In this document: one piece after another, positions 1-64,000 of the stretch | Layout: each line of letters starts with the position of its first letter | How positions within the stretch are numbered: position 1 is the first letter of the stretch | NCBI RefSeq assembly: GCF_035084215.1 | Contig: NC_090340.1 | Location: 14,694,001-14,758,000, forward strand | Source: Heptranchias perlo | Lineage: Eukaryota | Direction of reading: 5' to 3' | DNA length: 64,000 nucleotides | Notes under the pieces: model-generated | What the model saw: only the letters and a program-made list of their open reading frames with translations | Databases searched by the model: none | Told to the model about the DNA's origin: nothing | Program-made: the position numbers and the translations under genes

Positions 1-410
1 TAATATCTTATTATCTTTGTTAAACTCTCTGTCCCTTCCTGACGCACTCTGCTTGTTTGTACTCAAATCGCTACTCTGCTCGACAGCCTTGACTTTTCTT
101 TCTGGACTTATAACATTAAAATTACCCTTACCTGACCCCCACCACCCTTTATACGTTTATAGCCCTATCTACCACCCTATTTATTCAATTCGCTCGGGCA
201 CTGGTCCCAGCACAGTTTAAGTGGAACCTGTTCCAACGGAACAGCTCCCTTCTTCCCCAGTACTGGGGGTAGTGCCCAATGAATTGAAAACCCTACTTCA
301 CACACCACTCTTTCAGCCACGTATTTAACCCTCTAATCTGTGTATCCCTATGCCAATTTACTGATGGCTCAGGTAGTAATCCTGAGATTATTATCTTTGA
401 GGTTCTGCGC
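1..410 (-). mobile_element. CR1 LINE fragment (C-terminus of ORF1 SGNH esterase and inter-ORF region)
   Basis: Minus ORF contains IIISGLLPEPSVNWHRDTQIRGLNTWLKEWCVK, which matches the ORF1 end of the CR1 copy at 15120 (WHRVNKIREMNAWLKGW). Confidence 0.75.
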
Positions 411-933
411 CCAGATTCGGGGGTTATCGAATATAACTCCCGTAGTTTCTTACAGCAGATGTCATGTTTAAGCTGTGAGATCTGTCCGATACCTACTAAT
501 GCCCTATTTTTATTGTCGATAATGTGTAGATTACTCGTCACTGTCTATCTGTATGTATCAACCGTGGAAAAACTAGGCGCGTCATCTTTCCCCAGTGTTC
601 AATCATTGAATTCTTATTGGAATATGTAGCGCAGATATTTATCAGAAATGATGTAATGGGTCTGTTTGAAAATTGCGATTAAAGTTGAATAATTTAAAGG
701 ATTGGGCTCAATAATAACACAAGGTATACCACAGGTGTAATTGAACAGAGGCCTTAGCCATGAGTGATATTGGTGAGGTTTGCGTAGATGACGTGTGTAA
801 CATTAAAAAGACAGGTTAATGGCTTTCTAATGGTGCTGCTACAATAAAATAGTTCGAAGATAAATCTAAATGATGTTTGGTATCTCCCAATGCTACTCAG
901 TAATCAGATTTTGTTCCATTCTCTGTTCCGCAA

Positions 934-1228
934 CTGCACCAACCGCGCTGAAGATTCTCTCCAGGACATCTGTATCTCTGACTTGTGTGTGAAACGGCTG
1001 AGGTCTATCCGAGAAATTCCACCCTCCCTCGGTATGAAAATGGCGTAGTAACTGCGATAGGAATACAAAACATTCAATGGCAGATAACTGAAGTGCTGTA
1101 TGACGTTTCCTGCTCTTTGGAAGAGACGCAGCCTGTGCCGAGCGGTGCCAGTTACACCTGTTTGGTATCTCACATGCCGCTCGAGACTCCACCTGTGGTC
1201 ATCTACACGGTTACCAATTCTAACACAG
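934..1228 (+). pseudogene. IgSF receptor copy A: defective C1-set exon
   Basis: Homologous to the intact C1 exon at 22671-22982 (CETAEVYP...YTCLVSH). The acceptor is mutated (ccgcAA at 931-933), there are small deletions with a frameshift before the first Cys, and the core Trp is changed to Arg. The donor gt at 1229 is intact. Confidence 0.85.
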
Positions 1229-1313
1229 GTACGAGGCCAACAGTCCAAGAAGGAGAGCCAGCTACTGTTAAATTCTTAAACAGATATTTCATAAAGTTCG
1301 CTCATATTAATAA

Positions 1314-2387
1314 TAAGACCATAAGGCCACAAGAGATTGGAGCAGGAGTAGGCCATTCGGTTCCTCAAGCCTGCTCCGCCATTTAATGATATCATGGCTG
1401 ATCTGATTTTTACCTCAACTCCACTTTCCCGCCCTTTCCCCATATCCTTCGACTGCCTTGCTAATCAAAAATTTGTCTAACTCAGCATTGAATACATTCA
1501 ATGACTCAGCCTCCACAACTTTTTGGGGTAAAGAATTTCAAAAATTCACGATCCTCTGGGAGAAGAAATTCCCCCTCATTTCCGTCTTAAACAGGCGACT
1601 CCTTATTCTGAGACTATTCCCCCTAGTTTTAGATTCCCCCAAGAGGGGTAACATCCTTTCAGTATCTACCTATCGAGTCCCCTCAGAATCTTATATGTTT
1701 CAATAAGATCTCCTCTCATTCTTCTAAACTCCAAAGAGTACAGACCCAGCCTGTTCAATCTTTCCTCATCAGACAACCCTTCCATACCCAGAATCAACCT
1801 AGTGTACCTTCTCTGAATTGCCTCCAATGCAAGTATGTCCTTCCTAAAATAAGGGCACCAGGACTGTATGCAGTACTGCAGGTATGGTCTCACCAGCACC
1901 CTGTATAGTTGTAGCATGACATCCCTGCTTTTATGCTCCATCCCCCTAGAAATAAAGACCAATATTCCGTTTGCCTTCCAGATAACCTGCTGTACCTGTA
2001 TGTTGACTTTTTGTTTTCATGTACGAGGACACCCAGATCCCTCTGTACCAAAGCATTTTGTGGTATTTCTGCATTCAAATAATATTTTGTTTTTTTAAAT
2101 TTTCCTCCCATAGTGGATGACTTCACATTTTCGCACATTATATTCCATCTGCCAAATTTTCGACCATTCGCTTCACCTGTCAATATCCCTTTGCAAACAG
2201 TTTGTGTCCTCACCACAACTTGCTTTTCAACCTATCCTTGTATCATCAGCAAATTTGGCTACAAGGCACTCTGTTACTTCATCCAATCCATTGATATATA
2301 TCGTAAATAGTTAAGGCCCCAGCACTGATCCCTGCGGCACTCCAATAGTTACAGATTGTCATTTGAAAATGAACCTTTTATCCCGAC
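1314..2387 (-). mobile_element. CR1 LINE 3' part (RT C-terminus and 3' tail), interrupted by the provirus
   Basis: LYRVLVRPYLQYCIQSWCP...RRMRGDLIETYKIL and the typical CR1 3' end. The element resumes at 11233. Confidence 0.9.
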
Positions 2388-3133
2388 TGTTGGCCGGAGG
2401 TCACCGGTTACGGTTACTGGCTTAGTACACAGAGGAGAAGAGTCAATTTTCTCTTAATTCTCAATTCGCTTTATTAACGTTGTTAGATCATGTACATACC
2501 ACTTATACATCTGGTTAGATACAGGCATGCAGTTTACAGCAGGTTATACAGTTTTAAACTCAAACTAGGATTTAAACGCACACCCACTAGGTTTCTCTGA
2601 CTAACATTCCCTGAGAGGTCACAGAATAGAAAGGATATTTTATTACCCGGAAAGGAGAGCTGACGCTGGCCAGGCATTCCGTTCTCTTTCTCTTGACGTA
2701 GTCTCTATGTACCTGGCGTAGTCTCTACATCCCTGACGTAGGTTCTCCCACTTTCGCGATGGTTAGTCTCCGGAGTCTCGCACACAAACTGGCACCAAGC
2801 CTGCAATTCTTCAGTCTTATTCCTAAGTCTGTCTTTTCGAATGATGCTGTCTTCTCCTGTTGGCTCAGATTTGCTGGAGTGGTCGGTGTCATCCCCTGAT
2901 TGGCTCTGTTCCAAGAGATTAGGTAGCATCACCTCATTACTCCTTTTCTAAACAAGGACTGGTGTCTCATCACAGCTCCTTTGTGCTTAGAATCGTAACT
3001 AATTCAAACCGGTTCCGGCCAGCTCAGACCAGTGACTGAACTTCAGGTCACTTCAGTTCAAAAGTTAGTCTCTTTGCCTGGGTGTCAGCAATTCGAAATA
3101 AACTCAGTAGTTTTCTGCAGCCCCTGGCCAACA
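2388..3133 (-). repeat. 3' LTR of provirus
   Basis: tgttggcc...ggccaaca. Direct repeat of 10481-11227, with about 20 differences in the first ~260 bp by eye. AATAAA on the minus strand near 2470. Confidence 0.95.
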
Positions 3134-3146
3134 TCTCCCCCCTTTT
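3134..3146 (-). promoter_or_regulatory. Polypurine tract of provirus
   Basis: Minus strand AAAAGGGGGGAGA directly abuts the LTR. Confidence 0.9.
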
Positions 3147-3393
3147 GATCCAAATATGCTTATCTTAGGATCATTACTCTCCCTTTCTGTGTACCACTCC
3201 TGAGGTTGTCATTGTCTCCCAATGGGCACGTTACATCTGCGATAGTATATGTTCATAGAAAAAATATAAAAGGTTATTGGAAAAATATAAATGGTTATAG
3301 AAAAAATATTTTAAAAACATATAAAATACACTTCACACAGTGTCCTTATATTGATAATCGCTTCATCTGTTTCATTATAGCACCAACACTCAA

Positions 3394-5623
3394 TTATTGC
3401 AAAATTTCATTTTTCCACGTTCTAAGCTGATATACATTGAATATTTTATTTATTCGTTCACGGGATGTGGGCGTCGCCGGCGAGGCCAGCATTTATTGCC
3501 CATCCCTAATTGCCCTTGAGAAGCTGGTGGTGAGCCGCCTTCTTGAACCGCTGCAGTCCGTGTGGTGACGGTTCTCCCCCAGTGCTGTTAGGAAGGGAGT
3601 TCCAGAATTTTGACCCAGCGACAATGAAGGAACAGCGATATATTTCCAAGTCGGGATGGTGTGTGACTTGGAGGGGAACGTGCAGGTGGTGTTGTTCCCA
3701 TGTGCCTGCTGCTCTTTTCCTTCTAGATGATAGAGGTCGCGGGTTTGGCAGGTGCTGTCGAAGAAGCCTTGGCGAGTTGCTGCAGTGCATCCTGTGGATG
3801 GTACACACTGTAGCCACAGTTCGCCGGTGGTGAAAGGAGTGAATGTTTAGGGTGGTGGATGGGGTGCCAATCAAGCGGGCTGCTTTATCTTGGATGGTGT
3901 CGAGCTTCTTGAGTGTTGTTGGAGCTACACTCATCCAAGCAAGTGGAGAGTGTTCCATCACACTCCTGACTTGTGCCTTGGAGATGGTTGAAAGGCTTTG
4001 GGGAGTCAGGAGGTGAGTCACTCGCCGCAGAATACCCAGCCTCTGACCTGCTGTCGTTGCCACAGTATTTATATGGCTGGTCCAGTTAAGTTTCTGGTCA
4101 ATGGTGACCCCCAGGATGTTGATGGTGCGGGATTCGGCGATGGTAATGCCGTTGAATGTCAAGGGGAGGTGGTTAGACTCTCTCTTGTTGGAGATAGTCA
4201 TTGCCTGGCACTTATCTGGCGCGAATGTTACTTGCCACTTATTAGCCCAAGCCTGGATGTTGTCCAGGTCTTGCTGCATGCGGGCTCGGACTGCTTCATT
4301 ATTTGAGGGGTTGCGAATGGAACTGAACAATGTGCAGTCATCAGCGAACATTTCCATTTCTGACCTTGTGATGGAGGGAAGGTCATTGATGAAGCAGCTG
4401 AAGATGGTTGGGCCTCGGACACTGCCCTGACGAACTCAATGTCCTCAATGTCCCAGCAGTGTCCTGGGGCTGAGATGATTGGCCTCCAACAACCACTACC
4501 ATCTTCCTTTGTGCTAGGTATGACTCCAGCCATTGGAGAGTTTTCCCCCTGATTCCCATTGACTTCAATTTTACTTGGGCTCCTTGGTGCCACACACAGT
4601 CAAATGCTGCCTTGATGTCAAGGGCAGTCACTCTCACCTCACCTCTGGAATTCAGCTCTTTCGTCCATGTTTGGACCATGTTTGGACCATTGAATATGAC
4701 AAGTGTTAACGCACATAAAATCGCAACTGCAGCAGCATGTGATAAAATCCTGACCCATGGATGTTTTTGAACATTAGATTCCCAATGCCAAAACTTATCC
4801 CAGAACCCGGGGTCCCGTAGCAGTTCATCTGCTTTATCAGCATGAGTTTTAATTATTTTAGTTTGTTTCGTCCATTGATGAATTATCTCTTTGGCTTCCT
4901 CCGCTATTTGCGTCCAATCTGCAGTCAGGTGTGGAATGGGTGGTAGTTCGGGAGGAACATATTTCCGCAGATCTTGGTCTATATCTTTACGTTGGACTGT
5001 GAGGTTTTCGTTTATTACCATCCTCTTTATTGGCTGAGGCAGAACTTGTCCACCGACAACCAGGTCTGCGGTCACATTGTTAATGGCCACATTGTGTCCT
5101 TCCAGAGGGCACTGTTTCCATCCTTTATTATAGTTCATAGCCGCTGTGGCTATGTAATACGTTTGTCCCACAAGGGAGTATTGTCACTACCCCAGTCAAT
5201 ATTTACATCGGTGTGGTCCCAGTGGACCACAATTTTACCTCGACCGTCGCTCCCCGATTGTCGCTCCTTAAATGGACCCACAAATTGATTGATGAATTTT
5301 CCCTCTGGGATTACCGACTATGTCACCTCTAGAACTATGTTACATGAAAACTGTACTGCCACTCCCTCCGGTATACCCAAAGTCTTTCCCACGCACGCTA
5401 ACCCATCCACTCCCGTATAATACAAATTTAAATCCTCTCTTTTCCCTTTGTTGTTTCGGACTGTCTTATTCTGCAGAGTAAAGTTGTCCCTGGTCTCGGG
5501 ATATCCCTCCTTCATCGACACTGCTTCAGGCACGTTCATTCGGCGTGACGGCTCTGAGGCAGTTTCAACCGCAGTTCTGATGATGGTCAATCCGATAGCA
5601 ACAAAATGCATTATCCCCTTCAT
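3394..5623 (-). pseudogene. env: env remnant of provirus (signal peptide, internally deleted ectodomain, heptad, TM, short tail), split by a LINE
   Basis: Signal-like MKGIMHFVAIGLTIIRTAV at 5623. Then ...IAEEAKEIIHQWTKQTKIIKTHADKADELL...WVRILSHAAAVAILCALTLVIFN. Removing the LINE at its TSD continues the frame as VYQLRTWKNEILQ*. Confidence 0.7.
3445..4687 (-). mobile_element. 5'-truncated non-LTR retrotransposon (CR1/L2 group, second family) inserted in env
   Basis: RT motifs ALDIKAAFD, FADDCTL and WQVTFAPDKC. A-rich 3' tail. 10-bp TSD CATTGAATAT at 3435-3444 and 4688-4697. Confidence 0.9.
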
Positions 5624-5759
5624 TCTAGGCTGGACCTGTAATAAACAAGTGTAATTTCTGCTCTTATTTACTGTTTCTTTTAAGTACTATCATAAGTCCA
5701 GTCTCTCCATATACTGAGCCAGACCGTCCATATCCTGTTCCCAATTTGTTTCAGATTCT

Positions 5760-8379
5760 TACCGTCCATTTCTTCTAATCCACTTATTCCCTCTTTTTGT
5801 TTTATGTTCCTTTCGTTTTTTTCCTGGATTCGCTTCTGCATGGGAACGGACAGTATCAAATTTGTTTTCAATCACCTCCTCATCGGCCTGTAGCTGGTCC
5901 TGTTCTTGATCTCCCTGACCTTCAGAATTAGGTTTTTTAATTCTCCGTCTTTCTTTTGCTCCTCCGTTAAATCCATTTCTTTGACCTGCTTCTCTTTCTG
6001 GCCCCCGATTTCCCCAACCGGTGGCTGCCATTCCTGTCCACGTACAGCACCTCGTTTGGCTAGTTCATCAGCTTTACTGTTCCCTTTGGGGGAGAGTTTT
6101 GAATGAGCTTTCACTTTTGTGACCCCATATCCTTACCCCTGTGCTTCTTCAAAGATGTACCGTAATAGCGGGGCTGATGGAAGGGGCCTTCCATCCACTG
6201 AGACAAATCCCCTCACTTCCCATCGGGGCAAATGTTCTGTGAGGCTATTACAAACATACATGCTATCAGAATATATGACTGATCTGGGCGGAAAATTTCC
6301 GGGTGACCAACCACATATGCGACGGCTGCTAGTTCTGCTATCTGCGCACTCATCGTGTTAGGTAATTTCAGAGCCGCACTAAAGCTTTCCTGTCCGTGGT
6401 CATACTCCATGTGTTTCCCACAGCCAGTTCTCCTTTCCCCATCCTGTACTGATGAAGAGCCATCCTCAAAAATGTAAAAATAGGGTTCTTCCTTTCCTGT
6501 TTCCTTTGTCTTTCTGCTTTCAGGCCCCGTCTTACCCCCACCCTTTTGTTTTGATACAAATGGGCCCTTGGGCTCATTTGCTATCATTAATTGACACTCA
6601 TGTTTTTCTCCCTGATAAACTAAGTTGTCTGCTGACATAGTAGTGGTTTTTACCCCCTTTACAGTTATATTTCTCCCTTGCAGCAACAATGTCCATCTAG
6701 CGATTCTATTTTGGCTAACTGAACCATCCTTAATCCTTCCATCTAACAGTAGCTGTACTGGGGTGTGTTCTGTTAATACTGTAAGTGGGTTTAGTCCCAC
6801 TATATAGGTAAAATGCTGCACTGCCCAAAAGACAGCTAGCAAGTGCCTTTCGCATACTGTATACCCCTGCTCTACTGGTGAGAGCATACGTGAGGCGTAC
6901 GCTACTGGTCGTAATTTTCCGTGTGTCTCCTGTAATAGAACTGCCGAGAGGGTGGTGTCTGTGGTAGCCACCTCCAATGAAAATGGCTCCGTTGGATTTG
7001 GGGGTTTTAGAGCAGGCGCAGCAGCTTGTACTTGCTTTAGATCAGTCATGGCCTGGGTGTGTTTTGTTTTCCACTCCCAGGCCACATTCTTTTTTAATAA
7101 TTCCATCAGCGGGCCGCCTTTGTGGCAAATCCATCAATATGGTCCCTGCAATATCCCACCAACCCCAAGAAGGGCCTTAACCCTTTAACATCCCGCGGCA
7201 CAGGGATTCTGCCAACCGTCTCTACCCTTCGCTTTTCAATGTCCCTTTGTTCCGGCGTCCGAATCATTCCCATGTAAGTAACTTTTTGTTTCATGGTCTT
7301 CGCTTCTTTAGGGTTAATCTTTAATCCCAAGTCATGTAACTACTGCAGTAATTGACTTAGCAGTTGATAATGTTTCTTCTTGGTTTCAGTTTGTAGGAGG
7401 CCTCGAGAATCCTTTTAACCCTTCCCTCAGCCATTGGTGAAATATGGACGGGGAATTGTGAAACCCCTGCGGCAGGGCCGTCCATGTACATTGCTGTCCT
7501 TGGAAAGTAAATGAGAATTTATATTGACATTCCTTCTCCAGTGGAATAGTCCAAAAACCGTTACTTATGTCCAAAACCGTAAACCACTGTGCATCCTCAT
7601 TTTGTCGAACTACTGTCTCTGGGCTAGTTGCTACAGTAGGAGCTGTTAGCAGGTGACTTTATTTAATTCTCTGTAGTCTATCGTTAGTCGCCAGCTACCG
7701 TCGGGTTTCCTCACTGGCAAAATAGGTGAGTTATTAGTAGAAGCTATTGGTCTTAATATCCCTTGCTGCAGCAGACTCTGTATCACCTTCTCTATCTCTT
7801 CTTCTGCTTGCTTTGGGAAACCATACTGCTTCTGTGGTTTGGGGTCTGGACCTTGTACACACACTCCCGGTCATTTTCCCACAATCATGTTTATGTCGGG
7901 CAATTACTATTGAGTTTTGTACAATAATTTGTTGTACTTCACGATAGTTACTCATTTCTCCTGGTTCTATCCACATTTCCCCGATCGCGCATATCCTATC
8001 CTGATATTCCCCCATCGGGACGAATGTGTGATTCATACTGCCCATGCCCAAAGGCATTTGCCAAATCATACAATTAACAGGGTCGAAGCAAAATCCCGCT
8101 TTGGCCAAAAAGCCACTCCCTAATATATGTTCTTGTTCTCTAGGTAATTTAATAAGGACCACTGAATGGTCTATTACTATGTCTCCCACTCACTTGTGAA
8201 TGCCCTGTGAATCCGCTTCGAATAATTTTGTTTTGAATTTTCCAATCTTTGTCATTGATCTGAGTGGTGTTAACGGTGGTTCGGGATCCCCCTGTGTCCC
8301 AAAGGAATGTAAGAGGGCGGCCTCCGACCCTACCATTCACTAGGGGTCTCCCCGTGTCATCCAACTGCAGGTCACACAC
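5760..8379 (-). pseudogene. pol: pro-pol remnant: aspartic protease, RT, tether (degenerate RNase H), RNase H; integrase core missing
   Basis: Protease FLWDTGGSRT. RT motifs SPILPVRKPDGSWRLTIDYRELN and DISNGFW...LPQGFHNSPSIF. Tether RPVAYASRMLSPVEQGY..CERHLLAV. RNase H DGSS...SAQIAELAAV...KAHS..GNSKADELAK. Multiple frameshifts and stops. Confidence 0.9.
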
Positions 8380-8403
8380 CCATAACGGAGAGGGCTGAGA
8401 CCG

Positions 8404-10169
8404 TCACTGCAGTTCGGGGTACAACCCGGAACTTGGTGATATTGCTATCGTATCACACTGAGGACTTGGTCTATTCAGCCCTTCCACGGGTAGGCTCTGA
8501 TTTCTTCCCCGACCTGCATTCTCTCGTCTCGGGTTTGGGCAGTCTCTTGCGAAGTGTCCCTCTTGGCCACAGTTATAGCATTTGGACACCTCGCCTTGAG
8601 TTCTCCCCGTTCCCGAGGAGTTTCCTCTTCCTCTGCCTCTACCTCTTCCCACTGTCTGATAAGCTGGAGGGGGTCCCCCTGAGTAGGTCCCCTCCCTTCA
8701 TTTCTCCAGGTTATCGTCTGATCTTTAACAGGCATTGCTCTGTCCCCGGATGCCTTGGATCGTTTTGGTATTTCCCTTTCCCATACTCTAACCATCTTCC
8801 TACTTATCCAGGGTTCCGTATGTGTGTCATCAGCGGATTCAAACTGATCTAGTGCCCTCCTCGACTCCTCAGTGCCATGCGACACTAGTGTTCTCAGCCA
8901 TCGGTTCCTAACCTCCTGCTGTAAATTGTTCCTGTCTAAGTATGTGCCATAGACCACCTGAAACACCGCCCAAATGCGGGCTGAAAATACAGTGGGGTGT
9001 TCACCTTTTCTTTGATAGCATTTCATTAGCGCCTCCACTGGATCCCCTCTGTTATCGCCCATGACAGATAATACCTGGTCCTTTAAGGCCTCATTCGTGC
9101 TTCTACCAAGTTTTTGTTCCTCCGGGATGGCGGAGTGTATATGTGGGTGTAGGCACATTAGGATTAATTTTCTTTCCTCAGCATCGTCTAAGCCGTGTAT
9201 CGCTCTCTGTTGCCTGACTGCTAGGAATAACTCCCTAGGATCATCCCCAGGCGCACACATTCCAATATCTTTTGCAATAACCCTCAGTTCTTGTACCCCA
9301 AGTGGGGTGGAATATGTCATATCCTGGCCATCTTCCCCCATCTGTGCTCTAGTGGTTACAAGGGGGGCCATTGGGGCAGACGGTTTTTTTGGCTCTGGAA
9401 TATGCTGGCGGTGGGTCCCCTCGTGGAGGTTCCCCATCAGTGCTGCTGTATCTATCCGCCTCGTCTGCTAAATCGTCCCAATCTACATCCCCTTGACCAC
9501 TTTCTTCACCTCTTCCGGGTGTGAAAGCGCACAATATGCTCCTCTGTGCGGCTAGCTGATCTTGCAGCCTCCCTATCAGTTTCTGAAACTTTGTGTGATC
9601 GCCGGTACTACTCCTCTTCTCCTGAGCTGATCTGTGAATCACATTCATGCAGTTTTTAAATCACTACATTGTTGTTTCCATCTCTCCACCTCAGCTTTAG
9701 CTGCTTGGGCTTCTCCCTCTCTCTTACTCTTTTCATTCGTCAATTTTTCGCACTGTAACTGATATTGGTTCATGTGCATCAAATCTGCACTTCTCTGTCC
9801 ATGTAGATCAGTTACCTTCTTACTAAGGCGGTCTATCTCCTAACGGAATTTTTTATTCTCTTCCCCTAATCCGTCTCGGATTTTCTGTTGTTCCTCCCTC
9901 TCTCTCCTAGCCTGTTGTCGGCATTCTATCCATTCGTCAAGTAAACATCCGATTGCTACGGACTTCTGTATCTTTTAAAATTTCCTATCTGACATCTTTG
10001 TTTGCGCAATTCTCCAAAGGACCTCCCCAACAGGCGTTCCCTTGTCTCCAATGTGACCCGCATACTCCCCGTATTGCAGCCACTTCCCTATTACGTATTT
10101 TTGGAGGAGTCCCTTCCAGTCAAAACAGTCCAAGACCCCAGGGCTTGGAGATTTCCCTTTATTCGTCAT
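8404..10169 (-). pseudogene. gag: gag remnant with coiled-coil region, capsid-like region and CCHC zinc knuckle
   Basis: CYNCGQEGHFARDC knuckle, capsid-like segment QRKGEHPTVFSARI, and position between the 5' LTR and the protease. Frameshifted. Confidence 0.85.
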
Positions 10170-10221
10170 CTTATGTTATTAGCTATGAATTAACCCAAAC
10201 TCCTGTCCTCTGTGTACTTTG

Positions 10222-10480
10222 CCAATTCGGTTCGGCTCGAGTCTCCCGCTGACTCAACTGAGAGATTTATCCTCAGAGCCCCCTTGCCAAATTCGGTTCA
10301 ACTCGAGTCTCCCGCTGACTCCACGGAGAGATTTATCCTCAGAGCCGACCCAAATTCGGTTCGACTCGAGTCTCCCGCTGACTCAATGGAGAGATTTATG
10401 CTCATAGCCCACCCAAATTCGGTTTGACTCGAGTCTCCCGCTGACGCAACCGAGGGATTTATATCGAGTCTACCCAAATC
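10222..10480 (-). repeat. Four-copy 61-65-bp tandem array in the proviral leader, abutting the 5' LTR
   Basis: Units start near 10222, 10287, 10350 and 10413. Conserved core ttcggtt..ctcgagtctcccgctgac...gatttat plus a variable segment of about 11-16 nt. Confidence 0.9.
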
Positions 10481-11227
10481 TGTTGACCGGAGGTCACTGG
10501 TTACGGTTACTGGCTTAGTACACAGAGGAGAAGATTCAATTCTCTCTTTATTCTCAATTCACTTTATTAACGTTATTAGATCATGTACATACAGCTTATA
10601 TGTCTGGTTAGATCTAGGCATGCAGTTTACAGCAGGTTATACAGTTTTATACTCATACTAGGATTTAAACGCACACCCACTACGTTTCTCTGACGAACAG
10701 TCCCTGAGTGGTCACAGAGTAGAAAGGATATTATATTACCCGGAAAGGAGAGCTGACGCTGGCCAGGCGTTCCGTTCTCTCTCTCTCGACGTGGTCTCTA
10801 CGTCCCTGACATAGTCTCTACGTCCCAGACGTCGGGTCTCCCACTTTCGCGATGGTTAGTCAACGGAGTTTCGCGCACAAACTGGCACCAAGCCTGCAAT
10901 TCTTCAATCTTATTTCCAAGTCTCTCTTTTCAAATGATGCTGTCTTCTCCTGTTGGCTCAGATTTGCTGGAGTGGTCGGTGTCATCCCCTGATTGGCTCT
11001 GTTCCAAGGGGTTAGGTAGTATTAACTCATTACTCCTTTTCTAAATAAGGACTGGTGTCTCATCACAGCTCTTTTGTCCCTTAGAAGCGCAAATAATTCA
11101 AACCGGTTCTGGCCAGCTCAGACCAGTGACTGAACTCCCTGTCATTTCAGTTCAAAAGTTAGTCTCTTTGCCTGGGTGTCAGCAATTCGAAATAAACTCA
11201 GTAGTTTTCTGCAGCACCTGGCCAACA
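10481..11227 (-). repeat. 5' LTR of provirus
   Basis: tgttgacc...ggccaaca, a direct repeat of 2388-3133. Confidence 0.95.
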
Positions 11228-11232
11228 CCGAC

Positions 11233-11790
11233 TCTTTATTTTCTGTTAGTTAGCCAATCCTCTATCCTTGCCAGTAAATTACACCCAACACCATGAGCTC
11301 TTATCTTTTGCAGTAATCATTATGTGGCACCTTATCGAATGCCTTTTGGAAATCCAAATATACTGCATCCATTGGTTCCCCTTCCTCAAAGAACTCTAAT
11401 AAATTTGTCAGACATGATTTCCCCTTCATAAAACCATGTGGACTCTCTTGATTGTTTACGAGTCTCCAAATGTCCTGCTACTACTTCCTTAATAATGGAT
11501 TCTAGCATTTTCCCAATGACAGATGTTAGGCGAACTGGTCTATAGTTACTTGCTTTCTGTCTCACTCCCTTCTTGAATAGGGCTGTTACGTTTGCGGTTT
11601 TCCAATCCGCTGGGACGTTTCCAGAATCAATGAATTTTGGAAGATTACAACCAATGCATCCACTATCTCTGTAGCCACTTCCTTTAAGACCCTCGGATGC
11701 AAGCCATCAGGTCCAGGAGAATTGTTAGCCTTTAGACCCATTAGTTTACCTGGTTTTTTTTCTCTAGTGATAATGACAGTGATAGTGACA
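11233..11790 (-). mobile_element. CR1 LINE 5' part (continuation of 1314-2387)
   Basis: SPGPDGLHPRVLKEVATEIVDAL. The sequence joins 2387 seamlessly, as shown by the uninterrupted copy near 29510. Confidence 0.88.
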
Positions 11791-12619
11791 ATCATTAAGA
11801 TAGTTCACGGAAAACTCCTGGAAAATATCAACAAAAACATAAAATTCATATTTTAATGTGAAATATAATTGAGAACCGATAGTAAAACCTGAAGTTATAT
11901 CATCCGCTGCACAAATATTCTCAGCCAAACCTTATTTGCCTTCAAATTCCTGTATTTGATGTAAAAGCAAGAGGTTTATCTTTGTTATCTGATTATATTC
12001 CATATTGTGCTTAATATTAATCACTTTATTTTTTGTTCCCATCATCAAATGGTTTTATTCGTTATTATTATCTAGCTTTCCTACAACACAACGATTACCA
12101 AGAGCTACGTTCAAATTATCGGCTCTCGCCTTTCTCCCAATGCAGTTACCGATCCTGACCACCATTTTCGGCGATTCCCCGTGAAGAGTTCTGAAATTAA
12201 GTCTCTGGCCAACTTGTGTCCCTCACCCCTCCATGGCACAGCGGTTTGGAGTTGAAACTGTCTCTTGCATTTCAACTAAGCGGTGCCCACAACCTGGCTG
12301 CAGTTCAGCCGGTTACACCGTTTTTGTAACAAACTGATTGTCGAGTCAGACAATAGTGAATAAATCACCGCACGTCGATCTCCTATACTATTCAGTGACA
12401 TTCAGTAATACAAAGGCGAACTTAATTATGACTTAACCATGAAGGCAGTGTTATCTGATTTCAAGGAGCGCCGATTGTTCCAGGCAGTAATATTCTCTGC
12501 ACTTCAAAACCAGAAATCCTCACGGAATCGGATTAAAATAGTTTTGATTGCCCGTATTTGCAACAAAAGTTTCCACTTTGCAACATGATAAATGGAATGT
12601 CCGGCGACACAAAATCACT

Positions 12620-14381
12620 TTCCAAACCATTTGGTTGTGGGTGCACAACTAGTTTGAGTGAAGTGCTCTGAGTCTCCGGCCACTAATGGCTATAGATCAT
12701 TGCTGATCGCTACAGTCAAACACTCTCGGTACGATCTAAAATTGAAAATCATGTTCGGCACCATACCGACTGTAGAAATCTCTTTGAAACCACTGATATG
12801 GAAACTCAGTGAATATTTTAATTATTCATTATGATAAAATTTCATTAATTCAAAGCTGAAAAAGAAGGCGTAACGGGACCGAACCGTTGTGAAAAGCCGG
12901 TACGTTCATTCATTCATTCCCGCAAAGGGTTCAATTATGCAGAAAGATTGATATCATGGAGATATTTAATCATAATCATGTCAGAACAATTTGCCTATTT
13001 CCTAAAAGTATTTGTTCCGCTTACCCGCTTAATGGGTCATACAAATCGTGTTCAGAAAAAAATATTTGACGCCAGCGGGGAAGGATTTCACCCTCGGGGA
13101 GGAAATAGTTTTTCGGAAAAGAAAAGCGAGCGCGGTGTAAAACGGGCGGCCGATTCGCTATCGCTCGTTTCGCGGTATCGCCGAAGGCCAATTTCACTCC
13201 CGCCCGGCGGCGCGTGGCTGTTGCAAATTATTAAATAGGAGGAAAGAAAACTGTCCGTTTAGTTAAAAATGCATCTAAGTAATAACTGTTTATAGATTCA
13301 ATATTATTTGTAATGGGGGAAAATAACTTAATGAATCAGTGTGCTGGAAGTAACGCTCATTTAAGCATTTCTTTATTATAAAATGAAGATTGACAGCTTT
13401 AAATATTAGGTACAGTGATCACAGTAGTCACCGGTCTTAACATTCGCACGTATGTAGCTATATTAACTATGGTTTCTGCACTTTATTTCTAGCGTATGTT
13501 GCTCTGTTCAATGTTTAACCAGTAGTCTGTAAACTGGTGAAGGCAATGAACTAGCCACATAACAAAACATATACTTGGTTCACATCCAGGAAACAAAGGC
13601 TGAGACAGTTGATACGCTGCAATAGGTTTGAGCAAAGCTCAGTAAACTCCAAGACGTAAATTTGCAGAGGAAAGGACTGTGTACCATCAGCCGGAGCTTG
13701 TAAGCGGAACAGGCGGTCACAGATCACCAGTGTAGCATCAACGTTGTGGTCATAACGGAAAATATAAGGTTGGTTGACCCTTGTGTATTGTAACTAACGC
13801 TGTTTGCGTGTTATTCTGATGATTGTTTTCGGCAGCAATCCACAAACGGGCAAAACGACCAATTAACAATATTTCCAAAGATGGGTTCACAGACCAAACA
13901 AGGGACCGACACGACTCTGGAAGTGTCAAGCTCCAAACAAACGGAGAAACCCAAAATAAATACAGAATAACATATTCCAATATTATATCATTGATCGTGG
14001 GTGTAATTATTTGTTATTGCTTAATCGTTTGAGGAATTTTCATTTATTTTCTTGTAATAAAAATGAACTTTCCTTGCATATTTTTAATCAATATGCACTA
14101 TTTAACAGATGCGAAATCTTTGCAACGATACGCTAATTGTTTTGCTGTACCTCGATATTATCATGCATAATTTCAATAAAAATATATGATCTACGATTTC
14201 TCTCTGTTCACCATTAATGATGATTCTTCTTCGCGAGTAAAACCGTGAAACCTGGGTTTTGACCGATGTGTTTCCTTACTGTATTCTGCCTTCCAGTCCA
14301 GGCGATTCTCCTGATGTGGAAGGCAGGACGCTCCAGTCTATTGACTCGTCCATAAACCCACTGAACCCAGTTTGCAGTTGA
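12620..14381 (+). pseudogene. IgSF receptor copy A: 3' (cytoplasmic-candidate) exon remnants; TM exon deleted
   Basis: 12620-12812 is homologous to 24545-24740 (QTLSV...TDMETQ*). 14302-14381 is homologous to 26205-26284 (GDSPDVEGRTLQSIDSSINPLNPVCS*). The ~700 bp that holds the TM exon in copy B (about 23680-24365) is absent near 12385-12440. Confidence 0.6.
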
Positions 14382-15119
14382 TGGAGCATGAGATGCCTTT
14401 CTCTGAACTCTGAATGAATATTCATTCCTATCCGAAACGATGCGCCCGGACAGTACCAGTTCACTTCTAAAGGTCCTAAGTAGTGAGAAAAGCCCGACGG
14501 AGCTGAATGCATTTTTATTGGAGAAAAGACTAAATTTATAGGGATTCAGGTCTTTCAAGTGTCGAAAGACTTGGATAATGTGGCAAAAAGCGGGTTTTAT
14601 GGTTTTAATACGCAACTGGAGGCTCTGACTTACCAAGCCTCAAGAAAGAGAATAGAGTTAAAATCATTTGCCTCTTTTACTGTGGATGTCTGATCAACTG
14701 AGGGATAACAACAGTTTGAAAGGTTAAACTATCAGATATTTCACAAGTAGATCACTTGAATTACAGGACGAGAACGAGCTGGTTACTGGAAGAACAGCAG
14801 CCCAACAGTTCCAGTGACTAAGCCCTTTACTCAGAATTTAAAGATAATACAAGACGAAGTGAATCAGTTGCATTTTATTTACCTTAACTGTCCTGGTTTG
14901 ATGACTGTGTCCATCAACATGCATTTCAGAGTCCTAGAATGTTACAGCGCGGGAAAAGTTCATTGGGCTTCTTAAGTCTGTACATTTTTTCTATCCATAT
15001 GAAACATTTAACTTGTCCTACTTTTCTTTTGGATTCGCACTATCTTTGATATCCGTATTTCAAGCAGCTAATTCCATTCTAAAAGAAATCCTGGACTGTG
15101 TTTGTGGCAGAGAACTCCA

Positions 15120-18100
15120 TATTGGCATAGGGTAAATAAGATCAGAGAGATGAATGCGTGGCTCAAGGGTTGGAGTGGGAGAAGTGGGTTTCGATTCATG
15201 GGGTACTGGCACCAGTACTGGGGAAAGAGAGAGTCGTTCCGTTGGGATGCACCACACCTGAACCATGCTGGGACCAGAGTTCTAGCGAATCGAATGACTA
15301 GAGAGGTAGATCGGGCTTTAAATTAAATAAGGCGGGGTGGGGGTAGGGTCCAGGTGGAGATAAATCTACAATGCTAAAGAGAAAAGACAAAGAAGCAGTG
15401 CAGGAAAGTGATTGCGGTAAGGGTAACCAGATTGTGTCAGGAAGGGACAGAGTGTACAAACAAAAGAGTGCATTAACAAATAGGTCCGGCTAAGAAAAAA
15501 TGGTAATAAGACAAGTAGGGCCATAGTGCAAAACAATGTTAAGATGTCTAAAAACGATAAAACGACAAATGTAAAGGCACTGTATCTGAATGCACGAAGC
15601 ATTCGTAATAGGGTAGACGAATTAACAGCGCAAATAGTTGTAAACGGATATGATATAATTGCAATTTCACAGATATGGCTGCATGGTGACCAAGGCTGGC
15701 AGCTGAATATCCAAGGGTATTCGATGTTTAGGAAGGACAGGCAAAAAGGAAAAGGAGGTGGGGTGGCGTTGTTAGTAAAGGATGAAATCAGAGCCATAGT
15801 GAGAAAGGATATTGGCTCAGAAAAGCAAGATGTAGAATCCGTCTGGCTGGAGTTAAGAAGCACCAAGGGGCAGAAAACACTGGTGGGAGTTGTCTATAGG
15901 CCTCCAAACAGTACTGGTAATGTAGAGGATGGCATCAAACAGGAAATTAGAGATGCATGTAACAAGGGTACTACAGTAATCATGGGTGACTTTAATCTAC
16001 ATATAGACTGGCCAAATCAAATTAGCAATAATACTGTGGAGGATGAATTCCTCGAGTATGGACGAGATGGTTTTTTAGACCAGTACCTTGAGGAGCCAAC
16101 CAGGGAACAGGCTATCCTAGATTGGGTATTGTGCAATGAGAAGGGGTTAATTAATAATCTTGTTTTGCAGGGTCCTTTAGGGAAGAGTGACAATAACATG
16201 ATAGAATTCTTCATTAAGATGGAAAGTGAAGTAGTCCAATCCGAAACTAGGGTCCTATATCTAAATAAAGGAAACTACGAAGGTATGAGGAATGAGTTGG
16301 CCATGATAGATTTGGAAGCTTCATTAAAAGGCATGACAGTGGATAGGCAATCGCTAACATTTATGGAACAAATGCATGAATTGCAATAATTATACATTCA
16401 TTTCGGGTGCAAAAACACAAAAGGAAAATCGGCCCAAACATGGCTAACAAAATAAATTAAGGATAGTATTCGATCCAAAGAGGAGTCATATAAAGTTGCA
16501 AGAAAAGTATCAAGCCTGAGGATCAGGAGCAGTTTAGAATTCAGCAAAAACGGACCAAGAGATTGATTAAGACCGGAAAAATAGAGTATGAGGAAGCAAA
16601 ATAAAAGTGGACTGTAAAAGCTTCTACAAGTATGTAAAAAGAAAAAGATTAGTGAAGACAAACGTAGGCCCCAAACAATCAAAAACGGGAGATTTTATAA
16701 TGGGTTACAAGGAAATGGCAGAACAATTAAACAGAATCTTTGGTTCTGTCTTCATGGAAGAGTATACAAATAACTTCCCAGAAATATTAGGGAACTAAAG
16801 GTCTAGTGAGAAGGAGGAATTAAAGAAAATTAGTATTCGTAAAAAATAGTGCTGGAGAAATAAATGGGACTGAAAACCAATAAATCCCCAGGGCCTGATA
16901 ATCTGCATCCCAGAGTACTAAAAGAGGTAGCCATGGAAATAGTGGATGCATTGGTTGTCATCTTCCAAAATTCTATAGATTATGGAACAGTTCCTGCAGA
17001 TTGGTAGGTGGCAAATTAACACCACTATTTAAAAAGGAGGGAGAGAGAAAACAGGGAACTACAGACTGGTTAGTGTAACATCAGTAGTAGGGAAAATGCT
17101 AGATTCTATTTCCAAAGAATGTGATAACAGGACACTTGGAAAATATCAACGGGATTAGACAAAGTCAACATTGATTTATGAAAGGGAAATCATGTTTGAC
17201 AAAACTACTGGAGTTTTTTGAGTACGTAAGTGGTAGAATAGATAAGGGAGAACCAGTGGATGTGGTTTATTTGGATTTTCAGAAGGCCTTTGATAAAGTC
17301 CCACGTAACAGGTTAGTGTGCAAAATTAAAGCACATGGGATTGGTGGTAATATACTGGCATGGATTGAAAATTGGTTAACAGACAGGAAACAGAGAGTAG
17401 GAATAAATGGGTCTCTTTTGGGTTGGCAGAATTCAGTGCTTGGGCCCCAGCTATTCACAATATATATCAATGATTTGGAAGAGGGAACTAAATGTAATAT
17501 TTCCAAGTTTGCTGATGACACAAAACTAGGTGGGATCGTGAGTTGTGAGTGTGATGCAAAGAGGGTTCAAGGCGTTTTAGACAAGTTGAGTGAGTGGGCA
17601 AATATATGGCAGATGCAGTATAATGTGGATAAATGTGAAGTTATCCACTTCGGAAGGAAAAACAGAAAGCAGCGTATTATTTAAATGTAGATAGATTGGG
17701 AAATGTGATGTACAAAGGGACCTGGGTGTCCTTGTACACCAGTCACTGAAAGCAAACATGCAGGTGCAGCAAGCAGTTAGGAAGGCAAATGGTATGTTGG
17801 CCTTCATTGCAAGAGGATTTGATTAGAGTATCAAGGATGTCTTACTACAGTTATACAGGGCCTTGGTGAGACTAAACCTGGATTATTGTGTGTAGTTTTG
17901 GTCTCCTTACCTAAGAAAGGATATACTTGCCATAGAGGGAGTGCAGCGAAGGTTCACCAGACTGATTCTTGGGATCGCAGGACTGTCGTATGAGGAGAGA
18001 TTGGGTTGACTCAGCCTGTATTCACTCGAGTGCAGAAGAATGAGAGGGGATCTCATTGAAAGATATGAAATTCTGACAGGTCTAGACAGACTGGATGCAG

Positions 18101-18410
18101 GGAGGATGTTTCTCATGGCTGGGGGGTCCAGAACGAGGGGTCACAGTCTCAGTCTTTAGGACTGAGATGAGGAGAGATTTCTTCACTCAGAGGGTGGTGA
18201 ACCTATGGAATTATTTACCACAGAAGGCTGTGGAGGCCAAGCCACTGAATATATTTAAGGAGATAGATACATTTCTGGACGCAAAAGGCATCAAGGGGTT
18301 TGGGGGGAGAGCAGGAATATGGTATTGAGATAGAGGATCAGCCATGATCATATTGAATGGCGGAGCTGTTTTGAAGGGCCGAATGGCCTACTCCTGCTCC
18401 TATATTTCTA
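15120..18410 (+). mobile_element. CR1 LINE (ORF1 esterase end, APE endonuclease, RT, 3' tail), degenerate
   Basis: YLNARSIRN, GGGVALLVK, VYRPP, MGDFN, YLDFQKAFDKV, FADDTKL. Absent from the paralogous site near 27095. Confidence 0.93.
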
Positions 18411-20317
18411 CATTGCATTCTAACCAGCCTCTGTGTAGAGAGTATTTTACCTCTCCCTTTATTTTTTGAGATTATGTTCAATTTGTGGTCAGTCGTTACA
18501 GTCTCCTGACCACTGGAAACAATCTATCATTATTACCTTATCATCACGCCTCATGCTCTTGAAGACCTCTGTCAGGTCACTACTTAAATTTTTCAACTCA
18601 AGTGAAAGGTGTCCAAGCTTCTCAAATAATAACAACTCCACATTCCTAGTAATAAAGCCTGCCCCTTTTTCAATTGTTTTTATATCCTTCCTTAGCTTTA
18701 GAAAAGCTCTTACATCAGTTGAAGATTGTCTCCTTGAAATTGTATTCAATGCCACCAAATACAAAACCATGACATTCCCTTGCATCTTTATTGGACAATA
18801 AACTTCTGCTGCCATCAATCATTAAGGTAGCTTTGCTGCTCTCCATTTAAAATCCTATAATTTTAGTTGTATTTCCTATTCTTACTTCCAGAAATGTACT
18901 ATTACACATTTCTCTGCATTCTCCATGGAACATCTATCTGCCCTTCCAATTAACTATCGACGTCGCCTGCAGGATTTCACAATCTGCATTAGGTGCTATC
19001 AGCAAATTTTAATGTTGCTCCCTCAATTCCCCAGTCGAGATAATTAATCTTTATAATAAATATAAACAGCTCAACACAGACCCCGTGGAACATCTCTCGG
19101 CACACCTTTCAACTCGGAGAAGGGTCCTTTTACCTTTGCACTTTGTTTTCTGTCCTCCAACCATCTCTGTATCCACGTGGCCACCTTGTCCTTACGTCCA
19201 CGTGCGTTTGTGGTATGTGGTATCTTATCAAATACGTTTTGAAAATTCATACAATCTACATCTGCGACACTCTCTTTTTCTCTATTCTCTCTGTTATTTC
19301 TTCAATTCATTCTTTGAATCAAGCGCAATCTGTTTTTTTTTTCGAAACCTTACTGATTAGCTCAGGTTTCTGCAAGAACTTAACAGTTTTATGCGGACTG
19401 ACGCAGGTCCTGCTAAATGCGAGTAGATGTGCAACTGTTTACCTGTCATTATGTTTCAGGTTGCTTCACATTCTATATTCTCATTTTGTAAAAATTCGTT
19501 GGCTTCGAGATGGAGATTAAGTCACCGTGGTGCAGATTATTTTGATAATTAGTTAACCGAAAGTGACACTTTCATGGGCAGTGATACAAAATTAACATTT
19601 GGGCGTTTTGTGTTCTGTGTCTTGCGTTCTGATGAAATGTAAGCTATCAACCGAAGTGTTCACCAGTCTGATTTTAGCTGCACCAGATGTTTTGCGATAA
19701 AGTGACACGAGCGAATCGTTTTCTCGAGCTAAATAAACAAACGGTTCAGTAGTTCAGCTCGAAGCACCAAATGCTCAAACTTTAAATTTAGCTCTGTTAA
19801 TTCTAACATCATCAAAACGCGCCGAGTGTCGAATAACGGTAGTTATTAAGCAACATGTTTCAATGTATTTGTGATACGATATTCACATTTATCAGAGATA
19901 CGATTTCATATTTGCCTTTGTGACATCTGCTACCCTCATCAATAGTACAGTCTGAAATATATAGCCTCTTTAAGGCGCCATTCTTTCCGATTTCTTACAT
20001 TATATTAAGTGTAAGGTAAGCCGCAAAAGTATTTCCTAAATAAATTTCTGGCGCTTTATTTATTCATCGGTACACAAATACAGTGAAATTGGTTAAACCC
20101 ATGACACTCGGCATAATAACTTCGTGCATTGCAATACTGTAAGATTAATCACACGGGCTTCCAAATTGAAGTTCTAGATATTTTCGAAAATGTCAACAGA
20201 GTTCGGCTAAAATGAAGCGCATGTTATTTAGTTGCCCCATAATTGTAACTATTTATGTGACATGTTATGAAGAACGTTACTCATTCAAGTTGTTCCTATC
20301 ACAGTGTTTTACGCCTT

Positions 20318-20740
20318 ACGCCCCATCCACCACGCCAAACATTCACTCCCTTCACCACCGGCGCACTGTGGCTGCAGTGTGTACCATCAACAGGATGCAC
20401 TGCAGCAATTCGCCAAGGCTTCTTCGACAGCACCTCCCAAACCCGCGACCTCTACCACCTAGAAGGACAAGGCTAGCAGGCACATAGGAACAAGACCACC
20501 TGCACGTTTCCCTCCAAGTCACACACCATCCCGACTTGGAAATATATCACCGTTCCTTCATCGTCGCTGGTTCAAAATCCTGGAACTCACTACCGAATAG
20601 CACTGTGGGAGAACCTTCACTAATGAACTGCAGCGGTTCAAAAAGGCGGCTCACCACCACCTTCTCAAGGGCAATTAGGGATGGGCAATAAATACTGGCC
20701 TTGCCAGCGACGCCCACATCCCATGAACAAATGAAAAAAA
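20318..20740 (+). mobile_element. 3' fragment of the second LINE family
   Basis: NIHSLHHRRTVAAVCTINRMHCSNSPRLLRQHLP plus the same 3' tail as 3445-4687. Confidence 0.85.
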
Positions 20741-21294
20741 GAGCTCGAGATTAGAGGCGATAAAGGAGCAGATTTTGCTAATACTTTCTAATGCGGCATC
20801 TTGCAGCCCTGCTCCAAAAACATTAGGGCACTGGGCAAAGGGAAGAAGTCCGCATTCGGGATATCACATTAGAGGCAATTCCATATGGAATTCCTGCTGC
20901 TCGACCGCCCGGCAGCAGCAGTTCAGGAAGGGTAACTGGAAGACAGTAGTAACTGGAGAGTTATTTCCCTTTAAAATATTGAAGGAATATAAGATAAATC
21001 TGTTATGAATTTCTGTGTTAGAAGAAGCAGAATCGGTGGAATTGACACCTGTTTAGAGAAAGTAAAATGTTGGTAAGTGCAAAGTGATTGTGACACAGGC
21101 GACTGCACTGGTTGCTTAGGAACAAAACGGTCAGCAAATCTCACTTCACCAACGAAACCTATTTTCCGAACCTGCAGCTACAGGGGGTCGAACGTCATTG
21201 TGACGCATTTCAGATTAAATAATCAGCAGACCCTTCTTCTCATGGCAAACTCATGATCAGTGCAGTCTGTGATCAGAGTAATCTTTTACTCGTA

Positions 21295-21355
21295 ATGTTG
21301 TCGAGTGTGGTGCTTATGTTCCTGCTCCTGTCTCTCCGGGGAATTATTTACACAG
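21295..21355 (+). CDS. IgSF receptor copy B exon 1: signal peptide MLSSVVLMFLLLSLRGIIYT
   Basis: Hydrophobic leader with phase-1 donor cag|gtatc. Homologous leaders at 55167 and 62690. There is an upstream in-frame ATG at 21253. Confidence 0.8.
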
Positions 21356-21551
21356 GTATCTTTTATTCTCCATCCCAGCTGTCGCAATGAAGAAATGCAC
21401 CTGAAGGTGTTACCACTTAAACTGAATGACATTTAGTTCGTCTGCTCTATATTCTTCTTTCTCTAATTTATTTCCATGTACAAATATTTTCGAAAGTGCC
21501 TGGTTCCACATAGCATATAAGTAACCAAATTTTTAATCTATTTTCTAACAG

Positions 21552-21854
21552 CTGCTGCACGTATTTCTCAAACCCCCGAACAAGTGATTGCATTAAGGGG
21601 GGAAAACATCACCTTCTACTGTGTAATCCCGCTCTCTCAGGACAACTCAGAAGTGCATTGGTGGAAACAGGGCGAGAAAGCATATTTGCAAACAACGGTC
21701 GATAACAGAAAACGATTTGGTGTCAAAAATAAAGGAGCCAGTTTCTTTGAGCTACGGAACGTGACCTTCCAAGACTCTGGAATCTATCAATGCACAGTGA
21801 TCCGTCAGGGAAGCGTTAGTGGAAATGGAACGGGCTCAAATCTAATTGTGTGCG
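21552..21854 (+). CDS. Copy B exon 2: V-set domain with germline-joined J-like G strand
   Basis: Acceptor ttttctaacag, donor gtaagt, phase 1-1. Reads ISQTP...GENITFYC...VHWWKQ...FELRNVTFQDSGIYQC...GNGTGSNLIV. Confidence 0.93.
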
Positions 21855-22670
21855 GTAAGTGACTGGGGTGAGTGGGAACTTCCAAATGTATCCAATGTAA
21901 CAGTATAAAACATTTATATTAATACATTTACAGTCAAACTCAATGTTACTCCAATATCTCTGTACACAGCTGTTAATTACACGGCACGATATGGCGCTTC
22001 ATTTGCTGAGTTGTGTGAAATTCCATCAATATTAACCAGAGTAAGTAACATGTTACTGGATTCATCTCAACATGTAGTTTCCACATCAGACTTCTGATGA
22101 GGGAAGGTGCGGAACAAATTCGAAACATATAGATGACTGACTGAAGATCTTTCATATTAATGCGCCTCCCCCGCCATATACAGGGCTCTTAACCTATTTT
22201 AGAAGCTTTGTTTGTCCCTGTCGCTGTCAGTGGGGTTTAACGGTCACTCCTGAAATTAATGCTCACATACTGACAGGCTGGTTCGAATGGCGGATTTCAG
22301 ATAAGCTACAATTAACTGTTAATTATTGGATTTACTCAACACATAGAACCATGAACCAGAACTTTGCCGCCGCTTTCCCCTGCAATAAACGAATCATTCC
22401 CCAGAGATTGTGTTGCTGAAGCCTTCTGAGGTTGAGCGGAATGTAATTTCCCTGAGCCGATCCCATGCTCCTGCTGTGTGGGCTTCCCGATATCCACTCG
22501 GGCCCTCCTTTCAGTATCAGTAATACACAGATTACTCGTTTCTCTCTTGGGGAGACAGACAGACAGAGCTAGAGATCCTAACAGAGAAGGACAGAGGATG
22601 CCATTCTTCTCCCACATCTTCTGTTACCTATCTCCCCAGAAACCTGATTTTCCACATTTTCTGTCCACAG

Positions 22671-22982
22671 CTGCTCCAACTCCACTGAAGATTGTCTCCA
22701 GGACACCCGAGAGCAAACCATCTGCTTCTCTGACTCTTGTGTGTGAAACGGCTGAGTTTTACCCGGAGGATTTCACCCTCACTTGGTATAAAAATGGCGT
22801 CAAAACCACAACTGGGATAAATATGACTAAACGGCGGAACACTGAGGGTCTGTATGAAGTTTCCAGCACTTTGGAAGTGACGAAGCCGAAGCGGAATGGG
22901 TCTGTTTACACCTGTTTGGTAACTCATGTCGCCCTCCAGACTCCCGCCATTGCAACCTACACTGTCAGCAATTCCGACTCAG
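22671..22982 (+). CDS. Copy B exon 3: C1-set Ig domain
   Basis: Acceptor ctgtccacag, donor gtaagg, phase 1-1. Reads LTLVCETAEFYPEDFTLTWYKNG...GLYEVSSTL...YTCLVTHVAL. Confidence 0.93.
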
Positions 22983-24164
22983 GTAAGGAGCCAACAGTCG
23001 AAGAAGCGAGGTCAGCTACTGTTAAACACTGAAAGGATATTTGATAGGGTTTGTTCATATTAATAATCAGGAAGGTGATTCACGGATAATTCACGGAAAA
23101 GTCATGAGAAATTTCAACAAAACATAAAATGCATATTTTAATGTAAAACATCATTGACAACGGGTAGTAAAAGCTGAAGTTATATCATCCGCCACACAAA
23201 CGTATTCAGTCAAACCTTATTAGCCTTCAAATTCCTTTATTTGATGTAAAGCAAATATAAGCAGAAGTTGAGTTTTGTTATCCGATTATATTTCATATTC
23301 TGCTTATTATTTATCACATTTTATTTATTTTTGTTTCGATGTTAAAATGGTTTTATTCGTTATTATTATCTAGCTTTCCTGCAACAGGGTGATTCCCAGG
23401 AGCTACATTTAAGTTGTCTGCTCTCGGGTTTCTCCCAATGCAGTTCCCGATCCTGACCCCCCTTTTCAGCTACTCCCAGTGAAGAGTTCTGAAATTAATT
23501 ATCTGACCAAATGAATCCCTCACCCTTCCATGGCACAACGGATTGGAATGGATCTGCCTCATACATTTCATTTAAACGGTGCTCACAACCTGGCTGCAGT
23601 TCTGCCGGTTACACCGTTTTATTAAAAGCTATTTGCCTGGTCAGGCGACAGTGAATAAACCATCGCGCGTTGATCTCCTACTTTGCGATATTCTTACCTC
23701 AATAAATACAGTGCAGTGTAGATATGTGAATTGGGAGTTTTAACCGATTTCTGCAATTCGGCATTTTGTCCGGCAACGGTGAAACGATTGTCATCGAATT
23801 GCCCGCGATTTCATCCAACAATAAATAAAGAACATGAGAAAAGTCAAGGGTAACAACAAACCATTCGGTCTAGGGAAACATCCCTCTCGTATTCTACCTC
23901 TTCTAAAATAGTGTTTCAAAAGTCATAAATTCAGTACCCCTCCTCGAAGATAATTCCAAAAAGGTCTCATCCATTTCAGACATTTGAGAAATTCCTTCCA
24001 ACATTATATCTAAAAAAAGTAACATTTTTAATTTATTGCCGTTCTACACTGTGCAGTTGCTGAAAGCATCATTACTTTAACCAAAAAACGCTCTTGCGGC
24101 ACCTTTTTAGGAAACGCCCGCCATAATGTACAACTCAATATATATGCTCCTATTATTCTTGCAG

Positions 24165-24278
24165 TTCGTGATGGCATGTCTCCTTACTACTCGGGTTTTA
24201 GATATGCGATGTGCGGTGTGGCGTTACTAGTGCTTCTGGTCATCATCCGGTCGCACTGCCAATTGCAGGTTAATAAAG
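24165..24278 (+). CDS. Copy B exon 4: stalk and transmembrane segment with Arg
   Basis: Acceptor ttcttgcag, donor gtaagt, 114 bp, phase 1-1. Reads VRDGMSPYYSGFRYAMCGVALLVLLVIIRSHCQLQVNK. Confidence 0.85.
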
Positions 24279-24557
24279 GTAAGTTCTACTGTAAGCGTTT
24301 GATTTTCATTCAAAACTTCAGGAAGCGGTGGGGAGAAGTAGTGAGAGTCTCCGAATAAAACAAAGAAGGCAGTGTTATCTGATTTCAGGCAGCGTCCATT
24401 GTTCCAACAGTAACAGATTCTGCACTTTATAACGCAGAAATCCTCACAGAATCAGCTTAAAAATTGATCCGATTACCTCTAAATTTGCAACAACAATTTC
24501 CACTTTGCAGTGTGATAAATGAATTGTACCCTGACACATAATCACTTTCCAAACCAG

Positions 24558-24778
24558 TGGGTTGTGGGTCCCCAACAATGGAGCGGTGTGAGGCTCCGGC
24601 CGGCAATGGCCGTAGGTCATTGCTGATCGCTACCGGGACTCCGATTCAAATACTGTCGGTACAATCTGAAATTGAAAGTCATGTTCCGCTTCATACTGAC
24701 TCTGGAAAGGTCTATAAAATCACTAATATGGAAACTCAGCAAATATTTCAATCGCTCCTTATAATTAAATTTCATTAA
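24558..24778 (+). CDS. Copy B candidate proximal terminal (cytoplasmic) exon
   Basis: Acceptor ttccaaaccag is in phase with the TM exon and the frame is open to a stop at 24778. Homologues in copy A and at 53689-53884 end in ETQ* and ETE*. Confidence 0.4.
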
Positions 24779-26204
24779 TTCACAGGTAAAAACTGCACCG
24801 AACGGTCGTGAAAGGCTGGTACGTTCATCCATTCATCCCCGAAAAGTGTTCAAATATGCAGAAAGATTGCTATCATGGAGATATTTTTATCATAATCATG
24901 TCAGAACAGTTTGCGTAATTCCTAAAAGTATTTGGTTTGTTTCGCTTAATGGGTCACTCAAATCGTGTTCAGAAAAACATTTGATGCTGGCGGGGAGGGG
25001 TTTAACCCCTCGGGGCGAAATTGTTTTTCGGAAAAGAAAAGCGAGTGCAGTGTACAACGGGCGGCCGCTTCGCTATCGCCCGTTTCGCGCTACCGCCGAA
25101 GGCCAATTTCACCCTGTCTCCGGTGTGTTGCTCTTTTAAATTATTAATTGGCAGAAAAGAAAACTGTCAGTTTCGTTGAAAATGTGTCTAAGTAATTACA
25201 GTTTATAGAGTCAATATTATTTATAATTGTGGAAATTCTTAATATTGTGGAACAACCGCTCATTTAATCATTTATGTGGTGTATAATGAATATTGACGGG
25301 TTTAAATAATAAGTTATAGCGAGCACAGTACTCACCGGTCTTAACATTTGCACTTATGTGACAATATTAATTATGGTTTCTGCAGTTTATCTCTCGTCTA
25401 CATTGTTCTGTTCACTGTTTAACTAGTAGTCTGTAAATTGGTGAAAGCAGTGAACTAGCCACATAACAAATCATATACTTGTCCCTGGCCTATTTGGGAA
25501 GCAGAGGCTGGGATCCTTGATACGCTGCATTAGGGTTGAACAGAACTCATTAAACTCCAACACGTAAACTTGAATTGAAGAGGAATGTGTAAAATTAGGC
25601 GGGACTCGAAAGCGGATCAGACAGAGACAGATTACCAGCGTAACAACAATATTCATCGGATATCGGAAAATATAAGGCTGGCTGACTCTGGTCGTGTATC
25701 GAATCGAAAGCTGTTTCTCTGTTATTCTGTTGATTGTTTTCGGCAGCAGTCCACAAACTGGCAAAACGACCAATTAACAATATTTCCAAACACGGATTAC
25801 AGACCAAAAAAAGGGACCCACGTGACTCTAGGCTCCAAAAAAAAGGGAAAATCTCAAAATAACAAATAAAACACAGATTAACATATTCCAGTATTATATC
25901 ATTCAAAAAGGTGTCATTGTTTGTTATTGCTTAAATGTTTGAGGAATTTTAATTGATTTACTTGTACTAAAAATGAACTTTCCTTCCAACTTTTGATCAA
26001 TCTGTCATGTTTTACAGATAAGAAAACTTTGCAATTATATACTTTTTTGTACCTAGTTATTATCATGCATAACTTCAATAAAAATAGATGTTCTACGATT
26101 TCTCTCTTATCAACCATTAGTGATCATTTTTCTTCACTAGTAAAACTGCAAAACCTGAGTTTTGATCTATGCGTTGCCTTGGTGTATTGTGACTTCCAGT
26201 ACAG

Positions 26205-26284
26205 GCGATTCTCCTGATGTGGAAGGCAGGACGCTCCAGTCTATGGACTCGTCCGTAAACCCACTGCACCCAGCTTGCAGCTGA
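26205..26284 (+). CDS. Copy B candidate distal terminal exon (short tail GDSPDVEGRTLQSMDSSVNPLHPACS*)
   Basis: Tandem AG acceptors (ttccagtacag). Strongly conserved with copy A 14302-14381, with the same length and stop. No Tyr motif. Confidence 0.5.
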
Positions 26285-28456
26285 TGGAACATGAGTTACC
26301 TTTCTCTAATCTCTGAATGACTATCCACTTCGCCCAGACAATTCCAAGCGGCTCCCAAAGGAAATGCCCAGATTATTCTCATTATGCTCTATCTTCAAAA
26401 GGACAGAGATTCGAGAGAGTTCTGAGACAAGCAACAAGAATGAATCCGGGACCTGGCAGTTAAGTTGTGAGAAAAGCCCCACGGAGCCGGTCGCATTTTT
26501 ATTGGAGGTAATACCAAATTAAAAAGGATTCTGGCCTTTTAGAAATGTTGAAAGACGTGGCTGATGTAGATAAGCTCGCTGTATGACTTAACACGCAACA
26601 ACAGGTTCTGAATTATCAATTCCCAAAGAAGAGAATAGAATTACAACCATTTTTTGTGTGGTTGTTTGTTCAGCTGGAAGATAACTAATAGTTTGAATGG
26701 TTAAACTGTCATCTATTTGGAAGTAGATCACTTGAATTACAGGGTGAGAACTATCTGGTTACTGGAAGAATAGCAGCCCAACAGTTCCAGCGACTAAGCC
26801 TTCAACTCAGAATTTAAAGATAATACAAGACGTAGTGAATCGGTTGCATTTTATTTGGCCTAACTCTCTTTGTTTGATGACTCTGTGCATTAACAAGCGT
26901 TTTAGAGACCTAGAATGTTACAGCAGAGAAACAGTTCATTGGGCTTCTAAAGTCTGAACGTTTTTTCTCTCCACATGAACCAGTTAATTTGTCCTATTTT
27001 GCTTTTAAATTCTCACAATCTTTCATATCCCTCTTTTCAAGCAACTAATTCCATTCTAAAAGAAATCCTGCACTGGGCTTGTGGCAGAGAACTATATATC
27101 GCATTCTAACCAGCCTCCGTTTAGAGAGTATGTTACCTCTCCCTTTATTTTTTGAGATTATGTTAAATTTCTGGTCAGTCGCTACAGTTTACTGACCACT
27201 GGAAACAATATAACATTATTACCTTATCATAACGCGTCTTAGTGTTGAAAACCTCTTAAACATCTCAGCTCAAGTGAAAGATGTCCAAGCTTCTCAAATA
27301 ATAACAACCCCACATTCCTGGTAATTAAATTTTCAATTGTTTTTATACCTTTAGTTTTAGAAAAACTCTTCCACCAGCTGAACATTACCTCCTTGCTTTT
27401 GTATTTTATGCCACCAAATACTAAACCAGGACATTCCCTTTGCATTTTTATTTTGCAATAAACTTCTGCTGCCATCATTCGTTAAATTCGCTCTGCTGCT
27501 CTCCATTTAAGATCCTATAATTTAAGATGTATTTCCCATTCCTACCTCCAGAAATGTAATATTTCACGTTTCTCTCCATTCGCCATGGCCATCTACCTGC
27601 TCTTCGAACTAACTATCGATGTCGCCTGCAGGATTTCACAAGCTGCATCGGAATGTCCTTCCCTCCTCCCCATTGTTTGTCATCTGCAAATTTTAATGTT
27701 GCTCCCTCAATTCCCCAGTCAAGATAATTAATCTTTATAATAAATAAAAGCAGCCCAACACAGACCCCGGGGAACACCTCTCGGCACATCTTTCCACTCC
27801 GAGAAATATTCTTTTACCCTTATACTTTGTTTTCTGTCCTCCAATCATCACTCTATTCCCATTAGCCACTTTGTCCTTACTTTCACGTGCCATTGTCGTA
27901 TGTGGTACCTTTTCAAATACGTTCGGAAAATCCATGCAAATTACATCTGCGGCATTCTCCTTCTCTTATTCTCTTTGTTATTTGTTCAATTAATTCTTTA
28001 AATCAAGCGGGATCTGCTTTTTCTAAACTCGTGATTCCTGGACCTGATTAGTTCAGGTTTCTACCAGAATTTCGCCGTTTTATAACGTTTGTCATAGGTC
28101 CTGCAAATTGCAAGTAAATGTGCAACTGTTTACCTGTCATTATGTTGCAGGTTGCTTCGCATTGTTTTTTTCTCATCCAATAACAATTCGTTGGCTTCGA
28201 GGAAGAGATTAAGTCAACGTGCTGTAGATTATTTTGAAAACTAGTTAAGCGAAAGTGACACATTTATGTGCAGTGGTACAAAATTAACATTTGGACATTC
28301 TATCAATCATTTGTTCTGTGAAAATGTAAGATATTAACGGAAGTGTTGACTAGTCTGGATTTAGCTACACGAAATGTTTTGCTAAATATCGACACTAGCG
28401 AATCGTTTTCTCGAGCTAACATGAAGCGCGTGTTATTTAATCGCCCCATCAGTGTA

Positions 28457-29918
28457 ACCATAAGACCATAAGAGATAAGAACAGGAGTAGGCTATTCGGC
28501 CCCACGAGCCTACTCCGCCATTTAATGAGATCATGGCTGATCTGATTTTTACCTCAACTCCACTTTCCCGCCCTTTCCCCATATCATTTGACTCCCTTGC
28601 TGATCAAAAAATAGTCTAACTCAGCCTTGAATGTATTCCAATTACTCAGCCTCCACAGCATTTTGGGATAAAGAATTCCAAAAATTCACGACCCTCTGAG
28701 AGAAGAAATTCCTCCTCCTTTCCATCTTAAACGGGCGACCCCTTATTCTGAGACTATGCCCCGTAGTTTTAGATTCCCCCATGAAGGATAATATCCTCTC
28801 AGCATCTAACCTATCGAGTCCCCTCAGAATCTTGTCTGCTTCAATAAGATCTCCTCTCATTCTTCTAAACTCCAATGAGTATAGTCCCAACCTGTTCAAT
28901 CTTTCCTCATAAGAAAATGCTTCCATACCCGGAATCTACCTAGTGAACCTTCTCTGAACTGCCTCCAATGCAAGTATGTCCTTCCTTAAATAAGGGCACC
29001 AGAACTGTACGCAGTACTCCAGGTGTGGTCTCACCAGTACCCTGTAGAGTTGTAGCATGACTTCCCTGCTTTTATACTCCATCCCCCCAGGAATAAAGGC
29101 CAATATTCCGGATTACCTGCTGCACCTGTATGTTGACTTTTTGTGTTTCATGTACGAGGACACCAAGATCCCTCTGTACCGCAGCATTTTGTAGTATTTC
29201 TCCATTCTAATATTATTTTGCGTTTTTATTTTTCCTCCCAAAGTGGATGACTTCACATTTTCCCACATTATATTCCATCTGCCAAATTTTTGCCTATTTG
29301 CTAAACCTGTCAATATCCCTTTGCAGACACTTGTATCCTCATCGCAACTTGCTTTTCCATCTATCTTTGTATCATCAGCAAATTTGGCCACAAGACTCTC
29401 TGTTCCTTCATCCAAGTCATTGATATATATTGTAAATAGTTGAGGCCCCAGCATTGATCCCTGCGGCACCCCATTAGCTAGAGATTGCCATTTTGAAAAT
29501 GACCCTTTTATCCCGCCTCTTTGTTTTCTGTTAGTTCGCCAATCCTCTATCCATGCCAGTAAATTACCCACAACATCATGAGCTCTTATCTTGTGCAGTA
29601 TTTTTTTTACGTGGCACCCAATCGAACGCCTTTAGGAAATCCAAATATACTGCATCCATTGGTTCCCATTTATCCATCCTGCACTTTACTTCCTCAAAGA
29701 ACTCTATTAAATGTGTCAGACATGATTTCCCCTTCATAAAACCATGTTGACTCTCCTTGATTGTATTATGAGTCTCCAAATGTCCTGCTACTACTTCCTT
29801 AATAATGGATTCTAGCATTTTCCCAATGACAGATGTTAGGATAACTGGTCTCTAGTTTCCTGCTTTCTGTCTCACTCCCTTCTTGAATAGTGGTCTTACG
29901 TTTGCGGTTTTCCAATCC
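28457..29918 (-). mobile_element. 5'-truncated CR1 LINE
   Basis: GVPQGSMLGPQLFTIYINDL..KFADDTKI and RRMRGDLIE. Same family as 1314-2387. Confidence 0.92.
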
Positions 29919-32019
29919 ATTTTTAGAAGAAAGTTACACATTCACATTGCTCCTATCACAGTGTTTTGCGCCTTAAGACTGGTGGTTGGAGGTGACAAAG
30001 TACCAGATTGTACAAATAATTTCTAATGCGGCATCTTGCACTCCCGCTCCAACCACATCAGAGGCAAGAAATCCGCATTCGGGATATCAAAGGAGAGGCA
30101 AATCCATACAGAATTTCTGCTCCAAGACCGCCGGGAATCAGCAGTTCAGGGTCATAACAAGGGGTGACTGGAAGATTGTATAGTATGTGGAGGGGTATTT
30201 CGCTTTAAAGCATTGAAGGATTATAAGACAAATCTAGCATGAATACCTGTCATGAATATTTGTGTTAGAAGAATCAGGACCGGTGGAATTGATACACGTT
30301 TTGTGAAAGGAAATATTAGTGTGGGATTATAAAAATAAATGATTGGACAGTGACTATTTTTAGCATAAGGGAACTCAATATTAATTATTCCCCATTTACA
30401 TTCAGTTTCATCACATGGTCACAGCTTGAAGTTAATGAACAGTTCAGATCATTTAAATGTTTTTTTATGAATTATAATGACATTTCATAATGGATATATC
30501 TAGTATAATTGTGAATACATAATAGAGGTGTTAAAGGGAGATTACGGTGTGTAATGCAGTAAAAACCTGTTCTCGTTTTATTTCCATCTTTTTATCTAGA
30601 AAGAACATAACAGAAAATAGATAGTTACCTAGTAATGTTACAAATGCACTTCAGTCATCTGATTTCTGGTTTGTCTCGTGTTTTCCATAACTCTTTTCAA
30701 CCTTGATGGTGAGCTGCACCATGATCCTTGGAACTTCGTTTGACGTATGTGACAACACCCGTTCATCCATATACTCACGATTGCGACTGAGTTTACTCAG
30801 CACTGACAGAAACATGAGAGTTGGTAAATTCAAGAATGTAACGCAGTCCACAGTCCACAACATCATTTGAACTACTTGATGCGAAAGTTGAACCTTCATT
30901 GCCTTGGTGAATGATTCTGCAGTAATGATTAAATTGTATGGTTTGAATTTATTTATGGAAATTCAAATTTACAATTAAAGGCTGCATATTGGAGCAACGT
31001 GAAGCATATACTATAGAAATAAGCTTGTGTGAACAGGTCATACCAGGGAGAGTCAAATACCTTTGACAGTGGCCACACTTGATATTTAACAAACTGACGA
31101 TTTTAATGACCAACGCAACTTAAAACCATGACCATTTTCTTAGGGGGATGCCAGCACACGCTATCGCTGTGTCACACTTGTATCTGCTTTGCTTAAATTA
31201 GGTTTTCATTAAAAAAGCAACAAATTACAACTGAAAATGTACAGAACGCCCAAATCAAACACGAGGAAGATGGATAGAAACAACACTGATCATGAATTCC
31301 GAAGAACATATTGAAGTAACAAAGCATGACTGGTGAGTACAATCTACAAACAAAATAAAGAGAAACCAACGAAATTGCTCCACTTTTTGAAAATATTTTG
31401 CTTTTTGTTCCATCACTAAGATAAGGGCTTACTGCTGGCAAAATATCGGGGTTACAACATTTAGAAGAAAATATCCAAACCTATTGACACAATAACATTT
31501 TCTGTGTTTTCAACAGATTCAGAGGACATTTTCGGTTGGAAGCTTGCTTCTCTCTGAGAAGCCTGAGTCAACATTATAAGGGCTTTCCAGAGAAGTCAAT
31601 CTGTTGGCTAACAAGGCAGGAGAGTACAATTCCGACCATGCACCGCTGTGACTGATTTTAACAGCCTGTGTAGAGAATTGCGAGCATGCACTTACTGCTT
31701 CTCCCTTTCTGAATCCAATGAACACGATCATTGTCAGAACACGCCATGACTTGTGATTCGTAAACACATCCTTTTTCCCTGTGCAGCAACGAAAGCGGCA
31801 TTGCTGCGGAATGATGGAAGCAAAAAGGAAAAGAAGCATTGGTTTTCCTCATCGAATACTTTAAAGATAACAGCATTTTTTGCATGGAACATTAAAGCAA
31901 TGTAAAACAGGTACTTTTGAAAACATTCTTAAGGAGATATATTCAACCGGCTGTTGATTTATGTAACTAAAGATATTACATGATATTCCGTTCAATGGAC
32001 ATGTGCACCCCTTTGACAT

Positions 32020-32250
32020 AGTATCATAGTCGGTACAGCACAGAAGGAGGCATGTACTGCCTCTTTGAGAGAGCTATCCAATTGGTGCCATTCCCTTGCT
32101 CTTTCCCCATAGCCATTTTCCCCTTCAAGTAATTACCAATTCATTTTTGAAAGTTACTATTGAATCTGCTTCCATCACTCTTTCAGGTTGTGCATTCCAG
32201 ATCATTACACCTAGCTGCCTCTCCCCTGGCTCTTTTGCTGATCATCTTTA
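32020..32250 (-). mobile_element. Short CR1 3' fragment
   Basis: Reverse complement of the CR1 3' end seen at 47200-47490. Confidence 0.6.
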
Positions 32251-33132
32251 TTGGAAACTTAATTGCGGAGGTTACTTTCATCCTAACAGTCTGCGTCCGA
32301 AATAGGTGTGACCAGTCCATTCTGAGAAAGTGTCACAGAACCAAATTGCCCAATTTGGAACTCTCACTGAGAGAAACCATAGTTTCGTTAGCATGCGGGT
32401 GAAAATATGATATTGGTATAATTGCCAGCGTTCTACTCAGGTTGGGGCTGAGCCATACCCTTAGCACCATTCATGCCTTGCTTCTGGATGGAGCTGACAC
32501 CAGAAAATGTCCCCTGTATAATCTGCAACGAATTTGCACACCTATTCGTTGTAAACGGGTTCGGAATGTTGTTATACATAGCACATAGTGTAGAACGACA
32601 TAAATCTATCAGGTAATAGTTCCATTCCCCAGCTCGATTAATGCGGAATTCACCCCAAGTGATTTGAAAAAGGAGGAAAATGGAATTTGAAATTCAGTTA
32701 TACTAAAATCAGAAATATTCAAAATCAGATTACACTTCGGTTGTGCACTTCAGCTGTTCAGTAAAAGTAGACACAGAAAAAAATGTTGATACAAATGACT
32801 CGCTTAGTGCCGTGCAGATATTGACAGTGGTGTCATATGTTAAAGAGCTCAACGCAAGCTCGAGGAACAGCATTTCATCTTTCCATTAGGCACTTAACAG
32901 CCTTCAGGCTTTAACATTCAGTTCAACAACTTTAGATCATAACCACCGCTCCCATTTGATCGGACGACATGTCCTGGTTACGGTTCTGTTGTTAGCATTT
33001 ACACTTCCTCTCGACAAATCGTTGTTTCTTCAGCTTTGTTTCTTTACTTGTCGCATTACAACCAGCTTTTTCCTTTCACCATCACTCTTTTTGTCATTTA
33101 ATCACTCCTGCCCTACACTCCATCACAGACCT

Positions 33133-33776
33133 TGTTAGCGTGGATTTTGGACTGTTGAATTAAAGGCAACGATGAAGTGACTATTGGGTACATGGCGGTG
33201 GTCTTTACCCTAAAACCACACTGAAATGTGCTTTGTGTAGATTAGACTAACCTTAATTAAAGGCTTAAATATAACGCTTGACTACTAATAAAATGGACAC
33301 TATTAAACAAAATGGATTCTATTAAACAAAGGGACACTATTAAATAAAATGGATTCTGTGACTGTGGGAAAGACAGTTAAAAGTGTTGAGTTTGTACATT
33401 CCAGAACTGGCTTACAGTCTGGGAATACAAAGGACATTTCACAACGAACTGATAAAACTATAGAACCAGACTGCATGAAACAAAGGCATGCTGTCTTAAG
33501 GTGATAATAGTTGTTCGGACTTAATTGGTTAATGCGTAAGCAGTCCGTTGTTGCTATGCGGACTTAATTGGTTAATGTGTGTAATCAAGATTTATGATGT
33601 AAAAGCTACTGAAAATCTGTATTTCAAAGGTATAAAAAAGCATGACAACCATTTTAAAGTTGAGAAGGTAGCTGCGTTCACTACGGAGTGTCCAGTCCTT
33701 CTCCCAAAGCTTTGTCCAATAAACTGCATGTTGAATCTTTAAGTCTGACTCCGAGTGGTGATTTTTTCCCACAACA
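33133..33776 (+). repeat. Complete LTR (TG...CA) with TATA box and poly(A) signal
   Basis: tgttag...caaca, TATAAA at 33631, AATAAA at 33718, followed by a PBS. Confidence 0.88.
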
Positions 33777-33778
33777 AT

Positions 33779-33796
33779 TGGCGTAGTCGGCAGGAT
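33779..33796 (+). promoter_or_regulatory. Primer binding site, tRNA-Ser
   Basis: TGGCGTAGTCGGCAGGAT lies 2 nt after the LTR and is complementary to the vertebrate tRNA-Ser 3' end (ATCCTGCCGACTACGCCA). Confidence 0.9.
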
Positions 33797-35304
33797 CTCA
33801 CTACTGGTGAGCTGATCGGTTGGCCTCGATCAGCGAACTGGAGTCGAGATCATTGAACTGTGGGAGTCAGACTAAGCCAACAGTGCAGTTAACACAGGGG
33901 GGTAAGTTAAGAGAATTTATGGGACTGTTGGGTATAACTAAGAGCTGGTTGCTTGTGCTGATCGACTAAGGACAAGGAAGTGTCTCTCTTGTATCCTGCC
34001 TTAGACTGGCTGTTCAGAGGGGAGATCCCCCACGCGAAGGTCAGGATCTTGAAGTGGATGCAAAAACAGGGGCACTTGCGATTGTGAAGCACGAGTAACC
34101 AGAACCATCCGGTACCAAACTCTGTAGTGGCGAACAAACGCAGAGATTAGAGCATAAGTTAAAGCATAAGTTAATTTACGATGTGTATTGTCTGATCATA
34201 CAACCTAGAACCGAACCCCATGGGAGGAAACACATTATCAAACTGATAATTGTGGCCGTGAGTATATAGTTGCAACTGAAAGTAAAATCTGGAGTGGAGT
34301 TCGGGCTGGGATTTCAGAAAGTTTAGAAAGTTTGGGAGGGAAAAGTAAATCTGGTGTGACCGGCAGTGACCGGTGATTACGGCTGGCTGTACACCAGCAC
34401 ATACCGACAGTGATCGGTGATTAAGTACCGGCAAGTCCCGGGGCCAGGACCCGAAAGTTGAAAGAAAAGAAAATCCGGCGAGAAGCCGGGACCCGAAGGA
34501 AAGATATAGCGAGAGGCTGAGATATCAGAAAAGAAAATCCGGTGGTTAGACCGGGACACGAAAGGTTTGAGTGAAAAGAAAACCCGGTGGATAGACCTTG
34601 ACCCGAAGGATATAGCGAGAACAGAGCACGATAATAAAGTTAACAAGTGAACAACCTAGATGGGGACCTGCAGGTTCCCTTATCGAGAAGTATATGACAG
34701 ACAGACACTCATTGATTAAGCAGATGCAAAAGGATGGCTGGGATATTTCTCAGACCTTAGAACAACAGAGAAAGTGGATAGATGGGGAAAAGAAGGATAA
34801 AACAAAAAAGGCAGGAGTATTACTAGTCCACCAACAAGCTGGAACCTTAGGGAATTAGAAGGCACCTCCACTAGAAAGTGGAGCGAAGATAAGGATAAAA
34901 TTAGGGAATTAGAAACTAGGATAAGGGAATTAGAAAAAAGAATCAATTAAAATGTTTAAAAGACAGAGACCCGGAAAAGAAAGGGTGTACTGTCTCTTTA
35001 AAAAGCCTGTCCTGATTGTGAGTGTTTTTTCGGTGTTGTGGGCCACGCCCCTTCTTACTGCGTCTTACGTGTTTATGTATTTGTTTTGTCTTGTGTTTAA
35101 TTCTGAGATTGCTGAATTAAAATTGGAGTTATTGAGGTTAAGTGACCGATTAAATTCTGATTCTTATAAAATGTGAGCATGTCAAATGACTGGCTGTTCA
35201 GAGGGGAGATCCCCCACGCGAAGGTCAGGATCTTGAAGTGGATGCAAAAACAGGGGCACTTGTTATTGTGAAGCACGAGTAACCAGAACCATCCGGTACC
35301 AAAC

Positions 35305-35712
35305 TCATGCTTTTTTATACCTTTGAAATACAGATTTTCAGTAGCTTTTACATCATAAATCTTGATTACACACATTAACCAATTAAGTCCGCATAGCAAC
35401 AACGGAAATGTCCTTTGTATTCCCAGACTGTAAGCCAGTTCTGGAATGTACAAACTCAACACTTTTAACTGTCTTTCCCACAGTCACAGAATCCATTTTA
35501 TTTAATAGTGTCCCTTTGTTTAATAGAATCCATTTTGTTTAATAGTGTCCATTTTATTAGTAGTCAAGCGTTATATTTAAGCCTTTAATTAAGGTTAGTC
35601 TAATCTACACAAAGCACATTTCAGTGTGGTTTTAGGGTAAAGACCACCGCCATGTACCCAATAGTCACTTCATCGTTGCCTTTAATTCAACAGTCCAAAA
35701 TCCACGCTAACA
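35305..35712 (-). repeat. Inverted partial LTR (U3 through TATA box, lacking 33441-33545)
   Basis: Reverse complement of 33133-33440 joined to 33546-33645. Confidence 0.92.
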
Positions 35713-38309
35713 GACCTTCTTCTTTGTTCTTATCTCACTCCGCCCCCTTTTTTCCTGGCAATACATTAACGTGTAAACTGTTAAATCTCTAACTTCTTCC
35801 ATTTCTGATGAAAGTTCATCATCCTGAAACCAATGTGCACGCAACACGGTCTCACAAACAGAAAATTAATTGAATGATCAGCGTATTCACTGATAAATTC
35901 GGATGAATTGCTGACGAGGACACTTGGAGAACTGTGCGCTGTTCTTCAAAAATGCCGTGGGATCTTCTTCATCTACCTAAGCAGGCAGATGGATCCTTAG
36001 TTGGGTCATTAGATAATCTTGAAAGCAATGCACATAATCTTAAAGACAATAATCTCAAATCACGCTGAATTCCTTATATTATATCGGTGCGAACTTCCTA
36101 TTAACTTCTTCCATTAGAAATGCCTATGTCGGAATTTCTAATGGAAATTGGTTCTATGCGTTTGTCAAGCTGTAATTATGCCCTCCCGCAATAGGGGCAT
36201 TGCACTGGCACGAGGGCGTAATTGCAGCCCAACGGGTATAACATGGGACATTTCCATTATAAAAATGAATATCAGAATTGATAGGACAGAATGTATATAA
36301 CTTAAAATGGATATCAAGTTACGTCTGTATGCATTGGACCAAATAACACCCATCGTCTAACCTGATGACTGCACGCCTGTTTGATTTTCCTTGTGCAACA
36401 CGATGGGCGATTGAATCTATTTTATAAAATTTACCTTGACATTAAAAAATGGCTGATGCGGACTAACATGAATACAAGCAGAGACAGTGCTTTATAATGA
36501 GATGAGCTACAGGAAGGCAGTTAGCCTTCATGATCAGGATTACATCTTTATGTGGAATATTTCAGCACCTCCTGTTGCTGGTCATTATTTATCCTTTTTA
36601 TAAAAAGGACGAGGGCGGAGTTCAAGTGACATTAGAAGAAATAAAAAATGACAAATTTCCTCTTCTTGTACTTGGGCATGAAGGATTGTTTCTCCTATTG
36701 GCATGCAATTTCTCCTGCCCGATATTCCAAAGGTCCCAGGATAACCCACAATGCTCCTAGAACCTCCGTCCCCAGTGAATCCAGAACTTTGCGTCTTTCC
36801 TCCCACTCCTCCCGACCATTGGGCCCAACGTTCCCCTCCCCCACCCCAAAATATAAAAAACCTGAGACACCATCAAATTACTCCTGACCCTGATCCCCTT
36901 CCCAGTGCGCCGTGGTCCTATGATTGGCCCGAATACTGATAAGCCAATTGTCCCTAACAATAGGACTTGGCATAATAGCGTGTCCTTTCCAGCTCTGACT
37001 CATTGTGAGCAACGCCACGAGAGATCAACTCGTTATATATTAAAAAACTAACAGCTTTGCACTGTTCATGTCACCTTCATCCATTATAAATTGAAAGCTC
37101 CACATGATTAATATAAACAGCCAAAATAATCTTGTCACACTATCGGTACACCATGTCACTACTGAAGGCCCGACTGCATCATAACTAGCAGGACGGTGTA
37201 ATTAGAGCTTGAGAAGTTTACCGTGGCAGTTTACATTATAAGTGTGGCTATAAGAATTTGTATTGAAAACGCAGAAAAATTGCTACTGAATGTATGACTT
37301 TAAAAAGTGACTGGATTATATCTGCACGTCCTGGCCCAATTAAAATCTGCCCATTGAAATAATTTTAATTGAAGACAAGACATGGTCTTGACAGTCTGCA
37401 AAAACACGGACAATTAATTAGTAATATATTAACAATCTTACATATGCAAGTACTTCAATTATAACTTCCCCAGTTCACTTTTATAATGCGAAGTATTTAA
37501 ATAAACTTGTCACACTGTACTGCCATGCTGCCACTAGCACTGAACTGCCTCAGCATTATACTTCGCTGCTCCTCAGCCTGTACTTCAGGGAAGCTCCTAT
37601 GGTCTGACTGCTCTGCTTCCCAGATGGTCATAATTTTGCTATTTAACTATAAATAACTATATAAAACAAAAATAGATGAAAATAAGGACATAATTTATGA
37701 TTTCAATATGTGGATTGAATTAATTCTGCGTCCTCCGGGCCAATTATTTCTCAACCCTCAACCGCTCCTTCACGGAAACACCACCTTTGGTCCCGGCTCC
37801 CGGCGTGTAACGACACGACCGAGGTGCCGAGTATTGTTACTGATTCCACTCTCAGCGCGCCCGCACCACCACCGACCTACTAGCACTACAGCGTTTCTTC
37901 ACTCGTTCAGTTCATTTCCTCTGTTGCCATTTTTGATTCTTCTGCTGCGTTGACCCAATTTGGGTGTGTTTGATATGCGTTGTACTTTAAAGGATTGGGC
38001 TCTGCGAAGTTTAAATTCTTCATTTGGATTCGACTATAAAGTAGAGGACTTCAGGCATTGGGATCAGGCTGCAAATGATTCGAGGTATAATTGGCAGTTT
38101 GCAAAAGTGACCTCCCCACTTAGCCCAGCGGTCCACTCATTCGGCCCTCATTGTTCCCTTCTCAAAAAATTTCGTCAAACTCAACCTTCCCATAACAAAT
38201 CCATGCGGACTGTCCTTGGTTAATCTGTACCTTTCTAAATGACAATAAATATTGTCCACAGAATTCCTTCCAATAATTTACCCACCTCTGAGGTTAGGTT
38301 GTACTATGT

Positions 38310-40390
38310 GTTTTAGAATCGTAGAATGTTACAGCATAGAAACAGACCATTCGGCACGTAGGGTCTGCACGATTGTTTGTCTCCACATGAAACACTTGGT
38401 TAATTCCACTCTTCTGTTCGATCTCCACAACCTTCAACATTCCTCTTTTTTCATGCAACTACTTCCCTTTGAAAAGGATTTCTGCGTCAGAAAAGGAATG
38501 CGGCAGAAAACTCCACATTCTAACCATGATCATTGTAAAGAGTATTTTGCATTTCCCTTTAAATTATTTGCGGTTATATTACATTTGTGCCCTCTTGTTG
38601 CCGTGACCCCGCCAGGGATAACGATTTATCGCTATTACTTTCTTACATCCTTCACAATCTACAAAACCTCTACATGTTCACCCCTTAATCTTCTCAGCTC
38701 CATCGATGAAAGCCCGAGCTTCTCGTCCCTCCATAACATTATTCCACATTTTTTAGCAAAATAGTAGCCTATCTATGCTGCACGCCTTCCATTGTTTCCC
38801 AATCCGTCTTGTAAAGGGAAACTCAAACCTCTGCACAACACTCCAATTGTAGTGTAACTAAATTCACGTACATTACCTTTTTGCTTTTCTATTTTATGCC
38901 TCTGGAGAGGAATTCAAAAGAGACTGTTCGGACTTTTAGGTCCTAATCTCCGTGCGCTGCCACTGTTGGTGTCTTGTGTATCTGCACACCAAGGTCACTC
39001 TGCTCCTCTGCACCATTTCAAATCCAACTATTAAATGAGAATTTTGTTTCTCTGTTTTTATCTCCAAAAATGTATTGCTTCAAATTTCTCTGCTTTCTAC
39101 ATCTCTATCTAACTGTCTATTCAGCGATGTCATGATTTCACACGCTCCATCCCAATTCTCCATCATCACCTTCCCATTAGGTGTCACCTTTATGTGTTCA
39201 GCGAATAAAGGCAGCATTAACTCCGTTGGCTGGGAAGTATCATTCATCAAATATTTCCATTCCAAGAAGCTGCATTTTACTCTTATACCTTGTTCGCTAC
39301 CTTCCAATCATCTCTCTAACCTTCTGGCCACATTCCTCTTACTTACGTTGCTGAGGGTTTCTTATCTGACTCCTTATCAAACGTGCTTCTAAAGTCCATA
39401 TGAAATACATTCACAATCTGTCCTTTGCATTTTCCTTCTGTTATTTCTTCAAAGAATTCTCTAAAGGAAACCAAACACTATCTGCTATTTAGAAATTGGT
39501 GCTGGCTGGCCTTGCTGAGCTCTTGGTTCTACAAGTGCCTGGCAGCTTTTTCTGGAGTGATACAGGGCCCATTAAATATAATTCAATGTTCAGCAACTGT
39601 TCAACCACGATTATGTTTCAAATTAGTTTCACATTCGATTTTCTCATCTAATAACAAAATAATTTCAAGATTCCTTTGATAACTAGTCAACCAATTGTGA
39701 TACATTCGTGTGCAGCAGTGAAAAGGTCAAGGAGTGGGCGCTCAGGCAGCCCCGTGTTCTGATAAAATTGAAGCAATTAGCTGAAGTTTTCGCCTTGTGT
39801 TTTTTGATTTGCGAAGAAGTGTTGCTAAATAGTGACACGGGCGCGTGGGTTTCTCAAGCTAAATAAAGAACAAGGCTCACTTGCTCATCTCCGCTCCAGC
39901 AGTGCAATATTAAATTTAGCTTTTAATTGCAACACTCTGAAAACGTACCGAGTGTTGAACATCAGCAGGTATAACGCCTCGTGGCCCAGTGTAATTGCAG
40001 AAACAGGCAGTGTTCTCATTAAACGGAGACTCTTGTAACGTTTCTTTACCCCACTATCGACTGGAATCGTTTCATCTTAAGGCGGCTGAATCGTTTCTAT
40101 TCGCTCCATTTCCTATATTATGCTAAGTGTAGAAGTGTTTTCCGAAATACATCTTCGGGCGCTTCATTTATTCATCTACACATAAATTTCAGGACAGTGA
40201 AACTGGCTAAATCCACGACACTCTGCTTAATTGAATGAACTGCAATATTGTAATATTGATCACATGAGCTCCAAACTTGTAAGTTGTGGACAACTGTCTA
40301 AAATGTCAAAAGTATTTGATTAAAGTGAAGCCGATTTGATTCAATCACCTGTTAATTGTAACAATTTTAAGATGAGTGTTACAACTTAAA
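38310..40390 (+). repeat. Third, more diverged copy of the intergenic block of the receptor duplication unit (includes an ancient minus-strand CR1 relic)
   Basis: Collinear with 14930-15115 plus 18411-20290 and with 26905-28420 (for example tagaatgttacagc, ttctc.agctaaataaa, gcgctt..tttattcatc). Confidence 0.65.
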
Positions 40391-43329
40391 ATTGCCCCTT
40401 TTCACGGTGGTCTACACCTTAGGACCACAGGCTGCATGCGACCAAGGAGGGGATTTTGTAAGGAACTTCTTATGAAATATCTTGCCGTGCAACTTCGTCC
40501 GCGTCGCGAGCAGTACGCAACGGAGAGGGCAATTGTTCCCATTCGTGATATCACAGTAGGGGAACTCCCATGTAAATTTCGTGCTCCCAGGCTGCCTGTA
40601 AGCAGCTGTTTCACATCATGTAAGAGGTGACTGAACACAACAGGTACAGCTCCACATAAGTTGCGTGACCTGTTGAGTGTATCCAGCATTTTATGTTTCT
40701 ATTATAGGTATTCCACTTCATAACGCTGGAGGCATAAGGGACAGGTTAGCAGAATGCGCTTCTCATTTAAGAACACGCTGCATTTGGTTATGTTGAAGAT
40801 GGATTAAAATTTTAAGAACACAAATAGAAACAAGTATACAGACCAACACGCATGTGTGAGTACGTGCGCGCAAGCACACGCACACACCAAATTTATAGTC
40901 TCTGTGCATATCCAGTGAAAAATATCCAACCAGAGTATTCAAATGGATATATAATAAAAATGAAAGTTAATATATCAATGAGAAAGAACAATCTTCTTAT
41001 CTTACTCAAAGGGGGAAGATCATTTTTTGCGAACTAATCGACGTGAACTTATTTGCTGCAATTCAATTGGATATATTCCATATCGATAACACATCATTTG
41101 CACACTGCATACTTTGAAAGCAATGGTGGTACTGAGACTGTCGCCTGTCCAGCAGTATGAAGATTGCACATGCAACCGAGATCCCTTTTCTTTCAATGGA
41201 GAACACAAGAGCTGATACACAAAATGAAATAAGGGATCCCTTGGGAAATGTATTTTTAACGTACTTTCGCCTCACACTGCAGTCACACTCAGTGCGGTGT
41301 CGAACCGAAGCCCTTTGAGACTAACTCCTCCAGGTCGGGCTTTAACTTGAATTCCAGCTGCAACTTTAGCTTGGCTGCGAAGCCGAAACGACTTCACGAG
41401 AAGCTAAAGTTCGTAACAATGGTTTACAGCCAACAACTGATAAATAATGGTGGAGCCGAATATCCAGCTTGAAAATCCTAGGAGAACCGAATATGTCTTT
41501 TACAAGATGCACAGCTTCCCGCTGATCTCTACCTTTTCCATTGTTAAAGTTGCCAATATGTAATAAACAGAGGAACCGCTCATTGTTGGGGGAGGGGGGC
41601 TGTTCCGATTTTTAAAAAATGAAGTATATTTGGTAGGAATACATCCGCTTTCTTGTACAGTAGCCTTGTGGGTTACACTCTCCGTGGCCTAGTGTAATAA
41701 TCAATCATTCGGACCGCACTAGTCCTTCTAATTCAGGTTAGTAAGAAAGAATGTGCGTCATGGGACCAAAGTTTCCAGAATGCAAACACCTGGACGCTTC
41801 TTGGATTATCCGGTTAACTAAGAGTCAAAAACTTGTTAATCAGCCTGTTTCATCACTGGGCAAGGCGATACAGATATGCTTATCATAGCAGGAAATTCGG
41901 CCCCGCCAGTCAACTAAAGCAGCAAACTAAAACTGCATGTATATTTAGCTTGCAACCACAGACAGTTAGATACGTGCCGATTAACATGTTCATTCATCTA
42001 CAGTCAAACAAGCCTGCAGCGGCTCCACTTTTGCAAAGTGAAGTAAGATTAAACTTTCTATCACAAATATCTAGGAACACGTAATCTTGGTACACATACA
42101 TCCTGATAATTACCTGAGTAAGACTTTAAGTCTTTTCTCTCGGATCTTCAGACTATTTTACCGTTTGAATTTTTTTTACCGTAAAGTATGGAGAACTGCA
42201 CCCGTTAATATTGTGACCAACTGCACCAGATTGTCTTTTTAGCCTTTCAAACACAAGTCTTTCAAACATTCTGTGCAATTCGCTGATGACTCAGGGGGCA
42301 ATAGATCCCCGGAGTGCAGTACTGAGTTATGCAGAACAGGAAGGTCATTTTTTCTAATCCCGTTGTCTGTGGAAATAGAGTCTGGGAAGTGGGGTTCCAC
42401 CACCGATCTCAGCTGTCGTGGCCTCTGCTTGAAGCTCGTGCATAGAGAAGATAAAGCCGGGATGTGATAGTTCCTCCCATCCGATTATCCACTAATGGAC
42501 CGGAGAGTGTAAAATGTAATTTGTGTAGCTAAAACTCCAGATCGCTAATGTCATTCCCAAGATTAAATAAGTCACTGGGAGTTTGACTATCTACACTGCA
42601 AGCAATGCTGTCGATACAAAACGATTGTTATATTTTGGGTTTTTTATTTTCTTACTCTCTCACAGAAACAAGATGTTAATGGGCCTCCAACACATCTTGT
42701 ATTTATAATTCTACCAATGGAACATTCTCTCTAAGGCACTTCGATTAACATCAGTAAATTATTAGACAAGTGAAAGGTTTACACACTCAAAGCAACTTGA
42801 CACATAAAAAATCAACACTCAGACTTATTCGAAAATATCGTCAGCTGGTGACATACATCCAGCAAGAAACGTGTCAACCCGCAGGAAGTACTAACATGAA
42901 GTCCCAGCTACAACCCTCTCCCCCTTCTGATTACAGCTTTACATAGAATGCATTAAGCTCATTTTATATCCATCCACCAACTTTGTATCATCTAATGCTA
43001 CAGGAAGAGTATGTAGCGAACTACAACGGAAAGTGTCTGTAAGCGAATGTTGCATGAACCCTTGATCCGTCTCGGTTGTGGCTCCTTCGCTTCCTGCTTT
43101 TTGTTTCTGTTTTTCTTTCCCAGCTGTACCTGGACACACTTTCCCAAAGGCTAAGGATTTGCTGTCGTTGAATTATGAGCAGCAGAGGCAGATCTTCTCA
43201 ACAGTTCTTTACTTGACCATTAAAAACAGAATTCCGCACTTTATTTTTACATATTGTAAATGCTTTGATAATTCTTTCTATTTTTCATCCACACGCGGTG
43301 CTCTTTTCTGCATGTTCGCATCAAAGTCA

Positions 43330-43505
43330 TTTGACTCGCAGACATCATCACCACTGCACCGGCTCACAGGCGCTCTCACAACTGTATCAATATTATTAGA
43401 CTCACAGGCATTCACCAATGCATCAATATCTTTAGGCTCATAGTCACACTCACCAATTCATCAATATCATTAGACTTACACACACTCACCACTGCATCAA
43501 TATTT
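43330..43505 (+). repeat. Degenerate ~35-bp minisatellite
   Basis: Repeated tcaatatcattagactcaca...ctcaccactgca. Confidence 0.7.
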
Positions 43506-43919
43506 AGATTGAATTATTAAATTAAAGGGACGTTCTTCAATTGCATCTTCTCATTGCAATAAAAATAATCTAACATTAAATCAGTGTTGGACTAGAACAA
43601 ACGTTCCTCAATTTTCAATAAAGATGCCATCATCTCAGGATGTCACAACGTTCATTCGGCGGTACTCTTTCGCTCATGATTATTGTGTAAGTGCAATTGT
43701 AATTGTGAATTTTGCCTCTTTTATATTTGGAGGCAACCGATTACCTAAACCATAACCGACGTCGCACTGATAGGTTTTCACTGCACTCAATGTTGAATGA
43801 CTTTAAACAAAAATACAGCTCTTAGTTTTATGAATAGCTGAGTGAAACTCTTCAAACTCTCTGCATTCACTTGACAGCAAATGCCCTCATGCACACGTAT
43901 AACAATTACATTTCCGCAC

Positions 43920-46900
43920 TGAAATAAGACACATCTTAGGTCAAGGACAGAACCTATTTTGGCAGAGTTAAGAAACAATGTAGATGCCATTATACTAGTG
44001 GGTGTATTCTGCAGGCCACCAACTAATGGGAAGGATATAGAGGAACAAATTTGCTGGGAAATTACAGAGAGGTGCAAGAGCCATCGAGTAGTGACAATGG
44101 GGACATCAATCACCCCAATATAGTCTGAGATAGTAATGGTGCAAGCAGCAGAGAGCGAGAAGAATTTCTGCAGTGTGTTCAGGAGAACTTTCTTGATCAG
44201 TACGTTTCCTGCCCAAAGAGGAAGAAGGCATTGCTGGTTCTGGTTCAGGGGAATGAGGTGGGACAAATTGAGCAAGTTTTGGTCGCGGAACATTTAGGGA
44301 ACAATGTTCACAGTATCATAAGTTTTAGATTAGCTATGGCAAAGGACAAGGGGCAATATAGAATAAAAATACATAATTGTTGGAGGGCCAATTTCAGGGG
44401 GTTGAGAACGGATCTGGCCCGGGGAAATTGAAATCAAAGATTGGCAGGCAAAACTGTAAAGCAAAAATGGGCGGCCTTTAAACGGGAGATGGTTCGGGTA
44501 CAGTCTACATACATTCCCACGAGGGGGAACGGTAGAGAAACTAAAGCCAGAGCTCCCTGGATGACGAAAGAGATAGAGAGTAAGATGACGCAGAAAAGGG
44601 GGGTGTATGACAGATGTCACGTTGATAAAACAAGTGAGGACCAGGCTGAATATAGAAAGTTCAGAGAGGAAGTTAAAAAAAAGAAATGAGGGGCAAAAAG
44701 AAAGTATGAGAATAGACTGGCAACTAATATAAAAGGGAATCCAAAAGTCTTCCACAGGCATATAAATAGTAAAGGGGTAGCAAGAGGAGGGGTGGGGCCG
44801 ATTCGGGAAATAAAAGGAGACATATGCAGGGTGGCAGAGGGATTGGCTGAGGTACCAAGTGAGTACTTTGCATTTGTCTGTACCAAGGGAGAAGATGCTG
44901 CCAAAGTCATAGTACAAGTGGAGGTAGATGAGATAATAAATAGAATAAATATGATAAAGAGGAGGTATTAGAAAGGCTGGCTGTATTTAAATTAGATAAG
45001 TCACCAGGTCCGGATAAGATGCAACCTACATTGCTGAGGGAAATACGGGTAGAAATTGCCGGGGTACTAGCCATAATCTTCCAATCATCATAGAGTCATA
45101 GAGTCATAGAGTTATACGGCACGGATAGAGGCCCTTCGGCCCATCGTGTCCACGCCGGCCATCAAGCCCTGTCTACTCTAATCCCATATTCCAGCATTTG
45201 GTCCGTAGCCTTGTATGCTTTGGCATTTCAAGTGCTCATCCAAATGCTTCTTGAATGTTGTGAGGGTTCCTGCCTCCACAACCCTTTCAGGCAGTGAGTT
45301 CCAGACTCCAACCACTCTCTGGGTGAAAAAGTTCTTTCTCAAATCCCCTCTAAACCTCCCGCCTTTTACCTTGAATCTATGTCCCCTTGTTATAGAACCC
45401 TCAACGAAGGGAAAAAGCTCCTTAGTATCCATCCTATCTGTGCCCCTCATAATTTTGTACACCTCGATCATGTCCCCCCTCAGCCTCCTCTGCTCCAAGG
45501 AAAACAAACCCAATCTTCCCAGTCTCTCTTCATAGCTGAAGCGCTCCAGCCCTGGTAACATCCTGGTGAATCTCCTCTGCACCCTCTCCAAAGCGATCAC
45601 ATTCTTCCTGTAGTGTGGCGACCAGAACTGCACACAGTACTCCAGCTGTGGCCTAACCAGTGTTTTATACAGCTCCATCATAACCTCCTTGCTCTTATAT
45701 TCTATGCCTCGGCTAATAAAGGCAAGTATCCCATATGCCTTCTTTACCACCTTATCTACCTGTTCCGCCGCCTTCAGGGATCTGTGAACTTGCACACCAA
45801 GATCCCTCTGACCCTCTGTCGTGCCTAGGGTCCTCCCATTCATTGTGTATTCCCTTGCCTTGTTAGTCCCTCCAAAGTGCATCACCTCGCACTTTTCCGG
45901 GTTAAATTCCATTTGCCACTGTTCCGCCCATCTGACCAACCCATCTATATCGTCCTGCAGACTGAGGCTATCCTCCTCGCTATTTACCACCCTACCAATT
46001 ATTTTTTGATCCTTAGATATGGTGGTAGTATCAGAGGACTGGAGAATTGCAAATGTTACACCCTTGTTCAAAAAAGGGTGTAAGGATAAAGCCGGCAACT
46101 ACAGGCCAGTCAATTTAACGTCGGTGGTGGGGAAATTTTTAGAAACAATAATCCTGCGCAAAATTAACAGTCACGTGGTCACGTGTGGCTTTACTAAAGA
46201 AAGCCAGCACAGATTGTTTCAAGGCAAATCGTGCTTAACTAACTTGATTGAATTATTTGATGAGGTAACAGAGACGGTTGATGAGGGCAATGTGGTTGAT
46301 GTGGTGTATATGACTTCCAAAAGGCGTTTGTTAAAGTACCACATAATAGGCTTGTCAACAAAGTTGAAGCCCATTGAATAAAAGGGGCAGTGGCAGCATG
46401 GAAACGAAATAGGCAAGTGACAGGAAACAGAGAGTAGCGGTGAACGGTTGTTTTTCGGACTGGAGGGAGTAATACAGTATTGTTCCCCAAGTATTGACAC
46501 TTGGACCACCGCTTTTCTTGATAAATATTAATGACTTGGACTTGGGTGTAAAGGGCACAATTTCAAAATTTGAAAATGGAACAAAGCTTGGTGGTGTAGT
46601 GAAAGTGAGGAGGATAGTGATAGACATCAAAAGGACCGAGACAGGTTGATGGAATGGGCGGACACGTGACAGATTAAATTTAACGCAGAGAAGTACGAAG
46701 TGACACATTTTTTGGGAAAAACGAGAAGTGGCAATATAAACTAAAGGGTGCAATTCTAAAGCGAGTGCAGGGACAGAGAGACCTGGCGATATTTGTGCAC
46801 AAATTGCCGAAGGTGGCAGGGCAGGTTGAGAAAGTGGCTAAAAAAGCGCATGGGATCCTGAGCTTTATAAATTGAGGCATGGAGTACAAAAGAAAGGAAG

Positions 46901-47490
46901 TTACGATGAATCTTTAGAAAACACTGGTTCGGTCACAACTGGAGTGTTGTGTCCAATTCTGAGCACTGCACTTTAGGAAGGATATGAAGGCCTTAGAGAG
47001 GGTGCAGAAAAGATTTACTTGAATTGTTCCAGGGATGAAGGACTTCAGTTACGTGGATAGACTGGAGAAGCTGGGGTTGTTCTCCTTGGAGCAGAGAAGG
47101 TTGAGAGGAGATTTGAGAGAGATGTTCAAAATCATGAGGAGTCTAGACAGAGTAGATGGAGAGAAACTGTGCTGATTGACAGATGGGTCCAGAAACAGAG
47201 GACACAGATTTAAGGTGATTGGCAAAAGAACCAAAGGCGACATGAGGAACAACATTTTAAGCAGCGAGTGGTTATAATCTGGAATGCACTGCCTGAGGGG
47301 GTGGTGGAGGCGGATTCAATCGTGGCTTTCAAAAGGGAATTGAATAAGTACTTGAAGGGAAAAAAATTGCAGAGCTACGGGGATAGGGTGGATAAGTGGG
47401 ACTAGCTGGATTGCTCTAACAGAGAGCTGGCACGGGCTCGACGGGCCTCCTTCTGTGCTCTAACCATTCTATGTTTCGATGATTCTATGA
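43920..47490 (+). mobile_element. Degenerate CR1 LINE ORF2 and 3' end, interrupted at 45088-46003
   Basis: Endonuclease and RT remnants (WRIANVTPLFKKG..NYRPVNLTS; GKSCLTNLIE) and a 3' ttctatg repeat tail. Confidence 0.88.
45088..46003 (-). mobile_element. Young 5'-truncated CR1 nested in an older CR1
   Basis: Open RT C-terminus (WQMEFNPEKC...RRLRGDMIEVYKI) and an 8-mer (ctctatga)n 3' tail at 45088-45112. Confidence 0.92.
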
Positions 47491-47661
47491 TCTTAAGGAA
47501 CCCCTGGGTGTCACATCGAACCATATAAATTAGAAGATGCCTGTTTGGATTAACAGTCTCTGTTGTGTTTTAGTTCTGGCAGCAGTTATGACACTAAAAC
47601 TGGTCTGAACGCCCAGGGAGAGGAAGAGGGCAATTAGCATTAAATCTTGCTGATGATCGTT

Positions 47662-48437
47662 ATTTTTTTCTATATTCGTTCATGGGATGTGGGCGTCGCT
47701 GGCGAGGCCGGCATTTATTGCCCATCCCTAATTGCCCTTGAGAAGGTGGTGGTGAGCCGCATTCTTGAACCGCTGCAGTCCGTGTGGTGAAGGTTCTCCC
47801 ACTGTGCTGTTAGGAAGGGAGTTCCAGGATTTTGACCCAGCGACGATGAAGGAACGGCGATATATTTCCAAGTCAGGATTGTGTGTGACTTGGAGGGGAA
47901 CGTGCAGGTGGTGGTTTTTCGCATGTGCCTGCTGCTCTTGTCCTTCTAGGTGGCAGAGGTCGTGGGTTTGGGAGGCGCTGTCGAATAAGCCTTGGCAAGT
48001 TGCTGCAGTGCATCCTGTGGATGGTACACAATGCAGCCACTGTGCGCCAGTGGTGAAGGGAGTGAATGTTTAGGGTGGTGGATGGGGTGCCAATCAAGTG
48101 GGCTGCTTTATCTTGGATGGTGTCGAGCTTCTTGAGTGTTGTTGGAGCTGCACTCATCCAAACAAGTGGAGAGTGTTCCATCACACTCCTGACTTGTGCC
48201 TTGTAGATGGTGGAAAGGCTTTGGGAAGTCAGGAGGTGAGTCACTCGCCACAGAATACCCAGCCTCTGACCTGCTCTCATAGCCACAGTATTTATATGGC
48301 TGGTCCAGTTAAGTTTCTGGTCAATGGTGACGCCCAGGATGTTGATGGTGGGGGATTCGGCGATGGTAATGCCATTGAATGTCATGGGGAGGTGGTTAGA
48401 CTCTCTCTTGTTGGAGATGGTCATTGCCTGGCACTTA
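47662..48437 (-). mobile_element. 3' fragment of the second LINE family
   Basis: Nearly identical to 3445-4215. Confidence 0.9.
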
Positions 48438-48867
48438 AGAGGCATCCAGAGGCCGCTGCTAGAAAATGCCGGTCGGATGAGCACAGGGGAGCGCTCGACA
48501 ACGTGATCCCCGTCCGCACTCGCTCTCTTGACCTATGCGTGAACAGTGGTCACGTGAGCAAAGAACGGCGGGCTGAGAAGGCGGTGCACATCCCAGCAAG
48601 AATCCACGCCTTGAGAAGGGGAGAAACGAGGAGAAACTGGCAAAGTAACCAGACGAAAACAGTTCACTCTGAGAGGCATGTATACCATATTAAATAACTG
48701 TCCCATAAAACCAACCCGGCAAATTTTACAGATGTTAATGCAATAATTAACAAGATCACTCGGAAAGTGGCGACTGCGATACGAATTCTTCAACCATACA
48801 TATAAACCTTGGAAAATTGAAGAAACATGCTGCATTTTACGACCACTGCACGTTCCAAAGAGATTCA

Positions 48868-49248
48868 CGGCCATTGAAGTTCGTTTGAAGTGTAGTCATT
48901 GTTATATTGTAGCAGCAGCAGCAAATTTGGCATAGCAAGTTCCCACAAAGAGCAATGAGAAAAATGATCAAATAATTGGTTTTGGTGAAGTGGATTGAGC
49001 AATCAATATTATCCAGGGCACCGGGGAGAACTTTCCGCTTTTCTTCGAAATAGTGCTATGGGATCTTTTATGTTTACTGGAGATGGCAGATGGGCCTCGG
49101 TTTAAGGTTTTGTTGGAAATTCGGTTCTTCTGACAGTGCAGTACTGCCATGAAGTGTTCGCCTAGACTTGTGCTCAAGTCTCTGGAGTGAGAACTTGAAC
49201 GCACAACTTCCTGACTCAGAGCGAGGAGCTACCATGGAACCAAGGCTC
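48868..49248 (-). mobile_element. tRNA-derived Deu-domain SINE (SacSINE1-like)
   Basis: Minus strand has an A-box-like tggttccatggtagc, a B-box-like gttcaagt, then gcagtactgcactgtc...ttaaaccgaggccc.tctgcc. Confidence 0.7.
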
Positions 49249-49501
49249 AAATTTCCTTTCGATGTTCAGATTTTACTATTTGAATTATCCTGTAACAAAC
49301 TGAATTAAATATGAAAATTGTTGTGTTAAAAGTATCAGTTTTCCATATTGTCTGCAATTTGGTACCAAAACGTTTTTATCGGCATATTTAAGTTACATAA
49401 GAAACAGCTGACGAAACCTCAATTCTCATCTCCATACCGTCAATCTTATCTGTGTATATGCTTTGAAGGTGATTTCCTGAATTAATAAAGCATTTTCTTA
49501 C

Positions 49502-49615
49502 CTTCAATGGAAGTTACTTTTAAATGGTCCACAATAATATCCGTCAGTCCAAGAATTACCAGAAAACCCATGACAAGCCAACCAATCATGAGGAGCCAAA
49601 TGATGAAATTGTGAT
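49502..49615 (-). pseudogene. IgSF receptor copy E: TM exon without a basic residue
   Basis: 114 bp, phase 1-1 (same length as the copy B TM exon), donor gtaaga. Reads DHNFIIWLLMIGWLVMGFLVILGLTDIIVDHLKVTSIE. Confidence 0.65.
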
Positions 49616-50797
49616 CTGAGGTGTCGTTTTAAAACCAAAATATAAAACCGTTGCATATAGAATTATCGAATGGAAGCAACAATAATTTGTTGATACAAAG
49701 TAATGGGGTCCATTAAATGGCTGGTTTAAACTGCACTCCATGGGGGTCGATTTTAACTTGCCGACATCGGGGTTGACAGCGAAATTAGTGGCTCAAAATG
49801 GGCTCGGTAAACTACCACACCGACCACGGCGTCTTCCACTTTCACAGAGAGCCTATTGCTGGGGGCTAGTGCCTGTTTGTTTCAGGTAGCAGGACCTTCT
49901 TCATATCTGAAACGGATGTGCAAAGGAATCCGATTGCCGTTTTAAGATCGAACTGGTGTGCCCTGCACTCTCTGGCCAGTTTTACTAGAGATAGATATAA
50001 AGAGGACTTGAATAGTTAAGTTTTAAATTATTTTTAAATGCCAGGACGAGTGTCAATATAAGTCCCACAAAAAATAACCTGTGCCGCTGCAACCCGGGCT
50101 TCCCAATCCGGGATCGCCAGAGCCCGATTTACGTTGCTGGGCACCCGACGGTCTCCGGGCCTCCCTGCGCCCGGCATCGGAACGCCGGATCTGCGTTAAC
50201 ATTCCTGATTTTCACTTAAGTTGCCTGGGGTCGACTCCCCACATGGGAGTCTGGTTCTAACTGGCACAGGGGTCCTGCAAATTGTCCCCTTCTGAACTGT
50301 AATTTCGACGATTCCTTAATTTTACTCCAAAATCTGCAGTGAGGGAAACTGTTATATATTCGTCAAAAGAGTCCAAAGCCGTAGTGGTAGCCAGAATAGA
50401 TATGCTCACCAATCCACAAGAACCTGAGGAGGGCCGTGTCTCAGTGGATGAAGGCCATCCAGGTAATAGTTTACTTACATTTTTGGAGAATACTTGCGAA
50501 AGTTTTTTTTCCCGTGAGGCTTTGAAGGAAATTCAGGCTCATGAAATTCAGGGGAAGTTGGAAAGTGATAAATGGACAAGGCTCTGTCTGGGGAGCAGTA
50601 GAGTTCTACCCGTTCCATTCTATGCTATCTGGTCTATTGATCAATAAATACAGAGGAATCACTTCTAGTAATAGCCCTAGATTTTCTGATGTCTTCAATG
50701 TATGGATAGGTAAGAAGTAATTTAATAATACCCAAAGCAATCTGGGTCATTTGAGGAAATGCCCCTGAAAGATGCTGGGTGCAGTTCTACACATAAC

Positions 50798-51112
50798 CTG
50801 TCCCAATTTTATCTTGATCAGCGGTGTAGATGATACTGGCGTGCACCAGCAGAGAGACATGAGATACGAGACAAGTATAAACAACCCCTCTCCGGGCAGG
50901 CTGCGCTTCTTCCATAAAAAAACTGGAAACCTCGTATAGCCCCTCCACTCTCCTGTTTTTCACAGTTTCTCTTCCAGTCAGAATTTCGACGCCACCTCTT
51001 CGCCAGGAGATTCCTAAGTGTTCCGGGCAAAAGGCAGCCTTTTTATGCTCGAGTTTCAGAGAAGTCGGTGAAATCCCTTCAATAGGATCGATTTTCAGGG
51101 GGCTTGGGGAAA
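50798..51112 (-). pseudogene. Copy E: degenerate C1 exon
   Basis: PSPLKI...LKLEHKKAAFCPE..ISWRRGG...EGLYEVSS...YTCLVSHVSL. The first Cys is lost and there is no AG at the expected acceptor (ttttctgacaa). Confidence 0.8.
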
Positions 51113-51187
51113 TTTTGTCAGAAAACATTGTTAGTATTAGTCTCCGTGTATTTATTACTGAAAAATTTGGTAATATCGCAATCTTAC

Positions 51188-51519
51188 CTTAAACTAGAAA
51201 TGCTTGGGTGCAAATTTATCATTTCTGAACATCAAAGTTTGTACATGATCACTACAGTCGAATAGCCAAGTTTCGCGAGACGCATTCACGGGAACGAAAC
51301 GACGGGAAAGTGAATTTTCTATCGCCGGCGGTTATCAGATTTTAGGTGGTGTACAAATTTGATGATGTCTCTGGGCAATTTCGTAAATACTGGTGTTGTA
51401 CATAAATATAGTGCGGTGCCTGAAAAAGGCCGGGTTGGAATCTCAATGCAGCACAATTACCAGAAACCGCTTTCTCTGCCTGGGTGAAATCCTCCGACAC
51501 TGACCCAGTTGGATAAACA
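51188..51519 (-). pseudogene. Copy E: probable heavily degenerate V exon
   Basis: A 332-bp segment bounded by tgcag and gtaag just upstream of the C1 exon. It retains traces DNRRR, VNAS..WLFDC and TQAFLV in shifting frames. Confidence 0.4.
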
Positions 51520-53014
51520 CTGCACGTAGGATTTGGGGAATTCATGAAAATTAGTTTTCCTACCACGCAATATTCTTCCCCGAAATGAAATCCACAAGCT
51601 TACATTTTTTTTAAACCTGGAGAGAAATTAAAGCATTTCGATATTTTTAAACAAATATGAGTCGACATTCAGCCCAGCAATTACAATAACGCCACAAAAT
51701 ATGGCATAAGTATTACGATTGACTACCCTTGATCCAACATAATTGCTCACTCTTGATCTTTGAACCCAGCACAAAAGCTGTGTCTTGGACAACTAAACGG
51801 AACGAAATCTATCTCTTCACTTTCTATTCCAATACCCTCCCTAACCCTTGCGGAATCTGTGGCAATGTTCTATCTTCCCTATATTACAACACGCAGAACC
51901 TATTCGCCCAGTGAAAATATGTAGGTGACTACTTTGACCGCAAGTCAAGACAATTTGGGACACAAATTTGGGTTGGCAGTTCGAAGCGGGTGATATCGAA
52001 TTGGCATCTCGTTTTTCATTCCGCTCGATGGACCTCAGTGGAGAAGGAAACCGGGCGGCTTGTAAAACGGACTGCCGATTAATTATTAGTTCCCGCACAA
52101 GACGGATTTATATCCCAATGCCACTTTGCTGTGAACAATGTCAACAGAATTATTCTGGGGAAACACCGTGAAGATTTCACCTCGAGCATTAATCCCAACA
52201 AACATATCAATACTTAGACCCCCGCTCCGGCTATGGCATCAAGCATCGGCCCCCAAAATGTAGAGACCTTTGGAAAACGCCTCAAAATATTAATAAGGGG
52301 CGCCATGTTCTGGGTCCGGGCGTAAATAACTGCCGACTGATGCTTAGTCCAACATAACCATTCAATGCTAGAGCTGATTGAATCTGTGAAGGAACTTCAG
52401 CTAAATCAACCTTACATCCACAATGCTGGATATTTGAGGCCAATTTTTTGGCCAGTTAACGTCTGTTAATTGAAGTCCAAGATCTATGTTCCAGAAATTT
52501 GGGATTCTGTAAATTAGACAGTTTCCCTACTTTATAGAAACAATCTGAATTTTGTCTCCATCGTTCGGTGGAGTTGGAATTATATTTATCAACTCTCTCA
52601 GTGTTTACTCTGAAAGGAAAGCTTATGCCACATTTCCAGTTGGTGAATCTGAGCCCATAGGAAGGACATCTTCACTGTGCTCTCTATTTTTTTCTGAAGC
52701 ATGGCTAATTAAATGCCCTCATATCACTTCCTTGAGCGCTTTATGCATGGATGCCCCAAAAACCAAGGAACCATCTTCTACCGTGTGTGTTTATTGATTA
52801 CTGTCTCCAGCATTAATATGAAAGTCAAGTCGAACATGAATTCGTGGTTTTTTCTTCACTGTTGAAATGTCTTGTTCTGTGAGGGTGATTGGAGTGTGAT
52901 GGGAGGCCACTTTTCCGTCAATACTTGTACCGTGCCATGACCTATTTCCTGTGACAATGAAGCAGGACTAGTAGCTGACCTGAACGTAGTAGTCTCATCC
53001 AGTCGGTGACCTGA

Positions 53015-53400
53015 TAAAAGTCTTTAACATGATGATAGAGATTGAGAGGGTAGACTCGAGAAAATGTTTTCACCTGTGGATGAGTCCAAAACTAGAGGTC
53101 ATCAATATAAAATAGTCGCTAATAAATCCAATAGGTAATTCAGGAGGAACTTATTTACCCGAAGAGTGGTAAGAATGTGGAACGCGCTAATACAAGGAAT
53201 AGTTGAGGCAAATAGCACAGATGCATTTAAGGGGAAACTAGACAAGCACGTGATGGAGAAAGGAATAGAACGGTATCCTGATAGGTTTAGTTGAAGTAAG
53301 GAGGGAAGAGGCTCGTGTGGAGCATAAACGCTGGCATTGACCATTTGGGCCCAATGGTCTGTTTCTGCGCTGTAGTTTCGTTGTATTTAGATGTAATTTT
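53015..53400 (+). mobile_element. CR1 3' fragment
   Basis: Typical CR1 terminal coding sequence and 3' UTR (FRRNLFTRRVVRMWNAL). Confidence 0.75.
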
Positions 53401-53688
53401 TAACAAACCTAATTTTCATTTTGTAGTTTTTTACCATCAACAGCAGCAATGTTCCGCGTGCTAAATATGTTTCCTAATGACGATTTTAGGCACTGAAGAT
53501 GGACAAATGCTTTTATAAGTTAGATTTAAAGTGTTCTGACATATTTATGATACAATCTCTTCATTGTAACATATTTTCACATTTGAACCTTCTGCCTGGA
53601 TCAATGATATAAGCGTGTCAGTTACCTACCGGTCCCATTGGACTTCCCCGGGATTCATGGAATTTAGTTCAGCAAATAATTGGAATGT

Positions 53689-54287
53689 TTACTCAGTTTC
53701 CGTGTCCGTGATTTCAAAGACATTTCTAGTGTCAGTGGAAACCCTTGCATCATTCTCAATATCACAATTATCCGATAGCGTTCGGAAGCCCAGCCCCTGT
53801 AACTACCTGCAATCGAGTGCAGCCATTCCGGACTTCACTCAAACTAGTTCCAGCTCGCAATAGACTGATATTAAATGTGACGACCTACAAATGCAAATTT
53901 CAGATACCAACTACTCTAAAATGGGCATTTCTGCTTTCAATACACAGATATTCTGACCCATTTATTATATGATTCTGTGAGGATTGCTGCACTTCAAAAT
54001 GTCTTACTTATTGCTGTTTGCTGCAATCAGCAATCGCTGTGCCTGTGGCCCCGGACAACGCTGTTTTCAGTTTTCAGTGATACGCCCGTTCTTCTCTCTG
54101 TGTTTCACCCTGGACCCTTTCGTTTTCACTCTGAAGTGTTGTAAAAGAAGCAACACCAAAGGTAAAATTATGCTTCATCACATATTAAAGCGGAATCGCG
54201 TACCGGTGATGATCCTAATCACTGGAAATGCCGATCTAGAAAATGCACACTCACAAACGCTGATGTAAGAAATCATACCGCCACAAT
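53689..54287 (-). pseudogene. IgSF receptor copy F: degenerate TM exon (54178-54287) and terminal exon (53689-53884)
   Basis: tcttgcag|DCGGMISYISVCECAFSRSAFPVIRII aligns with the copy B TM exon. ttgtag|...TLSDNCDIENDARVSTDTRNVFEITDTETE* aligns with 12720-12812 and 24650-24740. Confidence 0.65.
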
Positions 54288-55166
54288 CTGCAAGACATTT
54301 TCCGTTATTTCGCGAGCTATTTCTGGCCCAATAATCTGTCTCACCAGCGTCCAAATCCAGCTCCCGTTGCCTATTCGTGGGTGAACAATCCAAAGTTTGG
54401 TGAAATCTGCTTGTGAATTTTGGGAATAATCCATATCCAAAGATAAAAAGCGATTTCGCAATAAATGCTTGGCTGCCACTCAATTTTCACCATAGTAGCT
54501 TTTCGGGAATTTCCTGCTTAAATCCACCGCACATATTTTGTTTAACTTATTTTGTAGTCCAGTTCTGATTGAATTGTATGGAATCCATGGATCAACACGA
54601 GAATCACATTGCTCTTGCATAGCATCACATCGGGAAATCTATAATTCATAATTCCATCCAGTCTTGCAGATTACGGCACTGTGTAAGACACGCGTTCCAT
54701 AAAGCATGGTTTAATCCTTTGTGGTCAGTTTCTATATTTACTACTTTAAATAATACATTTCCAGTGTCTTGCCGTGGCTTGCTGCCTCTTTATATTCCCT
54801 TACGTTTAAGTGAAAGTATTATTGCTTTTAGTCTGACGATGTGCCCTTTGGAGAAAACGAGACAATGGAGTGGGTATCCTGCATAATCTTCATTGCACCA
54901 TACTGCATTTGGCGGGTAATTGTTAACCCCTACGCCCTTGTGGCACAATGACAATGCAGGTTTCTTTTCATATGAGACTTCTTCCTGCTTATGCAACCAA
55001 CGTTTCTGTAGTGCCCTAAAGTTACAAGTCTTGAAAGTTCAGTCTGTTACAATCTATTTCCTGAATTGGCAGCCACATGCCCAACGTCACTGCGTCACAA
55101 TTCGTATTACACAGTTCGCAACCACCTTTTCATTACCAAAATCATGCACATTGCGGCGAGCTCAGA

Positions 55167-55843
55167 ATGTTGACGAGTTTTGTTTTTTCTCCGAGAGATC
55201 ATTTACACAGGTACCTACAATTCGATAACCCAGCTGCCTCGATAAACAAAAACACGTGAAATGATTTCCTCTGAAATACAATGAAATTTAAATCTCTGCC
55301 AATTTTGCTTCTTTCTTTTTTTCATCTCTACGTCGTGTCTATTACAATTAACCAAACTTTGAATGTATTTCCTGATAAACGCTTCTAGTATTTCGATCAG
55401 TCAATTAACTTCTTGAACAACCAATTATTTTCAGAGTGACACACATCACCTTCGATTGCATATTCTACTCAATATAAATCCAGTGCGATTTAGTTCATCT
55501 TTGCGATTCTTCTTTATCTCTTTCATTTGCAGGTAGAACTGTGCTCTCAAGTGTCTGGTTCTGCGTCCAATGCAATTAGCCAAACTTTGCATGTATTTTC
55601 TAACATCTGCGGCGCAGATTTTTCGATCTGAGTGGCTCGAATTCCCGAACAGGTGATGGCATTCAGAGGGACACACATTATCTTCGACTGTGTAATCTCC
55701 TTCTTTCAGGTCAACTCTTGGACAGAAGTGCTTTGGTGGAAACAGGTTGAGAATGATTACCTGCAAAGTGAAACGAATAGCAGAAAATGATTTGGTTTGA
55801 AAATTAAAGGAAGCGGTTTCCTTCAGTTGCTGAACGCGACTTT
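55167..55843 (+). pseudogene. IgSF receptor copy D: frameshifted leader (55167-55210) and truncated V exon (55607-55843)
   Basis: PEQVMAFRGTHIIFDCVIS...EVLWWKQVENDYLQSETNSRK*FGLKIKGSGFLQLLNAT. Acceptor AG is changed to AT, CGA has become a TGA stop at 55788, and a CR1 insertion follows. Not shown in the ORF track. Confidence 0.85.
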
Positions 55844-55847
55844 AAGA

Positions 55848-56266
55848 TAAGAACCATAAGAAATAAGAGCAAGAGTGGGATATGCGGCCCCTCGAGCCTC
55901 CTCTTCCATTCAATAAGATCAGGGCTGATCTTCTACCTCAACTCCACTTTCCCACCCGGTACCCATATCCCTCGATTCCATTAGTGTCCAAAAATCAATC
56001 GATCTCAGTCTTGAATATACTCAAGGACTGAGCATCCACAGCTCTCTGGGGTACCAAATATTCACAACTCTCTGATTGAAGACATTTTCCCTCATCTCGG
56101 TCCGAAATGGCCGACCCTTTATCTTGAGGCTATGACTACAAGTTCTAGACTCTCCAGCCAGGGGAAACAGCGTCTCAGTATCTACCCTGTCAAGCCCTTT
56201 AAGAATGTTATAAGTTTCAATGAGATCACCTCTCATTCTTCGAAACTCCAGAGATTATAGGCCCAT
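55848..56266 (-). mobile_element. CR1 3' fragment inserted in the copy D V exon
   Basis: MRGDLIETYNIL. Apparent TSD TTTAAGA at 55841-55847 and 56267-56273. Confidence 0.85.
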
Positions 56267-58504
56267 TTTAAGACGCAGCCAAACTGCCAGATTTTCAGTT
56301 TTTATGTTACATTTCAGTATTCCCTGTTATCTCTCTTGTCTACTGATATCGCTTCAGAGATGCTATATATATCATAGCGGAACTAAAGGAGCCTGCCTTT
56401 GGCTTAGTGGTAGCATACCTACTTGTGAGTCATCAGGTGCACGGTTCAACCTCTACTGCAGACCGCCGTGGCCAGTGGAGACTAGAACTCCAGCTCTGAG
56501 TTCACATCCAACGCGATACAGACTCCCAGTGGGTGAGGGTGGCCAGTGTATAGCTTGTGCCAGCAAATTTCCTGCCGTATAGGGCGAACCATTCTATTGG
56601 CTGGTATAACGATTGTTATAACCATGAAAGGAACGCCCTGTGAACTTGCAAATCCTTCCCTTATTTCACACTATTCACCAAGGAAAAATATAAAAACAAC
56701 GACCGGAACTAACGTCACGGCAGAAGCATAATCAGTGGCTCCACTTGATTGGAATATTCTAATTTGAACTATAACTGAGCTAAAGTATTGTCAATGGAAA
56801 TAAAATTGGGGAGAGATGTAAAACCGGTTGCCGATTCGCAATCACCCGTTTTACATTATCGCACAAAATCAAAATCTACCCCAATGAGTTAGGAAACCGT
56901 CCTTTCATGTCTGAGAACCAGTTTTCAATCCCCAATCGATAAAAAATTGGAATCTCATTGTTCTTGCGATTGTTAAATACGTTTTAACAGTTGTAAGCCT
57001 GAATCCAGTGAACTTGAGCCCACAGCAGAAAATTTTCCCTAAATTCTGAATCTCGCTTTGTGAGATAAGACCGGAGGCTATTGTGGAAACTTTTATCCTG
57101 CTCCAGTCCTCCTCGCAGTTCATTATTAAACGATACTATTCGAACAGCGTAGAGGGATCCCGCAACTAACTTGTACGGCACGACCTATTTTTTCGAAAGC
57201 CGTTTTGTGAATTTCTCATGACCCCTTCCCTTTTCCAGTGATTATAAAGGTCATCTCTTAAAATCCCTTCTAGTGTCTCCCCAAAATGGATGTAAGGCTT
57301 CGATTTGTCCCATTTTTTGAAATTAGGATTGGGTTTGGAACAGCGCGGTAAATAACTCTTCACAACAAACGGAATTACTGGAAATGGTACACGGCAATGA
57401 GTAATTTAAAATATATAACTTTCAGAAAAACATGTGTTACTGAGAGATTACACAATTATATTATTGGACAGTGAGAGTTTCTCTTTGGATGTGAACCCAA
57501 TTTTAAAGTTCACAGCTTACAGGGTTATAAGGTCGATTTAATTTTTTTATTATGAATTGTAAAATGTTTCGTCATTTCATCTTGCATCATTGTGAGTAGG
57601 CAACATGGGTGTCAAGAGGACGTTAGGGCTTCAATTATATTACAAACTATACGCATTGTATTTACGTCGCTGTAGCCCCAGCCAGCCCAATACAGCGTGT
57701 TGTCAGGTATTTAAGTTATCTAATCGACGCATTTATATAATTTTTAAACGAGATCAGCACCATTTACAACTCAGAACTTCTCAACGTCAAATGGCGATAA
57801 AGATGAAGAGCTCCAAACCAGTCAATAAGAATGTCCATGTACATTTCAACAGAAACTGAAATTGAGACAACTTATCACTCGGGGACGATTACATCATGTC
57901 ATTAACAAGTCAGCTTCCATTCATCGAACGAACTGTTTCTCACACGAAACCGGTGAATAAATTCCTTGAAGTAACTTGTGTTATTCATGTTAATGAGACA
58001 ATAAAACTTATGTATAACGACAATTGAAATAGAACAAAATGCAGCTACGCCCATCAAAAGTCCTAGTTTTCTCCCTTCCTCAACTTGATCAGCCGGTGGC
58101 GAGTGGTCCACACTCGGCGCGCACAATCTACGCTCCAAATCAGTATTCCATTTGTAAAAGCCAGTTGAAACTAGCATTTCTATCGCCCCAAAATGCATAA
58201 GCAATTCCAACTGATTCTATCCCCCACTTTTGTTGTAAAATTAGCCTATAATCTGTTAATTAAATATTCCACGATTAAGGAGAGAAATTAAGGGGGTTAT
58301 TCAATTCGTCTCAAATGCAACTTTTGGGAATAGAATAGCATATTGGTGTCCTTTAGCTTACACTCTCGCTAAAGCCAATGGAAACAAAAATCGGGAGAGA
58401 TGTAAGACGGGCTGCCGATTCGCTACCGCCCGTTTTACGTTCTCGCATGAAGTCAAAATTACCCTCCTGGTGCGTTACATGCAAGAAAGAAAGGGCTGAG
58501 AAGG

Positions 58505-60115
58505 CATTTTTGGACAGTGCAGCGCTCACACAGAGCACCGAAGTCGTAGTCTATATTATGTGCTGAAGTCTCTAGACTGGAACTTGAACCCACAATCTTC
58601 CAAAATTCTATAAATTCTGGAACGGTTCTGCAGATTGGAGGTTAGCAAATGTAACCCCACTATTTAAAAAAGGAGAGAGAAAACAGGAAACTACAGACGT
58701 GTCAGCCTGACATCAATAGTCGGGAAAATGCTAGAATCTGTTATGAAGGATGTGATAACAGGACACTGAGAAAATAATAATAGCATTTGGCAGAGTCAAC
58801 ATGGATTTATACAAGGGAAATCATGTTTGATAAATCTATTGGAGTTCTTTGAGGATGTAACTTTTAGAATAGATAAGGAGGAACCAATGGATGTGGTGTA
58901 TTTGGACTTTCAGAAGGCTTTCGATACGTTCCTGCACAGGAGGTTGGTGAACACAGTTCGAGCACATGGAATTGGGCGTAATATACTGGCATGGATTGAG
59001 ACTGGGTTAGCAGACAGAAAACAGAGAGTAGGAATAAACTGGTCTTTTTCAGGTTGGCAGACTGTGTCTAGTGGGGTACCGCAGGGATCGGTGCTTGGGC
59101 CCCAGCTATTTGCAATCTGTATCAATGATTTGGATGAGGGGAACAAATGTAATATTACCAAGTTTGCTGATGACACAAAACTGGTTGGGAATGTGAGTTG
59201 TGAGGAGGATGTAAAGAGGCTTCAAGGGGATATAGACAGGCTAAGTGAGTGGGCAAGAACATGGCAGATGGAATATAATGTGGAAAATGTGAAGTTATCC
59301 ACTTTGGTAGGAGAAACAAAAATGCAGAGTATTTTTTAAATGGTAAGATATTGGAAAATGTTGATGTTCAAAGGGACCTGGGTGTCCCTGGACATGAGTC
59401 ACTGAAAGCTAACATGCAGGTTCAGCGAGCAATTCGGAAGGCAAATGGTATGTTGGTCATCATTACAAGAGGATTTGAGTACAGGAATAAAGATGTCGTA
59501 CTGCAATTATATAGGGCCTTAGTCAGACCGCACCTGGAGTATTGTGTCCAATTTTGGTCTCCTTACCTAAGAAAGGATATACTTGCCATGCAGGGACCGC
59601 AACGAAGGTTCACCAGACTGATTCCTGGGATGGCGGTTTTGTTGTATGAGGAGAGATTGAGTAGACAGGCCTGTATTCTCTAGGGTTTAGAAGAATGAGA
59701 GGTGATCTCATTGAAACATACAAAATTCTTACAGGGCTCAACATGGTCGAAGCAAGGAGAATGTATCCCCTGGCTGGGGAATCTAGAACCAGTAGTCACA
59801 GTCTCAGAATAAAGGGAAGGCCATTTAGGACTGAGATGAGGAGATATTTCTTCACTCAGAGGGTGGTGAACCTTTGGAATTCTCTACTCCAGAGGGCTGT
59901 GGAGGCTCAATCATTGAGTACATTCAAAACAGAGATCAAATGCATCAAGGGATATGGTGATGGTGCCGGAAAATTGCTTTGAGGTAGAAGATCAGCCACG
60001 ATCTTGTTGAATGGCGGAGCAGGATCGAGGGGCTGAACGGCCTACTCCTGCTCCTATTTCGTATGTTCTTATGTTCTGACTCGGATGCAAGAGTGCTACC
60101 AATGAGCCTCCATGG
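58505..60115 (-). mobile_element. Deu-SINE 5' part split by a CR1 insertion (58505-58600 and 60075-60115)
   Basis: The two halves join to give the same head as 49130-49248 (cttgaacccacaatcttc|tgactc...tgctacc). Confidence 0.6.
58598..60074 (+). mobile_element. 5'-truncated CR1 LINE
   Basis: YLDFQKAFD, GVPQGSVLGP, FADDTKL, RPHLEYCVQFWSP and a 3' tail. Confidence 0.93.
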
Positions 60116-60609
60116 AGACCTAACATCACTCTTGTTGAATATTGTATCCTCAAACTTACTTTAATCACCACCATGGGAGATCCAAATATTAGCAAATTTG
60201 CAATGGCGAGAAAGAGGTTCTACAGCTGTGTACCAAGGTGGGTTTCTAGGATTTGTAAGTGGAAGCAGTGCACAACTCGACTGAAATAATTTGGAAACCT
60301 GTTTAGAAGGAACAGAATTTAAGAATATGGGTACTCGTTCCCAGCAGAACCTTAACTCTCATCCTGGTTATATCGATGGTGTGATCTTAATCTTCAGCTC
60401 CTCAAGTCCAAGAGGCGCACACTTGATTGCATCTTGCAAACAAGTGGCGCAGCCATTTAATGCCAAATCTCGCTGGACCAAATGAAGCTTTGCAGAGTAT
60501 AACTGCCCACTGCCACAACTGCCCACTACACTTGAATCGTCCTGGAGAGCAAAAGTCACCTATTGTTTCTTTCCTCTTCTACCAACGACCGGCTGAAACC
60601 CTACTCCCG

Positions 60610-61245
60610 TAACGACAAGTTCAAAGAAATCATGGATGCATTTGATATCAAATAGAGACCATCCACTCTACTGCATCTCCATTCCACTTTCGTGCCAAAC
60701 CAAACCTATCCTCCACGCCATTCCATATCTATGAGTCCTGTTTCTCTGGAGCTTCTCTCCTTTCTTCCCTCATGCACTCTCTATGCTCATCTCATTCACA
60801 CGAAACAATTCCTGCTCCATAGAACCTATTCGCACCATACCGTTGCCCACCTAACTTCCCTGTCAGGCGGTCATGAGAGCTAACATTGTAACTGTCTCAC
60901 TCTCCAAAGGGATTGTCCATCTTCGTTTGGAAACCGCTGTCATCAACCCCTCTCAAAAAATTTACCCTCGACCCCGCTCTCCTTGCAAACTACCACCCCT
61001 TCTCCAACCTCCCTGTCCTCCCTTAAAATCTCTTAGATATGTGCCCATCACCCCGTCTTAAACCTTCCATATCTCCAGCTGTCACTTCTCCTTTACAAAC
61101 CTCCTTCGAATCTGGTCTTTCAGAAAGCTTTAGGTGCTAATATCTCCTTTATTGGCTTTAACTCCTCCATTGTACTTGCCGCTCTGTGAACCACCTTTTT
61201 TCGTATTTCCACGTTAAAGGCACAATGTAAGTGCAAATTGAAGTT
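60610..61245 (+). mobile_element. Old L2-like LINE fragment
   Basis: Degenerate ETAVINP..K..LDPALLANYHPFSNLP across frames, followed by an L2-like 3' tail. Confidence 0.55.
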
Positions 61246-62689
61246 TTTATTGTTGCTGGGTTTTGTGGTTGAGGTGAGGTGGTGTGGGGGGTGTGGGGGT
61301 GCTGTTTTCTATTATTGCTTTCTCTATTGCCCATATCTGAGAAATGCCATCAGGGAACTTCAACGGAGATTGGCAATCTGAACCAATCTGAGAAGCATGA
61401 CGTGTTAATTTGTGGAGTGCTGGTATAATGCGAAGCTTTATCTACATTGTTTAAGTCTGGTGCGCCTGGATAGGGGCAATACGTGAGACTTTTAATTCCA
61501 TAGATTTTTTAATGTTCTTCTCTAGATCTTCTTTGAAGCGGATGCTCTTCAAACGGTGATAAAGCCTGCATTGGGCAGGAAGTCGAATGGGAAGAATGTT
61601 ACCTTTTACTGTTCTTAACTCGTTCTTCCGTCATGAGTGTTTTACTTGCAACTCATTCGGCGGCCAATTTATGTTTAACTAAGTAACATAACCACTATAA
61701 AGCCAATTTGCACGATTTTAATGTGGCAACCATTAATGCACTGAATTAATTTTGGACAGAATCCGAGCGCTGATAACAGGACAATAAAATTGCAGGTAAA
61801 GCCAGATTTCAAGGACACATCTGCAGCTTTATAATAGGATCCTACGCTGTGTGTTTTTTCAACATCGGAAAGTTAAAGAAATATAAAAATGAACAGTTGA
61901 TAACAAGGAAGCTCACGGTTTGCCACGTCTACTCTCTGCCCATGGAACGACGTTATAATGAAGGGTTTCCGACACCAGCATCAACACCCAGTCGCATGAC
62001 AACGCACAAAATCACGTGATCACTGATCTTTCAGCTTGTATATTTCTCATTTCGGATTGGTGTCAAGTCTTCTGAGGTATAAGACATTACAAAGCACAGC
62101 ATCAGTCTAAAATCACCTGACATGTTCAAGGAATTGTGAACTTTTAGTTAACAGTCTGCATACAGGAAACTGCCGTATTAATCAGTCCTTTTCTAACCAA
62201 CGTTTTTCAGTAAATATTGCTGCTTATTATTCACAGGCTGATTATGAACGACCTATGATAGTCCCTATTTTGTATTGATTTGGCATGTCAAGTATATTTT
62301 AGGTCACGTTAAAGTAGTGGGCAGAAAATGGCCAGTGTCCGCATCAACGTCTTGCGAAATTCACCTGAGAAGATCGCACTCGCACCTCCATTCCTGCATC
62401 TTAATCATCAGGAAACAACACTGACTGCACGAATTTTAGTAAATTCTGCACTTGGAAAGCAAATATTTAACCTTACTCTTTGCTGCCCGTGAGACATGTG
62501 AGTCCAATAGCCGAATAAGTGCAGAAATTTGCATATCGCACTGAACAAACGAATCATCTGTTCTAAAGCCGCAGTTTCAGGAGGTCAAACGACAATGCGA
62601 TGCATCTCATGAAAAACAAAGCACAAACCATTCTAAACAATGGCAAGCTCGTAATTAGTGCAGTGCGTCAGTTTAATCTGTTGCTCAGA

Positions 62690-62744
62690 ATGTCGGCCAG
62701 TATGGTGTTTCTGTCCTTGACGCTCCGGGGGATTATTTGCACAG
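62690..62744 (+). CDS. IgSF receptor copy C exon 1: leader MSASMVFLSLTLRGIICT
   Basis: Homologous to the copy B leader, with an intact phase-1 donor cag|gtacc. Confidence 0.75.
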
Positions 62745-62914
62745 GTACCTCTTTATTCACAAGAACAGCTACTTCAATTTATAAAAAGATTCCGAAGTCG
62801 TTTCCACATAAATGCAATGATCGTAATTCCTCTATCTAGATTCATTTTCTCTCTCTTCCAACTCCATGTCGTATCTAATGCAATTAACACGGACTTGACT
62901 ATATTTTCTGACAG

Positions 62915-63109
62915 CTGCGGAACACAATTCGTTCAGAGTGACTCAAGCGCCCAAACGGGCAATTGTATCCAAAGGGGGAGACATCACCTTCTACTGCACA
63001 TTCTCCATCTCTCAAGCCCAGTCCCAAGACTCTGGAGTCTATCACTGCGCAGTGATCCGAGAGGGAACAGTTGGAGCAAATGGAACCGGATCATATCTAA
63101 TTGTGCATG
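62915..63109 (+). CDS. Copy C exon 2: V exon with in-frame 40-codon internal deletion (gene continues beyond the window)
   Basis: Both splice sites are intact. Reads VTQAP...GGDITFYCTFSISQAQS^QDSGVYHCAVIREGTVGANGTGSYLIVH. The following intron is homologous to 22180-22520 and 430-550. Confidence 0.8.
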
Positions 63110-63917
63110 GTAAGTGTGAAACACCGGAGAGCGGGACTGTCGCAAACCTATCAAACATAACAAACGGGAATGTTTTGTGATTGCTTTATTGTACGGTTTG
63201 TGGCAGTATAAACATTTCTGCGAACACATTTCGCGAGAAATTTAAGTTGCAGGTTCGTGTTCTCTATATACAACTGCCAATTAGAGAGTAAAATATTACC
63301 CTTCACATGCAGAGTACAGCAAAATGTATCAATATTAAGCAGTTGGAAAAAAACTCCAAATAAATTTATACACCAGATATCTGATAGCGGAGGTTCAGAA
63401 CAAATTCCAAGCTTATAACTGAGTGAAAATTGTTTCTATTAACACGCTTGCCCCACCATATACACGGCTCTTAGCCCATTTTGGATGCTCTGACTGCCCC
63501 CAGCGCTGTCTCTGGGGGGTTTAACATTCAATAAATTTTTTCTCACATCATGTTTGGCTCGTTAGCGTCACGGATTTGAAAGCCAGCGTGCAACTAACTA
63601 TTGATTAACGGATTCACTCAACAAACTGGAGCTTGGAATTCACAACGTTGTCACCTCACTAACCCCCAATAAATACAATACGCCGGAACTGTATTGCTGC
63701 AACCTCCTGAGGTTCAACCGTATAGTTTATTTCACCAATTGTTATGCTTCAGCTGTGAGATCAGTCCAATACCGAGTAATGCCCTCCTTTTTTCATCGGC
63801 AATGTGGAGATTACTCGAATACTCGTCACTGTCTAACTGAGTAAAGAAAATGGAGGGAATGGGCGCGCCAACTTTCTCCCAGGGTTCATTTGTTTAATTC
63901 TTTGGACTCTGAAAATC

Positions 63918-63990
63918 GCAAACAGATATATTGTAGAATTTGCAAACAGATATATTGTAGAACTTGCAAACAGATATATTGTAGAATTTG
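63918..63990 (+). repeat. 24-bp tandem repeat, three copies
   Basis: gcaaacagatatattgtagaattt. Confidence 0.9.
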
Positions 63991-64000
63991 TATTGATAGT

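What the first reader, a model, noticed from the sequence alone, without database searches (positions are those of the whole stretch)
934..63109. At least six paralogues in 64 kb with only one intact: a birth-and-death receptor cluster
Seen: copy A (C1 and tail, plus strand), B (complete), E (V?-C1-TM, minus), F (TM and tail, minus), D (leader and V, plus) and C (leader and deleted V, plus). Several are invisible in the ORF track. V sequences differ widely outside the framework residues. Inference: rapid turnover typical of NK and myeloid receptor clusters (KIR/LILR, NITR, CHIR) under pathogen or MHC-driven selection.
Basis: partly seen in the sequence, partly recalled or inferred. Interest (0 to 1): 0.72.

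Follow-up and report, generated by a model that had tools for sequence, protein, structure and literature searches.

The report
Shark paired VJ-C1 immune receptor cluster
This stretch of shark DNA holds one intact gene and five broken or cut-off pieces of a family of antibody-like but non-rearranging surface receptors found across sharks, rays and chimaeras, and the intact gene is likely an activating receptor, likely formed by recombination between two neighbours after the inhibitory tail of one had decayed.

Summary
Observation largely confirmed. Corrections: E has no V; A and C are cut by the window ends (both also carry lesions); D and F may be halves of one gene; two further duplicated units have lost all exons. 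The family is chondrichthyan-wide and paired: of 57 homologues, 14 have a transmembrane Arg at B's position (13 of them without ITIM) and 24 of the other 43 have ITIMs. B has that Arg; its ITIM exon survives as a relic whose frameshift and stop are shared with A. B is a mosaic: its V and its TM exon belong to different sub-lineages. Its frame would survive neutral decay in 25 of 20,000 simulations. Birth-and-death is supported, but it is slow, V lineages are shared between sharks and rays, and V is no more divergent than C1 (54% each), so V-focused selection is not supported. Closest solved relatives: SIRP-alpha, UrIg2, Ig chains. I found no description in ten paper searches, but three key papers were not readable.

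The parts
934..1228 (+). Copy A, dead C1 exon (acceptor lost, frameshift, Trp>Arg); its 5' half lies before the window
11787..19733 (+). Copy A 3' unit (intron with TM exon deleted, tail exons, intergenic DNA, a LINE inside), duplicate of 23062-28420
12856..12899 (+). Copy A first cytoplasmic exon (44 nt, frame open)
13590..13690 (+). Copy A relic ITIM exon; 1-nt frameshift before the first Tyr and a TAA, both shared with B; 19 of 26 residues match P0061
21295..21355 (+). Copy B leader exon
21552..21854 (+). Copy B single-exon VJ domain (G-strand GNGTGSNLIV), no recombination signals
22671..22982 (+). Copy B C1-set exon
24165..24278 (+). Copy B transmembrane exon with Arg near the outer face; counterpart of the TM exon of catshark P0036
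24786..24818 (+). Copy B first cytoplasmic exon, 11 nt shorter than A's, ending the protein after 8 residues (splice use inferred)
25498..25634 (+). Copy B relic ITIM exon (acceptor lost, frameshift and stop shared with A); AATAAA follows at 25865
29918..30314 (+). Exon-less unit G: duplicate of B's upstream region (K2P 0.207)
38301..40613 (+). Exon-less unit H: older duplicate of the A-to-B intergenic region (K2P 0.33-0.40)
48725..48807 (-). Copy E tail exon, P0072 type (no conserved ITIM)
49502..49615 (-). Copy E transmembrane exon, P0072 type, Trp where P0072 has the Arg
50798..51114 (-). Copy E dead C1 exon, P0049 lineage (70% identity); no V upstream
53455..54295 (-). Copy F: decayed TM exon (54287-54173) and the following intron/tail region
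55167..55843 (+). Copy D: out-of-phase leader, partial internal duplication, broken V cut by a LINE
62690..63109 (+). Copy C: intact leader and a V lacking 42 codons with the core Trp; P0005-like; the rest lies beyond the window

Best explanation
The window is part of a shark cluster of non-rearranging VJ-C1-transmembrane receptor genes that come in ITIM-bearing and short-tailed, transmembrane-Arg forms, and its one intact gene, B, is a short-tailed Arg form that likely activates leukocytes through an ITAM adaptor and likely arose by unequal crossing-over. Steps: (1) shown: an ancestor of A lost its ITIM exon by one frameshift just before the first tyrosine, since A and B share it and a later stop; (2) inferred: unequal crossing-over near the C1-TM intron duplicated the block from A's third intron to the next gene's 5' end, so B joined the V-C1 of a neighbour (unit G, now exon-less) to A's TM and dead tail; (3) shown by simulation: B's frame has been kept open since then, while A, D, E, F and the V of C decayed by point changes, deletions and LINE/LTR insertions; (4) inferred from established biology of paired receptors: the Arg pairs with FcR-gamma or CD3-zeta; (5) inferred, untested: activating members counter microbes that bind the inhibitory siblings, which is why they are born by shuffling and die often.
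For: Gene structure and lesions. Family: 59 of 59 hits at E<=1e-10 carry chondrichthyan names, one contig length per species. Arg at B's column in 14 of 57 homologues, 13 of these without ITIM/ITSM pattern; 24 of the 43 others have one (Fisher p=0.0015, rows not independent). Same-species Arg/ITIM pairs with near-identical ectodomains: P0004/P0027 97-98%, P0007 and P0030/P0029 96-98%; P0072/P0032 sister C1s. B's TM matches P0036 at 16 of 24 residues including the Arg, yet B's V is rejected from P0036's V lineage (AU p=0.006 and 0.0008). A/B non-coding K2P 0.187 over 4376 columns and B/G upstream 0.207, against 0.46 for the A/B V-C1 intron (93 columns) and dS 0.49 for their C1. Frame survival 25 of 20,000 neutral runs, 376 at half rates. 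Definition of paired receptors and Arg/FcR-gamma pairing: passages of PMC3533184; ectodomain homogenisation in pairs: passages of PMC3210942.
Against: No ligand, cell type or adaptor binding was tested. B's splicing is predicted, not seen; three possible tails were translated, all short and ITIM-free. The survival test is strong only if all four exons have been together since the duplication: for C1+TM alone it is 673 and for TM alone 5472 of 20,000, and B was chosen because it is intact (about 1% across eight units). dN/dS intervals against dead copies are wide (0.27-2.5 for V). B's hydrophobic stretch is short. The AU groups were named after I had seen a V tree. B's C1 has no firm place in the tree. 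19 of 57 homologues have neither Arg nor ITIM, some being truncated models.
Confidence: 0.68

Rival explanations
1. B is a pseudogene that has not yet lost its frame; the whole window is the dead edge of a cluster whose working genes lie outside it.
For: B's tail exons are decayed; every neighbour is broken; no database protein is identical to B's V (best 72%); TM-only survival is 27%.
Against: Four exons, seven splice dinucleotides and all core Ig residues are intact; survival 25 of 20,000 if the exons have been together since the A/B duplication; the TM exon with its Arg is conserved with catshark P0036; C1 dN/dS B-A 0.57 (0.33-0.91).
Confidence: 0.17
2. One reading: fast turnover driven by diversifying selection on the V domain by MHC or pathogens, as in KIR.
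For: Many dead copies; young species-specific duplicates; paired forms.
Against: V not more divergent than C1 (116 of 210 pairs have V<C1; means 53.7 and 54.1%); in close pairs V is as conserved as C1 or more; V lineages span sharks and rays; dN/dS point values below 1. Site-level selection and allelic polymorphism were not testable.
Confidence: 0.2
3. The proteins act mainly as ligands or co-stimulatory molecules of the B7/B7H6/tapasin-related V-C1 kind, as some automatic names suggest, not as paired receptors.
For: RefSeq names include B7H6-like, CD276, PD-L1-like and tapasin-related; some Atlas structure rows are CD276/butyrophilin.
Against: J-type G strand, up to four ITIM/ITSM motifs and the mutually exclusive TM Arg; best feature matches are SIRP-alpha clusters (0.97); no B7 protein among the best 60 PDB hits.
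Confidence: 0.07

Closest known systems
SIRP family (SIRP-alpha/beta/gamma)
   Same: VJ-type V followed by C1, ITIM-bearing and short-tailed paired forms, gene cluster; best single V+C1 stretch in the PDB profile search (61.5 bits against 50-52 for Ig chains and UrIg2); top Atlas feature hits; many RefSeq names.
   Different: One C1, not two; Arg at the outer end of the TM, whereas SIRP-beta uses DAP12 (its mid-membrane Lys is recalled); only remote sequence similarity; orthology and CD47 binding untested.
PRARP / Xenopus VJC1 genes
   Same: Non-rearranging VJ-C1 membrane proteins with inhibitory motifs (PRARP named as a non-rearranging VJ gene in a passage of PMC10751288; the rest recalled).
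   Different: Recalled as one or two genes in bony vertebrates without a TM-Arg partner; no bony-vertebrate protein appeared among 59 hits at E<=1e-10. The papers were not held, so identity with a family named there is not excluded.
NKp30 (NCR3)
   Same: Single-exon VJ domain; outer-face TM Arg and adaptor coupling (recalled).
   Different: NKp30 has no C1 domain (recalled); it is not among the best 60 PDB hits of the V exon or the profile.
UrIg and UrIg2
   Same: Elasmobranch non-rearranging VJ + C1 genes; UrIg2 scores E=8.7e-30 against the family profile.
   Different: UrIg has three C1 domains and is only secreted (Introduction of PMC12227049); this family has one C1, a TM and signalling tails.
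KIR, LILR/PIR, CHIR, NITR clusters
   Same: Paired ITIM and charged-TM forms, unequal crossing-over, dead activating copies.
   Different: Their domains are C2-type, or V plus I-type for NITR (recalled); here C1-set (Pfam E 2.9e-16); no excess V divergence.

Membership tests
Paired immune receptors (functional class) | ITIM-bearing members | tested here: met
   25 of 57 homologues carry an ITIM/ITSM pattern; relic ITIM exons in A and B
Paired immune receptors (functional class) | Short-tailed members with a basic TM residue | tested here: met
   B and 14 of 57 homologues, Arg in one column
Paired immune receptors (functional class) | Similar ectodomains in opposing members, clustered genes | tested here: met
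   96-98% pairs in Mustelus and Scyliorhinus; one contig length per species (exact positions not seen)
Paired immune receptors (functional class) | Opposing signalling on leukocytes | not testable with these tools
   needs cell assays
SIRP | VJ-type V domain followed by C1 | tested here: met
SIRP | Two C1 domains | tested here: not met
   B has one C1 exon; nearly all homologues have one; P0034 and P0103 models hold two
SIRP | Activating member couples to DAP12 through a TM Lys (Lys recalled) | tested here: not met
   Arg at the outer end, no Lys in that column
SIRP | Conserved synteny; CD47 binding | not testable with these tools
   no flanking gene in the window, no genome held
PRARP / VJC1 | Single-exon VJ + C1 + TM + inhibitory motif (recalled) | tested here: met
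   architecture of P0005, P0008 and kin
PRARP / VJC1 | Orthology by tree or MHC-paralogon synteny | not tested
   no named PRARP sequence came up; papers not held
Ig/TCR (rearranging or germline-joined light chain) | Recombination signal sequences or split V/J | tested here: not met
   0 matches to 12- or 23-spacer consensus with up to 3 mismatches, about 0.9 expected by chance; V and J in one exon
UrIg/UrIg2 | VJ + three C1, secreted | tested here: not met
   one C1 and a TM exon
KIR/LILR/CHIR/NITR | C2-type or V+I-type domains (recalled) | tested here: not met
   membrane-proximal domain is C1-set

The most novel reading that the evidence does not exclude
An undescribed, chondrichthyan-wide paired receptor complex built from the exact unit of an antigen-receptor chain (single-exon VJ + one C1 + TM). 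It would be the main inhibitory/activating Ig receptor system of shark NK or myeloid cells, the oldest branch of the SIRP-like lineage, and a membrane-bound counterpart to UrIg as a living model of the pre-RAG receptor; the window records an inhibitory gene being turned into an activating one.
Probability: 0.3. Interest if true: 0.75.

Novelty: new variant of a known kind. Interest (0 to 1): 0.5.

Why it matters
Intact single-exon VJ genes are sought as relatives of the gene that the RAG transposon split (Introduction of PMC12227049), and the inhibitory/activating receptors of shark leukocytes are poorly known (my knowledge). Here a multi-gene VJ-C1-TM family with both signalling forms is present in chimaeras, rays and sharks, hidden under at least eight different automatic names. 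It gives testable candidates (one ITIM and one Arg partner per species) and a dated DNA record of how an activating form is made from an inhibitory one. The evolutionary process itself is known from mammalian paired receptors.

Tried and rejected
Whole-genome search: no genome held, so flanking copies, haplotypes and synteny were not examined. V exon for E: not found. A stretch at 24602-24691 resembling a V-end/C1-start (E=0.005 in one query) has no DNA-level support: taken as chance. The conserved block at 24389, which looks like a tail exon, is likely intron: the exon that matches homologue tails is at 24786. My first idea that B's Arg was a private decay of a Gly codon was dropped when P0036 showed the same exon. 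One search used a leader end 3 nt too long; one search corrects it. Expression: no RNA holder listed on record; three runs guessed to be RNA, one sample, gave no cover of B's leader, V or TM, which proves nothing; identical low-depth pieces lie only at 24913-25812, just before the AATAAA, a weak hint at most (19 pieces not shown). Fold search returned only Ig light chains at TM 0.26-0.31 and did not separate families. The unnamed library gave V-C1-TM proteins whose best named matches are family members, mostly at 31-55% identity; their taxa are unknown. Ten paper searches gave no description of this family; the elephant shark genome paper has no SIRP or ITIM in text or held supplement. Not held: the primordial immune complex paper, the PRARP paper and a review of VJ-joined receptors. 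Earlier scan findings: nothing.
Full report
What is in the window. No genome is held, so the work rests on the window and public proteins. Translated and DNA searches find six coding remnants of one Ig-superfamily family. Copy B has a leader (21295-21355), a V exon (21552-21854), a C1 exon (22671-22982) and a TM exon (24165-24278), all with AG/GT ends, in one frame. Pfam calls the two domains V-set and C1-set. The V exon ends in a J-like strand, and the window has 0 recombination-signal matches at up to 3 mismatches, so this is a non-rearranging VJ gene. A, D, E and F are broken; C has an intact leader but a V lacking 42 codons. E has no V. A's 5' half and C's 3' half are outside the window. 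D (leader, V; plus) and F (TM, tail region; minus) lie head to head and both match the P0003/P0031/P0029 lineage best, so they may be one gene split by an inversion. Two more duplicated units (29918-30314, 38301-40613) keep only non-coding DNA.

The family. B's V found 4 proteins among 132 candidates; one of them found 23 among 679, 22 chondrichthyan and one weak teleost hit; the 25-row profile found 59 among 5240 at E<=1e-10, all with shark, ray or chimaera names. In each species the hits share one contig length, for example 10 clusters in Heptranchias perlo and 9 in Heterodontus francisci, some of them isoforms. Their names are automatic and scattered (SIRP-alpha-like, SIRP-beta-like, tapasin-related, B7H6-like, Ig lambda-like, MHC II-like, CD276, PD-L1-like). 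None is identical to a window copy. The window is likely from a hexanchiform shark: C's V is 83-85% identical to P0005, and in run X1, which holds pieces identical to the window's non-coding DNA, the deepest paralogous C1 contig agrees with P0032 at 9 of 9 changed residues (18 of its 25 differences used). The run is only guessed to be RNA.

Paired forms. I aligned the TM regions of 59 named proteins, leaving out obvious isoforms and models without TM; 2 lacked the anchor and dropped out. Of 57, 14 have Arg in the column of B's Arg; 13 of these have no ITIM/ITSM pattern, while 24 of the other 43 have one; 19 have neither (p=0.0015, rows are kin). Arg forms occur in chimaera, rays and sharks and in several V lineages. 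Opposing forms within a species have near-identical ectodomains: 97-98% in Mustelus, 96-98% in Scyliorhinus. This meets the definition of paired receptors in PMC3533184 (passages) and the homogenisation pattern in PMC3210942 (passages). E's TM and tail are of the Arg type P0072, with Trp in place of the Arg.

How B arose. Downstream of A and of B lie relics of an ITIM exon. Both carry the same 1-nt deletion just before the first Tyr and the same later TAA; B has also lost the acceptor and has an 11-nt deletion in the exon before. All three tails I could build for B are short and ITIM-free. A and B are 0.187 apart (K2P, 4376 columns) from the C1-TM intron onward, and B's upstream DNA is 0.207 from unit G. 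Their 5' parts are further apart: 0.46 in the V-C1 intron (93 columns, where A is closer to C, 0.28) and dS 0.49 in C1. B's TM exon matches catshark P0036 (16 of 24 residues), but B's V is rejected from P0036's lineage (AU p=0.006, 0.0008; groups named after a tree was seen). The simplest reading (inference) is one unequal crossover near the C1-TM intron, giving B = 5' of G + 3' of A. Under neutral change at the A/B rates, B's four exons stay intact in 25 of 20,000 runs, 376 at half rates; C1+TM alone 673, TM alone 5472. So B is likely under purifying selection, given that history and allowing that it was picked for being intact.

Over 21 of 24 proteins with whole V (210 pairs), mean identity is 53.7% for V and 54.1% for C1, V lower in 116 pairs. 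dN/dS of B against dead copies is 0.57 and 0.59 for C1 and 0.57-0.77 for V, with wide intervals. V lineages are shared by sharks and rays (starred 97/96 for B's lineage), with young duplicates inside species. This is birth-and-death with exon shuffling on a slow clock; it gives no sign of V-focused diversification, though site models and alleles could not be run.

Mechanism. Shown: architecture, lesions, two exclusive signalling types, mosaic B. From established knowledge: an outer-face TM Arg with a short tail couples to FcR-gamma in LILRA and DCAR. Inferred: B is an activating leukocyte receptor; its ligand is likely shared with an ITIM sibling of the same V lineage or is a microbial mimic of it. 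Untested: expression, adaptor, ligand.

Comparison with known families. The profile's best PDB hits are an IgA chain, UrIg2 and SIRP-alpha; SIRP-alpha gives the best single V+C1 stretch, though a single-sequence search ranks it fourth of 8, and Atlas features point to SIRP-alpha clusters. It fails SIRP's two-C1 and DAP12 features, UrIg's secreted three-C1 form and the domain types of KIR/LILR/CHIR/NITR (recalled). It works like a SIRP/LILR-style pair; membership of SIRP or PRARP is open. Papers seen: PMC12227049 (abstract, passages, Introduction), PMC10751288 (passages), PMC11599192 (abstract, one passage), PMC3533184 and PMC3210942 (passages), PMC3964593 (term search of text and the one held supplement). 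Ten searches found no account of this family, but the PRARP paper, the primordial immune complex paper and a review of VJ-joined receptors were not held and may cover it.

Verdict. A real cluster; a new variant of a known kind (paired Ig receptor cluster) with an antigen-receptor-like VJ-C1 unit; interest 0.5.

Noticed in passing
window 2388-11227 (-): LTR retroelement inside a LINE in A's third intron: 747-bp LTRs at K2P 0.084, TG...CA ends, 5-bp target duplication, zinc knuckle, RT, an RNase H-like domain followed by a weak second RNase H (E 0.004), and frames after pol with no Pfam match; broken into pieces and holding a second insert at 3444-4214.
   Followed up: partly
window 33133-35712: Very young insert with 100% identical 308-bp inverted arms, TG...CA ends and a 5-bp target duplication; further inverted (33544-33645/35305-35406) and direct (34004-34122/35188-35306) blocks inside. 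Looks like an LTR element whose right end is an inverted copy of its left LTR; a rearranged element or an assembly quirk.
   Followed up: partly
P0019 (Heptranchias isoform) and window 62915-63109: An annotated isoform lacks 35 residues from the same middle part of V that copy C has lost from its DNA, with different ends.
   Followed up: no
window 21851-21853: B's V exon ends in an extra Cys shared by most of its V lineage (P0003, P0004, P0010, P0012, P0013, P0027, P0031), a possible inter-chain disulphide.
   Followed up: no
P0033, P0034, P0103, P0159, P0169: Family models with other domain counts (V-V-C1, C1-V-C1, V-C1-C1, V only); real shuffles, skipped exons or fused predictions.
   Followed up: no
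window 25029-25159, 56795-56874, 58379-58503, 51974-52032: A short dispersed repeat that also appears in many unrelated contigs of runs X1-X3.
   Followed up: no

What the first reader, a model, noticed from the sequence alone, without database searches (positions are those of the whole stretch)
2388..11227. Provirus with retrovirus-type double RNase H but gypsy-like tether: candidate lokiretrovirus-like ERV
Seen: an RT with LPQGFHNSPSIF. It is followed by a Ty3/gypsy-looking RNase H lacking its catalytic Asp (LEVATT where TDAS is expected), then a second retroviral-type RNase H (DGSS, SAQIAEL, KAHS..GN..AD). Gag has a coiled coil and one CCHC knuckle, an env follows pol, and the TSD is 5 bp. 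Known: tether plus RNase H is the retroviral arrangement. Lokiretroviruses are described as a sister lineage of retroviruses in non-mammalian vertebrates. Inference: this is such an element in a probable chondrichthyan. Whether it is already catalogued is unknown to me.
Basis: partly seen in the sequence, partly recalled or inferred. Interest (0 to 1): 0.74.

Follow-up and report, generated by a model that had tools for sequence, protein, structure and literature searches.

The report
Shark retrovirus fossil with Loki-type envelope
This is a broken retrovirus copy, likely from a shark, whose polymerase groups with ordinary early-branching retroviruses rather than with lokiretroviruses, yet whose envelope gene likely belongs to the measles-F-like type that lokiretroviruses use, a hint that this envelope may be older than the familiar retroviral one.

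Summary
The provirus is real: minus strand 11227..2388, 92%-identical LTRs, 5-bp TSD, coiled-coil Gag with one CCHC, RT, Asp-less tether, second RNase H, env.

It is not a lokiretrovirus. RT sits on the canonical-retrovirus side (100/97) and AU tests reject grouping with Loki (p 0.0006-0.006). It is not gypsy either. Its Pol kin are frog, coelacanth, turtle and ostrich 'NYNRIN-like' Pols and, by eye, the published elephant-shark CmiERV lineage I (clade III, SnRV-related). Tether plus RNase H is ordinary there.

The unusual part is env. It has no gamma-type motifs. Its horn-shark homologues (66-78% identical) carry the conserved motif block of Loki's paramyxovirus-F-like Env, whereas CmiERV-I has a gamma-type env. 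That rests on motifs; folds and HMMs gave nothing. The scan noted similar shark proviruses on other DNA. Verdict: new variant of a known kind.

The parts
11228..11232 (.). 5-bp target site duplication (CCGAC), 5' side
10481..11227 (-). 5' LTR, 747 bp, TG...CA
   Evidence: 92% identical to the 3' LTR
10217..10472 (-). Leader with four tandem copies of a 63-66 bp unit; no recognisable tRNA primer-binding site next to the LTR
   Evidence: family D2; by eye
8404..10169 (-). gag, broken by stops and frameshifts: N-terminal coiled coil, a DWxxLxxxAxxY motif shared with SnRV Gag, capsid region (inferred from position), one CCHC knuckle at about 8533-8583
8401..8409 (-). In-frame gag/pol junction Gln-UGA-C, likely a leaky read-through stop
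   Evidence: the same junction read by eye in CmiERV lineage I; SnRV has UAG-G
8100..8403 (-). Aspartic protease (DTG motif), frameshifted
   Evidence: (RVP E 0.016, weak)
7076..7852 (-). Reverse transcriptase, frameshifted; the YxDD active-site stretch is missing near 7398
   Evidence: other copies hold extra sequence at this point
6636..7075 (-). Tether (degenerate gypsy-type RNase H lacking the first catalytic Asp)
6046..6480 (-). Second, retroviral-type RNase H, frameshifted
5760..5985 (-). Stubs on either side of a deletion near 5927 that removed the integrase core (stub identity inferred)
   Evidence: relatives' Pol matches end at about 5911-5938; no integrase motifs; loose ends at 5923-5929 in 4 of 4 runs
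4688..5623 (-). env, 5' part: likely signal peptide, an internal deletion near 5183, then a beta-rich region, a heptad-like helix, a Trp-rich stretch and a transmembrane helix (all read from sequence); likely Loki/F-type
3445..4687 (-). LINE fragment inserted into the env transmembrane region, flanked by a 10-bp duplication
   Evidence: RVT_1 E 4e-13; two more copies in the window, 90-94% identical
3394..3444 (-). env, short 3' tail after the LINE
   Evidence: sequence
3134..3146 (-). Polypurine tract
2388..3133 (-). 3' LTR, 746 bp
2383..2387 (.). 5-bp target site duplication (CCGAC), 3' side

Best explanation
This is a decayed, non-coding provirus whose polymerase groups with early-branching canonical retroviruses, likely the clade III lineage of the elephant-shark CmiERV-I, and whose envelope gene is likely of the paramyxovirus-F-like type used by lokiretroviruses. 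The likely life cycle of the parent virus: the LTR drives transcription; Gag-Pol is made by read-through of an in-frame UGA-C stop (inferred); reverse transcription uses RT with an inactive tether and a second, active RNase H (layout shown, activity inferred from retroviral biology); integration leaves a 5-bp duplication (shown); entry uses an F-like class I fusion protein rather than a gamma-type Env (inferred from motifs). After entering the germ line this copy lost its RT active site, its integrase core and part of env, and took up a LINE (shown).
For: Pol placement: the window RT lies on the canonical side at 100/98, 100/97 with foamy and delta references added, and 100/99 for RT+tether. 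Loki is a separate clade at 100/99 in all three. AU tests reject union with Loki. Nearest Pols are named records from bullfrog, Xenopus, coelacanth, loggerhead turtle and ostrich plus unnamed contigs. CmiERV lineage I, read by eye in Han 2015 Dataset 1, shares the RT motifs, the LEVA tether, CERHLLA, the Gag DWxxL motif, leader repeats and the Gln-UGA junction; Han placed it with SnRV. Env: no immunosuppressive domain or CX6CC in any of 6 frame readings, while 4 of 4 gamma/delta controls have both. The only 2 hits among 791 candidates are horn-shark proteins, 66-78% identical to the window's env pieces. One of them matches a three-part pattern written from Loki Env. That pattern hits 1 of 423 proteins held and 0 of 20,000 shuffles. 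By eye, 7 of 7 published Loki Envs that reach the region carry parts 1 and 2, and 6 of 7 carry part 3 (8 of 23 places shown). The window keeps part 3 at 5171. The family is multi-copy: 4 of 4 runs laid (four coded organisms, 4 of 22 listed) cover 30 of 30 bins.
Against: The window copy has lost two of the three env motif parts, so the F-type call rests on homologues; the part it keeps is the weakest (63 of 20,000 shuffles, and one unrelated hit elsewhere in the window). The pattern was written after I had seen both sides, and no Loki Env could be aligned by a program. Pfam gave no fusion-protein hit for the window pieces or the horn-shark proteins, nor did the PDB. The Atlas pointed to class III fusogens instead. 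The horn-shark proteins are gene models that lack a fusion peptide. The trees hold no ERV-L/ERV-S, alpha-, beta- or lentiviruses, fish foamy-like ERVs, Odin or CmiERV-I. The base of the canonical side is unresolved: lineage+SnRV (p 0.44, 0.32) and lineage+foamy (p 0.38) are not rejected, and the lineage itself was not recovered as one clade. Loki references were labelled by motif, not by accession.
Confidence: 0.75

Rival explanations
1. It is a true lokiretrovirus, the first in a cartilaginous fish.
For: Loki-type env motifs in homologues; a tether closer to Loki than to SnRV or class I; relatives' integrases score close to Loki (five Loki integrases 200-225 bits against 105-141 for SnRV, class I and foamy; two other fish-type ERV integrases score 191-223). 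Loki was reported in 0 of 3 chondrichthyan genomes, so it would be new.
Against: RT lacks the Loki motif. Three trees exclude it from Loki and three AU tests reject the union. The RNase H does not join the Loki+foamy group (85/75, weak). The integrase tree is unresolved.
Confidence: 0.03
2. It is an ordinary member of the snakehead-retrovirus (SnRV) clade, and an F-like env is simply the unrecognised normal state of that clade.
For: It shares with SnRV a coiled-coil Gag with one CCHC, the DWxxL motif, an in-frame stop between gag and pol, and RT motifs. SnRV Env also lacks gamma-type motifs and by eye has an F-like layout. Lineage+SnRV is not rejected. Han 2015 grouped CmiERV-I with SnRV. Clade III RTs are abundant in sharks (2843 loci in 6 genomes).
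Against: With RT+tether+RNase H, SnRV joins class I to the exclusion of this lineage at 100/100. The integrase C-termini differ: MLVIN_C in SnRV, SH3_Tf2/p58_C in 4 of the 6 relatives scanned (P0026 is ambiguous, P0054 has neither). Similarity between horn-shark and SnRV Env is not significant (hhalign E 0.043; 23 of 500 shuffles as high, a delta control 31 of 500).
Confidence: 0.3
3. The env is a class III fusion protein (chuvirus, rhabdovirus or herpes gB type), not an F-type one.
For: Atlas feature search ranks PF24664 clusters first: 0.92 for the window piece and 0.93 for the horn-shark protein.
Against: The same lists include arenavirus and ISAV glycoproteins, so the signal looks like generic viral glycoprotein. 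The window query fell below the tool's recognition bar. There is no Pfam hit to PF24664. The cysteine spacing matches Loki Env.
Confidence: 0.07
4. It is an env-bearing Ty3/gypsy retrotransposon (errantivirus-like) that gained a second RNase H on its own.
For: The tether scores well on gypsy-type RNase H profiles, and F-type envs are common in errantiviruses.
Against: The gypsy references form a separate clade at 100/99-100/100. That study found no intact vertebrate ERVs homologous to its invertebrate elements.
Confidence: 0.02

Closest known systems
CmiERV lineage I of the elephant shark (Han 2015, PMC4422223)
   Same: By eye: RT motifs, LEVA tether, CERHLLA, coiled-coil Gag with the DWxxL motif and one CCHC, leader tandem repeats, Gln-UGA gag/pol junction, cartilaginous-fish host.
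   Different: CmiERV-I has a gamma-type env (LQNR immunosuppressive domain and CX6CC, by eye) and a clear primer site; this element has neither gamma motif. Not compared by program.
Snakehead retrovirus and clade Huo / class III ERVs (Xu 2018, PMC6001957)
   Same: Gag layout, in-frame gag/pol stop, RT motifs, tether plus RNase H, env without gamma-type motifs.
   Different: UAG-G versus UGA-C junction; a different integrase C-terminus in relatives; SnRV groups with class I apart from this lineage in the longest alignment; no accessory ORFs were recognised here.
Lokiretroviruses (Wang and Han 2021, PMC7947760)
   Same: Dual RNase H with a well-kept tether; env motif block (through homologues); integrase of relatives similar by score; a coiled-coil region at the front of gag.
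   Different: RT is outside the clade (AU p 0.0006-0.006); no Loki RT motif; RNase H not in the Loki+foamy group; Loki was found in 0 of 3 cartilaginous fish.
Foamy viruses (Env structure: Fernandez 2024, PMC11468914)
   Same: Early-branching canonical retroviruses whose Env is F-like; a sister position is not rejected.
   Different: Foamy tethers score 0-8 bits against this tether, and there is no detectable env similarity. From my own knowledge, foamy Gag has no CCHC and Pol is made from a spliced RNA.

Membership tests
Lokiretrovirus | RT inside the Loki clade, sister to canonical retroviruses | tested here: not met
   AU
Lokiretrovirus | Tether plus second RNase H | tested here: met
   (not specific: MLV has it too)
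Lokiretrovirus | RNase H groups with Loki and foamy (group I) | tested here: not met
   weak support (85/75)
Lokiretrovirus | Env similar to Mononegavirales F | tested here: inconclusive
   Motif pattern met in a homologue; no Pfam, PDB or fold support
Lokiretrovirus | RxKR cleavage site and fusion peptide in Env | not testable with these tools
   The region is missing from the window copy and from both horn-shark models
Lokiretrovirus | Integrase close to CGIN1/NYNRIN | tested here: inconclusive
   Integrase deleted in this copy; relatives' tree unresolved and NYNRIN itself not included
Canonical Retroviridae | RT inside the canonical retrovirus clade | tested here: met
   100/97, 100/99
Canonical Retroviridae | LTR-gag-pro-pol-env-LTR with PPT and TSD | tested here: met
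Canonical Retroviridae | tRNA primer-binding site after the 5' LTR | tested here: inconclusive
   None recognised by eye; probably lost in this copy
SnRV clade / clade Huo (class III) | Pol groups with SnRV | tested here: inconclusive
   Not rejected, but not recovered; SnRV+class I at 100/100
CmiERV lineage I | Same Pol and Gag motifs and gag/pol junction | tested here: met
   By-eye reading; no program comparison
CmiERV lineage I | Gamma-type Env (immunosuppressive domain, CX6CC) | tested here: not met
   controls 4 of 4 positive; env is partly deleted, but the stretch before the membrane anchor is present
Gamma-, epsilon-, deltaretrovirus and Spumaretrovirinae | RT inside one of these groups | tested here: not met
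   class I+delta 100/99 and foamy 100/100 exclude the window; fish foamy-like ERVs not included
Ty3/gypsy (Metaviridae) | RT inside gypsy; single active RNase H | tested here: not met
Odin retrotransposons | Sister to Loki, no env | not tested
   No Odin sequence held; the element has an env and lies on the canonical side

The most novel reading that the evidence does not exclude
This lineage is among the earliest-branching canonical retroviruses and keeps the ancestral retroviral envelope, an F-like fusogen shared with lokiretroviruses and foamy viruses. The gamma-type Env of familiar retroviruses would be a later replacement, caught within one Pol lineage: F-type here, gamma-type in CmiERV-I. 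That would favour scenario 3 of Wang and Han's four origins of env.
Probability: 0.35. Interest if true: 0.75.

Novelty: new variant of a known kind. Interest (0 to 1): 0.5.

Why it matters
Wang and Han left four scenarios open for where retroviral env came from, because only lokiretroviruses had an F-like Env; foamy Env was later shown to be F-like too. A third, canonical lineage with a Loki-type env makes the question testable: compare env and Pol trees across Loki, foamy, SnRV and this family. Matching trees would mean F-like entry is ancestral; conflict would mean env swapping between lineages. The copy itself is dead, and its Pol type is already catalogued.

Tried and rejected
No genome is held for this window, so the LTR search for other members was not possible. 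AlphaFold models were unusable: horn-shark Env pLDDT 31, SnRV Env 39; Foldseek with them found nothing beyond a self-hit. Pfam and PDB searches on env and capsid were empty. The metagenome scan gave one unrelated gypsy-type element. Viral-contig scans found no Loki and only SnRV for the lineage alignment. No RNA holder was listed. The read table was cut (560 rows not shown), so it could not show whether other copies share the UGA. The first tether comparison was in the wrong frame and was redone. P0138 was mislabelled Loki in the integrase tree; it groups with the lineage and is left out of the Loki score range. The AU test of the lineage alone did not finish. P0128 and P0104 were dropped from the first RT tree for short RT cover, P0137 from the RNase H tree, and 12 of 43 rows from the RT AU tests for speed. 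CmiFLERV and XtrFLERV sequences were not found in the supplement parts read, so identity with those shark and frog foamy-like ERVs is excluded only by motif contrast with other FLERVs. PMC9972966 (cartilaginous-fish foamy ERV) is not held.
Full report
Observation. The element runs on the minus strand from 11227 to 2388. Its LTRs (10481-11227, 2388-3133) begin TG, end CA and are 92% identical, with CCGAC on both flanks and a polypurine tract at 3134-3146. LTR divergence is K2P 0.084. That gives about 19 million years at the mammalian rate, or ten times that at the shark rate assumed by Han, so the age is poorly fixed. Pfam finds a CCHC knuckle, a weak protease, RT pieces, a gypsy-type RNase H-like domain and a second RNase H. 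In the first of these an Ala stands where gypsy proteins have the DAS aspartate.

The copy is dead. No YxDD lies in any of the 3 frames of the RT region, and no integrase motif follows RNase H. Env has an internal deletion near 5183 and a LINE fragment with a 10-bp duplication at 3445-4687. Gag and pol hold many stops and frameshifts. Contigs from four coded organisms (4 of 22 listed runs) cover all 30 bins of 4700-10200 at mostly 90-99% identity. Some carry extra sequence at the RT and integrase deletions. So this is a multi-copy family, and those deletions are not shared by all its copies.

Host. The only 2 env hits among 791 candidates are Heterodontus francisci gene models, 66-78% identical to the window's env pieces. 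A shark-like host is likely (inference).

Pol placement. Published Loki RTs read PFGYxNSP/PFGYINxG where this element reads LPQGFHNSP, which is nearer to SnRV. I built trees from stored proteins and fetched retrovirus genomes; Loki references were labelled by motif. The window lies on the canonical-retrovirus side at 100/98 (41 rows), 100/97 with foamy and delta references (43 rows) and 100/99 for RT+tether (27 rows). Loki and gypsy form separate clades in each. AU tests reject window+Loki (p 0.0006) and lineage+Loki (p 0.005; p 0.006). They do not reject lineage+SnRV (0.44, 0.32) or lineage+foamy (0.38). With RNase H added, SnRV joins class I at 100/100 apart from this lineage. The nearest Pols are 'NYNRIN-like' or 'gypsy integrase-like' records of bullfrog, Xenopus, coelacanth, turtle and ostrich; they form a basal grade, not a supported clade. 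The trees lack ERV-L/S, alpha-, beta- and lentiviruses, fish foamy-like ERVs and Odin.

The Pol type is known. Reading Han's Dataset 1 by eye, CmiERV lineage I shows the same RT motifs, the LEVA tether, CERHLLA, a coiled-coil Gag with DWxxL and one CCHC, leader repeats, and gag and protease in one frame across Gln-UGA-C. The window has the same junction, while SnRV has UAG-G. UGA-C is a leaky stop context (my own knowledge), so read-through is the likely route to Gag-Pol. Han placed lineage I with SnRV. Clade Huo spans all major vertebrate lineages, and class III RT loci are abundant in sharks. Tether plus RNase H is the general retroviral layout. The tether here is, however, better kept than most: 78-90 bits to Loki, 38-74 to gypsy, 44 to SnRV, 22-51 to class I and 0-8 to foamy.

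Env. The window's env has no immunosuppressive domain or CX6CC, while 4 of 4 gamma/delta controls do; CmiERV-I has both by eye. The horn-shark homologue P0219 keeps the region deleted in the window. It matches a three-part pattern written from Loki Envs (YxLKxVxNVG; HWxCP...CGL...C; GxxW/YxVxT) with the Loki spacing. The full pattern hits 1 of 423 proteins held and 0 of 20,000 shuffles. By eye, 7 of 7 Loki Envs that reach the region carry the first two parts and 6 of 7 the third (8 of 23 places shown). The window keeps only the third, weakest part. Loki Env is reported to resemble paramyxovirus F, so an F-like env is the likely reading.

Against that reading: the pattern was written after seeing both sides; Pfam, PDB and AlphaFold gave no support; and the Atlas ranked class III fusogens first, in lists that also held unrelated viral glycoproteins. 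SnRV Env looks F-like by eye and lacks gamma motifs, but its similarity to the shark protein is not significant.

Novelty. Lokiretroviruses were reported in 0 of 3 cartilaginous fish; this finding does not change that. I found no paper describing an F-like env on an SnRV-related or CmiERV-I-type Pol. Searches: 0 papers; 1 listed; the passages read do not describe it; listings. The library lacks most subscription journals, and Repbase could not be searched, so the family may be catalogued as ERV4 or class III. Two earlier AI notes of this scan describe shark proviruses with an F-like env on other DNA. I saw them after reaching my reading and do not count them as support.

Papers seen. PMC7947760: main text parts 1-3 of 4, supplement searches and supplement parts 67, 68, 70, 71. 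PMC9040795: parts 1-2 of 4; the figure showing host range is not held, so I cannot say whether the 2022 screen found Loki in sharks. PMC4422223: part 1 of 2 and supplement 1 part 1 of 3. Passages only: PMC6001957, PMC9447858, 10.1101/2023.10.26.564294, PMC12193657, PMC4131045, PMC9967133, PMC12690878, PMC5512871, PMC12583693, PMC11468914, PMC13709493, PMC11089739. Unseen supplements of PMC5512871 and PMC6001957 may list this lineage.

Verdict. A real but dead provirus; not a lokiretrovirus; a known kind of basal clade III Pol with a likely Loki-type F-like env. New variant of a known kind, interest 0.5. If the F-like env proves ancestral across the lineage, interest would be about 0.75.

Noticed in passing
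window 982-1386 (+) and 22436-23032 (+): Two similar immunoglobulin C1-set exons (Pfam C1-set E 1.5e-15 for the second; the first, decayed, has no hit). The provirus likely sits in a duplicated Ig-superfamily gene cluster.
   Followed up: partly
L002 6131-9535 (snakehead retrovirus env): SnRV Env lacks gamma-type motifs and by eye has an F-like layout; Pfam names no fusion family. My searches found no paper saying so.
   Followed up: partly
P0033, P0200 (ostrich), P0117 (turtle): A sauropsid branch of this Pol lineage; P0033 is a full-length Pol frame with a changed RT active site, and the ostrich record is close to it, which might mean a co-opted gene.
   Followed up: no
P0025 cluster (Aquarana, Lithobates): 24 cluster members, many with full-length 1218-aa Pol frames on several chromosomes, suggesting a recent expansion of this lineage in ranid frogs.
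   Followed up: no
window 10217-10472 and 2694-2746 / 10787-10839: Four 63-66 bp tandem repeats in the leader, and short 20-bp-period repeats inside both LTRs.
   Followed up: no
window 15484-16389, 20321-20740, 29113-29631, 45178-46098, 47666-48532, 58770-59339: Several LINE fragments, two of them 90-94% identical to the one inserted in env.
   Followed up: no
L002 pol, between RNase H and integrase: SnRV Pol has about 200 extra residues here that the relatives of the window's element lack.
   Followed up: no

What the first reader, a model, noticed from the sequence alone, without database searches (positions are those of the whole stretch)
21295..26284. Intact non-rearranging 'VJ-C1-TM' receptor gene with the ectodomain plan of a TCR or Ig light chain
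Seen: five phase-1 exons splice into an open type I protein of about 289 aa. It has a leader, a single-exon V domain ending in a J-like GxGT/S-x-L-x-V strand (CTVIRQGSVSGNGTGSNLIV), one true C1-set domain (FYP, WYKNG, YTCxVxH), a TM and a short tail, with no V-RSS/RSS-J split. Known: C1-set domains are largely confined to antigen receptors, MHC, beta-2 microglobulin, tapasin, SIRP and some B7 proteins. Germline VJ-type V domains occur in NKp30, SIRP, CD28/CTLA4 and NITR. Inference: this is an expanded innate receptor family with the architecture proposed for the pre-RAG antigen-receptor ancestor. It is probably only auto-annotated as SIRP-like or Ig-like.
Basis: partly seen in the sequence, partly recalled or inferred. 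Interest (0 to 1): 0.85.

Follow-up and report, generated by a model that had tools for sequence, protein, structure and literature searches.

The report
Shark SIRP-like VJ-C1 receptor gene
This is an intact-looking gene for a non-rearranging shark cell-surface receptor, built like one chain of a T-cell receptor, and it belongs to a large, little-studied family that databases label only as SIRP-like.

Summary
Five phase-1 exons with canonical GT/AG sites give leader, one V exon with a J-like G strand, one C1-set domain, a transmembrane (TM) segment and a short tail (289 codons by exon lengths). There is no RSS.

Corrections: the V domain lacks the C'' strand, so it is a short V like IgNAR V, CD79b or I-set domains. 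Exon 5 is unverified, and no RNA covers the target's exons.

The gene belongs to a family found across cartilaginous fishes. All 20 representatives whose names I looked up are chondrichthyan. Their automatic names vary: SIRP-beta-1-like, SHPS-1-like, tapasin-related-like, NCR3LG1-like, CD276, MHC II beta-like and Ig lambda-like.

Long-tailed members carry ITIM-type tyrosines. Short-tailed members, like this one, carry Arg or Lys in the TM span. This is the pattern of paired inhibitory and activating receptors.

SIRP-alpha is the best non-antibody solved relative of this gene's V subclade. Other members score as well against UrIg2 or B7-H6, so nesting inside SIRP is not shown.

The neighbouring copies in the window are all broken. 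I found no paper describing the family. This scan had already flagged and followed up the same family on other DNA of this genome.

The parts
21295..21355 (+). Exon 1. Start codon and most of the leader (MLSSVVLMFLLLSLRGIIYT plus 1 nt). The last leader residues lie in exon 2, so the leader is split.
   Evidence: Donor GT at 21356-57. The leader resembles family leaders (68% over 19 aa to P0007, 65% over 17 aa to P0164).
21552..21854 (+). Exon 2. A single-exon V-type domain that includes the J-like G strand. It is a short V without a C'' strand. It has three N-x-T sites and an unpaired Cys as its last full codon.
   Evidence: best single-domain hit is P0007, 73% identity, E 3.6e-40; model pLDDT 92.3; it sits in an 8-row clade with SH-aLRT 97.
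21821..21850 (+). J-like motif GNGTGSNLIV. In the model, G92-T93-G94 breaks the G strand into residues 87-91 and 95-99, which is a GxG bulge. N91-G-T is a potential glycan site.
   Evidence: The family consensus is GNGTGSxLxV.
22671..22982 (+). Exon 3. A C1-set domain with FYP, 13 residues between Cys and Trp, and C-L-V-T-H.
   Evidence: PF07654, 60 bits; model pLDDT 85.1; the best structural matches are C1-set domains of MHC II, Ig, IgNAR, SIRP-gamma d3, UrIg2 and B7-H6.
24165..24278 (+). Exon 4. Stalk, transmembrane segment and start of the cytoplasmic tail ((V)RDGMSPYYSGFRYAMCGVALLVLLVIIRSHCQLQVNK).
   Evidence: best match is the TM region of P0020, 67% over 24 aa, E 5e-9.
24200..24202 (+). 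AGA codon for the arginine near the outer end of the membrane span.
   Evidence: In the family, Arg or Lys in the span goes with tails that lack ITIM-type motifs.
26205..26284 (+). Putative exon 5. A 26-residue tail without tyrosine, ending in TGA. Unverified.
   Evidence: It differs from the upstream copy at 5 of 80 nt, against about 21% in the flanks. However, 4 of 69 windows of 80 nt are as conserved, and 4 of the 5 changes are non-synonymous. No family protein matches it.
917..1317 (+). C1 exon of the upstream tandem copy. It is degenerate: the invariant Trp is replaced and there is a frame change near its start.
11799..15122 (+). Remainder of the upstream tandem copy (introns and the tail-exon copy at 14304-14378). 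The stretch holding the TM exon is missing. The copy is split from its C1 exon by about 10.5 kb of inserted repeat.
   Evidence: blocks at 79-81% identity. Target positions 23680-24359 have no counterpart. One search found the tail copy.
50814..51110 (-). C1-like exon on the minus strand without the B-strand cysteine. A pseudogene piece.
55632..55847 (+). V exon fragment with an in-frame stop, cut off by other sequence at its 3' end.
62690..63109 (+). Leader exon (62690-62744) and an internally deleted V exon (62915-63109, 65 codons) of a downstream paralogue. The gene runs off the window.

Best explanation
The locus encodes a germline, non-rearranging type I membrane glycoprotein. In order it has a split leader, a short V domain with a J-like G strand, one C1-set domain, a short stalk, a membrane span with an arginine near its outer end, and a short tail without tyrosines.

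It is one member of a multigene family found across cartilaginous fishes. That family is the closest shark counterpart of the SIRP type of paired receptor. Long-tailed members carry ITIM-type tyrosine motifs and would inhibit. Short-tailed members with a basic TM residue, like this one, would pair through that residue with an acidic ITAM adaptor of the DAP12 or FcR-gamma kind and activate.

Shown: the exon structure, the domain types, family membership, the family's taxonomic span, and the link between a basic TM residue and the lack of ITIM motifs.

Inferred: expression, adaptor coupling, the cell type, and ligand binding by the BC, C'-D and FG loops of the V domain.
For: - Open exons with GT/AG sites, all in phase 1.
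- C1-set at 60 bits, and the three sequence criteria for C1 are met.
- Confident domain models: pLDDT 92.3 for V and 85.1 for C1. The C1 model matches C1-set domains at Z 12-14.3.
- All 14 plus 17 family-conserved residues are kept, whereas every neighbouring copy in the window is broken.
- Family span: 22 of 22 hits come from cartilaginous fishes, as do 29 of 48. All 20 of 20 representatives named do too, covering chimaera, sharks, skates and rays.
- The V exon sits in an 8-row clade (SH-aLRT 97) with Heterodontus, Scyliorhinus, Mustelus, Chiloscyllium, Mobula and Hemitrygon proteins.
- Of 61 distinct TM segments, 14 have Arg/Lys in the span and no ITIM-type motif, 3 have both, 28 have an ITIM-type motif and no basic residue, and 16 have neither. 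Fisher p = 0.0016.
- SIRP-alpha ranks 2nd of 443 solved-structure hits for P0183, a member of this gene's V clade, and 4th of 6575 for P0164.
- Long tails align weakly with an echidna SIRP-alpha tail. All 12 of 12 score above the shuffle mean, with z from 1.6 to 5.6.
- A 97-nt contig of run X1 reads across a V-to-C1 junction of a paralogue without an intron.
Against: - No read or contig of the three runs lies on exons 1, 2, 4 or 5 of this gene. The one contig on exon 3 has 8 mismatches in 86 nt and so comes from a paralogue.
- The gene sits among pseudogenes and repeats.
- Exon 5 has no homologue among 210 stored proteins.
- This exact product was not found in the protein databases. Those searches could only be run exon by exon or with relatives.
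- SIRP kinship is not firm. The V exon is 24% identical to echidna SIRP-alpha V, with 19 gap columns. No SIRP chain is among the 60 listed PDB hits of the V exon. For the chimaera member P0162, UrIg2 and B7-H6 outrank SIRP-alpha.
- The TM/ITIM counts treat related proteins as independent, and they use a crude motif and hydrophobicity rule.
- No adaptor was examined.
Confidence: 0.6

Rival explanations
1. The gene is an unexpressed or recently silenced copy. It would be a young pseudogene with open exons, in a cluster that evolves by birth and death.
For: Four other family pieces in the window are broken. No contig covers its exons. No identical protein model turned up. Its exons look mixed in origin: V is nearest subclade A, while C1 and TM are nearer subclade B.
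Against: About 870 nt of coding sequence are open in all five exons, and all splice sites are intact. All 31 family-conserved positions are kept, while the tandem copy, at about 79% identity, has lost its Trp and its TM exon. The three runs are small (115-137 million letters) and their kind is only guessed to be RNA, so absence there means little.
Confidence: 0.2
2. The family is the shark B7H6 (NCR3LG1) family. Its members would then be ligands of the multigene shark NKp30 receptors, not SIRP-like receptors.
For: Some members are named NCR3LG1-like automatically: P0162, P0077 and P0093. For P0162, B7-H6 chains rank 4-5 of 1887 solved-structure hits at 52 bits, while SIRP-alpha ranks 28. The C1 model matches the B7-H6 C domain at Z 12.8 with 28% identity. 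From memory of the abstract, Flajnik et al. 2012 (Immunogenetics 64:571) reported matching numbers of NKp30 and B7H6 genes from sharks to mammals. That paper is not held, so I did not see it.
Against: For P0183, in this gene's own V clade, and for P0164, SIRP-alpha ranks 2nd and 4th, and no B7-H6 chain is among the 60 listed. Pairing of a basic TM residue with ITIM-free tails is the hallmark of paired receptors, not of B7 ligands. That last point rests on established knowledge and was not tested here.
Confidence: 0.12
3. The family would be a direct relic of the pre-RAG VJ-C1 antigen-receptor ancestor. It would lie outside SIRP and be as close to Ig/TCR as UrIg and UrIg2 are.
For: Ig light chains align colinearly over both domains (for example query 12-217 to chain 7-224). 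UrIg2 is the top solved hit for two members. The V exon is germline-joined with a GxG bulge. Among single-domain solved chains, the V exon is nearest by sequence to shark IgNAR V (32.7 bits). Foldseek ranks IgNAR V first (E 2.4e-9), and it is tied for first by Z (14.6).
Against: All these scores are ties within a broad set of IgSF domains. NCAM Ig1 scores Z 14.7 and CD79b Z 14.6. The UrIg2 and heavy-chain scores are summed over several C1 domains. No linkage to the MHC or the antigen-receptor complex was seen. Notes of this scan place MHC features on other pieces of the assembly (unchecked). No rooted phylogeny was possible with the sequences the tools could supply.
Confidence: 0.1

Closest known systems
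SIRP family (SIRP-alpha, -beta, -gamma; SHPS-1/PTPNS1)
   Same: An N-terminal V-type domain with a germline J-like strand, followed directly by C1-set domain(s), a TM and either an ITIM-type tail or a short tail with a basic TM residue. SIRP-alpha is the best non-antibody solved hit for P0183 and P0164. The C1 exon is 30-32% identical to echidna SIRP-alpha d2 and d3. The most frequent automatic names are SHPS-1-like and SIRP-beta-1-like.
   Different: It has one C1 domain instead of two. Only 1 of the 79 V+C1 models is a clean V-C1-C1 (P0051); a second, P0064, also has two C1 hits but in the order C1-V-C1, probably a fused gene model. The V lacks C'' and aligns to echidna SIRP-alpha V only with 19 gap columns at 24% identity. 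The family is far larger. Neither CD47 binding nor orthology has been shown.
UrIg and UrIg2 (shark non-rearranging Ig-like genes; PMC12227049, PDB 9dmx)
   Same: A single-exon VJ domain with a split leader, followed by C1-type domains, in cartilaginous fish. UrIg2 also has a TM. UrIg2 is the top solved hit for P0164 and P0162. The C1 model matches a UrIg2 C domain at Z 13.2.
   Different: UrIg has three C domains and is secreted. Nurse shark UrIg2 has nine C domains. Both are described as individual loci at specific linkage positions (MHC; antigen-receptor complex), not as a large paired family. UrIg2 is not among the 60 listed hits of the V exon.
B7-H6 (NCR3LG1) and B7 family
   Same: A V domain plus a membrane-proximal C domain, then a TM and a tail. 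B7-H6 ranks 4-5 for the chimaera member P0162. The C domain match is Z 12.8 at 28% identity.
   Different: It is not among the listed hits for members of this gene's clade. The B7 proteins are ligands without activating and inhibitory twins; this is from knowledge and was not tested.
IgNAR variable domain (VNAR)
   Same: A short V without a C'' strand, from the same animal group. It is the best single-domain PDB sequence hit of the V exon (32.7 bits), the Foldseek top hit, and scores Z 14.6 with 97 aligned residues and rmsd 2.0.
   Different: VNAR is assembled by RAG-mediated rearrangement (established knowledge). Identity is only 22-26%. NCAM Ig1 and CD79b score equally well.
Ig light chain / TCR chain
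   Same: The leader-V(J)-C1 order, phase-1 exons, a GxG bulge in strand G, and a colinear alignment over both domains.
   Different: No V/J split and no RSS. No C'' strand. A TM with a short tail, and germline family diversity in place of somatic diversity.

Membership tests
C1-set Ig domain (Pfam PF07654; criteria in PMC2785349) | Profile match above the curated cut-off. | tested here: met
   60 bits against a cut-off of 21, E 2.9e-16.
C1-set Ig domain (Pfam PF07654; criteria in PMC2785349) | (F/Y)(F/Y/H)P at the start of the BC loop, x-V-x-H after the F-strand Cys, and exactly 13 residues between the B-strand Cys and the C-strand Trp. | tested here: met
   FYP, C-L-V-T-H, and C24...W38 with 13 residues between them. 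The criteria were read.
C1-set Ig domain (Pfam PF07654; criteria in PMC2785349) | A fold closest to C1-set domains. | tested here: met
   The best matches at Z 12-14.3 are C1 domains of MHC II, Ig CL/CH, IgNAR C, SIRP-gamma d3, TCR C, UrIg2, MHC I alpha3 and beta2m.
VJ-type (germline-joined) V domain | The G strand with a GxG bulge and an x-L-x-V end is encoded in the same exon as the rest of the V domain. | tested here: met
   GNGTGSNLIV lies within exon 2. The model breaks strand G at G92-T93-G94.
VJ-type (germline-joined) V domain | A full V-set strand complement, including C' and C''. | tested here: not met
   Only 14 residues lie between strands C and D, with a one-residue C' and no C''. 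Pfam scores I-set and V-set equally, at 36.3 bits.
SIRP family | A V domain followed by two C1-set domains. | tested here: not met
   There is one C1 exon. Only P0051 is a clean V-C1-C1 among the 79 V+C1 models; P0064 also carries two C1 hits, as C1-V-C1.
SIRP family | Paired forms: an inhibitory tail with ITIM tyrosines, and an activating form with a basic TM residue and a short tail. | tested here: met
   At the level of motifs only. The family counts are 14, 3, 28 and 16, with p = 0.0016. This gene has Arg at 24200-24202 and a tail without tyrosine.
SIRP family | Sequences cluster with SIRPs rather than with other V-C1 proteins. | tested here: inconclusive
   SIRP-alpha ranks 2nd (P0183), 4th (P0164) and 28th (P0162). 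Only one true SIRP sequence (echidna, P0204) was available for trees.
SIRP family | Binds CD47; orthologous position next to the tetrapod SIRP neighbours. | not testable with these tools
Rearranging antigen receptors (Ig/TCR) | V and J segments separated and flanked by heptamer-spacer-nonamer RSS. | tested here: not met
   V and J-like parts lie in one exon. There are 0 RSS patterns in the window. The single heptamer on the Cys codon is within chance: 12 found against 7.4 expected.
UrIg / UrIg2 | VJ followed by three or more C1-type domains; linked to the MHC or to the Ig/TCR complex. | tested here: not met
   There is one C1 domain. Linkage was not tested. The features come from sections read.
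B7H6 / B7 family | Closest sequence relatives are B7 family members; acts as a ligand of NKp30. | tested here: inconclusive
   B7-H6 ranks 4-5 for P0162 but is not listed for P0183 or P0164. Binding cannot be tested here.

The most novel reading that the evidence does not exclude
The family is not an offshoot of SIRP. It is a surviving membrane-anchored lineage of the pre-RAG VJ-C1 receptor, branching near the common stem of SIRP, UrIg/UrIg2 and Ig/TCR. Its C''-less V domain would be the nearest germline-joined relative of the IgNAR V domain, whose origin is unsettled.
Probability: 0.1. Interest if true: 0.8.

Novelty: new variant of a known kind. Interest (0 to 1): 0.45.

Why it matters
Searches for non-rearranging VJ genes are used to reconstruct how antibodies and T-cell receptors began. 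The field's current candidates are UrIg, UrIg2 and NKp30.

The two recent shark papers I searched (PMC12227049 and PMC10751288) contain no occurrence of "SIRP". My five searches on SIRP or signal-regulatory protein in sharks or cartilaginous fish (B7H6/NKp30) turned up no paper that describes a large shark and ray family of VJ-C1-TM genes with inhibitory and putative activating members.

If the family is the shark form of SIRP, the V-C1 plan with a single C1 may be the older state of that family. If it lies outside SIRP, it adds a membrane-bound candidate to the antigen-receptor ancestry debate.

This particular gene adds one intact, short-tailed member with a TM arginine, and a local picture of birth-and-death evolution.

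Tried and rejected
**RNA evidence.** One run search gave three small runs of one sample, with their kind only guessed as RNA. Laying them gave no cover of the target's exons, so expression stays open.

**The exact gene model and the species.** Neither was found. The best V identity is 73%, to a Heterodontus francisci protein.

**Discriminating SIRP from other families by fold.** This failed. Both domain models match many IgSF families within about 1.5 Z units.

**ESM Atlas search on the V exon.** It gave only generic V-set clusters.

**Mosaic origin.** The V exon is nearest subclade A, while the C1 and TM exons are nearer subclade B. The AU test did not reject a tree holding the C1 exon with subclade A (p = 0.122), and I named the group after seeing the tree. 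The idea is therefore kept only as a hint.

**Tail exon.** Its conservation against the tandem copy is high but not unique, so it is rejected as proof of an exon.

**RSS heptamer on the Cys codon.** Rejected as chance.

**Rfam and tRNA scans of 20500-27500.** Both were empty.

**Papers not held.** I could not see Flajnik et al. 2012 on B7H6/NKp30, Ohta & Flajnik 2015, the 2023 UrIg paper, Fu et al. 2019 on PRARP (a search for the word found only unrelated papers), or Ohta et al. 2019.

Full report
**What is in the sequence**

I read 21000-26600 and translated each proposed exon separately. All five exons are open, have AG acceptors and GT donors, and are in phase 1.

| Exon | Coordinates | Content |
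|---|---|---|
| E1 | 21295-21355 | leader |
| E2 | 21552-21854 | V |
| E3 | 22671-22982 | C1 |
| E4 | 24165-24278 | stalk and TM |
| E5 | 26205-26284 | tail, ends in TGA |

The lengths add up to 289 codons plus a stop. Every search was made exon by exon or with database relatives.

Pfam calls E3 a C1-set domain (60 bits, E 2.9e-16). It calls E2 a generic Ig domain, with I-set and V-set tied at 36.3 bits.

E3 meets the three sequence criteria for C1-set given by Hatherley et al. 2009: FYP, C-x-V-x-H, and 13 residues between Cys and Trp (PMC2785349, passages read; sequence).

The J-like strand GNGTGSNLIV lies inside E2. No heptamer-spacer-nonamer RSS exists in the window. A lone CACAGTG on the Cys codon is within chance, with 12 found against 7.4 expected.

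**Domain models**

Each domain was folded with family alignments in which the window exon was the first row (A2 and A3).

The V model is confident (pLDDT 92.3).
- It has strands A, A', B, C, D, E, F and G, with only 14 residues between C and D. There is no C'' strand.
- The G strand is broken at G92-T93-G94, which is a GxG bulge.
- Its nearest solved structures are shark IgNAR V domains, CD79b, NCAM Ig1 and TCR V domains. All are tied: Foldseek E is 2e-9 to 1e-7, and Z is 14.7 to 13.
- By sequence, the best single-domain PDB hit is also a shark VNAR (32.7 bits). No SIRP, NKp30 or B7-H6 chain is among the 60 hits listed there.

The C1 model (pLDDT 85.1) matches C1-set domains of MHC II, Ig, IgNAR, SIRP-gamma d3 (Z 13.4), UrIg2 (13.2), B7-H6 (12.8), MHC I and beta2m. 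This confirms the fold but does not pick a family.

**The family**

The V exon finds 589 representatives at E<=0.001 and 153 at E<=1e-10. Apart from giant multi-Ig proteins whose scores are sums, the hits are 120-500-residue proteins at 38-73% identity.

I looked up names for 20 representatives. All 20 come from cartilaginous fishes: Callorhinchus, Heterodontus, Heptranchias, Scyliorhinus, Mustelus, Chiloscyllium, Hypanus, Hemitrygon, Mobula, Amblyraja and Leucoraja. Their automatic names include SIRP-beta-1-like, SHPS-1-like, tapasin-related-like, NCR3LG1-like, Ig lambda-like and "uncharacterized".

A word-seeded search with P0020 gave 22 of 22 chondrichthyan hits.

A search with a 21-row family profile gave 48 hits:
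- 29 named chondrichthyan proteins
- 2 unnamed proteins
- 13 reptile proteins made of several V-like domains
- 1 echidna SHPS-1-like protein (E 5e-15)
- 1 Coregonus protein
- 1 mussel protein
- 1 frog VTCN1-like protein

HMMs of the two domains show the V-C1 order, with a one-residue linker, in almost all members. Of the 79 models with both domains, only P0051 (Amblyraja) is a clean V-C1-C1; P0064 also has two C1 hits, as C1-V-C1, which looks like a fused gene model. Among models outside that set, a few lack C1.

The window's exons keep every invariant and nearly invariant family position.

**Paired-receptor character**

Long-tailed members end in two to four motifs of the ITIM type, such as VTYAALDL and TEYAEIQ in P0024. 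Short-tailed members have Arg or Lys in the membrane span.

Counts over 61 distinct TM segments:

| | No ITIM-type motif | ITIM-type motif |
|---|---|---|
| Basic residue in span | 14 | 3 |
| No basic residue | 16 | 28 |

Fisher p is 0.0016. The rule is crude and the rows are related, so this is not a clean probability.

The target has Arg at codon 24200-24202, in YYSGFRYAMCG. This is most like P0020, which has YYSGFRYTVGG. Its predicted tail has no tyrosine.

Twelve long tails align weakly with the tail of echidna SIRP-alpha. All 12 score above the shuffle mean, with z from 1.6 to 5.6. The alignment pairs an LTYAxL motif with a later EYA.

**Which known family?**

Whole members were searched against solved structures.

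| Member | Result |
|---|---|
| P0183 (this gene's V clade) | SIRP-alpha 2nd of 443, SIRP-gamma 6th, UrIg2 10th |
| P0164 | UrIg2 1st, SIRP-alpha 4th of 6575 |
| P0162 (chimaera) | UrIg2 1st, B7-H6 4th-5th, SIRP-alpha 28th of 1887 |

Scores of multi-domain chains are sums. Ig light chains align colinearly over both domains.

Against echidna SIRP-alpha, the V exon is 24% identical with 19 gap columns. The C1 exon is 30-32% identical to d2 and d3.

My reading is that SIRP is the best label for this gene's clade, but membership is not established. One defining feature, two C1 domains, is not met.

**Place in the family**

In a 90-row V tree, the window's V sits in an 8-row clade (SH-aLRT 97) with shark and ray proteins. 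That subclade therefore predates the split between sharks and rays.

In a 92-row C1 tree, the C1 exon falls with another subclade (SH-aLRT 89). Identities agree with this: 68-69% to P0164, P0166 and P0180, against 59-62% to the V partners. However, the AU test does not reject the alternative (p = 0.122). Exon shuffling is therefore a hint only.

**Surroundings**

Target positions 22655-27500 are a tandem duplicate of 917-1317, 11799-15122 and 18409-18840, at 72-81% identity. The upstream copy is interrupted by about 10.5 kb and about 3.3 kb of repeats, has lost the stretch with the TM exon, and has a degenerate C1 exon.

Other family pieces in the window:
- a C1 exon without its first Cys, on the minus strand (50814-51110)
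- a V fragment with a stop codon (55632-55847)
- a leader plus a V exon with a 36-codon in-frame deletion (62690-63109)

The target is the only intact copy in the 64 kb.

Notes of this scan place the same family from 11 Mb before to 0.57 Mb after the window. Earlier follow-ups reached the same SIRP-like reading. I treated those notes as leads.

**Expression**

One run search found three small runs from one sample, with their kind only guessed as RNA. Laid on 21250-26350, they give the following.
- No cover of exons 1, 2, 4 or 5.
- Error-free contigs only in intron 4 (24913-25812).
- One 97-nt contig on 22676-22761 with 8 mismatches. Its 11 further letters do not end in AG. Instead they read like the end of a paralogue's V exon (compare 63104-63109) joined to a C1 exon start.

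That contig fits a spliced paralogue mRNA. It says nothing about this gene.

**Exon 5**

Exon 5 is the weakest part of the model.
- A second AG five bases upstream gives another frame.
- An AATAAA at 24354 overlaps the stop of the read-through frame.
- No family protein matches the predicted tail.
- Its conservation against the tandem copy (5 of 80 nt differ) is high, but three other windows of 69 share that level, and 4 of the 5 changes alter the protein.

**Literature**

Hatherley et al. 2009 already argued that SIRP, as a V-C1 receptor, is close to the antigen-receptor precursor.

UrIg (VJ plus three C domains, secreted) and UrIg2 (VJ plus nine C domains and a TM in nurse shark) are the current shark candidates (PMC12227049, sections 4 and 7 read).

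The word "SIRP" does not occur in PMC12227049 or in PMC10751288. [quoted passage not shown]

Five searches found no paper on SIRP-like genes of cartilaginous fish. Several likely sources are not held, and supplements were closed. "Not in print" is therefore only as strong as those searches.

**Verdict**

This is a real, intact-looking, short-tailed member of a chondrichthyan VJ-C1 paired-receptor family of the SIRP type. It has a single C1 domain and a C''-less V domain. It is of moderate interest, and the scan had already met the family elsewhere in this genome.

Noticed in passing
window 62690-62744 and 62915-63109: The downstream paralogue has a V exon of only 65 codons that stays in frame. 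The B strand runs straight into the QDSGVYHC stretch, so strands C to E and the invariant Trp are missing. The gene runs off the window.
   Followed up: partly
window 21793-21799: A perfect RSS-type heptamer, CACAGTG, lies on the conserved Cys codon of the V exon (TGC ACA GTG). No nonamer follows at 12 or 23 bp, and the heptamer count in the window is within chance (12 found, 7.4 expected).
   Followed up: yes
window 24279-24360: If the exon 4 donor is not used, the frame reads on for 26 codons to a TAA that is part of an AATAAA at 24354. This could be an alternative short-tail 3' end by intronic polyadenylation.
   Followed up: no
window 24913-25812: Runs X1 and X2 hold error-free contigs only inside intron 4. 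A short repeat at 25060-25112 is covered at high depth with mismatches. This may be an independent transcript, a repeat, or DNA in the runs.
   Followed up: partly
window 21552-24278: The exons look mixed in origin. V is nearest subclade A (72% to P0007). C1 is nearer subclade B (69% to P0164 and P0180, against 59-62% for A). The TM exon is nearest P0020. The AU test gives p = 0.12, so this is not established.
   Followed up: partly
window 1317-11799 and 15122-18409: Two large insertions split the upstream pseudogene copy. They carry long ORFs that look like retroelement proteins.
   Followed up: no
proteins P0051, P0010 (no window coordinates): The family has architecture variants. One is an Amblyraja V-C1-C1 protein of 493 aa, which is the SIRP-like domain count. 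Another is a Callorhinchus V-TM-ITIM protein with no C1 domain.
   Followed up: partly
proteins P0191, P0193, P0129, P0195, P0197-P0203, P0205, P0207 (no window coordinates): Thirteen turtle and lizard proteins made of three to five tandem V-like domains match the family V profile at 33-53 bits per domain. Their automatic names vary widely, including pIgR-like, DSCAML1-like and FcRL5-like.
   Followed up: no
window 21851-21853: An unpaired Cys is the last full codon of the V exon (LIVC). The same position is Cys in several family members and His, Tyr, Trp or Arg in others. It could form an interchain disulfide.
   Followed up: no

What the first reader, a model, noticed from the sequence alone, without database searches (positions are those of the whole stretch)
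33133..35712. LTR element integrated with two U3 ends: inverted LTR termini with a clean 5-bp TSD
Seen: full LTR, PBS-Ser, ~1.4 kb non-coding interior, a direct re-copy of leader 34004-34122 at 35188-35306, then an inverted U3 that is identical over 308 bp and lacks 105 bp further in. Two internal junctions have TC microhomology. GACCT flanks both ends as a direct repeat, so the rearrangement predates integration. Known: normal proviruses have direct LTRs. Inference: a copy-back or template-switch cDNA accepted by integrase, or the founder of a TIR-like non-autonomous family. The two TATA boxes face each other, so convergent transcription (dsRNA) or DNA fold-back is possible.
Basis: partly seen in the sequence, partly recalled or inferred. 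Interest (0 to 1): 0.75.

Follow-up and report, generated by a model that had tools for sequence, protein, structure and literature searches.

The report
Provirus fragment with two inverted U3 ends
A 2.6-kb remnant of an endogenous retrovirus in a vertebrate genome carries the same promoter end, inverted, at both tips and a piece of a second, unrelated high-copy sequence inside; it is likely a one-off copying accident in a particle that held two different genomes, not a new mobile family.

Summary
The structure is real. The inverted arms match over 408 of 408 bases, GACCT flanks both ends, and an empty site with one GACCT appears in both DNA runs laid (one sample). It holds a leader, a broken gag remnant, a polypurine tract, and then 202 bases of a high-copy sequence unrelated to the left LTR, likely the U3 of a second LTR type (B). 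The inverted arm starts at 33645, where family contigs show another U3 joining the shared R-U5. Best reading (0.45): a particle with two genomes (U3A and U3B) did an intermolecular plus-strand transfer, stalled in U3B, jumped to the leader, copied the unpaired U3A backwards, and integrase joined both U3A ends. Five bases is also the TSD length of a related neighbouring ERV. The TSD does not prove this, because the host target already matches the element's right end over 7 bases, so one-ended integration with host repair (0.33) gives the same junction. The element lacks a 3' R, so normal retrotransposition is unlikely. Verdict: a new variant of known aberrant integration, unusually readable, probably inert.

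The parts
33128..33132 (+). Left copy of target duplication GACCT
   Evidence: empty-site joint skips 2585 = 2580 + 5
33133..33776 (+). Complete LTR type A, TG...CA; TATA at 33631, AATAAA at 33718; U3/R boundary near 33660 (inferred from TATA spacing)
33779..33796 (+). Primer-binding site, 2 nt after the LTR (tRNA-Ser match recalled)
33797..34630 (+). Leader, with a donor-like site at 33901 and an acceptor-like site ending at 34004
   Evidence: family contigs tile most of it in X5 and X6 (table 8)
34631..34941 (+). Broken gag remnant in two frames; homology to P0001 stops at its residue 109 of 183
34973..34985 (+). Polypurine-tract-like run of 13 purines directly before TG
34986..35187 (+). 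First 202 bp of a high-copy sequence unrelated to LTR A, likely the U3 of a second LTR type (U3B), cut off at 35187
   Evidence: no homology to LTR A; depth jump and loose ends running on past 35187 in X4 (8 contigs) and X6 (3)
35188..35306 (+). Direct re-copy of leader 34004-34122, 2 differences
35305..35406 (-). Inverted copy of U3A 33544-33645, including the TATA box
35405..35712 (-). Inverted copy of U3A 33133-33440, ending in CA on +; 105 bp skipped between the two inverted pieces
35713..35717 (+). Right copy of GACCT; family contigs with native U3A flank match the window through 35716
   Evidence: loose ends at 35716 in X5 and X6 (table 7)

Best explanation
This is likely a single aberrant reverse transcript from a particle that packaged two genomes of one ERV family with different U3 regions, and integrase likely inserted it using a U3A end on each side. 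Shown: the order LTR A, PBS, leader, broken gag, purine tract, 202 bp of unrelated high-copy sequence, leader re-copy, inverted U3A; identical arms; a 5-bp duplication; an empty site. Inferred steps: (1) plus-strand strong-stop DNA made on genome A transferred to the minus strand of genome B, giving U3A on the left and PPT-U3B on the right. (2) Because the two LTR types would share R-U5 from about 33645 on, U3A would hang as an unpaired single strand. (3) Plus-strand synthesis stalled 202 nt into U3B, re-primed on the leader for 119 nt, then primed at the base of an unpaired U3A strand and copied it to its end, skipping 105 nt. (4) With a second U3A plus strand as that template, both ends would be double-stranded U3 attachment sites, which integrase trimmed to CA and joined with its 5-bp stagger. 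The product has no 3' R or U5, so it is predicted to be unable to retrotranspose again.
For: Arms 408 of 408 identical, while family contigs differ from this U3A by 6 of 158, 8 of 188, 7 of 158 and 6 of 112 plus a gap (table 8), so both arms come from one source. Both ends stop exactly at TG/CA. Empty-site joint 33124>35710 skips 2585 in 2 of 4 runs laid (both DNA runs, one contig each), depth 61.2 and 22.4 against 57.2 and 25.9 for the exact-match flank contigs. The neighbouring ERV has a 5-bp TSD, GTCGG; its pol matches P0015, whose gag N-terminus matches this element. Purine run then TG at 34986 with a depth jump (X4: 61,336 and 127,376 against 2,077-12,935 in the interior bins). Loose ends at 33645 (X5, 2 contigs) and 33648 (X6, 1) show another TATA-bearing U3 joining the same R region where the inverted arm begins. 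Intermolecular second-strand transfer is argued for HIV-1 in PMC5651808 (passages).
Against: The target matches the element's native right end over 7 bases (ACAGACC; 13 sites in 128,000 strand positions of the window), which suits a host-made junction equally well. The model needs two U3A plus strands; my one search for that step listed no paper on it. That the U3 in the loose ends at 33645/33648 is U3B is not shown. PMC5651808 notes that the second transfer is generally intramolecular in cell culture. Summed contig depth is not a copy number. The empty-site contigs have only 21 and 34 letters on the short side and the flank is a repeat, so a paralogue is possible. All runs come from one sample.
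Confidence: 0.45

Rival explanations
1. One-ended integration with host repair. Integrase joined only the left U3A end. The bad right end was extended on nearby viral DNA, by RT before integration or a host polymerase after it, ran off the unjoined 5' end of U3A, and annealed to the matching ACAGA(CC) in the target, mimicking a 5-bp TSD. Two half-integrated cDNAs joined by repair are a variant of this.
For: 7-bp match at the right junction. PMC5041404 (Discussion read whole; passages) describes one end inserted by integrase and the other by the host at up to 30% efficiency, copying either strand of viral DNA and several templates in series. It needs only one U3A strand, which explains the identical arms. 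Both leader copies have C at the 34015 position, where all contigs counted in the four runs show A (table 3), which points to one source for both copies.
Against: In that paper the aberrant end is often truncated and the duplications are usually hundreds to thousands of bp. Here the end is an exact CA and the duplication equals the neighbour ERV's 5 bp. A purely post-integration host route gives no reason for the arm to start at 33645. Two different U3 templates are still needed.
Confidence: 0.33
2. Post-integration template switching in a provirus that already had mismatched LTRs. A replication fork switched templates three times and returned at the right junction through the AACA shared by the two LTR termini, keeping the original TSD.
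For: 0-2 bp overlaps at serial junctions are typical of microhomology-mediated replication repair (recalled). Both LTR termini end in AACA.
Against: Integrated DNA gives no reason to stop exactly at the left junction or to start at 33645. No unrearranged filled allele is among the rows shown (tables are cut).
Confidence: 0.09
3. Founder or member of a mobile, TIR-like non-autonomous family moved by a DDE enzyme.
For: 308-bp perfect terminal inverted repeats with TG...CA ends and a 5-bp TSD.
Against: No second copy in the 64-kb window. Every part traces to an ERV. No 3' R for retrotransposition, and retroviral integrases do not excise DNA (recalled).
Confidence: 0.06
4. Assembly artefact, such as a fold-back chimera or collapsed repeats.
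For: Perfect inverted arms. No listed contig bridges the junctions, and the laid sample shows the empty site.
Against: The host flanks continue in direct orientation and rejoin exactly as the empty site. A 105-bp skip, a 2-base difference in the re-copy and exact TG/CA ends are not what simple fold-back chimeras give (inference).
Confidence: 0.07

Closest known systems
Aberrant HIV-1 and ASLV proviruses from one-ended integration (PMC5041404; passages and Discussion read)
   Same: One normal integrase end; the other end is joined to further viral sequence in either orientation through serial template copying.
   Different: Here both ends are exact U3 termini, the duplication is of normal length, the insertion is endogenous, and two U3 types are involved.
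Intermolecular second-strand transfer in heterozygous virions (PMC5651808; passages read)
   Same: Would give a first-generation provirus whose left U3 comes from one genome and whose PPT-U3 comes from the other.
   Different: Those products keep direct LTRs. Here the right LTR is cut at 202 bp and replaced by a leader re-copy and inverted U3A.
Non-class I/II vertebrate ERVs with 5-bp TSDs (ERV3/ERV4 of PMC4299795, passages read); relative P0015, a horn-shark gag-pol
   Same: 5-bp TSD, LTR-PBS-leader-gag-PPT order; P0015's best solved relatives are MLV-type then foamy-virus RTs.
   Different: P0015 has a clear zinc knuckle and P0007 a weak one, which ERV3 and ERV4 lack. The family is unplaced and the termini are inverted.
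Mu killer of maize (PMC3440606; start of abstract seen in listing only)
   Same: A rearranged, inverted derivative of its own family that could yield antisense or hairpin RNA by host read-through.
   Different: Mu killer derives from a DNA transposon and silencing is shown. Here no transcript of the locus is shown and the arms are 1.7-2.0 kb apart.

Membership tests
Endogenous retrovirus (non-autonomous, deleted) | TG...CA LTR followed by a tRNA PBS | tested here: met
   33133-33776, then AT, then an 18-nt PBS-like sequence; tRNA-Ser identity recalled
Endogenous retrovirus (non-autonomous, deleted) | gag related to elements with retroviral RT | tested here: met
   74% to P0001; P0015 (gag N-terminus 47% to window, E 4.5e-10) has RT closest to MLV-type structures; the link is indirect
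Endogenous retrovirus (non-autonomous, deleted) | PPT before the 3' LTR | tested here: met
   13-purine run 34973-34985, then TG
Normal provirus | Two direct, matching LTRs with U3 left and U5 right | tested here: not met
   Right end is inverted U3A; the sequence after the PPT is unrelated to U3A
Concerted integrase insertion | Both ends at CA and a TSD of the family's length | tested here: inconclusive
   Ends exact, and 5 bp equals the neighbour ERV's TSD, but a 7-bp target match makes the right junction ambiguous and this family's own TSD length was not measured
ERV3/ERV4 | 5-bp TSD | tested here: met
   GACCT; table in PMC4299795
ERV3/ERV4 | No zinc knuckle in gag | tested here: inconclusive
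   That part of gag is missing here; relatives P0015 (E 2e-7) and P0007 (below cut-off) have one, which argues against membership
ERV3/ERV4 | RT phylogeny | not testable with these tools
   The element has no pol and no parent copy was retrieved
TIR DNA transposon or MITE family | Several loci with the same internal junctions and different TSDs | not testable with these tools
   No genome held; no second copy in the window; read tables are cut
Killer-type silencing allele | Hairpin or antisense RNA from the locus and silencing of the family | not testable with these tools
   Only contigs were available, from a sample that shows the empty site

The most novel reading that the evidence does not exclude
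Co-packaging of ERV genomes that share R-U5 but differ in U3 is a recurrent route by which integrase makes elements with long perfect terminal inverted repeats. In this case the inverted promoter or host read-through would produce antisense or hairpin RNA that silences the parent family, a retroviral counterpart of Mu killer that is still polymorphic and so testable between carriers and non-carriers.
Probability: 0.12. Interest if true: 0.75.

Novelty: new variant of a known kind. Interest (0 to 1): 0.47.

Why it matters
If the best reading holds, this is an unusually complete germline record of two disputed or rarely seen steps: intermolecular plus-strand transfer between co-packaged genomes, and integration of a DNA with no U5 end. 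It also gives a caution: a clean TSD is not proof of concerted integration when the target already resembles the LTR end. LTR annotation tools that expect direct repeats would miss such elements or call them DNA transposons. As one dead insertion it probably has little effect, unless it makes antisense RNA against an expressed family.

Tried and rejected
Back-splicing as the origin of the leader re-copy was considered because it starts at an acceptor-like AG; rejected because contigs running past 35187 do not continue with a donor there. The joints 33580>35406 and 33405>35525 on opposite strands fit extra tandem repeats in family U3A, not the inversion. No listed contig bridges 35187, 35305 or 35405, but 5,964 pieces, 14 joints and 425 loose ends were not shown, so this is no evidence either way. 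No RNA holder listed; X5 and X6 are only guessed to be RNA. X5 record 23 and X6 record 31 cross the gag-to-PPT deletion but with 29 letters on the short side, under the tool's 31-letter bar, so a family-wide deletion is only suggested. Searches for a parent element gave nothing usable: viral contigs 0; metagenomes 3 weak loci of 366 candidate stretches with no DNA match to the element; prokaryote genomes 0, and 1 chance 21-mer. Pfam found nothing for the two interior ORFs. Rfam found nothing over 32700-36100 at E up to 1, so a recalled hammerhead-like motif in the right flank is unsupported. Paper searches for inverted-LTR or two-U3 proviruses listed no such case; none of the 20 rows shown held 'two U3 ends', 'U3-U3' or 'inverted LTRs' (216 and 36 papers matched overall). 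The library lacks most subscription journals. A supplement search of PMC5041404 showed only a header row; its table of aberrant proviruses may bear on how often such ends occur.

Full report
Observation. The repeat finder and a BLAST of the element against the window confirm every coordinate. The inverted arms are 33133-33440/35405-35712 (308 nt) and 33544-33645/35305-35406 (102 nt). Taken together, with the 105-bp skip, they have 0 mismatches in 408. The leader 34004-34122 is repeated directly at 35188-35306 with two adjacent differences. GACCT flanks both ends in direct orientation. The element has no other match in the 64-kb window.

Context. The window is repeat-dense vertebrate DNA: several RT and endonuclease frames and an Ig C1 exon. 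A cartilaginous fish is likely, by inference from the only named gag relative, a horn-shark protein. No genome is held. Eight runs from one sample hold the region; I laid 4 of the 8, all as contigs.

Empty site. Both DNA runs have one contig with a joint from 33124 to 35710 that skips 2,585 bases, which is the 2,580-bp element plus one GACCT. Depths are 61.2 and 22.4, close to the 57.2 and 25.9 of the exact-match flank contigs. The two RNA-guess runs do not show it. The short sides are 21 and 34 letters and the flank is a repeat, so a paralogous copy is possible. Either way the target has a single GACCT. If it is the orthologous allele, the insertion is not fixed. Zero differences in 408 bases puts arm divergence below about 0.7% (rule of three).

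After LTR A (33133-33776), AT and the PBS (33779-33796) comes a leader, then a gag remnant. It matches P0001 at 74% (34631-34849) and 73% (34864-34941) in two frames and stops at residue 109 of 183. A distant relative, P0015, carries a zinc knuckle and an RT whose closest solved structures are MLV-type, then foamy-virus. At 34973-34985 is a run of 13 purines followed directly by TG. The next 202 bases have no homology to LTR A: 32 of 200 shuffles scored as well. Summed contig depth jumps there, in X4 to 61,336 and 127,376 from 2,077-12,935 and in X1 to 13,239 and 28,052 from 7-2,025. The tool warns that this is no copy number. Contigs run on past 35187 with other letters (8 in X4, 3 in X6), so the segment is cut off here. 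I read it as the start of the U3 of a second LTR type, B; its R-U5 was not seen. Native U3A has its own, different upstream flank with a G run, seen as loose ends at 35716 in X5 and X6 (one contig each).

A normal cDNA has the same U3 at both LTRs (established mechanism). U3A on the left with PPT-U3B on the right therefore needs two templates. PMC5651808 (passages) argues that second-strand transfer can be intermolecular in heterozygous HIV-1 particles, while noting that it is generally intramolecular in culture.

Where the arm starts. Loose ends at 33645 (X5, 2 contigs) and 33648 (X6, 1 contig) show a different U3 with its own TATA-like box joining the same R region (table 7). The inverted arm begins at 33645. 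If that U3 is U3B, a plus-strand strong-stop DNA of type A paired to a type B minus strand would leave exactly 33133-33645 unpaired, the stretch that was copied backwards. A chance hit within a few bases of a 644-bp LTR would be about 1 in 100 (rough estimate). That this U3 is U3B is not shown. Family contigs differ from this U3A by 6 of 158, 8 of 188, 7 of 158 and 6 of 112 letters, so the two identical arms share one source.

The TSD is less decisive than it looks. In favour of integrase: both ends stop at TG/CA, and the neighbouring ERV (LTRs 2387-3133 and 10480-11227) has a 5-bp TSD, GTCGG. Its pol matches P0015, whose gag N-terminus matches this element. PMC4299795 (passages) gives 5 bp for ERV3 and ERV4. 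Against: the target reads ACAGACC at 33125-33131, and family contigs with native U3A flank match the window through 35716, so the first four TSD bases equal the element's native extension. ACAGACC occurs 13 times and ACAGA 214 times in 128,000 strand positions. PMC5041404 (Discussion read whole) describes proviruses with one integrase end and one host-made end, at up to 30% efficiency, where the free end copies either strand of viral DNA and several templates in series before joining. That route would give the same right junction here. Both models need the same target sequence, so the junction is close to neutral between them. I keep integrase at both ends slightly ahead (0.45 against 0.33) because in that paper host-made ends are often truncated with long duplications. 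The re-copy gives mixed signs on its template. Both copies share C at the 34015 position, where all contigs counted show A, which suggests one source. T at the 34079 position is a family variant in X5 and X6, which could point to a second template or to CpG decay (table 3; 126 rows not shown).

What it can do. It has no 3' R or U5, so first-strand transfer and renewed retrotransposition are predicted to fail. The TATA boxes do face each other (33631 on +, 35313 on -), but the right promoter ends 8 bases past its TATA box and lacks 105 bp. Both arms lie upstream of the predicted start near 33660, so an LTR-initiated RNA would carry only the inverted arm: antisense to family U3A in trans, but not a hairpin. 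A hairpin needs host read-through. An Ig-family gene on the same strand has a C1 exon at 22671-22982 and a predicted membrane exon at 24165-24278 ending in a donor site; whether its transcript reaches 33133 is unknown. No expression of this locus is shown. The resemblance to Mu killer rests on the start of an abstract (PMC3440606).

Novelty. Four searches of the held library listed no endogenous retrovirus with two inverted U3 ends; the library lacks most subscription journals. Four unchecked earlier notes of this scan report inverted-end LTR insertions in fungal genomes; these are leads, not support. The parts of the mechanism are known. Their combination in one readable germline insertion, with two U3 types, I did not find described. 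Verdict: real, a new variant of aberrant retroviral integration, probably a dead one-off; interest 0.47.

Noticed in passing
window 2387-11227 (-): An older ERV of another family: LTRs 2387-3133 and 10480-11227 about 92% identical, 5-bp TSD GTCGG, broken gag and pol, a 63-bp tandem array at 10224-10462 over the PBS region, and a LINE-type RT region at about 3444-5183 inside it.
   Followed up: partly
window 22671-22982 and 24165-24278 (+): Ig C1-set exon with splice sites and a predicted transmembrane exon: an Ig-superfamily membrane protein gene about 9 kb upstream of the insertion, on the same strand.
   Followed up: partly
window 33901 and 34004: Donor-like and acceptor-like sites about 100 bp apart in the leader; the re-copy begins on the last base of the acceptor-like AG. 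May be chance.
   Followed up: partly
window 32848-33132 and 35718-35823: The target is itself a high-depth repeat in all four runs. A hammerhead-like motif near 35805-35828 suggested a Penelope-type end (recalled), but Rfam gave no match.
   Followed up: partly
window 33282-33355 and 33516-33580: Tandem repeats in U3A (19/37-bp and 43-bp spacing); family contigs show extra copies, and the 105-bp skip in the right arm removes one 22-bp copy.
   Followed up: partly
window 34941-34950: gag homology ends and other family contigs join from a different upstream sequence, suggesting an internally deleted non-autonomous subfamily that is abundant in the RNA-guess runs.
   Followed up: partly
window 54333-54488 (-): 156-bp fragment matching eukaryotic large-subunit rRNA (Rfam RF02543, 62.5 bits), possibly a pseudogene or an rRNA-derived repeat.
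   Followed up: no
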